A DNA stretch of 48,430 nucleotides, from the IMG/VR virus record IMGVR_UViG_3300022539_000112, positions 1 through 48,430 of that record, one strand, 5' to 3'. Origin of the DNA: a virus. Taxonomy: Duplodnaviria; Caudoviricetes. The notes under the pieces were generated by a model. It saw nothing but the letters and a program-made list of their open reading frames with translations, was not told the DNA's origin and made no database searches. Of this stretch, positions 1 through 48,430 are shown piece after piece. Position 1 is the first letter of the stretch. Every line of letters begins with the position of its first letter. The position numbers were made by a program, and so were the translations under genes.

Positions 1-49
1 GAACACCGGCAGGCGATTGATTGTAGTTTTGATTGTTTAGTCGAGTAAT

Positions 50-90
50 CATTATGAAAGTATTATCGTCTATTTCGGCATAAACATCAA
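50..90 (-). promoter_or_regulatory. sigma70-like promoter with near-leaderless ATG (copy 1 of a repeated promoter-leader element)
   Basis: Minus strand TTGATG-17nt-GATAAT, then ATGATTACTCGACTAAACAATCAAA; near-identical to 3207-3267. Confidence 0.6.
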
Positions 91-198
91 GAAAATAATC
101 CTTAGTGAGTGTCTTGTCAAGGCTGATATTGATATAAGTCTTTATGAGATAGAGAATTAGTAATCTCACTTTTTGGGGGTGGTGACATAAGATTTTTC

Positions 199-226
199 TT
201 GCAAATAGTTAGGAATATGTTACTTT
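199..226 (+). promoter_or_regulatory. putative promoter upstream of ncRNA cluster
   Basis: TTGCAA-16nt-TACTTT with TGn extended -10, divergent from the promoter at 62-90. Confidence 0.4.
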
Positions 227-268
227 GTGAAGTAATAAGAGTTAGATTGATACTCCGACTCTGATTAT

Positions 269-350
269 GGTGCTGCTGGAGTCGCGACCAGTAACAGAAG
301 AGGATTTAGCGTAAGGCCACGTGAGAATCGCTGTTATTGCTGGCAGCACT
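269..350 (+). ncRNA. structured non-coding RNA, nested stems
   Basis: 269-279 pairs with 340-350 (11 bp incl. GU); 289-297 pairs with 331-339 (9 bp). Confidence 0.45.
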
Positions 351-359
351 AAATATTAT

Positions 360-435
360 GTTGCAATAGTCTAACAGAAGACGCCAGGCTTAATAGGCTC
401 GGAAATTTAGGTATCGAATCCTTTTTGCAACACCA
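360..435 (+). tRNA. degenerate tRNA-like gene with encoded CCA (possible AAT anticodon)
   Basis: 76 nt; acceptor GTTGCAA/TTGCAAC + A + CCA; D-stem GTCT/AGAC; weak anticodon stem with loop TTAATAG; T-arm AGG-TATCGAAT-CCT atypical. Confidence 0.55.
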
Positions 436-495
436 ACTTAAACATATTTGCAGGATTAAGGAAGTGATAGCAGATATGATTGAAGATATAAATTC

Positions 496-581
496 CGCTG
501 AGTGGACTGGAGAGGAGTTTCCAGCAGGCACAATACGCGTTGAGTGCCATTATGAAGCAGGTTCGAATCCTGCCTCGGCGA
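496..581 (+). tRNA. tRNA-like gene with aberrant anticodon arm
   Basis: Acceptor CGCTGAG/CTCGGCG, perfect T-arm GCAGG-TTCGAAT-CCTGC, D-arm CTGGAG/TTCCAG, anticodon stem GGCAC/GTGCC enclosing a 12-nt loop. Confidence 0.65.
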
Positions 582-584
582 TTT

Positions 585-639
585 GGGCGGTTGACCCCTA
601 AAAGTCTTATGTCTTAACGGGTTGACCGCCTGTTTTTTT
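585..639 (+). terminator. intrinsic terminator with large loop
   Basis: GGGCGGTTGACCC/GGGTTGACCGCCT stem followed by a T-run. Confidence 0.6.
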
Positions 640-917
640 ATAATAAATAGTCGCAAACGTTACGACATAGTGGCTTTTAGGACGTAGCTTATGGTATCAA
701 GAGCTAAAAAAGACCCTGCAAGGCTAATAATGACAATAGGCCATCCCGACAGCAACGTACAATTTTTAACCTCCGGCGTTGTGGCTGGCACGAGTGGGGA
801 ACATACAAACAACGTGCTTGATTGTTACACCTGCTAAAGTAATATAGACTCATAGAATAATTGAATACCAAACGGACGAAAATACAGTTCCCCCGTTTGT
901 TAGTCGGTATGTAAAGA

Positions 918-1064
918 ATGAGCAAAAAGACAAAATTAAATCCCTTAGAGAGGCTTAAATTATTGATGATTCGAGATGGCTTGTCTGTAAGTGGAGCTAT
1001 TAGGAAATATACAAATATGTTTGGATTGCCCTCGATAAATAAAACACGAAAGAAGAATGAATAA
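918..1064 (+). CDS. small hypothetical protein (48 aa)
   Basis: MSKKTKLNPLERLKLLM..., overlaps next ORF in operon style; below ORF-track size cutoff. Confidence 0.45.
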   Translation: MSKKTKLNPLERLKLLMIRDGLSVSGAIRKYTNMFGLPSINKTRKKNE

Positions 1065-1191
1065 AGACTGCAAAACGTGCAAGGAAAGGAAAGAATGCGT
1101 AAACATCGGTCAATTCAAGGAAAACGATTGTTTGCAATACGAGATGACAATAAAAGCAATGAATGAGGAAATTGAGAAGTTAAATGACTAA
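1057..1191 (+). CDS. small Cys-containing hypothetical protein (44 aa)
   Basis: MNKDCKTCKERKEC..., overlaps neighbours on both sides. Confidence 0.45.
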   Translation: MNKDCKTCKERKECVNIGQFKENDCLQYEMTIKAMNEEIEKLND

Positions 1192-1516
1192 TAGGTTCAA
1201 ATTTAGAGGCATAGGGTCGATGAACCGGACAAGAATGGATTATCAACCGTTGCCAATGACCGCTGTTATTAAGGCTCTTGAACAGCCCACCAACAGCCAC
1301 GTTATCAAGCCAAAAATGAGGGTAAATAAAGCAGAGGACGCTGGCCAGCACCTTGAACAGTCAAAACCTAAAACTTGTAAATATGCCAAATCTAATATGA
1401 CACCATGTTATTTACGAGATGGCAAGAGAGCAACGACTGGCGGTGTATGTGTAGGCTGTTCTCATAGCATTCAGTTTATTGAGCAAGGTGTTATAGTCAA
1501 GGAAGCTCTTTTATAA
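1184..1516 (+). CDS. hypothetical protein
   Basis: 110-aa ORF coupled to upstream small ORF, C-terminal Cys motifs. Confidence 0.5.
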   Translation: MTNRFKFRGIGSMNRTRMDYQPLPMTAVIKALEQPTNSHVIKPKMRVNKAEDAGQHLEQSKPKTCKYAKSNMTPCYLRDGKRATTGGVCVGCSHSIQFIEQGVIVKEALL

Positions 1517-1536
1517 GTTAATAGGGTTAACTCAAA

Positions 1537-1818
1537 TTATTCGGCTTTTTCAATAGCCGAAGCAACTTTACGTTGGAAATACAAATCAAGAACAACGCCT
1601 TTTTCTGTTGTGTCCTCTGTATCTTCGTGTTGCATATCCTTGAGCAGACTCAACAAATCAGGTGCAGCAGCTATCAGGCGGGCATTATCCGCGACTTCAG
1701 GTGTTATTTTTAGTGGCCGCGTTTCAAGTGTGCAAATGATTTGTGGTTCACCGACAGCCTTTAACATAACTCGACCGCCGCTATCTATTACTACCCACTT
1801 TCCTTTCGTGTAACTCAT
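1537..1818 (-). CDS. phage hypothetical protein (T-x-G-x-W ... NARLIAAAPDLL family)
   Basis: Recognisable small phage protein motif; AAGGAG RBS. Confidence 0.85.
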   Translation of the reverse strand: MSYTKGKWVVIDSGGRVMLKAVGEPQIICTLETRPLKITPEVADNARLIAAAPDLLSLLKDMQHEDTEDTTEKGVVLDLYFQRKVASAIEKAE

Positions 1819-1848
1819 TGTTTAGCTCCTTAAATAGGGTTTTCATAA

Positions 1849-1888
1849 AGCCCTGGGCCGGAGTTGAACCGGCGATCCGTGCAGGGCT
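1849..1888 (-). ncRNA. tRNA minihelix-like element (acceptor stem + T-arm only)
   Basis: AGCCCTG-8nt-GCCGG TTCAACT CCGGC-C-CAGGGCT in an intergenic gap. Confidence 0.5.
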
Positions 1889-1896
1889 GGAGGAGT

Positions 1897-2130
1897 TTAA
1901 TCTTCGATAAAGCCCTGCAAACAGAGCTTAACCGATAAATGGTTATAAACTGCTCCGTCTGGTGTTTTCTGGCCTTGGTAAGTATCCATAAAGCGCCGAG
2001 CGGCTTTGCCTGCATTTTGACAGGATAGCCTGATACAATTCATTGCGAATTGATACAGGTTATAATCGTTGCCAATCCAAAGTGATACATTCCAAGCGTT
2101 CCAGCTTCTGTGTCCATTGTAAGTTTTCAT
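1897..2130 (-). CDS. phage hypothetical protein (YNG...W.V.LWI.ND family)
   Basis: Recognisable phage motif YNGHRSWNAWNVSLWIGND; AAGGAG RBS. Confidence 0.85.
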   Translation of the reverse strand: MKTYNGHRSWNAWNVSLWIGNDYNLYQFAMNCIRLSCQNAGKAARRFMDTYQGQKTPDGAVYNHLSVKLCLQGFIED

Positions 2131-2159
2131 TTTTTAGCTCCTTAAAAAGTTAATATGGG

Positions 2160-2378
2160 TTAAACTTTGATTTTAACCTTACTTATTAAGCTATTGACAA
2201 GAGTTGTCGATTCAACGTGATAATCGCCGAGTTTTACGGGCTTATCGAATTTGACTAAACTCTTGCTGTTCATATTGACAAGCCCTGCGTAATGTGAATG
2301 GTCTAAAATTGTCGCTTGTACTTCGGTTGGCTTGTCGCCGATATAACAAAATACTTTTGTGCCTGGTTTATATCTCAT
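2160..2378 (-). CDS. hypothetical protein
   Basis: 72-aa ORF preceded by the repeated RBS motif. Confidence 0.75.
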   Translation of the reverse strand: MRYKPGTKVFCYIGDKPTEVQATILDHSHYAGLVNMNSKSLVKFDKPVKLGDYHVESTTLVNSLISKVKIKV

Positions 2379-2408
2379 AATTGGGATCCTTAAAAAGTTA
2401 ATAGGGGG

Positions 2409-2585
2409 TTAAGTGTACATTTTCATAATAGATGCGGTTAATAGTGAGTATATGCGTTGTAGCCGAATTAGTCCCCGTGTTTGTTTGTTACGATATGCGA
2501 TAACAGTCTGCATAGCATTGATTCGTTGCCGCCTGCGTAAATCTGGTAAGGATAACGAACAGAAATATGTCATATACTTACCCAT
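2409..2585 (-). CDS. hypothetical basic protein (58 aa)
   Basis: MGKYMTYFCSLSLPDLRRRQ...; preceded by repeated RBS motif; below ORF-track cutoff. Confidence 0.7.
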   Translation of the reverse strand: MGKYMTYFCSLSLPDLRRRQRINAMQTVIAYRNKQTRGLIRLQRIYSLLTASIMKMYT

Positions 2586-2660
2586 TTTTTCAAGCTCCTT
2601 AAAAAGTTAATAAAATACATAAGGCAAAGCTCCGTAAAGCCCTGCCCTGCGTATTTTAGG

Positions 2661-2852
2661 CTATTGGGTTTTAGCATGGGCCGCAATAGCTTTTGTGGCT
2701 TCCAGCAATTCTTTAGCTTCCACTTGAATTTCTGTTAATCCTTCCGGGGTAAGCTCGAGCGTTGCAAAGCCGTTACTTCCTGATACGCCACGTTGCGACG
2801 TGATGACAATACTATTGTCGGGATGGTTTGTTGCCCTGATTCTGATTTCCAT
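2661..2852 (-). CDS. hypothetical protein
   Basis: 63-aa ORF preceded by the repeated RBS motif. Confidence 0.75.
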   Translation of the reverse strand: MEIRIRATNHPDNSIVITSQRGVSGSNGFATLELTPEGLTEIQVEAKELLEATKAIAAHAKTQ

Positions 2853-2927
2853 TTTCAGCTCCTTAAAAAGTTAATATAGGTTAAACTCATAGGCCTGCGC
2901 TGTGTTACCAGCGCAGTAATGTGAGCT

Positions 2928-3116
2928 TTAGATGCCCATATCCCGACGCGCTGCTGCTGCTGATGTGCCGCACATATCACGGAGAATCTGGTTCTTTGTT
3001 CTTGCATCTGCATTACGCTGGCACTTTAAGCAAAAAAATCGTCCATGCTTTTTACTGATAGGTGTTCGATGGATGTTACATACTAAAACGCCATTTTCGT
3101 AGTCTGTATCGTACAT
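2928..3116 (-). CDS. small Cys/His-containing hypothetical protein
   Basis: Start MYDTDY at 3116 after AGGAG; CxxH...CxxC. Confidence 0.7.
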   Translation of the reverse strand: MYDTDYENGVLVCNIHRTPISKKHGRFFCLKCQRNADARTKNQILRDMCGTSAAAARRDMGI

Positions 3117-3128
3117 TTTAAGGCTCCT

Positions 3129-3267
3129 AAATAAAGCCCGCCGCGCAAACAAATTACTCGGCTAAAAGAATTGAATGCGCAGGCGGGCGAATAAATGCAG
3201 GTTTGAGTTTGATTGTTTAGCCGAGTAATCATAAAAGTATTATCGACTATTTAGGCCTAAAAGTCAA
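3129..3267 (-). promoter_or_regulatory. promoter, leaderless ATG and attenuator-like hairpin
   Basis: TTGACT-17nt-GATAAT, ATG at 3232; stem 3176-3188/3136-3147 then TTTATTT; loop 3153-3166 perfectly complementary to 3216-3229. Confidence 0.7.
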
Positions 3268-3351
3268 ATAAAAATAGGAAGTGACATTGAGATTGTTGTA
3301 ATCATAGATAAGATAAAGACTTACAAGCAAAGAAACTTTAATAAATATCAC

Positions 3352-3381
3352 TTGACAACAACAGATAAGAAAGTATAAAAT
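3352..3381 (+). promoter_or_regulatory. sigma70-like promoter for packaging/late operon
   Basis: TTGACA followed by TATAAA (16 nt) or TAAAAT (18 nt). Confidence 0.6.
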
Positions 3382-3404
3382 AGGTTTGTGATTAAAGAGG
3401 TAAA

Positions 3405-3512
3405 ATGAGTAAAGAAAAGATAAAATGGATCGCAGGCTTGATAACAGTTTTAATAAGTGTTAAGCTCTTGTGGTATGTAATAGGATTGGCCTTGAATGTG
3501 GGAAATAATTAG
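3405..3512 (+). CDS. small membrane peptide (35 aa)
   Basis: GAGG RBS; one hydrophobic segment. Confidence 0.5.
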   Translation: MSKEKIKWIAGLITVLISVKLLWYVIGLALNVGNN

Positions 3513-3584
3513 AATAATCTACGCAATAGCAATAATAACAGGATTATATTTTATCTTAAAAGGTTGGATTGAGATTATAAGAAA

Positions 3585-4199
3585 ATGCGCAAAAAAAGAC
3601 CACTAACAGATAAGCAAGAAATAGCCGTACATAATTACTGCATGAAGGGTATTATTAAGGCTAAAACAGGCTATTCATGGTCACAAGCCATGAGAGATGC
3701 AGGGTATAAAGAGGGATATATTACTAAATGCCAATTCTCACTAAGAAAGAAACCGGGTATTAAAAAACTAATTGAAACAACGAAAGATAAACTGTTTCAT
3801 AAACTTGATTTAACAGCAGAAAAAGTACTAAAAGAAATAGGAAAGATAGGATTTAGTAATATAAAAGACTATTTAACAATAAATAATGAAGGTGAAATGT
3901 CCTTAAAGGATTTTCAAGGCATTGATGTTGATAAGCTTGCAGCCATTGAGAGTATTAAGGTAAATACGACAAAAGAAGGGGAAAAGAAAGAGTTTACAAC
4001 GACACAATTCAAGCTATGTAGCAAGTTAACAGCCTTAGAGCAGTTAGGCAAGCATTTAGGTATATTTGAAGCAGACAACAAGCAGAAGGCCCCAGACGTA
4101 CGCAAGTACGACATCAAGGAGCTCAAGATGCTTGTATTAGAAGGTGACAAGCGGGATAAGAAGGTATTAGAGGCCGGGACGGGAGTAGTGGATGTATAA
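3585..4199 (+). CDS. terS: terminase small subunit
   Basis: N-terminal HTH-like A...AGY, LTAEKVLKEIGKIGFSNIKDY and KLTALEQLGKHLGIF motifs; upstream of terL. Confidence 0.85.
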   Translation: MRKKRPLTDKQEIAVHNYCMKGIIKAKTGYSWSQAMRDAGYKEGYITKCQFSLRKKPGIKKLIETTKDKLFHKLDLTAEKVLKEIGKIGFSNIKDYLTINNEGEMSLKDFQGIDVDKLAAIESIKVNTTKEGEKKEFTTTQFKLCSKLTALEQLGKHLGIFEADNKQKAPDVRKYDIKELKMLVLEGDKRDKKVLEAGTGVVDV

Positions 4200-4551
4200 G
4201 GACAAGGACAAGCAGAGAGAAGCCAACAGGAAGGCACAGGCCAAGTTTAAGGCAAAAGGTATTACCGAGAGTATTACTAATCAAGGTATTACCAGCAGGG
4301 TATTACCGAGCTGTAAGTATTGCGGCAAGCAGCTTGACCATGCCGTGCTTGAATGTTGTTATGACTGTGCCTCGAAACAACCAACTAAGGTAAGCCCATC
4401 AAGAGAAGGACACACCTTGAGCAGCAAGCCAGCCCTTGAGTACACTGGCAAGCTCACAGCCTTTGAGCGCAAGCACTACAAGCCAGCCAGTGAACTACCC
4501 AAAGGCCAGCACAACTCAGTAAGCAAGCCGGGGGATGACCATTATATATGA
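4192..4551 (+). CDS. hypothetical protein
   Basis: Overlaps terS end; MYKDKDKQREANR start typical of phage proteins; CxxC pairs. Confidence 0.6.
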   Translation: MYKDKDKQREANRKAQAKFKAKGITESITNQGITSRVLPSCKYCGKQLDHAVLECCYDCASKQPTKVSPSREGHTLSSKPALEYTGKLTAFERKHYKPASELPKGQHNSVSKPGDDHYI

Positions 4552-4665
4552 CACAGACAAAGACCGGGACGGGGGGCCTGGGGGGCGCGACCCCTTTAAG
4601 GAGTCTCTATATATAGTACTATGTTTTCCAAGCAATAATTGCATTTTCGAGAAGAATGACGAAGA

Positions 4666-4998
4666 ATGAGCATTGAATTGTGTATAAAGCGGTTAGAAGA
4701 GGAAATTAAGGTAAGGGATGAGCTTATAGTAGCGGTTCAATCGTGTATGTTAAATGAGATAGGTCATTGTACGACGTTATATTGCACGGAAGATAAACCT
4801 TGCCGAGATTGCAAAGACCGCAGGCACATACTTGAATTAATTGATAATCCGGGACATACAGCTAAATGTGAGGGATGTGGCAAGGACTACGAGCCAGAGG
4901 AGCCGAGTGAGCCTTGGACGGCGGTTGACATGTTTTGCAACCGTTATTGCAGTCCGGAATGCCGCAAAAGGGCTGTAAGTGATAAGGACGAAGTATGA
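4666..4998 (+). CDS. Cys-rich zinc-binding hypothetical protein
   Basis: CxxC ... YCSxxC. Confidence 0.7.
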   Translation: MSIELCIKRLEEEIKVRDELIVAVQSCMLNEIGHCTTLYCTEDKPCRDCKDRRHILELIDNPGHTAKCEGCGKDYEPEEPSEPWTAVDMFCNRYCSPECRKRAVSDKDEV

Positions 4999-5324
4999 GT
5001 AATTATGAAAGGCATAAAGGGGATGATTTATTATCCTTAGACCCTCGACTAAAATACAAATGGCAATGGTCAAGGATGGCAACTCAGGTGCCGGAAGAAG
5101 AATTAAAAAAGTGGACACATTTTCAATGTTCGATTTGTTATATAGGCGAATGGAGGTTGGGTTCTACTCAATGGGGTGGAGATGAAATAAGTTACGAAGC
5201 TACTGTTAGTTATAAAGGCAATCGACTCGCGAGTGAAGATGGTTTTAATAGTAGAATAGAAGCCCAGATAGGCGCAGAGAAACTTGCAAAAGAAGTATTA
5301 GAAGAAATGTGTAAGGATTTATAA
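4995..5324 (+). CDS. hypothetical protein
   Basis: ATGA overlap with upstream ORF. Confidence 0.7.
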   Translation: MSNYERHKGDDLLSLDPRLKYKWQWSRMATQVPEEELKKWTHFQCSICYIGEWRLGSTQWGGDEISYEATVSYKGNRLASEDGFNSRIEAQIGAEKLAKEVLEEMCKDL

Positions 5325-5392
5325 TGAATCCAAGCCCTGAAATATGTCATTTTGAGAAGGAGAAACTTATGAAGGAATTGTAGATACCTCTT

Positions 5393-7117
5393 ATGGGGGC
5401 AGAAACATATTCAATTCGTCAAATAGCAGGTGCTTTAAGTTTTCCAAATTGGTCTGCGATGAACCTTAGCATAATCAATATGCAGGGCAAGATGCAGCTT
5501 TTGGACTTAAACATAGCCCAACAAAAGGTTCACAACACCCTTGAGTTACAGCATAGGGCCGGTTTGCCTATGCGTGTAATCATTTTGAAGGCACGTCGTG
5601 AAGGTGTCAGCACGTATATAGCGGGTCGGTTCTTTTGGGAGACGAATCGTAATCCGATGCGTTTTGCGACCGTTTGTTCGGTGGATTCCGATGCTACTCA
5701 CAAAGTTTTTAAGATGTCGAACTTATTTCAGGAAAAGATACCTCTTGACATTGCCTTGGAGACCAAATATTCCGGTCGCAACGAAATAGTTTACAAAGAG
5801 CCTCATTATTCTTCATTTTTAATGCAAACCGCGGGCAAGGACGTTTTAGGTCGCGGCGGTCTTAACCATTACCTTCATTGCACCGAGTTTGCATTTTGGC
5901 AAAAGGCCAAGGAACAATTCGGTGGTGCGAGTCAGGAGGTCCCCGACGACCCTGAGACTATCATAGCCATAGAGAGTACCGCTAATGGCGTAGGCGGCGC
6001 TTTTTACGATATTTACGACCAGGCTTACAACGATTGGCATAAGACTCAGGACTTAAATAATTACATACCCATTTTCCTTCCGTGGTACATTTTTCCGGCG
6101 TATTCCAAGTCCGTACCAAAAGGTTTTGAATTAGATGCAGAGGAGGGAGCGATCCAAAATGAGTTTTCTTTATCGCCGGAGCAGATGTATTGGCGTCGAT
6201 GGGCCATAAAGAACAAGTGCCAGGGTGATTTAGCATTATTCCGGCAGGAATATCCGTCAACGTGGATAGAGGCGTTTCAAGCCACGGGCAATCCGGTTTT
6301 CACTAATTTTATGATTTCGTACCAAAAGGTAAATTCATGCGAGCCGAGGTATTGCATTTTCACTAAGAAGGGTATTCAAGACGTAGATAGAAAATTCAAC
6401 TGTTGGCAGATACGGACATTACCGAGGGTCGACCATCAATATTGCATGGGCATAGATACTATGGAAGGCCGGATTTCGGACGTTCAAGACCCCAAGAGCA
6501 AGTTGGATTGTGACGGTGTTACAATTATGGACAGGACTTTAGGTGAGTTCGTGGCCGTATATCATGGTAGGGGAAATCAAGATGACCTTGCCGACCAATG
6601 TATTTTGGCGGCCGAAAGATACAACGACCCTTGGTTGGGACCTGAGATTCCAAATTCAATGGTACTCTTAAAGAGGTTCAAGGAGATAGGATACCAGAAC
6701 ATATATAACCGTCAAGTCCACGATGAGCAATTGGAAGCCAAGGATTCGGAGAATTTAGGCTGGCGTACGACTATGATTACCCGGAAGTATCTTGTTGACG
6801 ATTTCATAACCGCGATGAGGAACCAATCCCTTTTGGTTGGTTTTCAAAGTGTAGTCGATGAAATGAGGACTTTCATAAAGGACAAGTCCGGCAAGCCCAT
6901 TCACCAAGCGGGCAAGCACGATGATTTGCTCTTTTCCGGTATGATAGCGTTACAAGTACATCTTAGATGCCCCTTGAATCCCCAGCCGTATCCGGATTCG
7001 CATACTTCGGGCTTCGAGGAAAAACCAAAGGAGTCGAGATTATGTTTTTCCGGTGTTGTGGACACTGGAATAGAAGATGAAGGCGAAGACGATTTTTATG
7101 AATCACATACAAGTTAG
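5393..7117 (+). CDS. terL: terminase large subunit
   Basis: ILKARREGVST Walker A, LHCTEFAFW Walker B, ESTANG, nuclease MGIDT and HDDLL motifs. Confidence 0.95.
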   Translation: MGAETYSIRQIAGALSFPNWSAMNLSIINMQGKMQLLDLNIAQQKVHNTLELQHRAGLPMRVIILKARREGVSTYIAGRFFWETNRNPMRFATVCSVDSDATHKVFKMSNLFQEKIPLDIALETKYSGRNEIVYKEPHYSSFLMQTAGKDVLGRGGLNHYLHCTEFAFWQKAKEQFGGASQEVPDDPETIIAIESTANGVGGAFYDIYDQAYNDWHKTQDLNNYIPIFLPWYIFPAYSKSVPKGFELDAEEGAIQNEFSLSPEQMYWRRWAIKNKCQGDLALFRQEYPSTWIEAFQATGNPVFTNFMISYQKVNSCEPRYCIFTKKGIQDVDRKFNCWQIRTLPRVDHQYCMGIDTMEGRISDVQDPKSKLDCDGVTIMDRTLGEFVAVYHGRGNQDDLADQCILAAERYNDPWLGPEIPNSMVLLKRFKEIGYQNIYNRQVHDEQLEAKDSENLGWRTTMITRKYLVDDFITAMRNQSLLVGFQSVVDEMRTFIKDKSGKPIHQAGKHDDLLFSGMIALQVHLRCPLNPQPYPDSHTSGFEEKPKESRLCFSGVVDTGIEDEGEDDFYESHTS

Positions 7118-7125
7118 GAGAAATA

Positions 7126-7473
7126 ATGGCACTTAAAACAGATTTATCGGATATGTCGATTGTTTCGACAAGGGCGAGTGTTGCCAAGGTGAACGTCACT
7201 TTGAAGATATGGGAGTCCGAGGACAATACGGTAACGGACACACCTTTGTTAGAGGAAGTGATTACCGAAAACAACGTAAAAGTTTGCGTTGAGGGCGAAA
7301 CGCCGGCAGCCTTGGCCGCAAGGATTAAGAGAAATATAAAGGCCCAGGCGCAGGGCAAAATAGATTACTACCAAACCGAGACGAAGAACATTGATACTGT
7401 CACTTCTGCCTTCCAAGACATGATAACCGAAGTTGACGGTGAACTGCAAAGTAAAAGTAAAGAGAAAATCTAA
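7126..7473 (+). CDS. hypothetical virion-associated protein
   Basis: AGGAG RBS, operon context. Confidence 0.75.
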   Translation: MALKTDLSDMSIVSTRASVAKVNVTLKIWESEDNTVTDTPLLEEVITENNVKVCVEGETPAALAARIKRNIKAQAQGKIDYYQTETKNIDTVTSAFQDMITEVDGELQSKSKEKI

Positions 7474-8117
7474 TGGCAGCGACAATAGAACTAAATAAAA
7501 CGACCACTGAATTACAGGCATGGGTCGTCTTAGACGATAACGCAAGCGGTACACCGTTTTTAGTAACTCCTCAGATAGATATAAGTTCCGAGGTATCATG
7601 TTTGATTCAGGCGGACATGGCGCAATGTAATACTACTGCGATTGGAACGGCGGGTGAATGTATCTTTTACGGCAAGACCGGCTCCACCCACGATGACTGG
7701 CACGAATTTGCAAGGCGTAGTTATGGTACGATAGCAAGTACGTCTTGCGACTTGTCTTCAGGTGTGGCCTCCGGCGAGATTTCCTGTGGAATGACTGATA
7801 CTTCCGGCGTTTTCATAGGGAACAGGGTCTTGATTTATTGTGCTTCGACTCCGGCGAACTCGATGGTCAATACCATAGCCGACATTTCCGCTGACCAACA
7901 GTTATATTTTTGTATGTCGGTCATTCAGGATTTTACCATAACCCAGACGGAGATAATGTGCCAGACGGCGGCGGCGGGGCACGGTGTCGCCCAGTGGGTC
8001 ATTAGAGTTCCCGAAGAATTTTGGGCGGCCAGGGTAAGTTTTCACAACGACGATGCGGACGTGAACTATTTAATTCGTTGTCAGTACAACTTTATTACGG
8101 ATTACACAAGTGTATAA
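7473..8117 (+). CDS. putative virion structural protein
   Basis: Beta-rich, T/S/D/C-rich; TAATG coupling. Confidence 0.75.
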   Translation: MAATIELNKTTTELQAWVVLDDNASGTPFLVTPQIDISSEVSCLIQADMAQCNTTAIGTAGECIFYGKTGSTHDDWHEFARRSYGTIASTSCDLSSGVASGEISCGMTDTSGVFIGNRVLIYCASTPANSMVNTIADISADQQLYFCMSVIQDFTITQTEIMCQTAAAGHGVAQWVIRVPEEFWAARVSFHNDDADVNYLIRCQYNFITDYTSV

Positions 8118-8883
8118 CCAAAAACCATTATCCGGTGATTTGATAGATTATGGCCATCCTTTAAGTCAAGGTCTTGTCGGTCTCTGGCTGATGAATGAAG
8201 GCTCAGGCAATAAAGTCTTTGATTTGAGCGGGAATGGAAATATAGGGACGTTTGTAAATAGTCCAATTTGGAAAGTGGGTAAGCATGGCTATGCTATAGA
8301 TTTCGTCTCAGCCAGTGACCAATATATAGATTTAGGTGTTGATGTAAGTATCCTAAAACCACAGACAATATCTGTTTCTGCCATTTTTAAGGCTGATTTA
8401 TTAACTGGAATAAGGGGTATCGTTGATGGCACAGATAGCGATGGTGATGATGGGTATATCTTAGCTTCAAATGGAACAGCACTTAACTTTTATATTGACG
8501 ATGGTGGTTTCAAAATTGCCACGGGAACTATTGCTGCTGGTATATGGTATCATGCTATAGGTACTTTTGATGGGGTGACAGTAAAATTATACATTAACGG
8601 AGTTTTACAGGCGACTACAGCAGGGGCGACAAAGGTGGATTATGGCATCTCAAGACATTTTATCGGTAGATACCTTAATGCAAGTTATGATTGGGATGGT
8701 TTAATCGATTCTGTATCTATCTACAACCGGGTCTTATCTGCTTCTGAGGCCGCCTTACTCCAAGAGCCTTTTTGTATGGTAAGGACGAGAAGGAGGAGGA
8801 TAATTACAGAAGAGATTGCGGGAGTACCTCCCACCACATTTCCATATTATTATAGAGAAATTGCAAGTAGGAGAATTGCTTAA
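8110..8883 (+). CDS. LamG/concanavalin A-like lectin domain protein
   Basis: GLVGLWLMNEGSG..DLSGNGN, WYHAIGTFDG..KLYING, IDSVSIYNRVLS. Confidence 0.9.
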   Translation: MYNQKPLSGDLIDYGHPLSQGLVGLWLMNEGSGNKVFDLSGNGNIGTFVNSPIWKVGKHGYAIDFVSASDQYIDLGVDVSILKPQTISVSAIFKADLLTGIRGIVDGTDSDGDDGYILASNGTALNFYIDDGGFKIATGTIAAGIWYHAIGTFDGVTVKLYINGVLQATTAGATKVDYGISRHFIGRYLNASYDWDGLIDSVSIYNRVLSASEAALLQEPFCMVRTRRRRIITEEIAGVPPTTFPYYYREIASRRIA

Positions 8884-10283
8884 TGGCTATACTTGCCCAA
8901 CAATCTGAAGCAACGGCGGCATTAAGGAGAATGTACTTTCATTGTGTAGATGCCGCAGATGGCCTTGCCGCCGAAGTCGGAGAAGCCGGTGGTCAGCCCC
9001 AGTTTTCAGTAAACGGCGGTGCTTGGGGTAATAGCACTAACGTATTAGTGGCCATAGGCAACGGTCGTTATTACGTAGAACCTACTGCGTTAGAGTTAGG
9101 TACTTTAGGGACATTAGAAGGAAGGTACAAGTCGGCTGCTACGGCCGAATCAATCGGTACAACATTACAGGTAGTTGCCTGGGACCCTTACTTGGCTACG
9201 CAACCTGTGAATATGACCCAAATCGGAGGTGACTCTGTGGCGGGCAATGCAGCCACCCTTACCTTGAAACAGTTGGATATTCAGAACAATGGCGGTGACG
9301 CCCTGATATGTCATTCTACTGGTGGTGGTGGTGACGGGGCATCGTTCTTAGGTGAAGCCGGCGGTCATGGAATCCTTAGCACAGGCGGCGGTACTAATGG
9401 GGATGGAATGAAATTAGTCGGCGGCGCTACTAATAGTCACGGGCTGGAGACTACGGGCGCCGGGACGGGTAGTGGAATTACTACAACGGGAGGAGCGACC
9501 GGTCATGGCGTACATTCGTTAGGTGGCGGCACAAGCGGCGATGGCATTAAGTCCGAAGCTCAGCTCGAAGGTGACGGTATTTATGCTCTTGCTAAGGGCA
9601 CGGACGAACATGGTATCTTAGCTGTTGGCGGAGATACTTCCGGCAATGGCATTCATGCTAAGGCTGCGACTGATGGTGTTGGCATTTCAGGGACGGGAGT
9701 AGGTGACAGGGATGGAATACTTGCAACCGGTTCGGGCACAGGTGATGGTCTTGCCTGCATAGCTGGGGCGACAGGAAGCGGCCTCGAATGTTCTGCTACC
9801 GATGGTGATGGTATAAAATCCACAGGTGCAACTAACGGCAGTGGAATGAAACTTACCGGCGCCGGTACGGGCGAGGGAATAACTTTAGCGGGTGCTGATA
9901 CCGGTAAGGGCGGCTCTATCAATATGGCACTCAATACTACTCTTGCCGTTCGTACTTCAGAAACAATCTTTACCTTGAACGCCGGTTCTGGAACAAACGC
10001 TTATACCAATATGGTTTGTGCCGTCTATGATGTTTCCGGCAAAGATTGGGAATGCAGGAAAATAAACAGTTACGTCGGTGCATCGAAGACCATAACGGTC
10101 AATGCTGCATATACGTTTGTTGTAGCGGCGAATGATTTAGTGAGAATATTCCAAAATGCTTATAACCTAAGTGGTACGGGAGCAACCGCCGCTCAGGTAT
10201 GGGCTCTTGATGTTTCAGGTAATGTAACGCAAGGGCAAGCAGGTAATTATCAGACAAAAATAGGCGGTGGCAGATATGGATAA
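8883..10283 (+). CDS. Gly-rich repeat tail fibre/spike-like protein
   Basis: Long run of ~11-12 aa G-x-G-hydrophobic repeats. Confidence 0.7.
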   Translation: MAILAQQSEATAALRRMYFHCVDAADGLAAEVGEAGGQPQFSVNGGAWGNSTNVLVAIGNGRYYVEPTALELGTLGTLEGRYKSAATAESIGTTLQVVAWDPYLATQPVNMTQIGGDSVAGNAATLTLKQLDIQNNGGDALICHSTGGGGDGASFLGEAGGHGILSTGGGTNGDGMKLVGGATNSHGLETTGAGTGSGITTTGGATGHGVHSLGGGTSGDGIKSEAQLEGDGIYALAKGTDEHGILAVGGDTSGNGIHAKAATDGVGISGTGVGDRDGILATGSGTGDGLACIAGATGSGLECSATDGDGIKSTGATNGSGMKLTGAGTGEGITLAGADTGKGGSINMALNTTLAVRTSETIFTLNAGSGTNAYTNMVCAVYDVSGKDWECRKINSYVGASKTITVNAAYTFVVAANDLVRIFQNAYNLSGTGATAAQVWALDVSGNVTQGQAGNYQTKIGGGRYG

Positions 10284-10533
10284 ATATGAATTGAAGTGGG
10301 TCGAATGGTGTCATTCCTGCGGTCACGGTTTTAAGGTGGACGCAGAGAATGTTCAAGCATCGACAAGTACGGGTGTGGTTGGCTTGATAGGTAAGTTACT
10401 GAGACGAAAGCCCAAAGTTGTTACCGAAAATATCAGGCCGGAATCTTCACCTTGTCCCGTCTGCGGCAGTCCTGACAATGTAACCGTAATTATATTACAG
10501 AGAGATAAAGTTGGAGAATTGCCTGATATTTAG
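10267..10533 (+). CDS. zinc-ribbon hypothetical protein
   Basis: CHSCG ... CPVCGS. Confidence 0.65.
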   Translation: MADMDKYELKWVEWCHSCGHGFKVDAENVQASTSTGVVGLIGKLLRRKPKVVTENIRPESSPCPVCGSPDNVTVIILQRDKVGELPDI

Positions 10534-10699
10534 TTTAGGCTTGCTGGCTGGTGCTATATTGGTTCGTTACGGTATTGGTTTAGGTACAAAAATTGTCGAG
10601 CGCACGAAAGAGGAATTGCCGGTTTTCGGTAAGGATGCTGAACCGGTAGAACAATCTCATACAGGCGATAATGAGGTAGAAGAAAATGACGAGAGATAG
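10511..10699 (+). CDS. small membrane protein
   Basis: N-terminal hydrophobic helix, acidic tail. Confidence 0.55.
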   Translation: MENCLIFSLGLLAGAILVRYGIGLGTKIVERTKEELPVFGKDAEPVEQSHTGDNEVEENDER

Positions 10700-10970
10700 A
10701 TATGATGCAGGTTACTTAGAAGCTTCAGCGACTTGGAATCCAGCTTCCTTAACTGCAAGTCCCTGCGATGTAACCGACCAAACCATAACCGTAGCAGGTG
10801 CAAAGTTAGGAGATTTTGCACAAGCAAGTTTTAGTCTTGATGTAAGCGATGTCATTTTAGATGCTAATGTTACTGCTGCAAATACGGTAACGGTAACAAT
10901 ATCTTATACGGGAGATGTCACTAAAGACTTGGCGTCAGGAACTTTAAGAGTAAGAGTATTTCCATTTTAA
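10686..10970 (+). CDS. small virion beta-sandwich protein (fibre-tip/decoration-like)
   Basis: ASATWNPASL..TITVAGAKLGDF..ANVTAANTVTV motif seen in phage fibre C-termini. Confidence 0.75.
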   Translation: MTRDRYDAGYLEASATWNPASLTASPCDVTDQTITVAGAKLGDFAQASFSLDVSDVILDANVTAANTVTVTISYTGDVTKDLASGTLRVRVFPF

Positions 10971-10981
10971 GGAGTTAAATA

Positions 10982-11503
10982 ATGTTACACACATATCAAG
11001 GTAGTTATGTATTATTGGCTGAAGCTTCTCAGGACATTTCCGGTTTTGACGGCACATCGCCAGGACTTACTTCACATTGGCACGATTTACCTGCCAATAG
11101 ACCAGCGGGCGAATCACCGAATATCCGAGATGATACCCAAGGCACTATACAGGTAGGCGAGGAAGCTAACGGTTGTGTTATTATTGCCGCTTGTGTTTCC
11201 ACTGCTACAGAAGATAAGAATGGTGCTTTTGAACTCTGGGGGTGGGGCGAAATGGGGCCAGCCGAATACATAGCGGATATTTCTTGTACCACTGGTCTTA
11301 ATTTTATCAACGATTCTACTACAGCACTATATGTTGATACGATGGTAATTGATACTCAGTATCACGTCAAGACTCTTTCGGTAAAAGACAGTGCCAACAA
11401 CAGGATATGCAAACTCCATTTTGACATAGCTGGTCTCAAGTATCTTTCCTGTAGATGGTATGATATTACAGGTAAATGGGAGTCGTATATAAGGGTTTAC
11501 TAA
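10982..11503 (+). CDS. putative virion structural protein
   Basis: AAGGAG RBS, beta-rich composition. Confidence 0.75.
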   Translation: MLHTYQGSYVLLAEASQDISGFDGTSPGLTSHWHDLPANRPAGESPNIRDDTQGTIQVGEEANGCVIIAACVSTATEDKNGAFELWGWGEMGPAEYIADISCTTGLNFINDSTTALYVDTMVIDTQYHVKTLSVKDSANNRICKLHFDIAGLKYLSCRWYDITGKWESYIRVY

Positions 11504-13683
11504 TGTCTGACGTTTTAGGCGACAAAAAAGCAAGTCCGGGCAAAGGCGAAGATGACTTTCTTGCCCAGTTGAGAACTGAAGAAGAGTACGGAATGAAAAT
11601 CACCGGCTCTTGGGCTTCGATGTGGCAGGAGTCTCTGCGGTACTTCTTTAGCGACCAGCTTCACGGCAAGAAAAGCCATAAAGACTGGGACTGGATAATA
11701 GTAAACTATATATGGCCGTCTGCCATACAGGAAATCTGCAAGCTGGCCAAGAACTATCCGAGGATTTTAGCTCATCCCTGGGAAGATAGCGATACTGATG
11801 CTGCCGAAACCTGGCAGTCTGCTTTACAGTGGATTTGGGAAAAAGGACTTAGAAAGGGTGGGATGCGGTTAGAGCAGATAAAAGCCTGTCTATGCGGGAA
11901 GATTTTCGGGTATAGAATATCCAAGATTTATTGGGAGGACAAGCCAGACGGAGCCTGGGACGATACCAAGAAGGAATGGATAGGTGATGTAAAACATCGC
12001 TTGTGGCATCCAGCCGAGTTTTGGGCTTCCGACAGGGAATATATAGATGAAGGCAATTGTGGTACGGTCAGGTATGTAGAATTGGAATGGGCTATAAATC
12101 AATGGCCTGATTACAAAACAGAATTGACGGCAAACGCTACGAGTCATAAGGCGGCTGTCCATAAAGGCGGCAAGGTAATTCGGGGACAGGTATCAAGCGC
12201 AGGAACATATCCCGCTTCCGGCAGGGGTGGTATTGATAAAGGAATGGGTACTAATGACCCATCGGCGTTACTTGAGCTCATACTTCAATCGGACAAAATG
12301 AGCGGCCAACAGTCGGCGCGTGAAGAGGAAAGAGAATTCGTCAAGATAAGTGAACAGTATCGAAAGAACTACGAAACTAAGAATGAAAAGCTCGAAGAAG
12401 ATATACCTCCACAAGAACTCATACAACAGGGTTTGATAATTCCTGATAACGGTCAATTTCTCGACGCTAAGACAAATCAACCAATAGCTGCCGAGAGTTG
12501 GCCGAGAAGGACAGTTAAGGAATGGAAACAGCCCAAATATCCTCACGGTCAGCGTATTATAAGAAATGAAGATACGATTCTAAATCCAGACGACCAAGTG
12601 TATCCATATTCGAGATGGCCGTTTATCGTGACTCCTCATTATTTACTTCCGTTTATGTGGCAGGGCGTGGATGCGGTTCAACTTTATAAATCCAATCAGG
12701 ATATGATAAATGTCACCGTGAGCCATCTCGTCAATAATATGAAGAAGTTCGGCGACCCAAGGGTACTTCTTGAGAATGGCGCAATGGCCATAAACCCCAA
12801 GACGAGAAAGGCATTCAAGGTATTTTCCGGCGCCGGTTCTATTATACGTCTCGTCAAAGGCGCGATAGGCCGCAAGGCATTTTCAATCGTGCCGCCAGTC
12901 CCGATAGGCGGTGGTGCTCTTCAACTATATCAATTATTCTCGCAAGAGTACAAAAACCTTACGGGCTTGCAGGATATTTCTCAAGGCAAGAAGCCGCCAG
13001 GCGAGATGTCGGCCACCGAATCGCAGTATCTCGCCCTTTCCTCGAATGACAGGATTTACTTACAAAGCGTTTTTGAGGACGAATGGGTGCGCCAAATAGC
13101 TACTCTTGTAGCTGAAATATGCCAAGACAAGTATGACTTAGAAAGGCTTATTAGAATAGTTGGCGAAGATAAAGTAATAGGTTCTCAACAGATTGACCAA
13201 GGGATGAAAGATGTCCGAATGGACATAGATGTAGAGCCTGGCGTAAATCTTCCTTTCGACCCAGAGAAAAAAGAGGCCAAATATGAAAAGGCTTATGCAA
13301 TGCTGGCCCAGCCGATGGTCAATGTAATGATTCCTGAAATGTTGAGGTTGTATGAGATTTCCAACTGGCAGAAGATTTTACAAAAACATCAGGCGTGGCA
13401 GTTATTCTTTAAGTTCAACCAATTATACCAAGCTGTGAAAGAACAGAAGATTTTGCCCGAACAGGCAATTAAAATGATAGTTCAAGCCGCAAGACAACAG
13501 TTTGCCCAAGACCAGCAATCCATAGAGGGTATAGAGGCGAGGAATACCGAAAAAGGCGACTTCGATAAGAAGCAACTAAATATCGATCGTCAGCAGGGCA
13601 AGCTTGATATAGACGAAACGATATTTAGCTTAGAAGTGAAAGCTGAAAAAGAAAAAGAAACTAAGCAGAAAAAGGATAAATAA
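11503..13683 (+). CDS. portal protein (P22-like)
   Basis: ~725 aa, position before scaffold and capsid; YPYSRWPF, QDMINV, TGLQDISQG, SATE motifs; start taken at TAATG overlap. Confidence 0.9.
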   Translation: MSDVLGDKKASPGKGEDDFLAQLRTEEEYGMKITGSWASMWQESLRYFFSDQLHGKKSHKDWDWIIVNYIWPSAIQEICKLAKNYPRILAHPWEDSDTDAAETWQSALQWIWEKGLRKGGMRLEQIKACLCGKIFGYRISKIYWEDKPDGAWDDTKKEWIGDVKHRLWHPAEFWASDREYIDEGNCGTVRYVELEWAINQWPDYKTELTANATSHKAAVHKGGKVIRGQVSSAGTYPASGRGGIDKGMGTNDPSALLELILQSDKMSGQQSAREEEREFVKISEQYRKNYETKNEKLEEDIPPQELIQQGLIIPDNGQFLDAKTNQPIAAESWPRRTVKEWKQPKYPHGQRIIRNEDTILNPDDQVYPYSRWPFIVTPHYLLPFMWQGVDAVQLYKSNQDMINVTVSHLVNNMKKFGDPRVLLENGAMAINPKTRKAFKVFSGAGSIIRLVKGAIGRKAFSIVPPVPIGGGALQLYQLFSQEYKNLTGLQDISQGKKPPGEMSATESQYLALSSNDRIYLQSVFEDEWVRQIATLVAEICQDKYDLERLIRIVGEDKVIGSQQIDQGMKDVRMDIDVEPGVNLPFDPEKKEAKYEKAYAMLAQPMVNVMIPEMLRLYEISNWQKILQKHQAWQLFFKFNQLYQAVKEQKILPEQAIKMIVQAARQQFAQDQQSIEGIEARNTEKGDFDKKQLNIDRQQGKLDIDETIFSLEVKAEKEKETKQKKDK

Positions 13684-13757
13684 TGCCGTGTCCGTGGAAA
13701 AAGAAAAAAGGTAAGAAAAAAAGAAAACATGGTTGGGCGGCAGGAATGAAAAAATGA
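13683..13757 (+). CDS. tiny basic peptide (24 aa)
   Basis: MPCPWKKKKGKKKRKHGWAAGMKK, TAATG-coupled to portal stop. Confidence 0.4.
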   Translation: MPCPWKKKKGKKKRKHGWAAGMKK

Positions 13758-13880
13758 CTAAGATTATTGTCTGTTGTGGGGGCCGAAAGGACAAGAGCCA
13801 ATAGGAAATTCACAACAGTTAACAGAATTTGAAAGAAAGAGACTATGTGCTCAAAATGATTTTCAAAGGAGATGTCGGAA

Positions 13881-14630
13881 ATGGATAAAACACCAGAAGA
13901 ATTAGCTGAAGAAAAGAAGGCCGCTGACGAAGCGGCAAAGGCCGAAGAGACCAAGAAGTGGGACGAGCATAAGCAAGAGCTTGACCAGGCTAAATCTGTT
14001 GCAAACAAGGCGAGGTTAGAGGCGCAAGAGAATGCAGAAGCACTTGAAGAAGCAAACGCCAGAATCGCCGAGATGCAAAAAGCAGTGGACGCCAATAAAG
14101 AGGTTGTTCAGGACAAGAAAGACCAGCTTGCCGCTATGGACACTGACTTGGTTGACAAAGGCGTTGTCAGCAATATCACCAGACTGGAAGACAAGATTAA
14201 AAAGCAGGAAGTTCAGATAAAAAAGGCTTCCGAGAGAAGTGCTAAAATCGAAGTCAAAGAGCAGGAACGCCAGAATGCTTTGGCTGTGGAAAGAATGAAA
14301 CAAGAGATTCTTTCCGACTGTGATAAGGAGTTCGGTTCCAAGTATCGCAATGACGCTTATAAACTTGCTGATAGTCTTGTGGATAGTGGCGAAGAGAAAC
14401 AACCTAAGACGCAGTTCGCAGGCTACAAGCTGATGCGCAAATGCTACAAGCAGATTAAAGACGAAGCTGAGGCCAAAGAAAAAGAAAAGGCTGATAAAGA
14501 AAAAAAATCCGCTCCGACAGATAGTGGTTCAGGTGGGTTCTCTCATACCAAGACTAAACGAAAGTCTGGTTCAATGAAAGAGGTACTCGCCGATATGAAG
14601 AAAGATACGTCTTGGAAAACTGAGACGTAA
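13881..14630 (+). CDS. capsid scaffolding protein
   Basis: Charged coiled coil between portal and capsid; start at 13881 fits AAGGAG spacing better than 13872. Confidence 0.8.
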   Translation: MDKTPEELAEEKKAADEAAKAEETKKWDEHKQELDQAKSVANKARLEAQENAEALEEANARIAEMQKAVDANKEVVQDKKDQLAAMDTDLVDKGVVSNITRLEDKIKKQEVQIKKASERSAKIEVKEQERQNALAVERMKQEILSDCDKEFGSKYRNDAYKLADSLVDSGEEKQPKTQFAGYKLMRKCYKQIKDEAEAKEKEKADKEKKSAPTDSGSGGFSHTKTKRKSGSMKEVLADMKKDTSWKTET

Positions 14631-14652
14631 ACTATTTGTAAGGAATTAAATT

Positions 14653-15687
14653 ATGAGTACAGCAGATGTTACTAAAGCAACGAGGGAACTTTTCGATAGG
14701 ACTCTCGTTGACCAAGTTAGAATGCGAGTTCCTTTTCTTGAGGCGTTGGAGCGAAATGGCGGCGTAAAGTCAACCTTCAAGGGTGGTAAGTATATCGAGA
14801 AACTTATCGATACTGATACCATTGAATCTCTCGTTCAGGAATACACCGTCAATACAGCGTTGGTTGATGCCAAGAAAACGACTTTGGAGAAACCAAGGTT
14901 TACGTGGAAATACGCTACGCTACCGCTTCGGTACGATGTTGATGAAGAAGTTCAGAACGCCAACGCGGGCAATGAAGAGCAGTTGCTTGACTTGCCGGAA
15001 CATATGGTAACAAAATCCCACAGAGATTTAAGAAAATGGATGGAAGCCAAGATGTTCAATATCGGCAGTGCGACCGGAGTAGCTGACGGCGCTACATCCT
15101 TTCAGTCTTTGGTGTCCGCTCTGGATGTTGACGTTACCTATGGTACGATTACCAGGACGGCGGCGAGTAATATAGCCGACTACTGGCAGGGTGCCGACCC
15201 TTCAGGTTTGTGGTCGGGTATAACGGCGGGAACCCAAGGGACGGCGGTCAATATGACTTGCTCCAATATCCGTAAATGGGTAAACGAAAGTGATATTGCT
15301 CATTATATGGACGGTGCAGACGACCTAATGATTTTGATGTGTCCGACTTTGTGGAACAAGTTAGCTGCCGAGATGGAGTCTAAGCTGATTTACAAGCCTG
15401 GCCTCAAGCAATCTCAGGGTATTCGCAGTATGATTTTCGATAGTCACGAAATCGTCAGCGTTCCTTATCTCCAGACTACCAGCGAAATGAAGGCGTGGGT
15501 TTTTATTCTCAATCTTCGCCACTGGGAATGGAGAATGTGGAACAAGAGAGATTTCAAGTTCACCGGTTTCAAATGGCAGGGTGAAAATTCCAACGGTTAC
15601 GACTACTGGCTTGCCAGAGTTATGATGGTTGGAAACTTCTTCTGTTGGAAACCGAATAGCAGCATGTGGTTAAGCAATGTATCATAA
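14653..15687 (+). CDS. major capsid protein (HK97 fold)
   Basis: 344 aa after scaffold; LVDQV...PFL, GG..I, PRFTWKY pattern. Confidence 0.9.
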   Translation: MSTADVTKATRELFDRTLVDQVRMRVPFLEALERNGGVKSTFKGGKYIEKLIDTDTIESLVQEYTVNTALVDAKKTTLEKPRFTWKYATLPLRYDVDEEVQNANAGNEEQLLDLPEHMVTKSHRDLRKWMEAKMFNIGSATGVADGATSFQSLVSALDVDVTYGTITRTAASNIADYWQGADPSGLWSGITAGTQGTAVNMTCSNIRKWVNESDIAHYMDGADDLMILMCPTLWNKLAAEMESKLIYKPGLKQSQGIRSMIFDSHEIVSVPYLQTTSEMKAWVFILNLRHWEWRMWNKRDFKFTGFKWQGENSNGYDYWLARVMMVGNFFCWKPNSSMWLSNVS

Positions 15688-15701
15688 AGGACTTATGTAA
15701 A

Positions 15702-16139
15702 ATGCAAGAATTACAATTACAGACTAAAGTATGTTCAAGTTGTTGTACAAGAAAGCTGTTTAGTGATTTTTCTAAGCGCAAAGAAACCAAAGATGGTTTG
15801 CATTATGTTTGTAAACAATGTGCAAATGAACGTAGAAGAGAACGTAGAAAACAGCCAGATTATCTAAAAAACGAAACTCTTAAGCGAGATTTTGGTATTT
15901 CTTTGGAAGATTTCAAACAAATGCTTCTTGAACAAAAGGGTGTTTGTGCGATTTGTGGTCAACCGGAAATAGCAACATATAAGGGCAAATTAAGGCACTT
16001 ATCTGTTGACCACGACCATAAAACGGGACAAATACGGAGTTTGTTATGTAACGATTGCAATAGTGCTTTAGGTTTTTTCAAAGACAACATTAAAGTCCTT
16101 AAGAATGCAGCGAAATATTTAACGTTGCACAAGATGTAA
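15702..16139 (+). CDS. endonuclease VII-family (HNH-like) homing endonuclease
   Basis: EQKGVCAICG, LSVDHDHKTGQIRSLLCNDCNSALG; N-terminal Zn finger. Confidence 0.92.
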   Translation: MQELQLQTKVCSSCCTRKLFSDFSKRKETKDGLHYVCKQCANERRRERRKQPDYLKNETLKRDFGISLEDFKQMLLEQKGVCAICGQPEIATYKGKLRHLSVDHDHKTGQIRSLLCNDCNSALGFFKDNIKVLKNAAKYLTLHKM

Positions 16140-16165
16140 ATTAAGCTTTTTTAAGGAGTATAAAA

Positions 16166-16840
16166 ATGGCTGGAATAGATGGTAAAAATGTAATAATGAT
16201 TGATTCGTGGCCCGGCCCGGTTGACTACCACATGAGCACTCCCACCAACGGGTTTGACTCTACGAAAGAAGGTAGCGGCAACTGTGTTACCGAGCCACTG
16301 TTTCGACCTGGCCAAAAGATAGCAGCGTATAACGATGCTACGACAAATTCAGGATGGTACACTTGTATCTATCTGAGATTTGTTGAAGGCTCGGATTTAG
16401 CTTACGACGCCGACCCCGATCCCAGTAGTGGTCATGGTTTGGTCTGTCACCTTCAGGATATGACAGAGCACGACCCTGAGACCTTACTTGCATGGTGGAA
16501 TGTTTCTTCGGATACCACGAATACTTGCGGTACGTTAGCTACACCAGTCGCTATGGCGATGCGTACTTTTTGTGGCGGCACAGATAGTACGGCAGGTGGC
16601 AGAAGTCCGGAATATGGTTGGTATTGGTGCGGTGGGGTATGTCCGTGTAATACCTTGAATGCGGCTGGTACAACGGATTACACCAAAACTGGTGGAAACT
16701 ATCCCACTGACGGTTCTGTTGTCATTAACAACTATATGGTTATTCAGGACAACGGCTCAAACTGTCTGAGATTTTCGAATTGGGACGGCACTTTGCCGGA
16801 GAATTTCCCGCAAGCGTGGGCAATGGCCACCGATGCGTAA
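16166..16840 (+). CDS. capsid decoration-like protein, paralog 1
   Basis: Shares DxWPG, GFD, GxKI, GWYWCGGVxP, TDG with the next three genes; strong RBS. Confidence 0.7.
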   Translation: MAGIDGKNVIMIDSWPGPVDYHMSTPTNGFDSTKEGSGNCVTEPLFRPGQKIAAYNDATTNSGWYTCIYLRFVEGSDLAYDADPDPSSGHGLVCHLQDMTEHDPETLLAWWNVSSDTTNTCGTLATPVAMAMRTFCGGTDSTAGGRSPEYGWYWCGGVCPCNTLNAAGTTDYTKTGGNYPTDGSVVINNYMVIQDNGSNCLRFSNWDGTLPENFPQAWAMATDA

Positions 16841-16893
16841 TACTCAGAATGCTGAGTAGAATGTAAATTAACTCTATTTTAAGGAGTACAAAT

Positions 16894-17493
16894 ATGGCAG
16901 CTTTAGGAGCAGAAGAATTTTTCTTGTTCGACACAATGCCAGGGTTAATAAACCCGAATATGAGCAAGCCGGTAAACGGTTTTGACAGTACGCATAGCAA
17001 CAATACTACTACTGCGGTTTATGTGCCTGGTACGAAGATAATGTCTTACCAGGAAGTCAGCACTACGGTTGCAGGCGCTCGCACTGCAAACATAGGGAGT
17101 TATGCTTGCATATATGCAAAGTATGTTTGTTCTACGACTGCACAGGATGTTTCCGCAGGGGACATAATGGTTCAATATTGTGGCAGTGCTGGTGTAAGGC
17201 CATTTGCTGTTACAAGGGAAGTAACCGCAAGTAATGGTAAACAACAGAATGCGTCGTGTGCCATTGCGTGTGCCGATATAACGCCGAATGCCTTTGGTTG
17301 GTATTGGTGTGCTGGTGTTTGTCCACAGACAGACGTAACCGCTTTAGACCAATCCACTTTTGTTACGGACACCTCTGTTGCAGCGGGTGAGGCTATGTGG
17401 ATAACCGTAGGTGCAAGCCACGCAACTTTATCCGGTACTGATGTTGCTGTTTCCGAACTGATAATCGGGAAAGCTTATGCTGATGACGCGTAA
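16894..17493 (+). CDS. capsid decoration-like protein, paralog 2
   Basis: Same motif set. Confidence 0.7.
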   Translation: MAALGAEEFFLFDTMPGLINPNMSKPVNGFDSTHSNNTTTAVYVPGTKIMSYQEVSTTVAGARTANIGSYACIYAKYVCSTTAQDVSAGDIMVQYCGSAGVRPFAVTREVTASNGKQQNASCAIACADITPNAFGWYWCAGVCPQTDVTALDQSTFVTDTSVAAGEAMWITVGASHATLSGTDVAVSELIIGKAYADDA

Positions 17494-17546
17494 TGACACA
17501 TAAGATTGTGTCTTAACAATAATTCTCTTTTTTAAGGAGATTAAAA

Positions 17547-18197
17547 ATGGCTGATATATTTTTACGGGACGTAATTATTTACGACCTTTGGCCAGGTACA
17601 CCAGACCCTAATTTGAGTTGTCCTACTGTTGGTTTTGATGATAGCGCTCAATGCTCGTCAACTCCGGTCTGGCCGTTGGGCACTAAGATTCAGGCATACA
17701 ATGACTCGACTTATGGCCCAGGCTATTACACGATGATTTACCTGCTATATGTCGAGACTTCTGACAATGCCGTCGATATTGGCGACCCATCGACAGGGTA
17801 CAACGCCTGTTTCCACGTTCAGGACGCTTGCGGTAATACGCCAGGCTCGGTAGTAGATTACTGGTACATGGTCACGAATGATGTGTCTAATAGTGATGCT
17901 ACTCAGGGCGGGGCAATAGCTTTTGCCGCCTATGATTTGTCAGGTCTTGCCCCCGATACGGAAACTAACGAATGCGGCTGGTTCTGGTGCGGGGGAGTTA
18001 ATCCTTGTATTACTACAACTGGATTCAAGGATTGTACTCGTCTTGCCGGTGAAATTAGAACTGACGGTTCTGTTCAGCAAGGCGTGTATTTTGGTGTATT
18101 AGGTGACGGAACAGAATGTGCCGCACTTGCGGGTTATGACAATTCAACCAATAACGTAGCTGCAATAGTTGGGTATGCCCTTGTTGCTGACGGTTAA
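17547..18197 (+). CDS. capsid decoration-like protein, paralog 3
   Basis: Same motif set; closest to paralog 4. Confidence 0.7.
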   Translation: MADIFLRDVIIYDLWPGTPDPNLSCPTVGFDDSAQCSSTPVWPLGTKIQAYNDSTYGPGYYTMIYLLYVETSDNAVDIGDPSTGYNACFHVQDACGNTPGSVVDYWYMVTNDVSNSDATQGGAIAFAAYDLSGLAPDTETNECGWFWCGGVNPCITTTGFKDCTRLAGEIRTDGSVQQGVYFGVLGDGTECAALAGYDNSTNNVAAIVGYALVADG

Positions 18198-18212
18198 AGA
18201 AAGGAGTAAATT

Positions 18213-18866
18213 ATGGCGGGTGTATTAAACATGCGGGATGTTATCTTGTTCGACCTTTGGCCAGGCACTCCAGACCCTAATTTGAGTTGCCCTACCGAGG
18301 GATTTGATGCAAGTACGCAGTGTTCGTCAACGCCGGTCTGGCCGTTAGGTACCAAGATTCAGACGTATAATGATTCAACATACGGCCCAGGTTACTTCAC
18401 TATGATTTACCTGCAATTTGTTGAAGCAAGTGGTGCAGCTCAAGACGTTGGCGATATATCGGACGGTTATAACTGTTGTGCCCACGTTCTTGACGTTTGT
18501 GCAAATCTTCCAGGTACGACGGTAGAATACTGGTATATGGTTACGAACTGCCTGACTGATTCTGATGGTACCAAGGGTGCACCGATAGCTTTTCCTGTCT
18601 ATGACTTATCAGGTATGGAAGGCACAACGGGGCAGAACGAATGCGGCTGGTTCTGGTGCGGGGGAGTTAATCCCTGTATCACGACCTCGGCTACTAATAC
18701 TGCTGATTGTACGCGGATGGCTGCTGAAATGCTTACTGACGGCAATATTACCCAAGGTATGCAAATGGCTATTGATGGCGGTGGAGCAACTACGTGTTTT
18801 GCTCCTTATGTTGCAGCGGCAAGTCTCCAAAAAGCAGTTGGACTTGCCCTTGTTGCCGATGTTTAG
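18213..18866 (+). CDS. capsid decoration-like protein, paralog 4
   Basis: Same motif set; 38-nt identity 18636-18673 with 17967-18004. Confidence 0.7.
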   Translation: MAGVLNMRDVILFDLWPGTPDPNLSCPTEGFDASTQCSSTPVWPLGTKIQTYNDSTYGPGYFTMIYLQFVEASGAAQDVGDISDGYNCCAHVLDVCANLPGTTVEYWYMVTNCLTDSDGTKGAPIAFPVYDLSGMEGTTGQNECGWFWCGGVNPCITTSATNTADCTRMAAEMLTDGNITQGMQMAIDGGGATTCFAPYVAAASLQKAVGLALVADV

Positions 18867-18884
18867 AAAGAAAGGAAACTAATT

Positions 18885-19169
18885 ATGGCAGGTTTTGATT
18901 TAGATACACAAAGGTCGTTTACTCTTCCTGGTGGTGGTCGTGGCGAATCCGGTTACTTTGATGTTAGTACGGGTAGTCGGTCGGTAGAAGTTCCCACCAG
19001 ATTAACGAGTTGTTACGCTGGTACGGCGGTTGCTAAGACTAATTCGACAAAACATAGTCTAATAGCAACTACTGATTGCGCTATTACGGCAGGTGCGATT
19101 ACGTTCTGGCGGCACGGTCAATACATACAGGAAGATGTTCGTTATTACTACGAATTAAAAGGTTGGTAA
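18885..19169 (+). CDS. small virion structural protein
   Basis: AAGGA RBS, end of capsid block. Confidence 0.7.
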   Translation: MAGFDLDTQRSFTLPGGGRGESGYFDVSTGSRSVEVPTRLTSCYAGTAVAKTNSTKHSLIATTDCAITAGAITFWRHGQYIQEDVRYYYELKGW

Positions 19170-19182
19170 TCTGTCCTTCTCA

Positions 19183-19224
19183 GGTTGGATGCAGGCAGGG
19201 CGCCCTGTCTGTATCTGACCGTTT
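19183..19224 (+). terminator. long hairpin ending the capsid block (terminator or processing site)
   Basis: ~17 bp stem GGTTGGATGCAGGCAGG/CCTGTCTGTATCTGACC, short T tail. Confidence 0.55.
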
Positions 19225-19235
19225 AAGGAGATGAT

Positions 19236-19940
19236 ATGGCTCTTACAGGCGCAGAACTTATAGACGAAGTTCAAGCGGTTACAGGCAGGACTGCTTCCGG
19301 TGAACCTTTGGCAGATGTTACCAGATGTATCCGGTGGATTAACGAGGGACAGGAGAAAATAGCCCGTGAATGTGTTAATTTAGAATGTCTATCTTTCGAT
19401 AATAGAAGTTCTATAGATACTACTCAAACCTTGAGATATGCAGTTGCCGATATTACAGTTGGCGACGCTTCTACGCTGGAGCGGGTCAACCGGATATTCG
19501 ATGTTTATTATTTAGACGGCCTTGAATCGAGAAAACTTACATATATGTTTACTGACGATTTCGATGCCGAATATCCAGACCCAACTCATACTAACGTAGC
19601 GAAGGACAGACCTACTCATTGGACTCGCAGGGGTAACAATATTGAGATATTCCCTTTGTGTTTAACTGCGTATTGCAATGACGATTTGAGATTTATAGGG
19701 GACTTTTGGCCTCACGATTTGTCCGTTGCTGATACTACATATAGCGATATAAGTGGGGGGGACGAGGGTTTGATTGCTTACGCTGCTTGGAAAGTGTGGG
19801 GCGCTATCGGTAGCCCAAAGGGAACTCTGGAAGCGTTAAAATGGAAAAAGGCTTTTAATGACTGGCTTGATGATTTCAAGACTGACAACGAAACTCTTCA
19901 CGAATGGGACGGAAATATGTATGGGAACGCCATCGAGTGA
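19236..19940 (+). CDS. head-tail adaptor (tail tubular protein A-like)
   Basis: RWINEGQEKIAR, RPTHW...IEIFP, LIAYAAWK pattern of podovirus adaptors. Confidence 0.75.
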   Translation: MALTGAELIDEVQAVTGRTASGEPLADVTRCIRWINEGQEKIARECVNLECLSFDNRSSIDTTQTLRYAVADITVGDASTLERVNRIFDVYYLDGLESRKLTYMFTDDFDAEYPDPTHTNVAKDRPTHWTRRGNNIEIFPLCLTAYCNDDLRFIGDFWPHDLSVADTTYSDISGGDEGLIAYAAWKVWGAIGSPKGTLEALKWKKAFNDWLDDFKTDNETLHEWDGNMYGNAIE

Positions 19941-20220
19941 TTTTGTCTGTGGTTTCGATTGTCCGGTAAAGCCAGGTGGCGGTTTTATTCCAATTTGCTG
20001 CCAAAATTGCAAAAAAGCAAGAAAGTCTTTCGTAACAGATACGAATAAGCATTTATGGGATAAGAACAGAGGATTTCATTCGCCGGAAGGATGCAGATTG
20101 CCGAGAGAAGATATGCCTTTAGAATGCAAAACTTACGATTGCAGGCGTTATAATTTCAAAGTCAAACGTACATGGGCTGGTTGTTGGAGAGATATTTGTG
20201 TCTCTGAAGATAATAGCTGA
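19921..20220 (+). CDS. Cys-cluster protein (YkgJ-like?)
   Basis: CCQNC...GCRL...PLECKTYDC. Confidence 0.5.
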   Translation: MGTPSSDFVCGFDCPVKPGGGFIPICCQNCKKARKSFVTDTNKHLWDKNRGFHSPEGCRLPREDMPLECKTYDCRRYNFKVKRTWAGCWRDICVSEDNS

Positions 20221-21031
20221 TATGGGTGCCGAGCATCAACAGTCCTTTCAAAAGGCTCTAAAGATAGTGTGGGCTGCTGCCGAGGCCGGTGCCGATGCTC
20301 TAAAAATCCAAATGTTCACTCCTAAAGATATGACCTTGGATAGCTTGGATGAGAGATTCGTTATAAAAGAAGAGCAATGGTCGGGGCAGACTTTATATGA
20401 ACTATATGAGAAAACTTGTATGCCTTACGATTGGGTACCGCACTTAAAAGAGCATACCGAGACGAGGGGAATGGAATTTATAGTTACGGTTTTTCACCCC
20501 AGAACCGTCCCTATTGCCGAAAAAATGGGTATTACGACCTATAAAGTGGCCTCATTTGAAATAAATTACTTAAATCTCATAAAAAGTATTGACGGAACGG
20601 ACAAGCCGGTTATAGTAAGTACCGGCTCGGCCACCTATAAGGAAATAGAAGCCGTAGTTAAAATATTGAGAAGGAACTTGACTTTGTTAAAATGCACTTC
20701 AAAGTATCCCGCCCCTATCGAATCAATGAACCTAAAATCCATTCCCGCACTGGAGCATTGCTTTAAGGTTCCTGCAGGTCTATCCGACCACACAACCGGC
20801 ATTGTAGCTCCGGTGGTAGCCGTGAGTTTGGGTGCTACGGTAATCGAAAAGCATATCACTATTGACGGCAAGGGTATGGATGGTTCGTTTGCTATTTTAC
20901 CCGATAGATTTGCCGTTATGGTGCAAGCGATAAGAGAAGCGGAAAAGTCTTTAGGTGAGATAGAATGGGGCGGCGAGCGGTCTTATCATAGACAAGAGAT
21001 AGAAGGCGAAATGGTAAGGGCAGTATGCTAA
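20198..21031 (+). CDS. pseI: nonulosonic acid synthase (NeuB/PseI family), lacking C-terminal SAF domain
   Basis: GADALKIQ, YKVASFEI, KPVIVSTG, LLKCTSKYPAP, GLSDHT, VIEKH. Confidence 0.9.
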   Translation: MSLKIIADMGAEHQQSFQKALKIVWAAAEAGADALKIQMFTPKDMTLDSLDERFVIKEEQWSGQTLYELYEKTCMPYDWVPHLKEHTETRGMEFIVTVFHPRTVPIAEKMGITTYKVASFEINYLNLIKSIDGTDKPVIVSTGSATYKEIEAVVKILRRNLTLLKCTSKYPAPIESMNLKSIPALEHCFKVPAGLSDHTTGIVAPVVAVSLGATVIEKHITIDGKGMDGSFAILPDRFAVMVQAIREAEKSLGEIEWGGERSYHRQEIEGEMVRAVC

Positions 21032-21867
21032 ATAACAAGAAAATCCTAATCACAGGCGGAACAGGTTCGCTTGGTAACGCATTAGTAGGGAAGATATGCA
21101 CAGATTATAAACCTGAAAAGCTCATTATCTTTTCGAGGGACGAGTACAAGCAGAAATTGATGGCTGAGAAGTTTGACTATTATCCTTGTCTGCGGTTCTT
21201 TTTAGGTGATGTCCGTAATGTAACCAGACTTAAAGAAGTATGCAGGGACGTTGATATAGTAATTCACACAGCCGCCTTAAAGCAAATCCCCACGCTTGAG
21301 TACAACCCCACCGAAGCCATAAAGACCAATGTTGATGGTACTGTGAACGTAGTAGAGGCTTGTATCGCTTGTGATGTAGATAGGGCGGTTCTAATATCAA
21401 CGGACAAGGCTGTTAATCCTATAAATCTTTACGGAGCTACGAAGTTATGCGCTGAGAAAGTATTCCTTGCCGCCAATTCGTTTAATAAGACGAAGTTCTC
21501 GGTAGTCAGATATGGCAATGTCTTAAATTCCAGAGGTTCGGTAATTGAGCATTTTCTAAAGTTGAAAGAACAGGGGGCAAAAGAGTTTCCGATAACCGAT
21601 AAGAATATGACGAGGTTTTGGATAACTTTAGAAGATGCCGCAAGTTTAGTTTTAACTTCTTTGAGCAATGGAGAATTGACAATTCCAAAGTTGCCGTCAA
21701 TGAAAATGGTTGATATAGCAAAGGCCATAGACCCAAATTGTGAATTGAAAGTTACAGGTATAAGGCCAGGGGAAAAACTTCACGAATGCTTGAAAGAAGG
21801 TTATACCAGTGACGGTAACGATTGGTGGCTAACACCAGAAGAATTGAGAAGGAAGATAGGAATATGA
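21025..21867 (+). CDS. pseB: UDP-GlcNAc 4,6-dehydratase (inverting) family
   Basis: ITGGTGSLG, FSRDEYKQ, HTAALKQIP, STDKAVNPINLYGATK, RYGNVLNSRGS, MTRFWI, GIRPGEKLHE. Confidence 0.93.
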   Translation: MLNNKKILITGGTGSLGNALVGKICTDYKPEKLIIFSRDEYKQKLMAEKFDYYPCLRFFLGDVRNVTRLKEVCRDVDIVIHTAALKQIPTLEYNPTEAIKTNVDGTVNVVEACIACDVDRAVLISTDKAVNPINLYGATKLCAEKVFLAANSFNKTKFSVVRYGNVLNSRGSVIEHFLKLKEQGAKEFPITDKNMTRFWITLEDAASLVLTSLSNGELTIPKLPSMKMVDIAKAIDPNCELKVTGIRPGEKLHECLKEGYTSDGNDWWLTPEELRRKIGI

Positions 21868-21980
21868 AGATATGGTTGTTTGCAATATTATTTGGATTGT
21901 TCGGCTCTGTATTGACGGTATGTATTTGTTTAGGCGTGATGTATGGTATTGAATGGTTAGGGAGTAAAATACACAAATGA
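21864..21980 (+). CDS. small membrane peptide (38 aa)
   Basis: ATGA overlap with pseB; single hydrophobic helix. Confidence 0.5.
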   Translation: MKIWLFAILFGLFGSVLTVCICLGVMYGIEWLGSKIHK

Positions 21981-21996
21981 TATCCAAAGGAGCAAA

Positions 21997-23259
21997 ATGT
22001 CTAACTGGCTAAAAACACTTGAAGTAATCCCCGATGGCGTTCAGACTCTTTCTAAGATGCCATCGAAGCACGTTGACGGAATATACCCAAAGTACATTAC
22101 TAAAGGCGATGGCGCCTACGTCTGGGGCGAAGACGATAAGAAATATATCGACTATCCCTGCGGACTCGGCGCCATCCTTTTGGGTTACAATAATCCGATA
22201 GTAAACAGGGCGATTATCGACCAGCTGAATAAGGGTGTTTTATTCTCACTTTCAAATTATCTTGAAACAGAATTAGCAGAAAAGATAGTTGATATTGTCC
22301 CATCCGCCGAACGAGTCAGATTCTTAAAGACGGGCAGTGAGGCTACTTCGGCTGCGGTCAAGATTGCCCGTGCCTATACCGGCAAGGAAGGGATAATCTG
22401 TATTGGTTATCACGGTTGGCACGATTGGTATAGTTTTACGACTACCAAGAACAAAGGAGTTCCCCAACAGCCAGTAGTCCAATGCAAGTACAATGATATT
22501 GATGCTATCATAGAGGCTTTCGATTATCAAAATAAAGAAACTGTCGGCATAGCTGCGGTCATTATGGAACCATACATTCTCGAAGAGCCGAAACAGGAAT
22601 ATTTACGCAAGGTCAGGAAGTTATGTGATCGTCACAATGCAGTATTGATATTCGATGAGATAATAACCGGCTTTCGTACTCTCGAATGGACTGCCCAAAA
22701 ATACTTCGATATAACGCCGGACTTAACCTGTCTGGGCAAGGCAATGGCTAATGGATTGCCAATTTCCGTTGTATGTGGCAAGAAAGAGCTAATGAAAGAG
22801 TTACAAGGTGACTGTTTTGTGTCTTCGACTTTCGGCGGGGAATTACTTTCGATTGCTGCTGCTCTTGCGACTATTAAAATAGTCGAGGAGCAAGGGGTTA
22901 TCAGGCAGATATGGGAGATGGGCGGTAGGTTCGTAGAAAGTTTTAAGATGATGGTCGGCACAATGAATCTAATTGATGGCGTTAGTATCATAGGGTATCC
23001 ACCTCGGACATTCTTTAAGTTTGAAACCGAAGCCCATAAGTCATTATTCTGGCAGGAATGCCTTAAAAAAGGAGTGTTATTTGGTTATGCCCAATTTATT
23101 AACTGGTCACACGGATTAGGTGAAATAGACCAAACTGTAATGGCAATGAGACACGCTTTAGGTATGGTCAGAAAATACTGGGAACATCCGATGGATGCTA
23201 TGGAAGGCCAAGTGGCGCAGGAAACTTTCAGATTAGTATGTGAGAAGGAGAAAAAATGA
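21997..23259 (+). CDS. class III PLP aminotransferase (glutamate-1-semialdehyde aminomutase-like)
   Basis: KTGSEAT, YHGWHDW, LIFDEIITGFR, PDLTCLGKAMANG. Confidence 0.92.
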   Translation: MSNWLKTLEVIPDGVQTLSKMPSKHVDGIYPKYITKGDGAYVWGEDDKKYIDYPCGLGAILLGYNNPIVNRAIIDQLNKGVLFSLSNYLETELAEKIVDIVPSAERVRFLKTGSEATSAAVKIARAYTGKEGIICIGYHGWHDWYSFTTTKNKGVPQQPVVQCKYNDIDAIIEAFDYQNKETVGIAAVIMEPYILEEPKQEYLRKVRKLCDRHNAVLIFDEIITGFRTLEWTAQKYFDITPDLTCLGKAMANGLPISVVCGKKELMKELQGDCFVSSTFGGELLSIAAALATIKIVEEQGVIRQIWEMGGRFVESFKMMVGTMNLIDGVSIIGYPPRTFFKFETEAHKSLFWQECLKKGVLFGYAQFINWSHGLGEIDQTVMAMRHALGMVRKYWEHPMDAMEGQVAQETFRLVCEKEKK

Positions 23260-23495
23260 AGTTACTTAAAAAGAAAATAGATAAATATAATTGTAAATGG
23301 AATAAGCCTGATGAAAGTGCTCCATGGGAATATCAAGAATGTCATTGTCCCGATAAATCATACGGATTTGTTGATACTCCAAATTTTTCAATGCCAATGA
23401 TATTTGATGTTTCCTGTGACCATCAAGCAAATTCTGGCCCCAGAAGTGGATTAGATTGTCCATATTTTGAAGAGGAAGAGAAGGAGAAAAATTGA
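23256..23495 (+). CDS. Cys-containing hypothetical protein
   Basis: Coupled ORF flanked by a 14-bp direct repeat. Confidence 0.65.
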   Translation: MKLLKKKIDKYNCKWNKPDESAPWEYQECHCPDKSYGFVDTPNFSMPMIFDVSCDHQANSGPRSGLDCPYFEEEEKEKN

Positions 23496-24103
23496 AACTT
23501 GAACCTCTTACTTTAGGACAATGTGAACAAGTACGTCTTTGGCGTAATGCCGAGATGGAAGTATGGCGTACACCATTTATGCTCACAGAGGAAATGCAGG
23601 TGGATTTCTACCAAAGATGCTGTGACCGAAATTCCCCGCATAGGTATTGGGCGATAGTTGCTGAAGAAGAAAAAGGAATAGATAGTCCAGAAAGTATTGC
23701 TGAAAGACAAGCCAAGTTTCTTATTAGACCTATTGGTTTTATCGGCATGGGTGGCATAACCTATATCCAATGGGAGAACCGAATAGGCGAGATAACTTTG
23801 ATAATAAATCCAGCATATCGGGATAAGCATTATGGCGAAGAAACAGTAGATTTACTCCTTGACCAAGCCTTCAATCATCTGAATCTCCAGACGGTTTTCG
23901 GAGAGGCATATATGTGCAATCCTTGGTGGGAATTTTGGAAGAAAGTGACACGTAAATATATTTATGAAGGCATAAGGGAAAAAGTTGGAACAGGTTGGGT
24001 AAATTTACCTAATCGTAAATATTGGCAAGGTCAATATTATTCAAGCTTATATTTTAGTATAGACAAAGATGACTTCAATAATAGTAACAAACAGGAACAG
24101 TAA
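23492..24103 (+). CDS. GNAT N-acetyltransferase (PseH/RimJ-like)
   Basis: VRLWRN, IGMGGITYIQWENRIGEI, AFNHLNL. Confidence 0.85.
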   Translation: MKLEPLTLGQCEQVRLWRNAEMEVWRTPFMLTEEMQVDFYQRCCDRNSPHRYWAIVAEEEKGIDSPESIAERQAKFLIRPIGFIGMGGITYIQWENRIGEITLIINPAYRDKHYGEETVDLLLDQAFNHLNLQTVFGEAYMCNPWWEFWKKVTRKYIYEGIREKVGTGWVNLPNRKYWQGQYYSSLYFSIDKDDFNNSNKQEQ

Positions 24104-24581
24104 CGGCGATATAACCAAGCGTGAAGATTTCACACCGGAGAAGTTGTTTCTTCTTAACGCTCTGGATTATATCTTCATACCTTTTTGGTCGTGGTATATC
24201 CCCGCCGAAATATACGAGAATTGGGAAGTAGTCATTTTTCACTGCACGGACTTGCCTTATGGACGGGGGGGCAGTCCGTTGCAGAATCTCATAGTTAGAG
24301 GCCACAAAGATACTAAGATAAGTGCTATTCGTTGCATTAAAGAAATTGATGCAGGTCCTATCTATATGCAGAGATATTTGCATATCGGTAAAGGAACGGC
24401 GAATGAAATATACGATAGAGCAGACAAGATAATACGAGAAGAAATGATACCTATTATTCTTAATATGAAACCCGAACCGAGACCACAGGTAGGCGAGCCG
24501 GTTTACTTTGATAAATGGGATTGTTCAACGGAAGATGTTATAAGAGCAGTAGCTACTGATTACGAGAGGGACAAAGGATGA
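24069..24581 (+). CDS. sugar N-formyltransferase (Fmt-like)
   Basis: FHCTDLPYGRGGSPLQNLI, IDAGPIY. Confidence 0.9.
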   Translation: MTSIIVTNRNSNGDITKREDFTPEKLFLLNALDYIFIPFWSWYIPAEIYENWEVVIFHCTDLPYGRGGSPLQNLIVRGHKDTKISAIRCIKEIDAGPIYMQRYLHIGKGTANEIYDRADKIIREEMIPIILNMKPEPRPQVGEPVYFDKWDCSTEDVIRAVATDYERDKG

Positions 24582-25360
24582 AGCTTGAAGAACTAACAGC
24601 TTTGTATAGTCCTCTTGATATTGAATATGCCCAGGCTATGTCCGGCCCTTACGAGGATTTATCTTTTAGGTCTGACGAAGTAACGGTTATAGCGGGGTTG
24701 AAAGACGGCAGGATTAGTGGTTTCTGGCGTCCTGTAGTCGCTGTGGGCGACGATAAGCTCCAAAAGCTACATATAGAGTGTCTTTACGATATATGCCGTA
24801 ATATCTACTATATGGACTTTCTAATAGACGGCAAGTTATCGGTGATAAGTCAGTTTCTTTTAAGGCACGGCCATAAGGCAAGGCCATATTATACGCAGAT
24901 TATAGATACGTCTAAAGACCCGGTTATTCTCCATATTGAGTTACGTAAAAGTTACAAGAGTTTAGTTAAGAAATATATGAATATAGAATATGGAGATATA
25001 AATGATTATAGATATTATCACGTTCGTACAACTAAGGAAAGGTGTGAGAAAAGTTGGGAAATCCAAGAGGAGATGATTTCAGACGGAGAAGCTGTGTGTA
25101 TGATAGATGGCGAGAATGCAGCGATACTAATATACAATAACGAATATTCTGCTTATTACGCAGGCGGTAAATCTACGACAGGTTTCAATACCCACGCTCT
25201 TATCTGGCAAGCAATCATAAGGAATAAGGGTAATATGTTTGAAATGGGCGAGCAAATATTTTCCAGTGACGAAAAACTCGTAAACATAAGCAAGTTCAAA
25301 CGTGGGTTTGGCGGTATGACCCAAACCCGACTAATTTTAGAGAAGGAGCAAAATGGCTAA
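24578..25360 (+). CDS. FemAB-like GNAT-fold acyl/aminoacyl transferase
   Basis: LRKSYKSLV, HALIWQAI, ISKFKRGFGG. Confidence 0.75.
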   Translation: MKLEELTALYSPLDIEYAQAMSGPYEDLSFRSDEVTVIAGLKDGRISGFWRPVVAVGDDKLQKLHIECLYDICRNIYYMDFLIDGKLSVISQFLLRHGHKARPYYTQIIDTSKDPVILHIELRKSYKSLVKKYMNIEYGDINDYRYYHVRTTKERCEKSWEIQEEMISDGEAVCMIDGENAAILIYNNEYSAYYAGGKSTTGFNTHALIWQAIIRNKGNMFEMGEQIFSSDEKLVNISKFKRGFGGMTQTRLILEKEQNG

Positions 25361-26726
25361 AAAGAAGGTAGCAAATAAAACTGTAGTACCGAAAAAGAAA
25401 ATCCTTATTCTTACCGCAAGCCCAAGGCGGGACATTCTGATAGACGAGCTTCTATCCGATGAGTTGCGGAAATTAGGTAACGATGTATGGGTTGCGCCCT
25501 GTTTACGTGAAGGCAGGGACAAGACTTTAGAGATTGAGCCTGATGTCGTACTCCTTCCGCCTATACGGAATATGTATAGCAGGGACTTTGCCGAGATGTT
25601 GAAAAGATGGGGCGTGGGTGTAGTTACGAGACATACCGAGCCAAGTTGCGATTGGGCTGATTTCAAAAGAATGGACGATAGGCAAAAGGCTGAGATATGG
25701 GGCAATATGCCGTACATAGCCGACTTGGAAATAGTCTGGGGCGATGATGAAGTTCAGATACTTGCCAAGAGGGGGTGTAGATTTCCGGTTCACGCGGTTG
25801 GTTCGTTTGCGACTGACATATATCTTAATCCCCGCTTCAAGAAAATATTCAAGCATCGAGATAAGTTCAACCAAAAATACAAGTTTGAGAAGTCCAAAAA
25901 AACGATATTGGTACAATCACCTTGGGGTTTTGCCGACCATTCGCCCGATTTGAGGATAGACGAGATAGACGAATTCAAAGAGGACATCGCCGGTAGGGAC
26001 AGGCATTTGGGTATGGTGGAACAATTACACAAGGCATTGGGCGATAAGTACAATATTCTCGTTACTACCCACCCAGGCGTTATTACTGAACCTTATAAGG
26101 AACGCCTTGATAAGCTGAAGATACCTCTTGATGTTGAATCTACGTCTTTGAAAATGATGTATAATTCGGATATTCTTATTCACGCCGGTTCGACTATGGC
26201 GGTTGGAGCGCATCTTCTCGGTATGCCAGCCTTCCAATTCGGCGATGCAAATGTAAAAGAATCTAAGAATTGGTGGAGCGACCATAACAAGATAATGTCG
26301 GAAATATCACCAATACTTGAGGTAAACTATTTAATTGAGAATATACGGAAAGCTTATTCTTTATCAAACGCCAACCTCAAAACTATCGAAGCTCTCGAAA
26401 AAGGCCGTTATGGCAAGATGGACGGCAAGGCTTACGAGAGGGCTGCGGTCTTAATAAATAAGGTTCAAGGCCATTTCAAGATGTGCTGGCCAAAGACACA
26501 TCGAGATTATAACCAGCTTACCATTGTCAAGTATCCACACCAGATATTGAATAGCGTGGTTTGTGGGATATGCAAAGAGCAATTCCAAGCAGTCAGCAAG
26601 GATTGGATTGATAAACTCTTAGTCAATATCGGCAAGGAGCACACTAACGACTTAAAACCGAAGTTCGGTACGTGCTGTCCTCATTGCGGCTCTAAGTTTA
26701 TCATGGGTAAGGGGATGATGATATGA
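25353..26726 (+). CDS. surface carbohydrate biosynthesis protein, putative GT-B glycosyltransferase
   Basis: ASPRRD, HTEP, VWG, THPG, LIHAGST pattern; C-terminal Zn ribbon. Confidence 0.65.
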   Translation: MAKKKVANKTVVPKKKILILTASPRRDILIDELLSDELRKLGNDVWVAPCLREGRDKTLEIEPDVVLLPPIRNMYSRDFAEMLKRWGVGVVTRHTEPSCDWADFKRMDDRQKAEIWGNMPYIADLEIVWGDDEVQILAKRGCRFPVHAVGSFATDIYLNPRFKKIFKHRDKFNQKYKFEKSKKTILVQSPWGFADHSPDLRIDEIDEFKEDIAGRDRHLGMVEQLHKALGDKYNILVTTHPGVITEPYKERLDKLKIPLDVESTSLKMMYNSDILIHAGSTMAVGAHLLGMPAFQFGDANVKESKNWWSDHNKIMSEISPILEVNYLIENIRKAYSLSNANLKTIEALEKGRYGKMDGKAYERAAVLINKVQGHFKMCWPKTHRDYNQLTIVKYPHQILNSVVCGICKEQFQAVSKDWIDKLLVNIGKEHTNDLKPKFGTCCPHCGSKFIMGKGMMI

Positions 26727-27355
26727 AGAGTAAAATCATAGACGCCGAAAAAGGTATTGTAGAGGTAACGCCAAAACGGAAAAAGGTAGCTATAATCGGT
26801 TGTGGTGCAGGTAGGGACAATGCTCCTTATGACGATAAGGAATGGGAATGTTGGGGCTTGAACGAAGTTGACCAGAAACGTGCCGATAGATGGTTTGAGA
26901 TACACGAGCTATATGCTTCAAGCGAAAAAGAAGTTGAATGGCTTAAAAAATGCAAGCAACCGATATATATGATAAAAGTATATCCCGAAATACCAATGTC
27001 GGTGTCTTATCCTCTGGTTGAAGTTACGATAGGAATGGGTAGTCCTACGTATTTCACTTGCACCTTTGCTTACCAAATAGCTCTTGCTATCTATGAAAAA
27101 TTTGAGGTAATTGGTATGTTCGGCGTGAACTTGCCTTATGGCTCGCCAAGAGAAAGACTTATAGAAACGCCCTGTACTGAATTTTGGCTTGGCGTAGCGG
27201 CTGGAATGGGTATAGAGATTCAGATTCCACCGGACGAATATCTTTTGCATCATCAGTATTTATACGGATACGAATATCAAGAGGAAATAGATTATACTAA
27301 GAAAAAAGTAGCTGCTATGTGGGGCAGAATGCAGACCGATTTGTACTTAAAATGA
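26723..27355 (+). CDS. Maf/DUF115-like, sialyltransferase-fold candidate transferase
   Basis: VAIIGCG...WGLN...DRWFEIH...AYQIALAIY...IGMFGVN. Confidence 0.6.
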   Translation: MKSKIIDAEKGIVEVTPKRKKVAIIGCGAGRDNAPYDDKEWECWGLNEVDQKRADRWFEIHELYASSEKEVEWLKKCKQPIYMIKVYPEIPMSVSYPLVEVTIGMGSPTYFTCTFAYQIALAIYEKFEVIGMFGVNLPYGSPRERLIETPCTEFWLGVAAGMGIEIQIPPDEYLLHHQYLYGYEYQEEIDYTKKKVAAMWGRMQTDLYLK

Positions 27356-28002
27356 AAACAGTTGTAGCGATAATTCAAGCCAGATTAGGTAGTACGAGAT
27401 TGCCGAACAAGGTACTCTTAAAGATACCGCCCGATAGCAATATAACCTGTTTGGGTAGGGTTATAGAAAGGCTCAAGAATTGTACGTTACTGGATGAGAT
27501 TATTTTAACTACGCCTGATAAAGAATTGTGTAAAATAGCTAAAAGTTACGGAATTATAAGCCGGAGATATTATGGCAAACGAGATGTTTTACGGGAATAT
27601 CGTGAAGTAATACGGGACTTTTCAGATGCCAATATTATTGTCAGGATTACTGCCGATTGCCCATTGATAGACCCTGATATAGTTGACCAGTGTATAGATG
27701 AATTTCTTGACAGTAATGTAGATTTAGTCTATAACACTGATGAGAGCAATGGTCAGTTAAATGGCGAAGGTAGTGATGTAGAAGTTTTTTCATCTCAAGC
27801 TCTCAGATGGACTTCTTTTGAAGCCAAAACGCCTTCTGACAGAGAACATATAACAAGGTATATGAGACGGACAATGAATACTAAATATGTACCTATGAAA
27901 AAGTTAGGAATCAAGAGTTTGAATACTTGGGAAGATTACCAAGATATTTGCAGGATATACGAAAATGAAGGTACTCATTGTAGCAGCCCATCCAGACGAT
28001 GA
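27352..28002 (+). CDS. cytidylyltransferase (SpsF/PseF/NeuA-like)
   Basis: IIQARLGSTRLPNKVL, VRITADCPLIDP, DREHIT; ATGA overlap start. Confidence 0.9.
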   Translation: MKTVVAIIQARLGSTRLPNKVLLKIPPDSNITCLGRVIERLKNCTLLDEIILTTPDKELCKIAKSYGIISRRYYGKRDVLREYREVIRDFSDANIIVRITADCPLIDPDIVDQCIDEFLDSNVDLVYNTDESNGQLNGEGSDVEVFSSQALRWTSFEAKTPSDREHITRYMRRTMNTKYVPMKKLGIKSLNTWEDYQDICRIYENEGTHCSSPSRR

Positions 28003-28531
28003 AGTTCTTGGATGTGGCGGGACAACTGAACGATTGAAAAGAGAAGGCCACGAAGTTAAAGTAACTTGGCTTGGTGCTGGTAGAGGTAGCGAATTTGATA
28101 ATCAATTTGACACGAATCTACTATTGTATTGGGTAGAAATTGTTGAAAAGCATATTGAAAGTTGTAAGCCCGAAATTATCTTTACCCATTACGAAAAAGA
28201 CCTAAACATAGACCATCGAATAACTTATCAAGCGGTAATAACAGCAGCAAGACCAGAACCGGATTGTTGCGTAAAAGAGATATATTCTTTTGAGATACCA
28301 AGTTCTACCGAATGGGCTTTTCCAACAAGTTTTTCGCCGAACGTATTTTATGATATAACAGACTATATTTCGATAAAAGAAAAGACGCTTATGGCACATT
28401 ATAAGGACGAGATGCGAGAATATCCTCATCCACGTTCCCAAGTTGGAGTCGATGTTTTAGCTGCCTATCGTGGTACGCAATGTGGTGTCAGATATGCTGA
28501 AGCCTTCAAAACAGTGAGACGAATTTTATGA
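27965..28531 (+). CDS. PIG-L/LmbE family deacetylase
   Basis: AAHPDDEVLGCGGT, DLNIDH, YPHPRS, AEAF. Confidence 0.92.
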   Translation: MKVLIVAAHPDDEVLGCGGTTERLKREGHEVKVTWLGAGRGSEFDNQFDTNLLLYWVEIVEKHIESCKPEIIFTHYEKDLNIDHRITYQAVITAARPEPDCCVKEIYSFEIPSSTEWAFPTSFSPNVFYDITDYISIKEKTLMAHYKDEMREYPHPRSQVGVDVLAAYRGTQCGVRYAEAFKTVRRIL

Positions 28532-28553
28532 GAAGGAGGAAAGCGATGTCTAA

Positions 28554-29501
28554 ATGTCAATACATCCAGACGGGACAGGAACAGGTTGGACAAACGTTGA
28601 GGCCGTTGACGTAAATCAACCTCACGGCAAGGATTATTTATATAGCCAGCACATAGCAAAAGGTGTTCGCAAAAGGATGAATCAGGAGCATTCGACCTTT
28701 GCCGATGCTACTGTAGGAGGGATACATACTCCTGGGGGATGTGCAGTTCTCGGAATGGAGATAACCGATGATTGTACTGCGCCTGTAGTTGGGGATGGTA
28801 CATATCGAGGACACGGACTTCTTTGGTCTTTGAGTAAGGACACAAGCAATTTCGGAGTTTTGTGGTGTTCTACTAAAGCTGCCGGTTCAAGTACGACCGG
28901 CGACTGGACGGTTCTTAAAATGCACCCTGACCTTCAATGGAGCGGTCAAGATGTTACCTGGGCGGGTGCGCACGAGTTCGATGCCTCTGTGGATATATCC
29001 GGTAACGTGGCAATGGATGGCGATTTGACTATTGATGGAGTATTAAAAGTCGATAGCTCTTGTGAGATTTCTGATGTTTATATCAATGGCGATATATCAA
29101 TGACTGGTTCTATTAAAGTGGCCACTGATGTTTCTATTACCGGCGATATGGCTATTGACGGCACTTCTAATTTTTATGGTGAGTGTGATTTTTCAGTTGC
29201 TAATGTTTATTTAAGTATAAATGGTACTCCGACCAAAGTATATACAAAATTTTTAACAGGAAATCTTGATGCCGATGCTGCAACTGATGTAGCACACGGA
29301 TGTGTGGTAGCAAACATTCTAAGCGTATCAGTTATTGCTTATGATGATGTCCTTACTGGTTATAGAGTATCAGAACATTTTATAGCAGCAGACGCAGACG
29401 CAGGTTATACAATTTATTACGATGCTGCAAATATTAAAATTAGTAATGTTGGGGCTGATTTACAAGGTAATGCTTACAGAATCAGAATTGAATATACATA
29501 A
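28554..29501 (+). CDS. tail fibre/needle-like virion protein
   Basis: GDLTIDG-type beta repeats; distinct C-terminal domain. Confidence 0.7.
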   Translation: MSIHPDGTGTGWTNVEAVDVNQPHGKDYLYSQHIAKGVRKRMNQEHSTFADATVGGIHTPGGCAVLGMEITDDCTAPVVGDGTYRGHGLLWSLSKDTSNFGVLWCSTKAAGSSTTGDWTVLKMHPDLQWSGQDVTWAGAHEFDASVDISGNVAMDGDLTIDGVLKVDSSCEISDVYINGDISMTGSIKVATDVSITGDMAIDGTSNFYGECDFSVANVYLSINGTPTKVYTKFLTGNLDADAATDVAHGCVVANILSVSVIAYDDVLTGYRVSEHFIAADADAGYTIYYDAANIKISNVGADLQGNAYRIRIEYT

Positions 29502-29538
29502 GGAATTTAATGGTATTTTTAGATAGAGAGAAATAACA

Positions 29539-32025
29539 ATGTCTCCGCTTATACAAAATCCAGATTTAGGATTGAATGCTTTAGTACCGCCTAACGCCCT
29601 TGATTTACGAGAAGCGGCTGAGGGTAGTCAGAATTTGGTCTATGAATATGGAATTTTGCGAAAGCCTTATGGTTTTGCCAAGATCGATTTAACATCCGGT
29701 CTTAATAGTGGCGATACAATTCTTTCTACCTTTCAATGGAAAGAGCTTGACGATACTGGTCACTTAACGGCAGTGACTACGGAAAAGATATATGACCACG
29801 ACAGGGTGAATAACGAATGGGACGACAAGACACAAGATAGCGTTACAATGGCCTCTGCTATTGATACTCCCATAAGCTACGCTGTTGTAGGGCACGATGA
29901 TACTGCTATATATCTTGACGATGATACTTCAAGGGCAAAAGCGTATCATCATGTAGTTGTATGTGACGGCGGCTTATCGAATATACAAAGGTGGGCGGGT
30001 AAATGGGAAACTGATTTTGGCGATTTGGTTGGCGGTGGCGGTTATCACGATGGTACGCAGCATAGAGCCTTGCAAGTGAGTTTATCTAAAAGAAACAGAT
30101 TACTGTTATTGAGTCCGAGATTATATAGTTCAAGTACGGCCACCTGGGTAGAAAACAATCAAATGATACAATGGCCTACTATTGGCAAGATAGAGACTTG
30201 GACGGGAACGGGTTCAGGGTTTTCTCTTTTATTAGATACGGCAGGTACAAATGTCTGGAGTGCGTCTCTGGGCAGTGACCATATAATTTATCAGACAAGA
30301 GGAATATGGTCTTTGAATTGGGTCGGCGGAACAACTGTTTTTAGTCCTGTTCCGGTTATACCGGATTTGGGACTTTTGAGTTATCATTTATTATTCAGTT
30401 ATAACAATGTTCACTATTTCGTAGGAACAGATTTTAATGTCCACGCTTACTATGGTGGTTCGGTAAGAAAATCTATCGGCGATAAGATACATAAATATCT
30501 TCAGGAAGACTTAGATCCAAAGTACAAAAATCGCTGTTGGCTAAGAATGGGGCCAAAGGGCAGGTTCTTGTATATATTCATAGTGCCATCCGGCTCGACT
30601 TATATTACAAAAGCATATCGAAGGAATATGCAGACCGAAGCGTGGATGGTAATGGATTACTATAACGCCTGGAGTAGTACGACCGGTATATCCGCTATAT
30701 GTCTTGCAGGGGCGGAAAGTTATACTATTGGCGAAACTTACCAGACAGCACTGGATACCAATTCCGCCTATGCCGTTTCCGATGCTGGTGATATTACAAG
30801 ACGTTATGCCGATAACCTTTTGGAGATAAGCCGGACATTGACGAAAGATTATACGGCGGGTACGTGGGGTGCCGGTGGCCTTGATTACAGTAAGGCGGCA
30901 GAAGCGTTTACAGCGGATATTTCCGAAAACGATATTTTGGCGTGTTACGATGGTTCAAACGCTACCAATACGAGATATGGTACTCATTTTTATACTGTGT
31001 TCGATGTTTCGACTAACGGCTTTGCTGTCCGACCCACAGAGGACAAGACGACCAACCAAGAACACGGGATAGCCGATACGAGCACTAACGTACCTGCCGA
31101 CTTGTCCATAGACGGTCTTGATACGGTAGGTTTCTTTTCGGCTTGCGACAGTGGCGTAGTAGGTGATACTTATGAACAAGTATCACAAAATATTCAACAG
31201 CAGGAAAGACTTATTTTTGGGGATGATGCTGGATACATTTATAAGATCGATGAGACTTATACTACTAATAACGGCTACAATATAGACAGCAGGCACTTGA
31301 CCCCGGTAATAGATGGCGGATTGCCCGGCGCTTATAAAAGGTGGCCTGGCATAAGAGTGACGGCAAAAGGTGATAATTTTAATATTAGGAGTAGAATCGG
31401 CAACTTTGATACAAAGGAGATAGGATGGACGGATATAAGTCAGGAACTTACAAACGAATGGGTGAACTATGAATTTCCCTTAAATATAACTTCTAAGAAA
31501 ATTCAATGGTCAATCAGGGGACATAGAACCTTTGAATGGATTGAAATATCAAGTTCTCATTATGATAGCCATTGTGGGGATGATGGTATTCATACAATTG
31601 AAGGAGCGCTTGGTGGAACAGAATTTTGGGGAGATGAACTTGAACACACACATTGGTTTATTCTTAATTTAGGCCAAAGATATGATGTTAAGAAAATTAG
31701 AAGTCGTTCAATTCTTCCCTATGCCCCAATAGATGTCAATATTTATGTTTCAAATGAGAAAGGAATTTGGGGAACAGCAGTAAAAACTGGAATATCTACA
31801 TGGCACGATACATCATCTTGGGTTGAAATAGATGTAATGGAAAAAAATGGTCAATATGTCAAGGTGGAAATAATCAGCACAGAACTTGCTCTTAATTATC
31901 TTGCTTGGGGAAAAAGTTCTCCATATATGAATATTTTTGATGTTTATATTTCTTCTTCAGATAGTGAAACATTTCAAGTATCCGACTTTGAAATTATACC
32001 GCCTACAATCGAGGACAATCGTTAA
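29539..32025 (+). CDS. tail tubular protein B / P22 gp10-like nozzle with discoidin-like insert
   Basis: GLN...QNLVYEYGILRKPYG N-terminus, beta-propeller-like body, HWFILNLG...GQYVKVEI insert. Confidence 0.75.
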   Translation: MSPLIQNPDLGLNALVPPNALDLREAAEGSQNLVYEYGILRKPYGFAKIDLTSGLNSGDTILSTFQWKELDDTGHLTAVTTEKIYDHDRVNNEWDDKTQDSVTMASAIDTPISYAVVGHDDTAIYLDDDTSRAKAYHHVVVCDGGLSNIQRWAGKWETDFGDLVGGGGYHDGTQHRALQVSLSKRNRLLLLSPRLYSSSTATWVENNQMIQWPTIGKIETWTGTGSGFSLLLDTAGTNVWSASLGSDHIIYQTRGIWSLNWVGGTTVFSPVPVIPDLGLLSYHLLFSYNNVHYFVGTDFNVHAYYGGSVRKSIGDKIHKYLQEDLDPKYKNRCWLRMGPKGRFLYIFIVPSGSTYITKAYRRNMQTEAWMVMDYYNAWSSTTGISAICLAGAESYTIGETYQTALDTNSAYAVSDAGDITRRYADNLLEISRTLTKDYTAGTWGAGGLDYSKAAEAFTADISENDILACYDGSNATNTRYGTHFYTVFDVSTNGFAVRPTEDKTTNQEHGIADTSTNVPADLSIDGLDTVGFFSACDSGVVGDTYEQVSQNIQQQERLIFGDDAGYIYKIDETYTTNNGYNIDSRHLTPVIDGGLPGAYKRWPGIRVTAKGDNFNIRSRIGNFDTKEIGWTDISQELTNEWVNYEFPLNITSKKIQWSIRGHRTFEWIEISSSHYDSHCGDDGIHTIEGALGGTEFWGDELEHTHWFILNLGQRYDVKKIRSRSILPYAPIDVNIYVSNEKGIWGTAVKTGISTWHDTSSWVEIDVMEKNGQYVKVEIISTELALNYLAWGKSSPYMNIFDVYISSSDSETFQVSDFEIIPPTIEDNR

Positions 32026-32759
32026 TGGAACTAACTGAAATACAAAAGCCGCCTGATGATATGCCCCCAAGCTGGGCGGTGTGGATACAAACGCATCTCA
32101 GGGAGCTTTTTAATTCTTTACGACAGCTATTGATAGGTATTTATGTTGACGAAGATGGCGTGACATATATCGGAGATGGCGGGGTAGCTAATTATACTAA
32201 GATAGACACTGACGGCGAGGTTACTTTACACGGTACAGCAAGGGCATATTATCACAGAGAAATTGATGCAGGTCAGTTTACTAAAATAGCAGGTGGCAGC
32301 CCGCCCGGTATAAGCAATCAGGGAACATTTGATGTATTACTTTTTGACTCTGTTGGTACGGAGGAAGCATTTTATAATTATCACCTATCAGAAGATTGGG
32401 CGACTGGAACAGATATAACAGTCAGGATTTACTGGACGCCTACTACCAATGCGGTCGGCAAGCACGTCCAGTGGGAAATAGACTGGGAGGCGAGGGCGAC
32501 AGCGGCCGCGGCCGCGGGGGAATTACTTGGTGCCGGTTCGACTAATGTAGAGTTGCACGATGATACTTACGCCGGTGCCTGGAATCTTCAGAAAACCTCA
32601 GAAGGGACAATATCCGGTGCATCTTTGGTTGCTGGCGACGTTATAGGCATAAAATTAAGCAGGAAGATTGAGGCTGCTGATGATTATGATGGTGCTGACG
32701 CGGCATTCGTACATTTAGAGATAAAACACATGAGAGATAGATTTGGCGAAGCAACATGA
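32025..32759 (+). CDS. putative tail-associated protein
   Basis: TAATG coupling; beta-sandwich C-terminal part. Confidence 0.7.
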   Translation: MELTEIQKPPDDMPPSWAVWIQTHLRELFNSLRQLLIGIYVDEDGVTYIGDGGVANYTKIDTDGEVTLHGTARAYYHREIDAGQFTKIAGGSPPGISNQGTFDVLLFDSVGTEEAFYNYHLSEDWATGTDITVRIYWTPTTNAVGKHVQWEIDWEARATAAAAAGELLGAGSTNVELHDDTYAGAWNLQKTSEGTISGASLVAGDVIGIKLSRKIEAADDYDGADAAFVHLEIKHMRDRFGEAT

Positions 32760-33001
32760 AAATTGAGGCACTTAATATACTAAAAAGAAAAGGCAATAAG
32801 TGGGAGTACAATGGACGCTTTTACTGTAATAGCAAGTGGATTCCTGTTATTGGCACTGTTGGTAATTTTCAGACGGAATCACAGACAAAAAAGGCGATAA
32901 TCAAAAGAATCAAAGGTCAAGCCAAAACCTACAAGGCCGAACAGGATATATCGCAGGAAAAAACATTAACACCTAACGATGTATTCAAGGTAAGTTTATG
33001 A
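32756..33001 (+). CDS. hypothetical protein
   Basis: ATGA overlaps on both sides. Confidence 0.65.
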   Translation: MKIEALNILKRKGNKWEYNGRFYCNSKWIPVIGTVGNFQTESQTKKAIIKRIKGQAKTYKAEQDISQEKTLTPNDVFKVSL

Positions 33002-33396
33002 TAATCTGGAATTGCAAAGACGAAAGTATTGCTATGAGACTGATTCCTTGGTTTTTGCCAGCCAACCAAACCCCTTTGGATATGGGTTGGGAATTGCACG
33101 AAAGATTACGAGAAAAGCCTGACGATACATTTTGTTTGGTTGCTATTGAAAAGAATATTATTCAAGGAATGGCAATAGCTTATGTCCGCAAGCGGGATGT
33201 ATGGCTATGGCAGGCCCACGTAAGAAAAGGATTCAAATATACCAAGATGTTATTTGACGGCCTTAAAATATGGGCTAAGTCAAAAAAGCGAAGAAAGATA
33301 AGAATGGGAGTATTTGAGAAACAAGATGCCTTCCAAAGACGATGGGGATTCAAACCCTGTCGTTGGGAGAAGAATGTTTTTGAGGTGAAAATATGA
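32998..33396 (+). CDS. GNAT-fold protein preceding ejection proteins
   Basis: LKIWAKSK..KIRM...FQRRWGFK; position as in podoviruses. Confidence 0.7.
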   Translation: MIIWNCKDESIAMRLIPWFLPANQTPLDMGWELHERLREKPDDTFCLVAIEKNIIQGMAIAYVRKRDVWLWQAHVRKGFKYTKMLFDGLKIWAKSKKRRKIRMGVFEKQDAFQRRWGFKPCRWEKNVFEVKI

Positions 33397-34208
33397 GTAT
33401 AGGTGCCACAAAATCAGAAAGTACAACTCAAAGAAAAACACCCGAACAAACTGCATGGCTCGGTCAAGCGTTGGAAGAATATGGCCCAACGCTGGGGCAG
33501 GGAGAAGATGTTTTTGCAGGAACGAGAGTTGCTCCTCTTACTCCTACCCAGACCCAAGCTACAGACGTTCAGGGATTTCTTAAACAATTTGCTCCATATC
33601 GAGATATGCCGATGTTCGGAGAAACGGGTACTGCGCTTTCGGGTGTATTATCAGGAACAACCGGAGCAGCCCCAATAACGCCGGAAGCCACTGAGCAATT
33701 TTATAAAAGAACTATTGAAGACCCTGCCGCTGCTCGTTGGGAAGAATCTATTAAGCCAGGCATACGAGAAGAATTTGCAGGCCCGGGCTTTTGGGGTTCA
33801 GCACGGCCGAGAGCGGTAACAAAGGCGGGCACAGACCTTTCTAATTGGCTTGGTACACAAAGAGGACAATTGGAATGGGACGTAGGGCAAGCTAACCGTC
33901 AGATTGAGGAGGCTAAAGCAGGGCGGTCTTTGGCTGCAATCCAACCTGGTATGCAATACGGACAAACACCTACTCAAGAGGCACAAGCGAGACTTACCGG
34001 ACGTGGCGAAGTTTTAGGATTATCAACTGTCCAGCAGCAGCAACAACAGGCAGAGATAAATGCTGCAATTCAAACATTTGCTGAAGAAAATCGTCTCACA
34101 TCTGAAGAGGATATGCAAATTTTAATGGCCTTATTAGGTCTTGACTTTACAACGGGTACAAGTTTAGGTCGAGGATTTAATGTAGGCTTACCACAATCGG
34201 CAGGATAA
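33393..34208 (+). CDS. DNA ejection (internal virion) protein
   Basis: Q/T/G/A-rich, RVAPLTPTQ, AGPGFWGSAR motif. Confidence 0.7.
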   Translation: MSIGATKSESTTQRKTPEQTAWLGQALEEYGPTLGQGEDVFAGTRVAPLTPTQTQATDVQGFLKQFAPYRDMPMFGETGTALSGVLSGTTGAAPITPEATEQFYKRTIEDPAAARWEESIKPGIREEFAGPGFWGSARPRAVTKAGTDLSNWLGTQRGQLEWDVGQANRQIEEAKAGRSLAAIQPGMQYGQTPTQEAQARLTGRGEVLGLSTVQQQQQQAEINAAIQTFAEENRLTSEEDMQILMALLGLDFTTGTSLGRGFNVGLPQSAG

Positions 34209-34219
34209 GGAGAATAATT

Positions 34220-34945
34220 ATGCCAAGTGCATTAGATATGTTAGGTAATATGGCACAAATGCCTTTTAAGGCGGCTGGTAGTTTGAGCGATGCTTATTAT
34301 TATGGCGGAACGGATGAGAAAAAGCGAAGGCGGGAATTTGCCGAAGCGAGGCAGAAAATACAGGATGCCGGTGGTATAAGTACCGCGGCTGGACGTAAGC
34401 TTCTTGCCCAGACAATGAACAAATACAGAACGGAAGGTGAGCCATTTGCACCTGAGAGTTTTAAGTCTGAACTTGAGCAGGCTCGTACAGGATATTATGA
34501 ACGGCCCGACCCGCTTTCGGATTTCCTTAAAACCATTCAATCCCCGGAAGAGGGTGTGCCTTCAGAACCAATATCAAAGAAAGGTTTATTTGGCGGACTT
34601 ACAGCACCTTCTTCTCCGGCCCCAGAGTTATCCATATCAAAAGGCGAAGGTGAAATGGATGTTTTTAGTGAAATGATGCAAAGACCAGCTCAAGCTTCTC
34701 CTTTACAGCAGGGATTTATGCGGGATATTCAAAATGCTACCCAAGCCATCAAAAATGGCGCTCCACCGGAAGATGTACGGGCAAGGCTTTTGAAGACTTA
34801 TCCTTTCCGAAAAGGTGATATAGAAAAGTATATGGCTATGGCTACGCAGGGTGAAATGGATGTGTACGAAAAATTGAAGGCGGGAAGATTTGGTGGCGGC
34901 AAAGGCGGTCGTTTCAGAGGTCATGGAGCAACCGGGGGTTGGTAA
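34220..34945 (+). CDS. putative internal virion protein
   Basis: AAGGAG RBS; between ejection genes; FGGGKGGRFRGHGATGGW tail. Confidence 0.65.
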   Translation: MPSALDMLGNMAQMPFKAAGSLSDAYYYGGTDEKKRRREFAEARQKIQDAGGISTAAGRKLLAQTMNKYRTEGEPFAPESFKSELEQARTGYYERPDPLSDFLKTIQSPEEGVPSEPISKKGLFGGLTAPSSPAPELSISKGEGEMDVFSEMMQRPAQASPLQQGFMRDIQNATQAIKNGAPPEDVRARLLKTYPFRKGDIEKYMAMATQGEMDVYEKLKAGRFGGGKGGRFRGHGATGGW

Positions 34946-37900
34946 TGATAGACTTCAATGACCTAATTCCAAAAGCTATTCCAGCATCACCGCCAATAGA
35001 TTTTGGTGATTTGATGCCGCAAGGTTCGTTGGACGCTATGGAGCCGCTCGACCCTAATATGACGGGCACAGCTTTAATGGACGAGATTGGCAAAGGTCGC
35101 AGACCTGAACCGGTTGATATGCCAGAAATAGTTGACCCACAAGGTTTAACGGGAGATATATTACGACCTAAAGGAGAAAAACCTCTTCGTGCCGCATGGC
35201 AGATACCAAAAGGATTGGCAGGCGGCGTTGAACAAATGGTTGGTACTGCTGGAACAATGATGAGGGCAATGGCGGAGAAGGCTTCGATTGGGGATATTCT
35301 TACAAGACATACCGATTTGCCATTCGGAGCAGGAGCAATAGCGGAATATATAGTTAGAAAGTTCGGCCCGAAAGCTCCAGCAGAATTTTTCGATAAGCAG
35401 ATGGAAAAGTATGCCAAGCAAGGCGAAAAGTGGGCAGATTTCTGGGAAGAGCAAGCAAATAAAGGATGGGAAGCGCCTGAACCCGAAATAATGAACGCTA
35501 AATGGCGGGAAATGCCTGTAACTAAAGGTGCTGCGACAATATCCAGGGCTGTCCCAAATTATCTTGCTGCTATTGGTTTATCAACGCTTACGAAAAATCC
35601 ACAGGCAGGCTTATTGTTTATATCAGCGACATCAAGTGCAGGAGCATATCGCAGGCAAAGAAAAGCCGGTGCTGGCGTAACTAAAGCTCAAGCGATAGCG
35701 ACAATGACAGGTGCTTGGGAATATGTTACCGAGTTAGTGCCTTTTCAAGAGATTTTCAAACCTGCCAAAAGCACATTTAATAAAATGTTCAAATTGGGAA
35801 CGATGGAAGCTGCTCAGGAATTTGTGCAGGGAATAGGCGAGAATTTTCTCGAATACTTTGGATATAAGGCTAAAGACCTAAAATCCGTACCTGATGCTGT
35901 TAAAGAAGGTTTGCAACACGCAATGGACAATTGGAGAGAAAACGTAGTTGCTGGCGCAGGACTTGGTATTATGGGTGGTGGAGTATCAACTGGTTTGCCT
36001 GCTATGGATAAATCAATAATAGAAAAGGCCAAGCAAAAATCAATTGAGGAATTTCAAACCGAACAAGAAAGATTATATCAAATTGAAAAGGCAAAACCTA
36101 CTCCCACAGAGGCCATTGTAGTCCCCAGCAAGCCCGTGGCGCCAATAACTAAGCCAAAGGCTAAGATTACCCCTGCTAAGGCAGAGGGGGAGATAGCAGT
36201 AGCAGAAGGTAAAGTGAGATTATTTCACGGCACCCCAGATAAAACTTTAGATTTACAATCATTGAAAGAAAAAAAATCAACCCAAGGAATTGGTATCTAT
36301 TTCACAGATTCTGCAAAGGAAGCAAGTAAATACAAAAAAACAGGCAAAATCATTGAAGTTGAAGCTGAAAATCTAAATTTGTGGAATAATCAGAAAGCTA
36401 CTAAAGCAGAGCAGAATAAACTTGGAGATTTATATGATAAATATGCAAAACAACTGGGTGAGCGTGGCGAAAAAGCAATGAATATGGCATTGAAAGAATT
36501 GGGATATGACGGGAAAGTCATCGAAATAACTCCGACCAGAAACGAATATATTATATTTGAATCGAGCAAAGACAAACTAACAGTTGCCCAGCCCGTAGCT
36601 AAGGCAGAGCCAGCTAAGAAACAATTCTTAGAAATGACGAGGGAAGAGCAGGTAGAGTATGTAGATTCTCTCAGGAAAAAGCCGATTCAAGAACTTTCAC
36701 TTGCTGATTATCGAGATATGCATGCAAAAAGATTTCTGCCGGGCGCTTCACAATGGGAAAGAGGCTATATAAAAAATAGAGCGTCAATAGATGCTGACTA
36801 TCGCAAGGCAATAAAAGCCGCTAAAGAGACAGAGCCAGTAAAGCCAAAGCCAAGTGAAAGTGCTAACGCTTTTGAACAACCAATATCTCCCGTTACAGAA
36901 TTTGAAGAATCCAAAAAAGATATAAAACGAAAACTAAGAGCCAAGCCTGGTTTTGCGATGATACCATCAGCTAATGAGTTCAAAGAAATTGGGAATGAAT
37001 TAAAGGATATAGCAAAAAGTATATCTAAACCACAAGAAGATGTAGTTATAGATGTGGCCGGAGCGATAGAAAAGTGGAGAGCAAACACAAATCTTGCCGG
37101 TCTATATGCTGATTGGTCGCAAGCATCTTTGAAAAAAATCAAAGCCACTGCAAAACAAGCTACAGATGTTGATAATTGGCTTGATAACCCCGTAACATAT
37201 CAAGAAGTATTCGATAAACTTCCAGATAAAGTTAAAGGGCTTGGTCGAACATTAAAAGAAGATTACGAAAAACTCAAGAATATCGCTAAAGACAACGATA
37301 TACTTCAAACTTGGGTGGATAATTATACTCCTCATTTATATAAGGACAATTGGACTCGTCTTAAACGCACATTATGGCCTGTTGGTGGAAAGTTAGGAAC
37401 AAAGTTCAGACACGCCAAACAAAGAGTATTCAAGACAATGGACGAAGCTCGCAAGGCCGGACTACATCCTATAACCGACCCTATCGTTAAAAATGCTACT
37501 TATAAATATCAGTTATTCAAGACCCTTGCCAATAAGAATCTGCTTGAGACATTGAAGAAAATGAAACGAGAAGATGGTTTGCCTTTGATAATGGGCAGAC
37601 CTAAAAATGTAGATAAGTTACGTATTTACGAAAACGAATATGAATGGGTAAATGTTCCCGGCCTTCAGAGGTTTATGTATGTTGGTGAGGCAGGTGAAAT
37701 GCCTATGCTTGTACGCCAGAGTGCCAAGGCTGACCCACAAGTGGCTAAAGTCTTAAATAATGTTTTCGCTCCGTGGACTCCAAGAGCAAAATGGGTAAGG
37801 GGTTATATGTGGTTACGGGGCAGGGTCAAGCGTTTGATTATGTATAATCCTCTTATTCACAGTTGGAATATATGGTCAGACGTTTTCGATGAAGTGAATT

Positions 37901-39279
37901 TCAATCCATACTCTTTGGTTAAAGTACAACTACGGGGCAAGAAACTTTATAAGACCCAAGACGCTTTGGTAGAACGTGCCGTTGCCGCAGGATTACAAAT
38001 TCAATCTGGCTTTGGGTTGGCAAGAGATTTACGTAAGTCAATGAAGGAAACTGCTGCTTGGGAATTTATTAAACCATTACGAGCAATTGAAGAATGGTCT
38101 GATAAGCATTTGTGGCAAGGAACGGTTAGAAATGCTCAAATAGGTTTGTTTGAAACTCTGACGAAGAAAATAGCAAAAGAGCAGCCAGCTTGGTCACAGG
38201 ATAAAGTTGATAGGACTACAACAACTTACATCAATACTCTTTTGGGCACTATCCCCCATACGTGGTTTAGCAAAACCGGACGGGAAGTATCGTCCGTGCT
38301 TTTGTTTGCAAGAAACTGGACGCTATCTAATATAGATATGGTCGTTAAGGCGGCAACTTATGGTCGCAAGGGTATGGGTATGAAGACCCTTACCAAAGAA
38401 GAGCAAACTCGAATCGGCAAGGAATATCAAAAGCATCTCTTAAAAGGATTTGCCGGATTGATGTTGTTTTCCAATATGTTGCAATTGGCTTTTCTTCTTA
38501 TTACTAACAAACTTAAAAGAGATAAAATTATTGAAGGTTCGGAAGTTGAATTACATACCACGTTCCAGAATGAAAAGAAACATTGGTACGATATAGATAC
38601 TGGTCTTGATACCAAAAAGGGGCAAAGAGTCTATCTGGTAGCACCATTTTTTAGATACATCAGGGATTATATTGGTTGGGCATCTGAGCCAGCAAAAACT
38701 TTATACAATAAGATTGAGCCAGTATTGAAAAATACTATTGAAACGGTAGCTAATTATAGTGTTTGGCAGAAAAAACAGATTTCCAAAGAAGGTGCTCCGA
38801 CTTGGGAAAGTATAAAACAACGAATGGAATATTTCGTCAAAGGCATTACGCCGTCAGCCGTTTTTGCTGCTCGCCCTGGTTATGTACCTACAAAGTTTGA
38901 ATGGCTAATCCCATTTTCGGGCACTTGGATAAGACGTGGCGCTCCCGGTGGTAAGTTCACTGGTCTTATGTGGGACTTCCGGAGTAAGCGAGGTTACAAA
39001 AAAAGCAAAGTAGATGAAAAGATAGATGAATATTTGCAAAGAGGTGATTTCAAAAATGCTGTAATTACAATGGCCAAAGAAAAACGATATATGACCACAC
39101 AAGGTATGAAGATGCGGATACTCGAAACAATAGCGCCCTTGAATTATTATTGGCAGACTTCAGGCAAAAGAGAAAAGGCAATATTCCTTATGTGGTTAAG
39201 GGAAAATGGCCATTCAACGAGAGACTTACAAAAGGATTTAGGGCGGGAATTGGAAGAATTAGCTAATAGAGAAAATTGA
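34945..39279 (+). CDS. large internal virion/ejection protein with ADP-ribosyltransferase-like module (polyvalent protein)
   Basis: ~1444 aa; LFHGT...GIYFT...Y...GYDG...EYIIF at ~36214-36560; start at TAATG overlap. Confidence 0.8.
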   Translation: MIDFNDLIPKAIPASPPIDFGDLMPQGSLDAMEPLDPNMTGTALMDEIGKGRRPEPVDMPEIVDPQGLTGDILRPKGEKPLRAAWQIPKGLAGGVEQMVGTAGTMMRAMAEKASIGDILTRHTDLPFGAGAIAEYIVRKFGPKAPAEFFDKQMEKYAKQGEKWADFWEEQANKGWEAPEPEIMNAKWREMPVTKGAATISRAVPNYLAAIGLSTLTKNPQAGLLFISATSSAGAYRRQRKAGAGVTKAQAIATMTGAWEYVTELVPFQEIFKPAKSTFNKMFKLGTMEAAQEFVQGIGENFLEYFGYKAKDLKSVPDAVKEGLQHAMDNWRENVVAGAGLGIMGGGVSTGLPAMDKSIIEKAKQKSIEEFQTEQERLYQIEKAKPTPTEAIVVPSKPVAPITKPKAKITPAKAEGEIAVAEGKVRLFHGTPDKTLDLQSLKEKKSTQGIGIYFTDSAKEASKYKKTGKIIEVEAENLNLWNNQKATKAEQNKLGDLYDKYAKQLGERGEKAMNMALKELGYDGKVIEITPTRNEYIIFESSKDKLTVAQPVAKAEPAKKQFLEMTREEQVEYVDSLRKKPIQELSLADYRDMHAKRFLPGASQWERGYIKNRASIDADYRKAIKAAKETEPVKPKPSESANAFEQPISPVTEFEESKKDIKRKLRAKPGFAMIPSANEFKEIGNELKDIAKSISKPQEDVVIDVAGAIEKWRANTNLAGLYADWSQASLKKIKATAKQATDVDNWLDNPVTYQEVFDKLPDKVKGLGRTLKEDYEKLKNIAKDNDILQTWVDNYTPHLYKDNWTRLKRTLWPVGGKLGTKFRHAKQRVFKTMDEARKAGLHPITDPIVKNATYKYQLFKTLANKNLLETLKKMKREDGLPLIMGRPKNVDKLRIYENEYEWVNVPGLQRFMYVGEAGEMPMLVRQSAKADPQVAKVLNNVFAPWTPRAKWVRGYMWLRGRVKRLIMYNPLIHSWNIWSDVFDEVNFNPYSLVKVQLRGKKLYKTQDALVERAVAAGLQIQSGFGLARDLRKSMKETAAWEFIKPLRAIEEWSDKHLWQGTVRNAQIGLFETLTKKIAKEQPAWSQDKVDRTTTTYINTLLGTIPHTWFSKTGREVSSVLLFARNWTLSNIDMVVKAATYGRKGMGMKTLTKEEQTRIGKEYQKHLLKGFAGLMLFSNMLQLAFLLITNKLKRDKIIEGSEVELHTTFQNEKKHWYDIDTGLDTKKGQRVYLVAPFFRYIRDYIGWASEPAKTLYNKIEPVLKNTIETVANYSVWQKKQISKEGAPTWESIKQRMEYFVKGITPSAVFAARPGYVPTKFEWLIPFSGTWIRRGAPGGKFTGLMWDFRSKRGYKKSKVDEKIDEYLQRGDFKNAVITMAKEKRYMTTQGMKMRILETIAPLNYYWQTSGKREKAIFLMWLRENGHSTRDLQKDLGRELEELANREN

Positions 39280-39280
39280 A

Positions 39281-39568
39281 ATGAAAAAAGAAACATCAGA
39301 GATAATAAAGACCTTTGTAGTAGTTTTAGGTGTTGTATTTGTAATGATAGCTTTTGGCACAAAGCTCGGCCGGGCGGAGAAAAGCGTAGAGACTTTGTGC
39401 GAAACTGTAAAGAGTATGCACGATAGACAACAGGTAATTGTAGTGGAACAAGCTAATATCAAGCAACAACAGGCATATCAAAAAGGTGTAGTTAATACTA
39501 AATTAGAGAACCTTGAAAAAGGTATTATGCGAATCGAATCCATCGTCAGCCAGTGGGAACCGGAATGA
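39281..39568 (+). CDS. membrane-anchored coiled-coil protein (holin/spanin-like)
   Basis: One N-terminal TM helix plus coiled coil, end of late operon. Confidence 0.55.
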   Translation: MKKETSEIIKTFVVVLGVVFVMIAFGTKLGRAEKSVETLCETVKSMHDRQQVIVVEQANIKQQQAYQKGVVNTKLENLEKGIMRIESIVSQWEPE

Positions 39569-39674
39569 AAAAATTAAAACATAAACCGAAAAAGAAAATA
39601 GCACCGAAGAAGAAAAAGCCCTTGAAAAAACGTAGTTGGGGCGATAAAATGAAATAGTTAGAAAGGAGTAAGAA

Positions 39675-40103
39675 ATGAAAAATGTATTATTGGCAGTAGC
39701 GTTGGTAGCCCTGCTTGTTGCAGGATGTAGTGACCAATACACCGCATCAGTTCACGGTGGCGGCGGTATCGGTGTACGGATCGGGAATATTATAGATGCG
39801 AACAGGGTAGAGGTTGGTGTCGGCGGTTTTTGGTTAGATAGCGAAAGAGACCCACAGAGTCTCGAATTTTACGCAATAAGGTACGGGCCGAATATTATTG
39901 AAGTAACCAATCCGTTTGCTGCCGGGCCTGATAAACTCAATGGAAGACCTTATTTCGGTGCATCTATCGAGAGGAATTTAGACTTGGATTCAACAAATTT
40001 CTCACCAATCACCGGGATTTCCCTTGAGCAATTTCTATATGCCGAATACAACATTAACAAAGAGGATGCGATACTCGGCATAAAGTACAAGTGGGAATTT
40101 TAG
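39675..40103 (+). CDS. lipoprotein-signal, beta-barrel-like outer membrane protein
   Basis: Lipobox LVAGC; amphipathic strands; C-terminal GIKYKWEF. Confidence 0.65.
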   Translation: MKNVLLAVALVALLVAGCSDQYTASVHGGGGIGVRIGNIIDANRVEVGVGGFWLDSERDPQSLEFYAIRYGPNIIEVTNPFAAGPDKLNGRPYFGASIERNLDLDSTNFSPITGISLEQFLYAEYNINKEDAILGIKYKWEF

Positions 40104-40123
40104 TTCAGCAATCCTCCTCCTTA

Positions 40124-40158
40124 AGTGGTCAGGGTCTCCGGCTCTGGCCACTATTTTT
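40124..40158 (+). terminator. intrinsic terminator ending late operon
   Basis: AGTGGTCAGGGT/GCTCTGGCCACT stem plus T-run. Confidence 0.7.
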
Positions 40159-40231
40159 CTAAAAAACTTTCGCTCATAACCCCCTAAAAGACAAGGGGTT
40201 GTAAAAAAGTTATTTTTTTCTAAAGATTTAT

Positions 40232-40395
40232 TTGACAACTGCCGAAGAATAGTGTAGTTTGTTATTTGATAACAAGTTAATAAGGACAGTAAAAAATGCG
40301 AAACAGAAACTTATCCCAAATTAGTATGAAGCCGAGGGCGGTTTGTCCTTCAATCCTGAAGTATGGTTTCGCAGCCCCGTCCTCGGTTTTTTTAT
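40232..40395 (+). promoter_or_regulatory. promoter plus leader with attenuator-like hairpin
   Basis: TTGACA-17nt-TAGTTT; 13-bp stem 40329-40341/40377-40389 plus T-run; loop carries TGTCCTT and GTTTCGCA complementary to leader RBS and start region. Confidence 0.7.
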
Positions 40396-40419
40396 TAACC
40401 TTTAATTTAGGAGAAAGAA

Positions 40420-40722
40420 ATGTTCAAGAAACTGTTACACAGAATTACTGTTGTTTGGTGTCTTTATGGTTTGGTTCGTGTATGCATCATCGCCAATCCT
40501 TTGGCGTTTCGGCTTATCAAGATATTCAAGCCATTGTGGGATGATAATTCCAGGTGGTCACATTTAGAAGATGAGCCTTGGAATATGGCTGACCCTTTTC
40601 ATATTGTTTGTGTATGGTTTTGGGTAGCTGTTGGTATAGTCGTTATTATGGCTATTTCGGCTGGAATCCATCACTTTGCAAATTGGTTTTTCAATACAGC
40701 AAACGAGAACGAAGAAGCATAA
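40420..40722 (+). CDS. two-TM membrane protein
   Basis: AGGAG RBS; two hydrophobic segments. Confidence 0.7.
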   Translation: MFKKLLHRITVVWCLYGLVRVCIIANPLAFRLIKIFKPLWDDNSRWSHLEDEPWNMADPFHIVCVWFWVAVGIVVIMAISAGIHHFANWFFNTANENEEA

Positions 40723-40822
40723 GGGACGGCGGCGGAAAGCCACGTACTGAATCCCTCCGGTGTAACCAACCATCGGGAAGGGTGGGTACATAAAGTCAGG
40801 GGAAGCTCCTGGCCCGTCCCTT
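40721..40822 (+). ncRNA. cloverleaf/tRNA-like structured RNA
   Basis: Closing stem AAGGGACGG/CCGTCCCTT, GGC-GGAAA-GCC arm, long central arm, GTCAGG-7nt-CCTGGC arm. Confidence 0.5.
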
Positions 40823-40852
40823 TTTAACCCCTATGGCGTATTTAAGGAGAAA

Positions 40853-41035
40853 ATGATGCACAAAATGACAAGGCAGGAATATCTCGAAAGCAAAAAAAAG
40901 ACTAAGAGTCTTCGTGGTGGTGGAGTTTTTATAGCTTTAACCAAAGATGAACGTGATGAACTTGGTTCTAAAGCTGAGAAACTTGATGTAACAATGGTAA
41001 ATTATGCTAAGAGTAGGATTTTTTATGATGATTGA
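40853..41035 (+). CDS. ribbon-helix-helix-like DNA-binding protein
   Basis: VFIALTKDERDELGSKAEKLDVTMVNYAK. Confidence 0.65.
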   Translation: MMHKMTRQEYLESKKKTKSLRGGGVFIALTKDERDELGSKAEKLDVTMVNYAKSRIFYDD

Positions 41036-41094
41036 TTTTGAGCTTACGGCCTTGGCACGGAGGCCAGGCCGAGGCTCTTAAAGGAGATAGACCT

Positions 41095-41586
41095 ATGAAA
41101 GAGGCAATAGCGTTGTTGGAAAAGGCAGAAACTAAATTACTTTGTACTGATGATAGATTACGGCCTTTGGGTGATATTCAGAAAGCCCTCGCCATCTTGA
41201 AGCAACCTAAAGCCCAGCCAACGGAGTTTACGAAGAAAGTCCGATTGAATTTAGAAAACTGGGGGCAAGACTTAGGGACTCAAGATGTCCGCATTATGAC
41301 TATTGTGGCCTGGCTCAAGGAAGCCTGCAAGCAACTCGACACATCCGAGGCAGAGATAAAGACTTTTGCAGATTGGCGATTAAACTTAGAAAAACAAGCC
41401 AAAATAGACAATGCCATAGTTAAAGATGCAAGAGATCGTCTCGACGAATCCGAGGCAAGTCGTAAAGGACTGCTGGAAGAATTGAAACTAATTATTGCTC
41501 TACTTTGTCACCCAGGGAGTTTTGTTACATCGGTTGATATAGATAGAGCAAAAGATTTGATAGCCAAAGAGGGGAAAGAGAAATGA
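41095..41586 (+). CDS. hypothetical coiled-coil protein
   Basis: Start at 41095 after AAGGAG. Confidence 0.7.
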   Translation: MKEAIALLEKAETKLLCTDDRLRPLGDIQKALAILKQPKAQPTEFTKKVRLNLENWGQDLGTQDVRIMTIVAWLKEACKQLDTSEAEIKTFADWRLNLEKQAKIDNAIVKDARDRLDESEASRKGLLEELKLIIALLCHPGSFVTSVDIDRAKDLIAKEGKEK

Positions 41587-41688
41587 ATAAAGCATTCCAA
41601 GCCCACCGTATCTCGAACCGCTTCTTACTCAGTACATTTCTCGGTGGGCTTTTATTAGCAATCGTAACTTTTACGAAAGGAAACGAAG

Positions 41689-42159
41689 ATGAATAAGCAA
41701 GAAATCCAAGAACTAACCCAAAGATTAGACGCAAATATAGAAAAGGGTAGAAACTTGATAGTAGAAGCCGAAGGACTTAAAGTTATAATATCCAAACTTG
41801 CCGAGGCCGAGAAGCCGAAACGTAGGCACGGGGACTTTGGGTTAGAAGAGGATGGAGAAACGAGTTATCCGAGACTGATAACTAATCCTGCGAGCGTAAC
41901 TGGCCTTACTGTATCTAATAAGTATGGCGAAATACCACCAGGCAATAAAATTACAACCATTTTCGGCAACATCTTCGACATTATGAAGGACTGGGGTGAG
42001 GACTTGGAAGATGGCAGAGCTAATATAGATGGCTTTGTTATAGAAATTTGTGGTGACAGAATAGTTATTGGCGGTCGGCGTTTCCTTATTGACCAAGCTG
42101 AAGAGTTCTGGCACAGGCTCGGCCAAATAATAGCAATGAAGAAGAGGAAGCAATCATAA
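41689..42159 (+). CDS. hypothetical protein
   Basis: AAGGA RBS, 156 aa. Confidence 0.7.
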   Translation: MNKQEIQELTQRLDANIEKGRNLIVEAEGLKVIISKLAEAEKPKRRHGDFGLEEDGETSYPRLITNPASVTGLTVSNKYGEIPPGNKITTIFGNIFDIMKDWGEDLEDGRANIDGFVIEICGDRIVIGGRRFLIDQAEEFWHRLGQIIAMKKRKQS

Positions 42160-42196
42160 CCGTAGTAAGGAATTAGCGGGAGAAGAGAGGTAAATT

Positions 42197-42457
42197 ATGA
42201 AAAAACAAGTAGAAAAACCAGCATTAGTAGAGTTCAAAGAGCATTCGGTACAGCTTAGGACTGAAATGGAAGCCGAAAAAGACCCACACAAAAGAAGAAT
42301 ATTGAGATTCAAGCTCAAGTCAGCGAAGTTCTGGGAGCGGTTATTAGAGGGCTTGATATTTGCTCTGATAATCGCAATCATTTCCGGCTGCAACGCAATC
42401 GAAGGCGCTCGTATGGACATACATCAATGGACTGATACACCGGCACATCACAAGTAA
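42197..42457 (+). CDS. membrane protein with entericidin-like C-terminus
   Basis: TM helix then ISGCNAIEGARMDI. Confidence 0.6.
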   Translation: MKKQVEKPALVEFKEHSVQLRTEMEAEKDPHKRRILRFKLKSAKFWERLLEGLIFALIIAIISGCNAIEGARMDIHQWTDTPAHHK

Positions 42458-42471
42458 GGAGAAATGAGAAA

Positions 42472-42666
42472 ATGCGAATAAATGTCAAAATGATAAAGAG
42501 TTATCCTGTATTGTTTGTTGAAGGAAATGGCGAAGCTGATGCTTTTGAATTGGGACAATTAGAAAACCAGTTAAGAATAGCAGAAGTATCTCATTCGCAT
42601 TCCTATTGCGACCCGGTACAAGTCAAAATTCCATTAGAATTAAAAGTGGAAAAGACGGGTAACTAA
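42472..42666 (+). CDS. hypothetical protein
   Basis: Operon context, RBS. Confidence 0.6.
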   Translation: MRINVKMIKSYPVLFVEGNGEADAFELGQLENQLRIAEVSHSHSYCDPVQVKIPLELKVEKTGN

Positions 42667-42782
42667 GAACACCGAGCGGCGGCTAAAAGCAAAAGAAAAA
42701 GGATGCTAAAAACTGGGAATGTAAAAACAGTAAATTTTCGTAAAGCCCAAGGAGGGGCGCTGCCGCTTTTTTAAGGTAACTA

Positions 42783-43028
42783 ATGGATAATGACATTATG
42801 AATTTCGGGCATAATAGTTTTGTGACCTGGACAACTGGCTTGAAAGAAAGGATAGAGAAAATGCCTGACCCTGAATATATATGTTTAAGCTGTGGCAGGA
42901 CTATGCAAGAATGGGAATTGTGGAAGTGCCATAATTCTGATTGCGATGAAAGTATATGTCCTGGCTGTGGCGGTGAAGTATCGACAATCGTAGAATACGA
43001 TGAGGCGCAGAAAGCTAATGCAGATTAA
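42783..43028 (+). CDS. zinc-finger hypothetical protein
   Basis: CLSCG...CPGCGG. Confidence 0.65.
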   Translation: MDNDIMNFGHNSFVTWTTGLKERIEKMPDPEYICLSCGRTMQEWELWKCHNSDCDESICPGCGGEVSTIVEYDEAQKANAD

Positions 43029-43197
43029 ATGTGCTATCTGTGGAAGAATATATAAGGCAAAAATAGCGAGAGGTGGAGATGGAACGCTATGGTTGCCGCG
43101 AAGACATAATCGAATCTTTACAAACAAAAAAATAAAATCTATTTGCCTTGGTAGTTTAGAGGAAGGCGAACTTATAGAGGAAAAAGAAGATGGCTAA
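43018..43197 (+). CDS. small hypothetical protein
   Basis: MQIKCAICG...H...CLGS, overlapping neighbours. Confidence 0.55.
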   Translation: MQIKCAICGRIYKAKIARGGDGTLWLPRRHNRIFTNKKIKSICLGSLEEGELIEEKEDG

Positions 43198-43345
43198 AGA
43201 AGTAATCTGCGAAGCTGACTGTCCGAATTGTGGCACAGTCTTAAAACTAACAAAAATGGGCTACACGATATGCCCTCACTGCAAAGAATTAGCGGCAGAG
43301 CTAACTGTAAACTGGGTAGCTATTAAGGATATGGTCAATGAGTAA
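43190..43345 (+). CDS. small zinc-ribbon protein (51 aa)
   Basis: GAGG RBS; CPNCG...CPHC; below ORF-track cutoff. Confidence 0.55.
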   Translation: MAKEVICEADCPNCGTVLKLTKMGYTICPHCKELAAELTVNWVAIKDMVNE

Positions 43346-43607
43346 TTTATCAAGAGCAGGCAAGACTTTAATTGTGGTTTTCGTAACGGTCTTTCTTTTA
43401 GGTTCCGTAGTCAAGTTGTTAGAAAGGCCAGAAATCGTTTACGTTCAAGACCCGAACTGCATCCCTTCGGTTATGGAAATCCAGCAGCGACTCAAAGACA
43501 CAGGCATTGCCAGATACGACCCAGGTAAAGTGGATGGTATCCCTGGGAAAATGACAGTAACGGCCTGGGACAATCATACTTGCGATAGATTCGCCAAAGG
43601 AGAATAA
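43338..43607 (+). CDS. membrane-anchored peptidoglycan-binding domain protein
   Basis: TM helix then VMEIQQRLKDTG...GKVDGIPGKMTVTAW (PG_binding_1-like). Confidence 0.7.
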   Translation: MSNLSRAGKTLIVVFVTVFLLGSVVKLLERPEIVYVQDPNCIPSVMEIQQRLKDTGIARYDPGKVDGIPGKMTVTAWDNHTCDRFAKGE

Positions 43608-43608
43608 T

Positions 43609-44091
43609 ATGGACTGGAGCGAATTTCCTAAGTCAACATTTTATCACCAAGAGCCCTTAAAGGAGAATGATATGGAATGTCCCTGTCGTAAATTACCAAA
43701 AGAGCAATGGTGTGACCATAGCGGCAAGGGTGGTTTTATGGGGCATACTTGCGTAAAGAAGAACTTGCCAGAGCAGAATCCAGTCGGATATTGTAGGAGC
43801 ATAATAACAGATAAGGAAATTGTAAAAAGCATAAAATTAGTCAAAGACAAAATCGAAATGAGATTGCGACAAAAACATCGAGGTTCATACATAAGCAATC
43901 ACGAGACTTTCGGCATTTTAGCTGAAGAATTTCATAAAGAGCTTTTGGATGCTCTCAAAGCAAATGATAATGAAGAATTTTTTACTGAGCTTATAGATAT
44001 TGCTGTTGGTGCTATTTTGGGAATGGCGAGTATGTATGCTAATGCCAAGCAAGCCCTTGAGGACAAAAATGCAAAAAAAACAATGCAGTAA
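43609..44091 (+). CDS. MazG-like all-alpha NTP pyrophosphohydrolase domain protein
   Basis: HETFGILAEEFHKELL...FTELIDIAV. Confidence 0.65.
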   Translation: MDWSEFPKSTFYHQEPLKENDMECPCRKLPKEQWCDHSGKGGFMGHTCVKKNLPEQNPVGYCRSIITDKEIVKSIKLVKDKIEMRLRQKHRGSYISNHETFGILAEEFHKELLDALKANDNEEFFTELIDIAVGAILGMASMYANAKQALEDKNAKKTMQ

Positions 44092-44476
44092 GTGTAAGCA
44101 AATAAAATCTATATTTGAGTTCTCCAAACACCATAAACACGGTTATCAGTATTGGTGCAAAGAATGTAAGCGAAAAAATGACTATAAAAATTCAGCCAAA
44201 GGTAAAGCTGTCCATAAACGACATAGACAAACTAAAAAATACAAAGCAAGGCACAAAAGATACTTGATACGCCATCCCGAATATAAAACAGCCAGAAATG
44301 CTGTAAGTAACGCAATTATAGCGGGGAAATTATCTCGCCCTAATATTTTCCATTGTCCTTGTGGCAAACAAGCTGAGCAATATCATCATCATTTGGGATA
44401 TGCGCCAGAGCATCGGCTTGATGTAATTCCAGTATGCTGTAAATGTCATTATAAATACAATAAAAAAATAGCTTAG
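44069..44476 (+). CDS. HNH-type endonuclease
   Basis: N-terminal CSKC..CKEC Zn finger, YHHHLGY...VIPVCCKCH; start after GAGGA. Confidence 0.8.
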   Translation: MQKKQCSKCKQIKSIFEFSKHHKHGYQYWCKECKRKNDYKNSAKGKAVHKRHRQTKKYKARHKRYLIRHPEYKTARNAVSNAIIAGKLSRPNIFHCPCGKQAEQYHHHLGYAPEHRLDVIPVCCKCHYKYNKKIA

Positions 44477-44492
44477 AAACGGAGAAACCATA

Positions 44493-44849
44493 ATGAACCA
44501 AATTAAAGATAGCAAAGCCAGAGCTTTAGCCCGAACCGGCGACCCTCAAACTTCAAAGGATGCTGCCGAGAAGATGGTCAAGAGTGGGGAATTGAATCGG
44601 CAGGAAAAGATGGTTTATGACCATATAGAATTGTGGTTGTTTTCTGGCAAAAACAAAGATTTTACTACTAAAAATATAGCAAGCGAAATTCCAATGCCTT
44701 ATCACAAAGCCTACGACATCTGCCGGAGGCGTTTCTCCGACCTTGAAATGAAGGACAAGATAGAACTTGTCTATGGCTTGATAGCTAAACCAGGTTTGGA
44801 TAGAATAGTCAAGCGGCGTGATGGTTGCCGAGTTTGGAGATTGAAATGA
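44493..44849 (+). CDS. winged-helix DNA-binding phage protein
   Basis: ARTGDPQTSKDAA ... RRFSDLE ... CRVW. Confidence 0.7.
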   Translation: MNQIKDSKARALARTGDPQTSKDAAEKMVKSGELNRQEKMVYDHIELWLFSGKNKDFTTKNIASEIPMPYHKAYDICRRRFSDLEMKDKIELVYGLIAKPGLDRIVKRRDGCRVWRLK

Positions 44850-45346
44850 AAATTGAACAAATCTTAATTCAGCCGATAGGCCAAAGGATCAACCCTGGTA
44901 TGTTAAGCATCAAAACATACAAGAAAACTTGGCAAGCTGGGGATATATGGTGGTCTCAAGTTATCTTAATGGACGAAACAGGCGAAATGCCGGCGGATGT
45001 TAATGTTGGTAAGACATACAATCCTATTCGAGGTCGCGGACAGAAAATCAATATAATTATAGCCGAAGTTCAAGAAGCTGAATATCTCGGCAAAGACAGG
45101 AAGAAACTCGTAGTTGACCAATACACGATACCCACAATGAGTATAGCCGAATACGAGACAAAGCAGGACGAAATGGATGATGAGGTAAAGCTCATAGTCC
45201 AGGGCAAGATTAGGCACGGGCTGGTCTGTGCTTTTATACATTCAAAGCAAATAGAACCTGATATGACTTCCGGCAAAGAACATATCCCCAAATCTGCAAA
45301 AGCAGTAATTAACGAAATAGTCGAATTCATTATGACAGGAGAATGA
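44846..45346 (+). CDS. hypothetical protein (OB-fold-like N-terminus)
   Basis: ATGA overlap; VILMDETGEM strand pattern. Confidence 0.6.
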   Translation: MKIEQILIQPIGQRINPGMLSIKTYKKTWQAGDIWWSQVILMDETGEMPADVNVGKTYNPIRGRGQKINIIIAEVQEAEYLGKDRKKLVVDQYTIPTMSIAEYETKQDEMDDEVKLIVQGKIRHGLVCAFIHSKQIEPDMTSGKEHIPKSAKAVINEIVEFIMTGE

Positions 45347-45347
45347 T

Positions 45348-45569
45348 ATGGCAAAGCTACCATATAGGCAACTGGCAATTTTGCACGGAAATCATTGGAG
45401 ACAAGAATCTTTCACGCAAAGAATTGCAACAAAGGAATGGAAGCAACTCCTTCTTAATAACGATGATAGTATAATTTTTGAAGGACTTACCCGCCGCCTA
45501 AAAGCAAAAAGGCTTGGTTATGGGGTAGTGGAAGTATCAAAAGCAGAGAAAGGTGGAATCTTAAAATGA
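45348..45569 (+). CDS. hypothetical protein
   Basis: AGGAG RBS. Confidence 0.65.
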   Translation: MAKLPYRQLAILHGNHWRQESFTQRIATKEWKQLLLNNDDSIIFEGLTRRLKAKRLGYGVVEVSKAEKGGILK

Positions 45570-45754
45570 ACGAAGGCGTCCCAGATTGCCCTGAATGTGG
45601 CGGCAAAGGTATGTGTGATTTGCATAAACTCGAATACAAACAACACGAAGCTATTGTAGCAATGACGGCTTATCGAGACGAACTATTAAAACAAGCAAAC
45701 AGAACAATAACAAACCTAAAAAAAACAGAAAGGAACCAAAATGAGAAGTTATGA
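45566..45754 (+). CDS. hypothetical protein
   Basis: ATGA overlap, CxxC. Confidence 0.55.
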   Translation: MNEGVPDCPECGGKGMCDLHKLEYKQHEAIVAMTAYRDELLKQANRTITNLKKTERNQNEKL

Positions 45755-46220
45755 CAAGTACAAGAGCTCAAAATTTATCCAGAAAAGCGAAATAGAAAAC
45801 AGCCCCCACGGAGCTATTTTGGTAACAATCGACAGAATTACCGAAGAAAACGTGGCTCCGGATAATCAGGCCGAAAGAATAAAGTACGTAATACATTTCG
45901 TAGAGGCTTTCAAACCCTGGGCACCGGGCACCGAGACTTTAGCAGTTATCAAACAGATTGCCGGGACTGGTAATGTAGATGATTGGTCTGGAACCAGGCT
46001 TGTATTATATATTGACCCGAATGTTTCTTTTCAGGGCAAAATTACCGGTGGTATTCGTTGTCGTGCGCCCAAGAATACGATAGCTGCTGACAACGCTCCT
46101 GAACCTGACCCCGAAATACAGAATGAACCTACCAAGGCCGAATTCTGTGATGAGTGTCATAACCTAAAGGAACAATGTATTTGTCCTTCGACACCAACAG
46201 GCGATGGTATTCCTTTTTGA
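45741..46220 (+). CDS. single-stranded DNA-binding-like protein
   Basis: Beta-rich core, acidic Pro-rich linker, C-terminal DGIPF as in SSB tails. Confidence 0.65.
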   Translation: MRSYDKYKSSKFIQKSEIENSPHGAILVTIDRITEENVAPDNQAERIKYVIHFVEAFKPWAPGTETLAVIKQIAGTGNVDDWSGTRLVLYIDPNVSFQGKITGGIRCRAPKNTIAADNAPEPDPEIQNEPTKAEFCDECHNLKEQCICPSTPTGDGIPF

Positions 46221-46230
46221 GGACAATTAG

Positions 46231-46692
46231 ATGCCAACATATCCTGTAATAGACATAGTTAATTGCAAGCCTGTCTTTGGAAAGCCACGCAGCAAGGAAA
46301 CGATTTCGATAGAGGAAATACTGGATGATGTGAAATTCGGCGGGGCATTAAAGACTTTAACGCCTCTTGAATACATCACAGAACAACAGAGACGGTGGTA
46401 CAAAGGCGTATGCCTGCGAGACCTTGTGAAGAACGATGAGAACGGCGAGACAATGGACTGGTGGGATACGGAGGTTAAGTCTAAGTGCAAAGGCTTGGCA
46501 TATCTAAAGAAAGAGGGTATTGTCGTAGAGCTTAAACTTGGTGACGAAATAACTCGTGTAACCATTGGCAGGCTAACAACAAAAAATGTCGGCAGAAGAA
46601 ATATGTCCTTGTTTATGGAAGAAATTATTTCGCAGTCAATGACAAGAGGTTGGAACATAGGCCCCCCAGACCCGGAACTTAGGAGTTTCTAA
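46231..46692 (+). CDS. NinB/Orf-like recombination protein
   Basis: TEQQRRWYKG...TTKNV...MSLFMEEI...PPDP pattern. Confidence 0.55.
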   Translation: MPTYPVIDIVNCKPVFGKPRSKETISIEEILDDVKFGGALKTLTPLEYITEQQRRWYKGVCLRDLVKNDENGETMDWWDTEVKSKCKGLAYLKKEGIVVELKLGDEITRVTIGRLTTKNVGRRNMSLFMEEIISQSMTRGWNIGPPDPELRSF

Positions 46693-46799
46693 AGAAGAAA
46701 GCTGTGATAAGGCGGCGAAACAGCAAAGTCACCCCGCTTGAAAGTTTCTTCCTGCCGTAGAGCAGGACGCCGCCTTTATTTTAAGCAAGGAAGCGACAA

Positions 46800-47201
46800 A
46801 TGGCAAAGAGCAAACGAAGGAAATTGACCGATAAGTTGGATAAGATATGCCTAAAAGTCATAAGGCTAAGAGACGATAATATATGCCAGCGATGCCATAG
46901 GATGATTAAAGGCTCTAACAGCCATCCCTGCCATGTTGTAGCCAAAGGTGGTGGTGCAAGTTTAAGACGTTGGGACTTACTGAATATCTTCTTAGGCTGT
47001 ATGTTCTGCCATAGATGGTGGCACGATAATCCAACCGAAAGTGGGAAATGGTTTGCGGAGAAATTTCCTGTCCAGGAAGCATATCTTGAAATATACCGTT
47101 ATGGCAAGCCAGCCAAGATAAGCACGGCAGAGATGGAAACATTGTATGAAGTGCTTAAACAAAAGCTCGAAGACTTGAGAGGCACGGATGCAGGAGAATA
47201 A
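46800..47201 (+). CDS. ninG: NinG/Rap-like recombination endonuclease
   Basis: LDK...IRLRD..CQRC...CH...RWDLLN..GCMFCH. Confidence 0.75.
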   Translation: MAKSKRRKLTDKLDKICLKVIRLRDDNICQRCHRMIKGSNSHPCHVVAKGGGASLRRWDLLNIFLGCMFCHRWWHDNPTESGKWFAEKFPVQEAYLEIYRYGKPAKISTAEMETLYEVLKQKLEDLRGTDAGE

Positions 47202-47337
47202 GATATATTACCACCACTATTGTTACGATTGCTGTTGTTGGTACGTCAGCGACAAGCGCCACGCCCGCTGCTGGTCTTGCAATTCAGAGAATACGATAAA
47301 TTGTTTTCGGGAAAAATACGATGAATCAATGGCATAA
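47188..47337 (+). CDS. small zinc-ribbon protein (49 aa)
   Basis: CYDC...CWSCNSEN; overlaps both neighbours. Confidence 0.5.
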   Translation: MQENKIYYHHYCYDCCCWYVSDKRHARCWSCNSENTINCFREKYDESMA

Positions 47338-48430
47338 TTGCTACGATGAAGGCTGGCAAGGGATAATAGTCCCGGAAGCCTTCAGTCACCCGGCGAAGAT
47401 GGCCTATGGCCTCTTAAAGCGTATCCTTGCCCACATCAAGATACAGGGCTGGCTCGAGGAAGGGGACGTTATAGTTGACCCCTTCGGCGGTATCGGCTCT
47501 ACGGGCATCCTGGGGGCTTATGAGGGGTATCAGTGTGTGATGGTAGAGTTGGAGTCTAAGTTTGTTGAATTGGCTCGGCAGAATTTTGAGCTTCATTGCA
47601 ACGCTTGGGCAAAGTTTAATAATCCTATGCCCGCGATGTTACAGGGCGATTCCCGCCAATTATGCCAAATCGTAGAAAAGGCCGACTGCATTGTTAAAAA
47701 AGACTTGACAAATACAAATAAGTGCTGTAACATAAGTGAAAAACAGGAGAACACTTATGAAAACAGTAAAAGAGAGACAATTAGCAGGAATAATGCGGAT
47801 AAGCAAATTGGCAAAGCAAAAATGGGCAAAACGCAAAGCCGAAATCAAGTTTCTGTATTACGAGATGGACATGAGCCAAGAACAAATAGCTCTATATTAC
47901 AAGACGACACAACAGGCGATACAACAAGTAATGAAGAAATTAAGTCTGAAAGTGCTGTCAAGGGGCAGGCGAAAGGGCAAACATCATCACAACTTTATAC
48001 ACGGCAAAAGCAGTCGGTTATATCGAATGGTGATAGAAAAGGACAAATGCCGTCGATGCGGGGTAACGGAAAATCTGGGGATTCACCACAAAAACGACGA
48101 CCATTACGACCATCGGCTGGAAAATCTGGAAATCTTATGCAATCCTTGTCACATGAGCATAACCAAAAAGAAATGGTGGGCGGCAAAGAAAGCGGGGATT
48201 CCAACGCCAAAGAGCAATGCACCAATGGGATGGAAGCGGTAGCAGATATAATAATCTCAAGCCCGCCGTACGCAGAAGGACTTGGACATGGTGGTAAGCC
48301 AACAAGAAAAGCAGGTCGTACAGATGACGCTAATTTGGATGCTATGCAGAATGGTTATGGCCAAACTTCTGGAAATCTCGGCAATCTCAAGTCCGGCGAT
48401 GTCGATGCAATTATTAGCTCGCCGCCGTAT
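47321..48430 (+). CDS. amino (N4-C/N6-A) DNA methyltransferase, 3'-truncated by window, with in-frame insert
   Basis: Hand translation open for 370 codons: HPAKM, VDPFGGIGST (motif I), VELE, QGDSR, two IISSPPY (motif IV); absent from ORF track because there is no stop. Confidence 0.88.
   Translation, partial: MNQWHNCYDEGWQGIIVPEAFSHPAKMAYGLLKRILAHIKIQGWLEEGDVIVDPFGGIGSTGILGAYEGYQCVMVELESKFVELARQNFELHCNAWAKFNNPMPAMLQGDSRQLCQIVEKADCIVKKDLTNTNKCCNISEKQENTYENSKRETISRNNADKQIGKAKMGKTQSRNQVSVLRDGHEPRTNSSILQDDTTGDTTSNEEIKSESAVKGQAKGQTSSQLYTRQKQSVISNGDRKGQMPSMRGNGKSGDSPQKRRPLRPSAGKSGNLMQSLSHEHNQKEMVGGKESGDSNAKEQCTNGMEAVADIIISSPPYAEGLGHGGKPTRKAGRTDDANLDAMQNGYGQTSGNLGNLKSGDVDAIISSPPY
47705..47749 (+). 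promoter_or_regulatory. internal promoter and RBS for nested HNH gene
   Basis: TTGACA-17nt-TAACAT with TG just upstream; AGGAG 7 nt before ATG 47757. Confidence 0.7.
47757..48242 (+). CDS. HNH homing endonuclease nested in +1 frame within the methyltransferase gene
   Basis: HTH-like SQEQIALYY, CRRCG...IHHKNDDHYDHRLENLEILCNPCH. Confidence 0.9.
   Translation: MKTVKERQLAGIMRISKLAKQKWAKRKAEIKFLYYEMDMSQEQIALYYKTTQQAIQQVMKKLSLKVLSRGRRKGKHHHNFIHGKSSRLYRMVIEKDKCRRCGVTENLGIHHKNDDHYDHRLENLEILCNPCHMSITKKKWWAAKKAGIPTPKSNAPMGWKR

Follow-up and report, generated by a model that had tools for sequence, protein, structure and literature searches.

A likely sugar-coating signal, [D/C]-x-[S/T], in predicted virion proteins of a phage clade that carries a nonulosonic-acid gene cluster

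We describe a three-residue motif, [D/C]-x-[S/T], that is enriched in predicted virion proteins of an uncultured phage (Duplodnaviria; Caudoviricetes) and, among its relatives, restricted to those bearing a nonulosonic-acid (NulO) sugar cluster; we read it as a likely new signal that directs sugar onto the particle. The window, i.e., the whole stretch of DNA analyzed, is the 48,430-nt record IMGVR_UViG_3300022539_000112. On balance, we favor a cytoplasmic, phage-encoded system that O-links a pseudaminic-like sugar to the Ser/Thr of this motif. More tentatively, and with less than even confidence, ORF 25353 might be a stand-alone phage NulO transferase that reads the three-residue sequon, whose own Asp/Cys at −2 would join recognition or catalysis, with self-made sialic-acid-like plating at thousands of sites and perhaps S-linkage at the Cys sites.

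Results

The motif in the window

The proteins evaluated are listed below, with Asp followed by Ser/Thr at +2 given over all Asp and p taken from composition shuffles.

7473..8117, + strand: 214 aa, no known family, a putative virion protein by gene position and a weak motif carrier (6/15 Asp sites, p 0.048; 4/9 Cys sites)
10982..11503, + strand: 173 aa, upstream of the portal, a putative virion protein and motif carrier (6/13, p 0.0055)
14653..15687, + strand: major capsid protein, an unenriched internal control (4/22; phrog_9953, E 1.5e-15)
16166..16840, + strand: predicted capsid decoration (cement) paralog 1, fold assigned via the family (9/17, p 0.001)
16894..17493, + strand: predicted capsid decoration paralog 2 (6/10, p 0.0055)
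17547..18197, + strand: predicted capsid decoration paralog 3 (10/20, p 0.0005)
18213..18866, + strand: predicted capsid decoration paralog 4 (6/15 Asp sites, p 0.026; 4/11 Cys sites)
19236..19940, + strand: head-tail adaptor (8/25, p 0.0085; PF24175 SU10_adaptor, E 1.7e-9)
28554..29501, + strand: probable short fiber with a beta-helix-like middle, the strongest carrier (15/32 versus 5.3 expected, p 0.0005; 15/23 in aa 1-214; weak bactofilin match, E 3e-4)
29539..32025, + strand: probable tail nozzle (19/66, p 0.0115; phrog_3287 virion structural protein, E 4e-17), with sites in aa 1-200 and 401-600 and none in 201-400

Pooled over the nine carriers (ORFs 7473, 10982, 16166, 16894, 17547, 18213, 19236, 28554, and 29539), 85 of 213 Asp are followed by Ser/Thr at +2 versus 36.0 expected (observed/expected, O/E, 2.36); TerL has 3/39. 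Hand counts made in the first-pass annotation were all reproduced exactly, and the enrichment survives composition shuffles. It is confined to the +2 offset (O/E 1.08 at +1, 0.98 at +3, 1.06 at +4, and 0.78 at −2), and it is also seen for C-x-S/T (22/67, O/E 1.94), with E-x-S/T and N-x-S/T at 1.09 and 0.94. Motif Ser/Thr draw on all ten Ser/Thr codons, and in the other five reading frames 2-15 sites occur versus 3.5-9.4 expected; the motif is a protein-level, in-frame feature with no DNA-level effect. An unbiased scan of all gapped residue pairs ranked D+2 S/T first, ~90 orders of magnitude above the next unrelated pair. The nine proteins were picked after inspection, and two of them reach only p 0.026 and 0.048.

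No enrichment was seen in the major capsid protein and portal (8/69, O/E 1.08), in five other likely outer proteins (ORFs 8110, 8883, 10686, 18885, and 32025; 13/79, O/E 1.02), or in the remaining window proteins, so the initial description of a motif that "saturates" virion surface proteins went too far. Paralog 4 (ORF 18213) yielded an AlphaFold model with pLDDT 86, and the 13 best fold matches of the decoration model are all phage head entries, e.g., 8qsy_JI (Z 6.5, rmsd 2.8 over 103 aa) and 8hdt_G (Z 5.7), which are modest scores (Z under 8); a Foldseek search with this model returned nothing significant. These fold matches, and a location following the major capsid gene, predict ORFs 16166-18213 to be capsid cement (beta-tulip) proteins. 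Judged by eye, no signal-peptide-like N-terminus occurs among 14 outer proteins.

Motif grammar, turnover, and location

The motif was refined to [D/C]-x-[S/T], with x uncharged and small or hydrophobic, and with Pro avoided directly after Ser/Thr (8/814 versus 117/2906 after other Ser/Thr); Pro is accepted at x, where D-P is followed by Ser/Thr in 30/61 cases from four families. Within alignment columns, Asp and Ser/Thr are coupled in the decoration (OR 3.5, z 6.8) and 28554 (OR 2.9, z 6.4) families, whereas offsets 1 and 3 and the control groups give ORs of about 1 or less, and Cys is coupled to +2 Ser/Thr like Asp (OR 2.97, z 5.5), all of these z values, and the one for Glu below, ignoring kinship. 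Of the proposed exchange of Asp with Cys or Glu, the Cys half therefore holds, while Glu is only a tolerated substitute (column-stratified OR 1.15, z 0.9). Asn, Ser, and Thr show no coupling to +2 Ser/Thr (OR 1.05, 0.78, and 0.88).

Gain and loss affect the D and S/T of a site as a pair, at many alignment columns; for example, 23 decoration proteins use 42 different Asp columns, only one of which is occupied in at least 80% of proteins. This paired turnover and the +2-only coupling bear out the suggestion that the motif behaves like a recognition site, and the aligned paralog examples offered for it stand as given, except that the DVT of ORF 16894 is not in the DYT/DCT/DCT column. Retention of motif residues is 0.79 for Ser/Thr and 0.73 for Asp. 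Motif Ser/Thr lie on core strands in 32/844 cases versus 407/1811 for other Ser/Thr, loop location (off core strands, one model) serving as a proxy for exposure, and on the decoration model sites are predicted in coils, turns, and helix starts. In Asx turns and calcium loops, Asp is replaceable by Asn (and Ser/Thr) and not by Cys; judged by residue substitution, the motif appears unlike either.

Relatives with and without the sugar cluster

A comparison, set beforehand, of homologs with and without the sugar cluster found the motif confined to cluster carriers: O/E was 2.06-3.90 in 27 phages with the cluster and 0.73-1.48 in 15 without, ranges that do not overlap, and the enrichment is repeated in 26 phages besides the window. 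NeuB is present in 9/10 motif-clade records versus 0/17 others of the family. By protein, O/E was 2.85 in the cluster clade versus 1.09 without the cluster for 28554 orthologs, and in the clade versus outside it was 2.28 versus 1.02 for 10982 orthologs, 3.22 versus 1.72 and 1.45 for the decoration family, 1.86 versus 1.38-1.41 for the adaptor, and 1.94 versus 1.23-1.25 for the ORF 29539 family; ORF 7473 has three clade homologs (O/E 1.70), and the clade major capsid protein stands at 0.98. Across the five main families, Ser/Thr at D+1 gave per-family O/E values of 0.65-1.32. The motif spans six or more unrelated protein families and dozens of unconserved columns, and proteins of the clade have greater length and Cys content.

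Three near-complete non-motif records carry the glycosyltransferase (GT), and none of the ten other cluster genes searched was found in them. Relatives with the GT and without the cluster are weakly raised (pooled O/E 1.26, decoration 1.72) and keep the motif Asp somewhat better (0.68 versus 0.57), which indicates a partly generic signal. On the capsid-protein tree, the motif-clade rows placed there form one clade, and hence cluster and motif count as a single evolutionary event. In an unrelated lineage that also has this GT family together with NeuB and a cytidylyltransferase, 139 motifs occur versus 137 expected and no other gapped pair is clear, and a search through GT and FemAB-like alignments found no second independent motif origin. 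The suggested link to the sugar cluster is thus upheld among relatives of the window, where only cluster bearers have the motif, but it is drawn from one clade and does not extend to this second NulO lineage. Two genome bins holding such phage contigs, sampled at ~0.4 Mb each and not necessarily true hosts, showed no host-wide motif (740/719 and 643/623; O/E 0.99 and 0.90 in S/T-rich subsets).

The sugar cluster and the candidate writer

The NulO cluster sits between the adaptor and fiber genes, and gene frequencies were counted over 13 cluster phages (BLAST clustering).

19858..20220, + strand: small Cys-rich protein at the cluster start, GT-fused in three relatives; no family match
20198..21031, + strand: nonulosonic acid synthase, PseI-like, core (13/13; PF03102, E 4e-73; TIGR03586, 290 bits versus cut-off 340; NeuB model, 213)
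21025..21867, + strand: UDP-GlcNAc 4,6-dehydratase, PseB-like (10/13; TIGR03589, 382 bits versus cut-off 408)
21997..23259, + strand: class III aminotransferase, core (13/13; PF00202, E 5e-57)
23492..24103, + strand: GNAT acetyltransferase, weakly PseH-like, accessory (4/13; by profile in two more records)
24069..24581, + strand: formyltransferase, accessory (3/13; PF00551)
24578..25360, + strand: FemAB-like GNAT protein, core (13/13; TIGR04421, E 5e-4, homolog 2e-8), a probable aminoacyl transferase for the sugar
25353..26726, + strand: predicted GT-B glycosyltransferase with a C-terminal zinc ribbon, candidate motif writer
26723..27355, + strand: accessory phage protein, at most weakly Maf/MptE-like (2/13)
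27319..28002, + strand: cytidylyltransferase (CMP activation of the sugar; 11/13; PF02348, E 1e-20)
27965..28531, + strand: PIG-L family de-N-acetylase, accessory (3/13; PF02585)

PseB and PseI are the best-matching models for ORFs 21025 and 20198, both below their cut-offs. PseC is absent from the cluster, with the class III aminotransferase in its place, and the PseG hydrolase gave no model match in 5/5 records; because no PseG is encoded, host enzymes probably assist donor synthesis.

The GT-B assignment of ORF 25353 comes from sequence-family matches (NF046086, the BFO_1060 family, E 5e-22, 78.6 bits versus cut-off 200; TIGR04396, E 5e-18), and four relatives score 76-98 bits against the same NF046086 cut-off of 200. 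Its profile matched no solved glycosyltransferase structure, returning zinc-finger noise only, and no TPR family was found in 15 members of the GT family, the GT model beginning at residue 17. A separate GT subfamily (H94, E133, HP, and a Trp insertion) characterizes the motif clade; in it, the HP motif of bacterial sialyltransferases occurs in 17/18 rows, with HA in one. ORF 25353 is likely the motif writer and a distant relative of the Tannerella NulO transferases; the association with the motif is equally tight for the aminotransferase gene, the FemAB-like gene, and the GT subfamily.

Other assignments were considered. As the missing PseG hydrolase, ORF 25353 matched no PseG model, and its family also occurs alone or beside a NeuC-like gene (by eye), which would make a transferase likelier than PseG. 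ORF 26723, put forward in the first-pass annotation as a Maf-like core transferase, was dropped from that role since it occurs in only 2/13 cluster phages; it has no Pfam, PHROG, or NCBIfam match, an Atlas value of 0.83 to a cluster with 16% PF01973, and a single-sequence model of pLDDT 32. A kinase (AAA_33) adjoins or is fused to the GT in some relatives, and was rejected as writer because no AAA_33 gene is annotated in this window.

Discussion

In the mechanism we favor, the cluster would make a CMP-activated pseudaminic-like NulO, and the clade-specific, predicted GT-B ORF 25353 would attach it to motif Ser/Thr, recognizing the carboxylate or thiolate at −2 as a short anionic side chain. 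Loops of cement, adaptor, fiber, and nozzle would then carry the sugar as a dense acidic coat, with a glycan shield or host mimicry as putative functions. Points against this mechanism include the unenriched major capsid protein, the motif-free NulO lineage, the Tannerella relatives, which in the available accounts glycosylate sugar and not protein, and the flagellin NulO transferases, which are reported without a consensus sequence.

A structural or metal-binding trait of one clade, in which Asp caps turns and short helices in longer loops and the cluster is co-inherited, would fit the single clade on the capsid tree, the modeled position of sites in coils, turns, and helix starts, the relatives' baseline (O/E 1.2-1.3, up to 1.7), and the longer, Cys-richer clade proteins. 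We consider it unlikely, since the turn-capping alternatives Asn, Ser, and Thr are uncoupled (OR 1.05, 0.78, and 0.88) where Cys is coupled (2.97), at least six unrelated families and dozens of unconserved columns are involved, and 28554 and 10982 orthologs of similar length lack the motif. That the signal arises from composition, selective picking, or a DNA-level motif, as might be suspected from the post hoc selection of nine proteins and the two p values of only 0.026 and 0.048, is very improbable: per-protein shuffle, offset, codon, and frame controls refute it, and D+2 S/T comes first in the unbiased scan and repeats in 26 other phages.

Also unlikely, if anything slightly more so than a structural trait, is an enzyme site with other chemistry, where Asp/Cys would be the acceptor (S-linked at Cys) and Ser/Thr a helper as in N-x-S/T, or where a core enzyme, e.g., FemAB-like 24578, acylates. 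The Asp/Cys equivalence fits a nucleophile, 24578 is in 13/13 cluster phages and was not seen in the loci of the motif-free lineage, and Pro is avoided after Ser/Thr as in the N-x-S/T sequon. That sequon disfavors Pro after S/T and does not take it at x, whereas here Pro is tolerated at x (30/61 D-P, four families); further, motif Ser/Thr are kept at least as well as Asp (0.79 versus 0.73), and an acyl ketoside on Asp would be expected to be labile. Less probable again is a host cytoplasmic transferase that reads the motif and adds the first sugar, ORF 25353 only capping the glycan with phage NulO. Characterized 25353 relatives do transfer onto sugar, and a single recognizable GT in the core cluster, with a pathway lacking PseG, makes host input likely, but the two sampled bins, which may not be true hosts, have no general enrichment, and conserved residues and an insertion set the clade GT apart.

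If direct attachment by ORF 25353 is true, the three-residue sequon would give cytoplasmic NulO protein transferases a new rule of specificity, because these are reported, in the available sources, without a consensus sequence, and it would provide a portable tag for putting pseudaminic-like sugars, within the cytoplasm, on proteins of choice. Such a sequon-directed transferase would be the first described within the literature examined, where, in a coverage mostly outside subscription journals, neither the motif nor a NulO coat on phage virions was found described.

Comparison with known systems

For the flagellin NulO transferases FlmG and Maf, the available text gives no known consensus sequence, FlmG binding flagellin via a TPR domain and using a GT-B domain (PMC7591256; bioRxiv 10.1101/2022.03.25.485807). 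The proposed system would share with this flagellin O-glycosylation by Pse/Leg a soluble cytoplasmic transferase, a CMP-NulO donor, Ser/Thr on an exposed polymer, and genes beside the NulO pathway; unlike FlmG, ORF 25353 has a zinc ribbon and no TPR, and its targets share a linear motif.

The Tannerella forsythia enzymes Tanf_01245 / TFUB4_00887 / BFO_1060 are described as capping a glycan at a ManNAcA residue, in a system whose sequon on exported proteins is D-(S/T)-(A/I/L/V/M/T) (PMC5420450). They form the nearest named family of ORF 25353 (NF046086) and share its predicted GT-B/TagB-like character and its HP motif, and they use a Pse or Leg donor, the same donor class proposed for ORF 25353, which, unlike them, scores far below the family cut-off and would act on proteins with Asp at −2 and no signal peptide. 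The Bacteroidota sequon does not describe the window (D+1 O/E 1.08 in the nine proteins), nor does the N-glycosylation sequon N-x-S/T (for Asn, window O/E 0.94 and clade O/E 0.89).

Among viruses, the HRPV-1 VP4 N-glycan is reported to end in 5-N-formyl-legionaminic acid (PMC6137143), likewise a NulO on a prokaryotic virion, as proposed here, and the window's cluster holds a formyltransferase; that glycan differs in being host-made and N-linked to Asn on an enveloped archaeal virus. Virion glycosylation is also described for mycobacteriophages Che8 and Rita (Freeman et al. 2023, as summarised in PMC11256854), with phage-encoded glycosyltransferases, as here, and glycans proposed as a shield. 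In those phages the major capsid protein is modified, whereas here that protein is spared and many loop sites on cement, fiber, and tail proteins carry the motif, and, unlike them, this phage also encodes donor synthesis. If true, virion glycosylation would extend from mycobacteriophages to a clade encoding most of its own donor pathway.

Phage setting and motif carriers

The window takes in the entire 48,430-base record, which is linear with an estimated completeness of 84%, and family searches of the window found a terminase, portal, major capsid protein, SU10-type adaptor, and ejection-type protein, matches by which we assign it to a podovirus-like phage. The nonulosonic-acid (NulO) sugar cluster (20198-28531) lies inside the structural operon, with the adaptor on one side and ORF 28554 on the other. 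Relatives were found in bins titled Planctomycetota, Pirellulales, and Thermodesulfovibrionales, and one homolog was named from a Phycisphaerae bin. Separately, the 1446-aa ejection-type protein (34939-39279) carries an ART-PolyVal ADP-ribosyltransferase domain at aa 427-543 (PF18760, E 3e-9), and an Endonuclease VII-type gene (15666-16139) separates the capsid gene from the first decoration gene and is also found in relatives L002, L065, L102, and L110.

All hand counts of D-x-S/T made in the first-pass annotation were reproduced, and each of the nine proteins it named (ORFs 7473 and 10982, decoration paralogs 16166, 16894, 17547, and 18213, adaptor 19236, 28554, and 29539) exceeded 2,000 composition shuffles (p 0.0005 to 0.048). 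Pooled, these nine hold the motif at 85 of 213 Asp versus 36.0 expected, with observed/expected ratios (O/E) of 0.78-1.08 at offsets +1, +3, +4, and -2. All Ser/Thr codons are used at motif sites, and other reading frames hold no comparable signal. The motif is real and well controlled; an artefact is very improbable. The claim that it saturates virion surface proteins went too far, as capsid plus portal (8/69, O/E 1.08) and five other likely outer proteins (13/79, O/E 1.02) stand at expectation, and the remaining 43 window genes are likewise unenriched (54/504, O/E 1.03). Two proteins encoded in the terminase-portal interval (8110-10283), one with a LamG domain and one with Gly-rich repeats, lack the motif and may be recent arrivals; the LamG homolog in L001 has 9/25 (3.5 expected), and the homolog of ORF 8883 in L006 has 8 sites versus about 3 expected.

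The four paralogs 3' of the capsid gene gave a good model (pLDDT 86) from an 89-row alignment. Structural comparison put phage head entries in all of the top 13 ranks, with 8qsy_JI first (Z 6.5, rmsd 2.8, 103 aa) and 8hdt_G among them, and Foldseek returned no significant match for the model; the ranked entries, at modest Z, fit capsid cement proteins. The paralogs stand in tandem (16166-18866), and relatives have 1-4 copies, motif-bearing and motif-free alike. The adaptor was identified from Pfam, and position and weak matches suggest that 28554 is a fibre, 29539 a nozzle, and 7473 and 10982 virion proteins. No signal peptides were seen in the carriers, N-termini being judged by eye.

Motif turnover and grammar

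Motif positions turn over extensively: 42 different Asp columns occur across 23 decoration proteins, only one of them common to at least 80%, and 62 across 14 homologs of 28554. Within columns, Asp and the +2 Ser/Thr are gained and lost jointly (odds ratio (OR) 3.5 in decoration proteins, 2.9 in 28554, and 1.45 in the nozzle), with z-scores that ignore kinship, as is equally true of the control groups; coupling was not significant for the adaptor and 10982, and for decoration proteins and 28554 it was absent at offsets 1 and 3 and in control groups. Between nearest relatives, motif Asp is retained in 773/1066 cases (0.73) versus 0.54 for other Asp, and motif Ser/Thr at 0.79 versus 0.53, with x at 0.47 versus 0.50; control groups trend more weakly in the same direction (0.68 vs 0.57; 0.64 vs 0.58).

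The proposed exchange of Asp with Cys or Glu stood for Cys, which is coupled to +2 Ser/Thr (OR 2.97, z 5.5; O/E 1.75 vs 0.19 and 0.39 in controls), but barely for Glu (OR 1.15); Asn at the first position is uncoupled (OR 1.05). When a motif Asp is lost, replacement by Glu or Cys is commoner, and replacement by Asn rarer, than at other Asp positions. Ser/Thr frequency at D+2 depends on x (hydrophobic 0.50, Gly 0.48, Pro 0.49, acidic 0.25, and K/R/H/Q 0.19), and Pro directly after the motif Ser/Thr is rare (8/814 vs 117/2906, p 3e-6). Mapped on the model as a proxy for exposure, motif Ser/Thr fall on core strands in 32/844 cases versus 407/1811 for other Ser/Thr, in the 66 of 89 alignment rows picked for enrichment.

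Comparison of cluster-bearing and cluster-free relatives

Enrichment is bimodal among the 90 decoration homologs: the first 66 nearly all reach about three times the expected count, also where identity is down to 27-30%, and the last 24 are mostly unenriched. Loci of relatives were fetched with four queries, and from the window plus L001-L172 we kept the 68 that encoded a homolog of a decoration protein, of 28554, or of 10982 and in which a cluster gene was visible or the cluster slot was covered, excluding the others. These collapse to 42 distinct phages, labelled for the cluster independently of the motif. In this comparison of relatives, which the annotation had proposed, O/E spans 2.06-3.90 in the 27 phages with the cluster and 0.73-1.48 in the 15 that lack it. 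Whole-record searches found NeuB in 9/10 motif-clade records (the tenth starts inside PseB), in 0/11 records with the glycosyltransferase (GT) only, in 0/6 without GT, and not in one 5-kb fragment; ten other cluster genes were all absent from three near-complete GT-only records.

O/E for D-x-S/T by family, motif group versus comparison groups; groups were drawn after gene maps and counts were known, and some fragments are too short to reveal a cluster
Decoration: 3.22 vs 1.72 and 1.45
28554: 2.85 vs 1.09 and 0.65
Nozzle: 1.94 vs 1.25 and 1.23
Adaptor: 1.86 vs 1.38 and 1.41
10982: 2.28 vs 1.02
Internal controls, motif group: capsid 0.98, portal 0.62, scaffold 0.66

In one cluster-free relative, G012:C1:2-2287 and 46164-49832 are possibly one very large secreted protein spanning the end repeat, with a signal-peptide-like start and beta-helix-, LamG-, and Fn3-like parts (by eye); its first part has 22 D-x-S/T versus 11.7 expected.

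Sugar pathway and candidate writer

A gene census of 13 cluster phages with loci spanning the slot found the synthase, class III aminotransferase, and FemAB-like gene each in 13/13, the cytidylyltransferase in 11/13, PseB and an aldo-keto reductase each in 10/13, and accessory ORF 26723 in 2/13; the GT is present in every locus spanning the slot. The pathway is Pse-like and non-canonical. Neither PseC nor PseG was found in it; we therefore describe the product no more closely than as Pse-like, and a step of its synthesis is probably left to the host. The window cluster lacks the aldo-keto reductase and has a formyltransferase, deacetylase, GNAT, and 26723 as extras, gene differences which suggest that sugar substituents differ between phages.

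Motif-clade GTs form their own subfamily (support 100), with His94 versus Arg in all 18 others, Glu133 instead of Phe, HP in 17/18 rows, and a Trp-bearing insertion. Weak Atlas leads for ORF 25353, the window's GT, are PF04464 (19% of one cluster) and PF07388 (18%). In three relatives (L064:6477-9602, L065:8963-11326, and L066:323-2620), the GT is fused C-terminal to a small Cys-rich protein and a P-loop (AAA_33-type) domain; L061, L068, L102, and L171 have a separate ~154-aa gene of this kind within the cluster.

A separate phage lineage (five records) with the same GT family, NeuB, and cytidylyltransferase has 139 D-x-S/T versus 137 expected in its Ser/Thr-rich proteins, and no other clear motif there; in 12 GT rows of cluster-free relatives the motif is slight or absent. 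Thus neither the NulO cluster nor the GT family is sufficient. On sequence alone the candidates for the link, the clade's GT subfamily on one side and the aminotransferase and FemAB-like gene on the other, are inseparable. In sister phages (L023, L030, L042, L045, L049, L050, and others), which have no donor genes and may use host CMP-sugar, the GT remains part of the structural operon, often adjoining a SAM methyltransferase or radical SAM gene. In the separate, unrelated lineage (L076, L077, L078, L080, L084, and L088; G029-G033), the GT family directly follows the capsid and decoration genes, with NeuB, NeuC-like, cytidylyltransferase, amidotransferase-like, and radical SAM genes 3' of it (partly by eye). 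The small structural proteins of this lineage are rich in Ser, Thr, and Ala, poor in Asp, and free of a clear motif; they may represent the same coat in a form that uses no sequon.

Proposed mechanism and alternatives

We consider it reasonably probable that late in infection the cluster supplies CMP-NulO, which 25353 links to the Ser/Thr of [D/C]-x-[S/T] on exposed loops; linkage would be cytoplasmic, as the apparent lack of signal peptides suggests. Phage lambda gpD is present at about one cement protein per capsid subunit, and at that ratio a particle would bear thousands of acidic sugars, possibly for shielding, stability, or adhesion.

Kinship is the main caveat on the cluster-motif correlation: in the capsid tree (47 rows), one clade (support 97/92) unites the 18 motif rows with L021, for which a recheck showed enrichment in the decoration protein as well (8/16 vs 2.2 expected), and the correlation is thereby a single event. 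A structure inherited within the clade accordingly keeps a small but appreciable chance, and what speaks most against structure as the whole explanation is the substitute for Asp: turn capping or calcium binding would call for Asn, where Cys is seen instead. A small chance also attaches to Asp/Cys being the acceptor or to another enzyme being the writer. ORF 25353 matches NF046086 well below cut-off (E 5e-22), the family of the Tannerella Pse/Leg transferases, which according to PMC5420450 act on a sugar residue to cap an O-glycan; that here the host primes the site and the phage caps it has a slim chance. A host-wide motif was absent from samples of two bins with such phages, though these bins may not be hosts.

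Comparison with known systems

The comparison draws on PMC5420450, PMC7591256, PMC6137143, PMC11256854, PMC12801897, and preprints, and literature searches listed no description of this motif or of a phage NulO coat. Mycobacteriophages are known to encode glycosylation of their virions (secondary summary in PMC11256854), and an archaeal virion with host-made legionaminic acid is described in PMC6137143. For flagellin glycosylation by FlmG/Maf, PMC7591256 and bioRxiv 10.1101/2022.03.25.485807 give no known consensus sequence, and the FlmG TPR domain binds its flagellin substrate; the phage system would work alike without being a member of either family, and it belongs to neither the N-x-S/T nor the Bacteroidota D-S/T systems. 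Candidate [D/C]-x-[S/T] would thus probably add a new sequon to a type of system already known.

What the first reader, a model, noticed from the sequence alone, without database searches (positions are those of the whole stretch)
47321..48271. HNH endonuclease gene hidden inside a methyltransferase gene that stays open in the other frame
Seen: the MTase frame from ATG 47321 has no stop to the window end. Between ...KADCIV (47681-47695) and ADIIISSPPY (from 48242) lie 182 extra hydrophilic codons. The same DNA carries a TTGACA-17-TAACAT promoter, an AGGAG RBS and a complete 161-aa HNH gene in the +1 frame, whose TAG ends exactly where conserved MTase sequence resumes. About 8 stops would be expected at 3/64 per codon. 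No intein C-terminal HN-C/S/T and no room for an intron core is visible. Inference: a homing element that spares its host gene by dual-frame coding, as a tolerated disordered loop, instead of splicing. ADCIV/ADIII may be a duplicated target site.
Basis: partly seen in the sequence, partly recalled or inferred. Interest (0 to 1): 0.88.

Follow-up and report, generated by a model that had tools for sequence, protein, structure and literature searches.

The report
Hidden HNH gene inside phage methylase
A selfish DNA-cutting gene with its own promoter sits in a shifted reading frame inside a phage DNA-methylase gene, and selection keeps the methylase frame free of stop codons so the enzyme is apparently translated straight through it; this trick was first published in 2025, and this is a distinct, widespread family that aims at the enzyme's catalytic motif.

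Summary
A 561-nt cassette (promoter, RBS, 161-aa HTH-HNH gene in the +1 frame) sits inside a phage N4/N6 DNA-methyltransferase gene, just before the SPPY catalytic motif. The host frame stays open by selection: 0 stops against about 14 expected here, and 0 of 712 possible across 25 nested relatives. Six non-nested relatives carry 66 of 230.

Empty alleles read ADCIV-SSPP. Carriers are scattered over the host tree, occupy different tandem SPPY repeats, and one has a sister allele identical up to the site but empty. This fits homing. No intron or intein signal was found. A model of a complete carrier loops the insert out as disorder and uses the element's own replacement beta-strand.

The layout is published (ShiLan 'hidden HNH', Arsenault 2025), and this scan has noted at least eight similar cases on other DNA. 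New here: the nuclease family, the motif-IV target, strand replacement, an internal promoter with a probable start-blocking hairpin, and related elements that instead restart the host gene downstream. Methylase activity, cleavage and lack of splicing are inferred, not tested.

The parts
47321..47695 (+). 5' part of a circularly permuted N4/N6-type DNA methyltransferase (HPAK motif X, DPFGGIG motif I, ELE motif II, GDSR motif III), ending in the native strand ADCIV (47681-47695)
   Evidence: PF01555 E=2.5e-8; 120 homologues listed, up to 81% identical; empty alleles read ADCIV-SSPP; motif numbering is recalled nomenclature
47696..48256 (+). Inserted mobile cassette, 561 nt = 187 host-frame codons with no stop; hydrophilic, predicted disordered in the host frame
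   Evidence: the host-frame product matches no PHROG or NCBIfam family; pLDDT <50 over most of the equivalent insert in P0036
47705..47733 (+). sigma70-type promoter TTGACA-17-TAACAT for the HNH gene, read as KKDLTN...CCNI in the host frame
   Evidence: TTGACA is invariant in the window, L085 and L164; function not tested
47732..47758 (+). Inverted repeat ATAAGTG (47732-38; second copy 47718-24) / CACTTAT (47752-58): a predicted hairpin that covers the HNH start codon on read-through mRNA and cannot form on mRNA from the internal promoter
   Evidence: -13.0 kcal/mol, 0 of 200 shuffles of the 5' part fold as well; the paired-fraction measure was not significant (38 of 200)
47745..47749 (+). Shine-Dalgarno AGGAG, 7 nt before the HNH ATG
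47757..48242 (+). 161-aa HTH-HNH endonuclease gene in the +1 frame (HTH about residues 27-61; C98, C101, H110, H111, N123, C128, C131, H132)
   Evidence: 13 PHROG matches, 11 of them HNH families, best E=1.9e-10; Pfam HNH only weak, E=0.046; invariant residues in alignment A1; model pLDDT 88.8
48242..48256 (+). Replacement beta-strand ADIII carried by the element, placed before motif IV
   Evidence: in the P0036 model the 3' copy is a strand (E287-292) and the 5' copy is not
48257..48430 (+). 3' part of the MTase: SSPPY motif IV (SPPY at 48260), one variable repeat unit, second SPPY at 48419; cut off by the contig end
   Evidence: complete homologues have 1-7 such repeats and a conserved C-terminal domain

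Best explanation
A splice-free, dual-coded homing element. SHOWN: a promoter-RBS-HTH-HNH cassette lies at the DNA that encodes strand beta4 and motif IV of amino-methyltransferases; the host frame is kept free of stops; carriers and empty alleles intermingle on the host tree. INFERRED: (1) The HNH nicks or cuts the uninterrupted motif-IV sequence of an empty allele, and repair copies the cassette in; the insertion breaks the site, which protects carriers. (2) The host ribosome reads straight through. Because the cassette ends with its own copy of beta4, the catalytic SPPY keeps its strand, and about 180 residues loop out from the far end of that strand as a disordered linker. This host family already loops out variable repeats at this place. 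(3) The HNH is translated from its own promoter; on the long methylase mRNA a hairpin covers its start, as for T4-type homing endonucleases.
For: Stop avoidance in the window and in relatives: 0 of 712 at-risk positions in 25 nested loci against 487 of 1913 elsewhere (about 185 expected); 66 of 230 in 6 non-nested relatives. 21 of the 25 have DPPY/SPPY in the host frame beside the HNH stop, against 0 of the 6. Host-frame Tyr, Trp, Cys and Phe codons are also under-used (9, 12, 22, 25% against 34, 31, 41, 42%) while Ser and Leu are not. Sequence is conserved in the HNH frame, not the host frame (57-63% against 26-42% for the five closest). Ten carriers need 10 changes on the host tree (shuffled mean 9.7; at least 6 forced by strong branches), and each is nearest to an empty allele. 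P0111 and P0110 are identical at 153 of 156 residues up to the site. The same cassette sits at repeat 1, 2, 3 or 4. P0036 and P0074 have their only SPPY after the insert and a complete C-terminal domain. Model of P0036: core pLDDT about 95, insert below 50, 3' strand used. No Rfam match, no intein family.
Against: No experiment and no RNA data. The window's gene is cut off, so its own C-terminus is unseen, and the model is of a homologue. 3 of the 25 nested hosts (L007, L010, L101) have lost their C-terminal half yet remain open, so an open frame can be inherited. The nested class was first defined by having zero stops, and the loci are related, so the pooled count is not independent. The window's HNH has His119 where at least 90% of close relatives have Asn, so this copy may be weakened. 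Avoidance of Tyr, Trp and Cys may partly reflect their closeness to stop codons. The hairpin rests on 3 loci, is absent in L084, and one of two measures was not significant. Repeated precise loss could mimic part of the patchiness.
Confidence: 0.8

Rival explanations
1. The insert is translated but then removed or clipped at the protein level by an unrecognised autoproteolytic or host protease step, so the active enzyme lacks the loop or works as two associated halves.
For: It would also select for an open frame; the loop is predicted disordered and so exposed to proteases.
Against: No intein family matches. Host-frame residues are not conserved beyond the HNH's shadow. Junction residues vary between carriers. 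Precise excision would not need a replacement strand.
Confidence: 0.08
2. Genes-in-pieces: the C-terminal half restarts at an internal codon (for example ATG 48230) and assembles with the N-terminal half; the open frame is incidental.
For: An in-frame ATG lies at 48230. Relatives L013, L093 and L094 do restart a duplicated methylase downstream of the HNH.
Against: The N-terminal half has no stop. The ATG is a by-product of the HNH's Gly-Trp codons and is missing in L003 and P0010. The restarting relatives accumulate 7-24 stops in the same frame, whereas nested ones have none.
Confidence: 0.05
3. The cassette is an unrecognised intron, or is skipped by ribosomal bypass.
For: HNH genes commonly ride in group I introns (recalled; also PMC11855218, section 3.5).
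Against: Only 61 nt precede the ATG and 14 nt follow the stop. Rfam gives 0 matches up to E=10. The ends fold no better than shuffles (z -1.0 and +0.7). Splicing or bypass would lift the selection against stops, which is strong.
Confidence: 0.04
4. The methylase is dispensable and inactivated by the insert; the open frame is inherited from a recent ancestor or serves to avoid transcriptional polarity.
For: Three nested hosts are C-terminally broken. Orphan phage methylases can be non-essential (PMC11855218, section 4.1).
Against: The frame stays open across HNHs only 34-68% identical to the window's, with about 57% of third positions changed between pairs. The replacement strand and the C-terminal motifs are kept in most carriers.
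Confidence: 0.05

Closest known systems
ShiLan domain and Pacc40 gp60 insertion: out-of-frame 'hidden' HNH in mycobacteriophage DNA methylases (Arsenault, Gosselin, Gogarten 2025, PMC11855218, whole text read; Gosselin 2023, PMC9957025, passages only)
   Same: Insertion of about 200 codons in a phage PF01555 methylase (ShiLan gp65); host frame without stops; HNH in a shifted frame ending at the 3' junction; no intein or intron signal; the ends of the insert resemble each other; patchy distribution; free-standing relatives upstream of methylases.
   Different: Different nuclease (HTH-HNH against Zn finger-HNH-Zn finger; blastp E=0.14 over 19 aa). +1 frame, not +2. Site at motif IV, not near the C-terminal part. 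Permuted SPPY-repeat host with no similarity to gp65 beyond an 18-residue motif-IV match (E=0.029). Own sigma70 promoter and RBS, where the paper finds no RBS and reports no promoter. The paper gives no test of stop avoidance.
Hairpin-regulated T-even homing endonucleases (I-TevI/II/III, segB, Aeh1 mobE; review PMC2988022, passages only)
   Same: An internal promoter is placed so that an RBS-blocking hairpin forms only on read-through transcripts; the target is a functionally critical coding sequence.
   Different: Those lie in self-splicing introns, stand free, or split the host gene (Aeh1 nrdA: title seen in the reference list, the rest recalled). Here the host frame runs through the nuclease gene, and the promoter is sigma70-like rather than a T4 late promoter.
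Inteins and group I introns with homing endonucleases
   Same: Site-specific spread into conserved catalytic motifs while sparing the host gene.
   Different: No splicing apparatus; the insert is predicted to stay in the protein.

Membership tests
Hidden out-of-frame HNH insertions (ShiLan-like class) | Insertion inside a phage DNA methylase, absent from homologues | tested here: met
   PF01555; 96 of 110 scorable homologues have 17-21 residues from GDS to SPP against 206 here; terminase- and capsid-like ORFs in a record labelled virus
Hidden out-of-frame HNH insertions (ShiLan-like class) | No stop in the host frame | tested here: met
Hidden out-of-frame HNH insertions (ShiLan-like class) | Complete HNH ORF in an alternate frame, ending at the 3' junction | tested here: met
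Hidden out-of-frame HNH insertions (ShiLan-like class) | No intein or intron signature | tested here: met
Hidden out-of-frame HNH insertions (ShiLan-like class) | Patchy distribution on the host tree | tested here: met
Hidden out-of-frame HNH insertions (ShiLan-like class) | Host protein keeps the insert and stays active; HNH cuts the empty allele | not testable with these tools
   Needs expression and cleavage assays; also untested in PMC11855218
ShiLan domain proper | Homologous HNH, third frame, same site in the gp65 family | tested here: not met
   blastp E=0.14, profile score 13.5 bits, +2 frame, other site; no ShiLan-type phage among the 20 listed of 21 tblastn records
Intein | Hint domain, N-terminal C/S, C-terminal HN followed by C/S/T | tested here: not met
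   No Pfam, PHROG or NCBIfam match for the host-frame insert; it starts KKDL and ends DIII
Group I / group II intron | Catalytic RNA core and canonical ends | tested here: not met
   Rfam 0 matches at E<=10; 75 nt outside the ORF in all
Genes-in-pieces (Aeh1 nrdA/mobE type) | 5' piece ends in a stop and 3' piece has its own start | tested here: not met
   No stop; internal ATG not conserved
N4/N6 DNA methyltransferase (PF01555) | Motifs X, I-IV and amino-MTase fold | tested here: met
   Pfam above cut-off; Foldseek of the P0036 model: Trm11 E=1.3e-5, TTHA0409 E=1.3e-4
N4/N6 DNA methyltransferase (PF01555) | DNA substrate and target base (N4-C suggested by SPPY; recalled) | not testable with these tools
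   The top fold match is a tRNA methylase with the same motif order, so the substrate is inferred

The most novel reading that the evidence does not exclude
One nuclease family aims at the DNA of motif IV in amino-methylases and spares its host in two ways without splicing: read-through with a self-supplied replacement strand, or restart of a duplicated gene head. The tandem SPPY repeats of this host family are themselves a product of, or a defence against, repeated invasion (spare catalytic motifs and decoy targets; decayed in-frame remnants in P0111 and P0116), so the parasite shaped the enzyme's architecture and perhaps its specificity.
Probability: 0.15. Interest if true: 0.72.

Novelty: new variant of a known kind. 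Interest (0 to 1): 0.45.

Why it matters
It backs, with numbers the original paper lacked, a third way for homing endonucleases to spare a host gene: overlap coding instead of RNA or protein splicing. It supplies a structural rule (replace the strand so the insert leaves from the far side of the catalytic motif), an expression route (own promoter, with an RBS or a leaderless start), and matched full and empty alleles (P0111/P0110, P0036/P0040) that make read-through, activity and homing directly testable. In practice, such genes are missed by annotation, and long 'disordered' inserts in phage methylases should be read in other frames.

Tried and rejected

No RNA holder was listed, so expression and splicing could not be examined. 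Small-share runs are not used as evidence of habitat.

The fold search of the HNH model gave no match at E<=0.001, only weak HNH and HTH rows. tblastn of an empty host protein against cultured phages gave no match. The promoter-junction DNA pattern in viral contigs gave 80 loci with DNA (of at least 120 matches): 1 weak HNH hit and no methylase, so it added nothing. A search of 401 genomes of the class of G001 found only G001. A regex scan of 71 viral host loci (68 parsed) found no carrier of this cassette and one other nested HNH, L194; the HNH profile was not run on them.

Exact target-site duplication was rejected (7 of 15 bases). The hairpin is not seen in L084, and the paired-fraction test was not significant in any of 4 loci.

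Five literature searches found the ShiLan papers and a genome announcement mentioning such an element (PMC12613952, listing only), but no description of this HTH-HNH family or of the SPPY-repeat host; paywalled papers are not covered, and no supplements or the paper's repository were read. Earlier scan notes held no look-alike by sequence or place. No complex prediction was run.

Full report
OBSERVATION. The window is one 48,430-base virus record with terminase-, portal- and capsid-like ORFs (those labels are my reading, Pfam gave no match). From ATG 47321 one frame is open to the contig end. Its first 125 residues match the N6_N4_Mtase family (E=2.5e-8). After KADCIV (47681-47695) come 182 hydrophilic codons, then ADIIISSPPY from 48242. 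The +1 frame holds ATG 47757-TAG 48242, a 161-aa protein with a helix-turn-helix and an HNH core (11 PHROG HNH families, best E=1.9e-10; C98, C101, N123, C128, C131 and H132 invariant among 38 aligned sequences). TTGACA-17-TAACAT (47705-47733) and AGGAG (47745) precede it. The start of the contig does not continue the gene.

NOT CHANCE. A host-frame stop arises when an HNH codon ending in T precedes one that starts AA, AG or GA. The window has 33 such opportunities and uses none, against 21 of 74 elsewhere. Recoding with the phage's codon usage gives 14.3 stops on average and never zero in 100,000 trials; shuffling the gene's own synonymous codons gives zero in 9 of 100,000. A contig of run X1 (perhaps the source sample) reproduces 47256-48403 exactly, and a contig from another study carries the insert with 76 differences in 589 bases.

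EMPTY ALLELES AND THE TRUE BOUNDARY. Of 120 listed host homologues, 110 could be scored; 96 have 17-21 residues from GDS to the first SPP, and the closest read KADCIVSSPP. So ADCIV is native, the insert runs 47696-48256 (561 nt), and ADIII comes with the element. The two match at only 7 of 15 bases, and other carriers end VSLII, VSLIC, LQAVI, VACIV or LDGVL. It is a functional replacement of the beta-strand before motif IV, not a target-site duplication. The host family is a permuted amino-methylase (motifs X-I-II-III, then IV; numbering recalled) with 1-7 tandem SPPY modules. Its model is nearest to Trm11 and to the DNA methylase TTHA0409. DNA as substrate, and N4-cytosine as target, are inferred.

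THE FAMILY. HNH searches gave 35 loci including the window with profile score of at least 140, out of 173 examined; 31 remain after removing near-copies at 90%. Twenty-five have no stop in the frame that corresponds to the host: 0 of 712 opportunities, against 487 of 1913 elsewhere. Six have 3-24 stops (66 of 230). Judged independently, 21 of the 25 have DPPY or SPPY in that frame next to the HNH stop and none of the six do. Five of the 25 hosts belong to the SPPY-repeat family; the other 20 are classical beta-type N6/N4 methylases or their remnants. Substitutions pile up at HNH third positions, and identity is higher in the HNH frame (57-63%) than in the host frame (26-42%) for the five closest relatives. 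The host-frame text is therefore a shadow of the HNH, constrained against stops and apparently against aromatics (Tyr 9% against 34%, Trp 12 against 31, Cys 22 against 41, Phe 25 against 42; Ser and Leu unchanged). Caveats: the loci are related, Tyr, Trp and Cys codons neighbour stop codons, and three nested hosts (L007, L010, L101) have lost their C-terminal half. Among the six non-nested members, L013, L093 and L094 show a truncated methylase head, a TTGACA promoter, the HNH, and then a fresh duplicate start of the methylase; L105 shows the head only, and L087 the downstream methylase only. This is a second splice-free solution, possible where motif IV lies near the N-terminus.

MOBILITY. 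A profile of the host-frame shadow finds 9 of 120 host homologues, 6 strongly; P0036 is among them by construction. The cassette occupies repeat 1 (window, P0036, P0074, L003), repeat 2 (P0010, P0024, P0102, P0111), repeat 3 (P0099) or repeat 4 (L164), always just before SSPP. On a tree of 110 N-terminal domains (13 rows with other inserts or a different order dropped; quick search, few columns), 10 carriers need 10 changes, as in shuffles (9.7); strong branches force at least 6, and each carrier's nearest sequence is empty. P0111 and P0110 are identical at 153 of 156 residues and part exactly at the site. Homing is the simplest reading; the tree cannot tell gain from loss.

STRUCTURE. An AlphaFold model of P0036, a complete carrier whose only SPPY follows the insert, has pLDDT about 95 for both halves of the enzyme and below 50 for residues 122-172 and 178-281. 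The 3' copy (287-292) forms a strand and the 5' copy does not. The insert thus leaves from the end of beta4 away from the catalytic motif (the position of the motif at the strand's C-terminal end is established knowledge). This is a prediction, made on a homologue.

EXPRESSION. TTGACA is invariant in the window, L085 and L164. In all three, a different sequence inside the promoter pairs with the RBS or start codon: folding energy is matched by 0, 14 and 7 of 200 shuffles of the upstream part, and the hairpin vanishes from the predicted transcription start; the paired-fraction measure was not significant, and L084 shows no such hairpin. This resembles the control of T4-type homing endonucleases (PMC2988022, passages). 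In beta-type hosts, 14 of 17 hand-picked starts have a -10-like hexamer 5-8 nt upstream (shuffled mean 1.2, maximum 5) and 16 of 17 lack an SD match, which suggests leaderless mRNA.

SPLICING RIVALS. There is no Rfam match up to E=10, only 75 nt lie outside the ORF, the ends fold unremarkably, and no intein family matches. Selection against stops argues against removal at the RNA level. No RNA run was listed, so this remains indirect.

COMPARISON. Arsenault, Gosselin and Gogarten 2025 (PMC11855218; whole text read; supplements and repository not seen) describe the same layout in mycobacteriophage methylases and propose a tolerated loop. ShiLan gp65 is also PF01555, but its HNH is in the +2 frame, has another architecture, is barely alignable (E=0.14) and lies at another site. 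The element works like the ShiLan domain and belongs to the broad class, but it is not the ShiLan domain. Five literature searches found no account of this family. Eight earlier notes of this scan report similar nested HNH or GIY-YIG genes in other genomes (unchecked), none alike in sequence.

VERDICT. Real, selected and mobile; a new variant of a kind published in 2023-2025. Interest 0.45.

Noticed in passing
window 20198-28531: Sugar-modification cluster in the phage: NeuB, PseB-like dehydratase, class III aminotransferase, GNAT, cytidylyltransferase, PIG-L; looks like a pseudaminic/legionaminic-type pathway, perhaps for virion or DNA decoration.
   Followed up: partly
window 15666-16139: Endonuclease VII-type gene (PF02945) directly after the probable major capsid gene.
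   Followed up: partly
window 44000-44476: Basic Zn-finger, HNH-like ORF with no Pfam match.
   Followed up: partly
window 1500-3200: Run of short minus-strand genes, several preceded by the same AT-rich leader with an AAGGAG RBS; may be an early host-takeover region.
   Followed up: no
window 16166-18866: Four tandem paralogous genes of about 200-220 aa that begin with a shared D-x-WPG-like motif, after the capsid gene.
   Followed up: no
P0060, P0066, P0072, P0088, P0092; L194: A second insert in the same methylase family between motifs II and III; in L194 it holds a nested +1 HNH of another type, and host-frame Cys motifs flank it and could clasp the loop. Shorter Cys-rich inserts at this place occur in P0053, P0076, P0087, P0101, P0106, P0120, P0121.
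   Followed up: partly
L018, L022, L057, L119, L122, L128, L136, L139, L142; L157: More distant HNHs nested out of frame in open C5-methylase-like genes, and one nested inside an intein-like insert of an AAA protein (host labels read from motifs).
   Followed up: no
L087, L093, L094, just downstream of the HNH stop: The restarted methylase carries a 5-9 nt insertion with a stop codon at or just after SPP(Y); unexplained (target immunity, recoding, or a data artefact).
   Followed up: no
L210; L092; P0151: In-frame HNH between SPPY repeats (L210); carrier methylase fused behind a UvrD-like helicase (L092); HNH fused in frame to a methylase (P0151).
   Followed up: no
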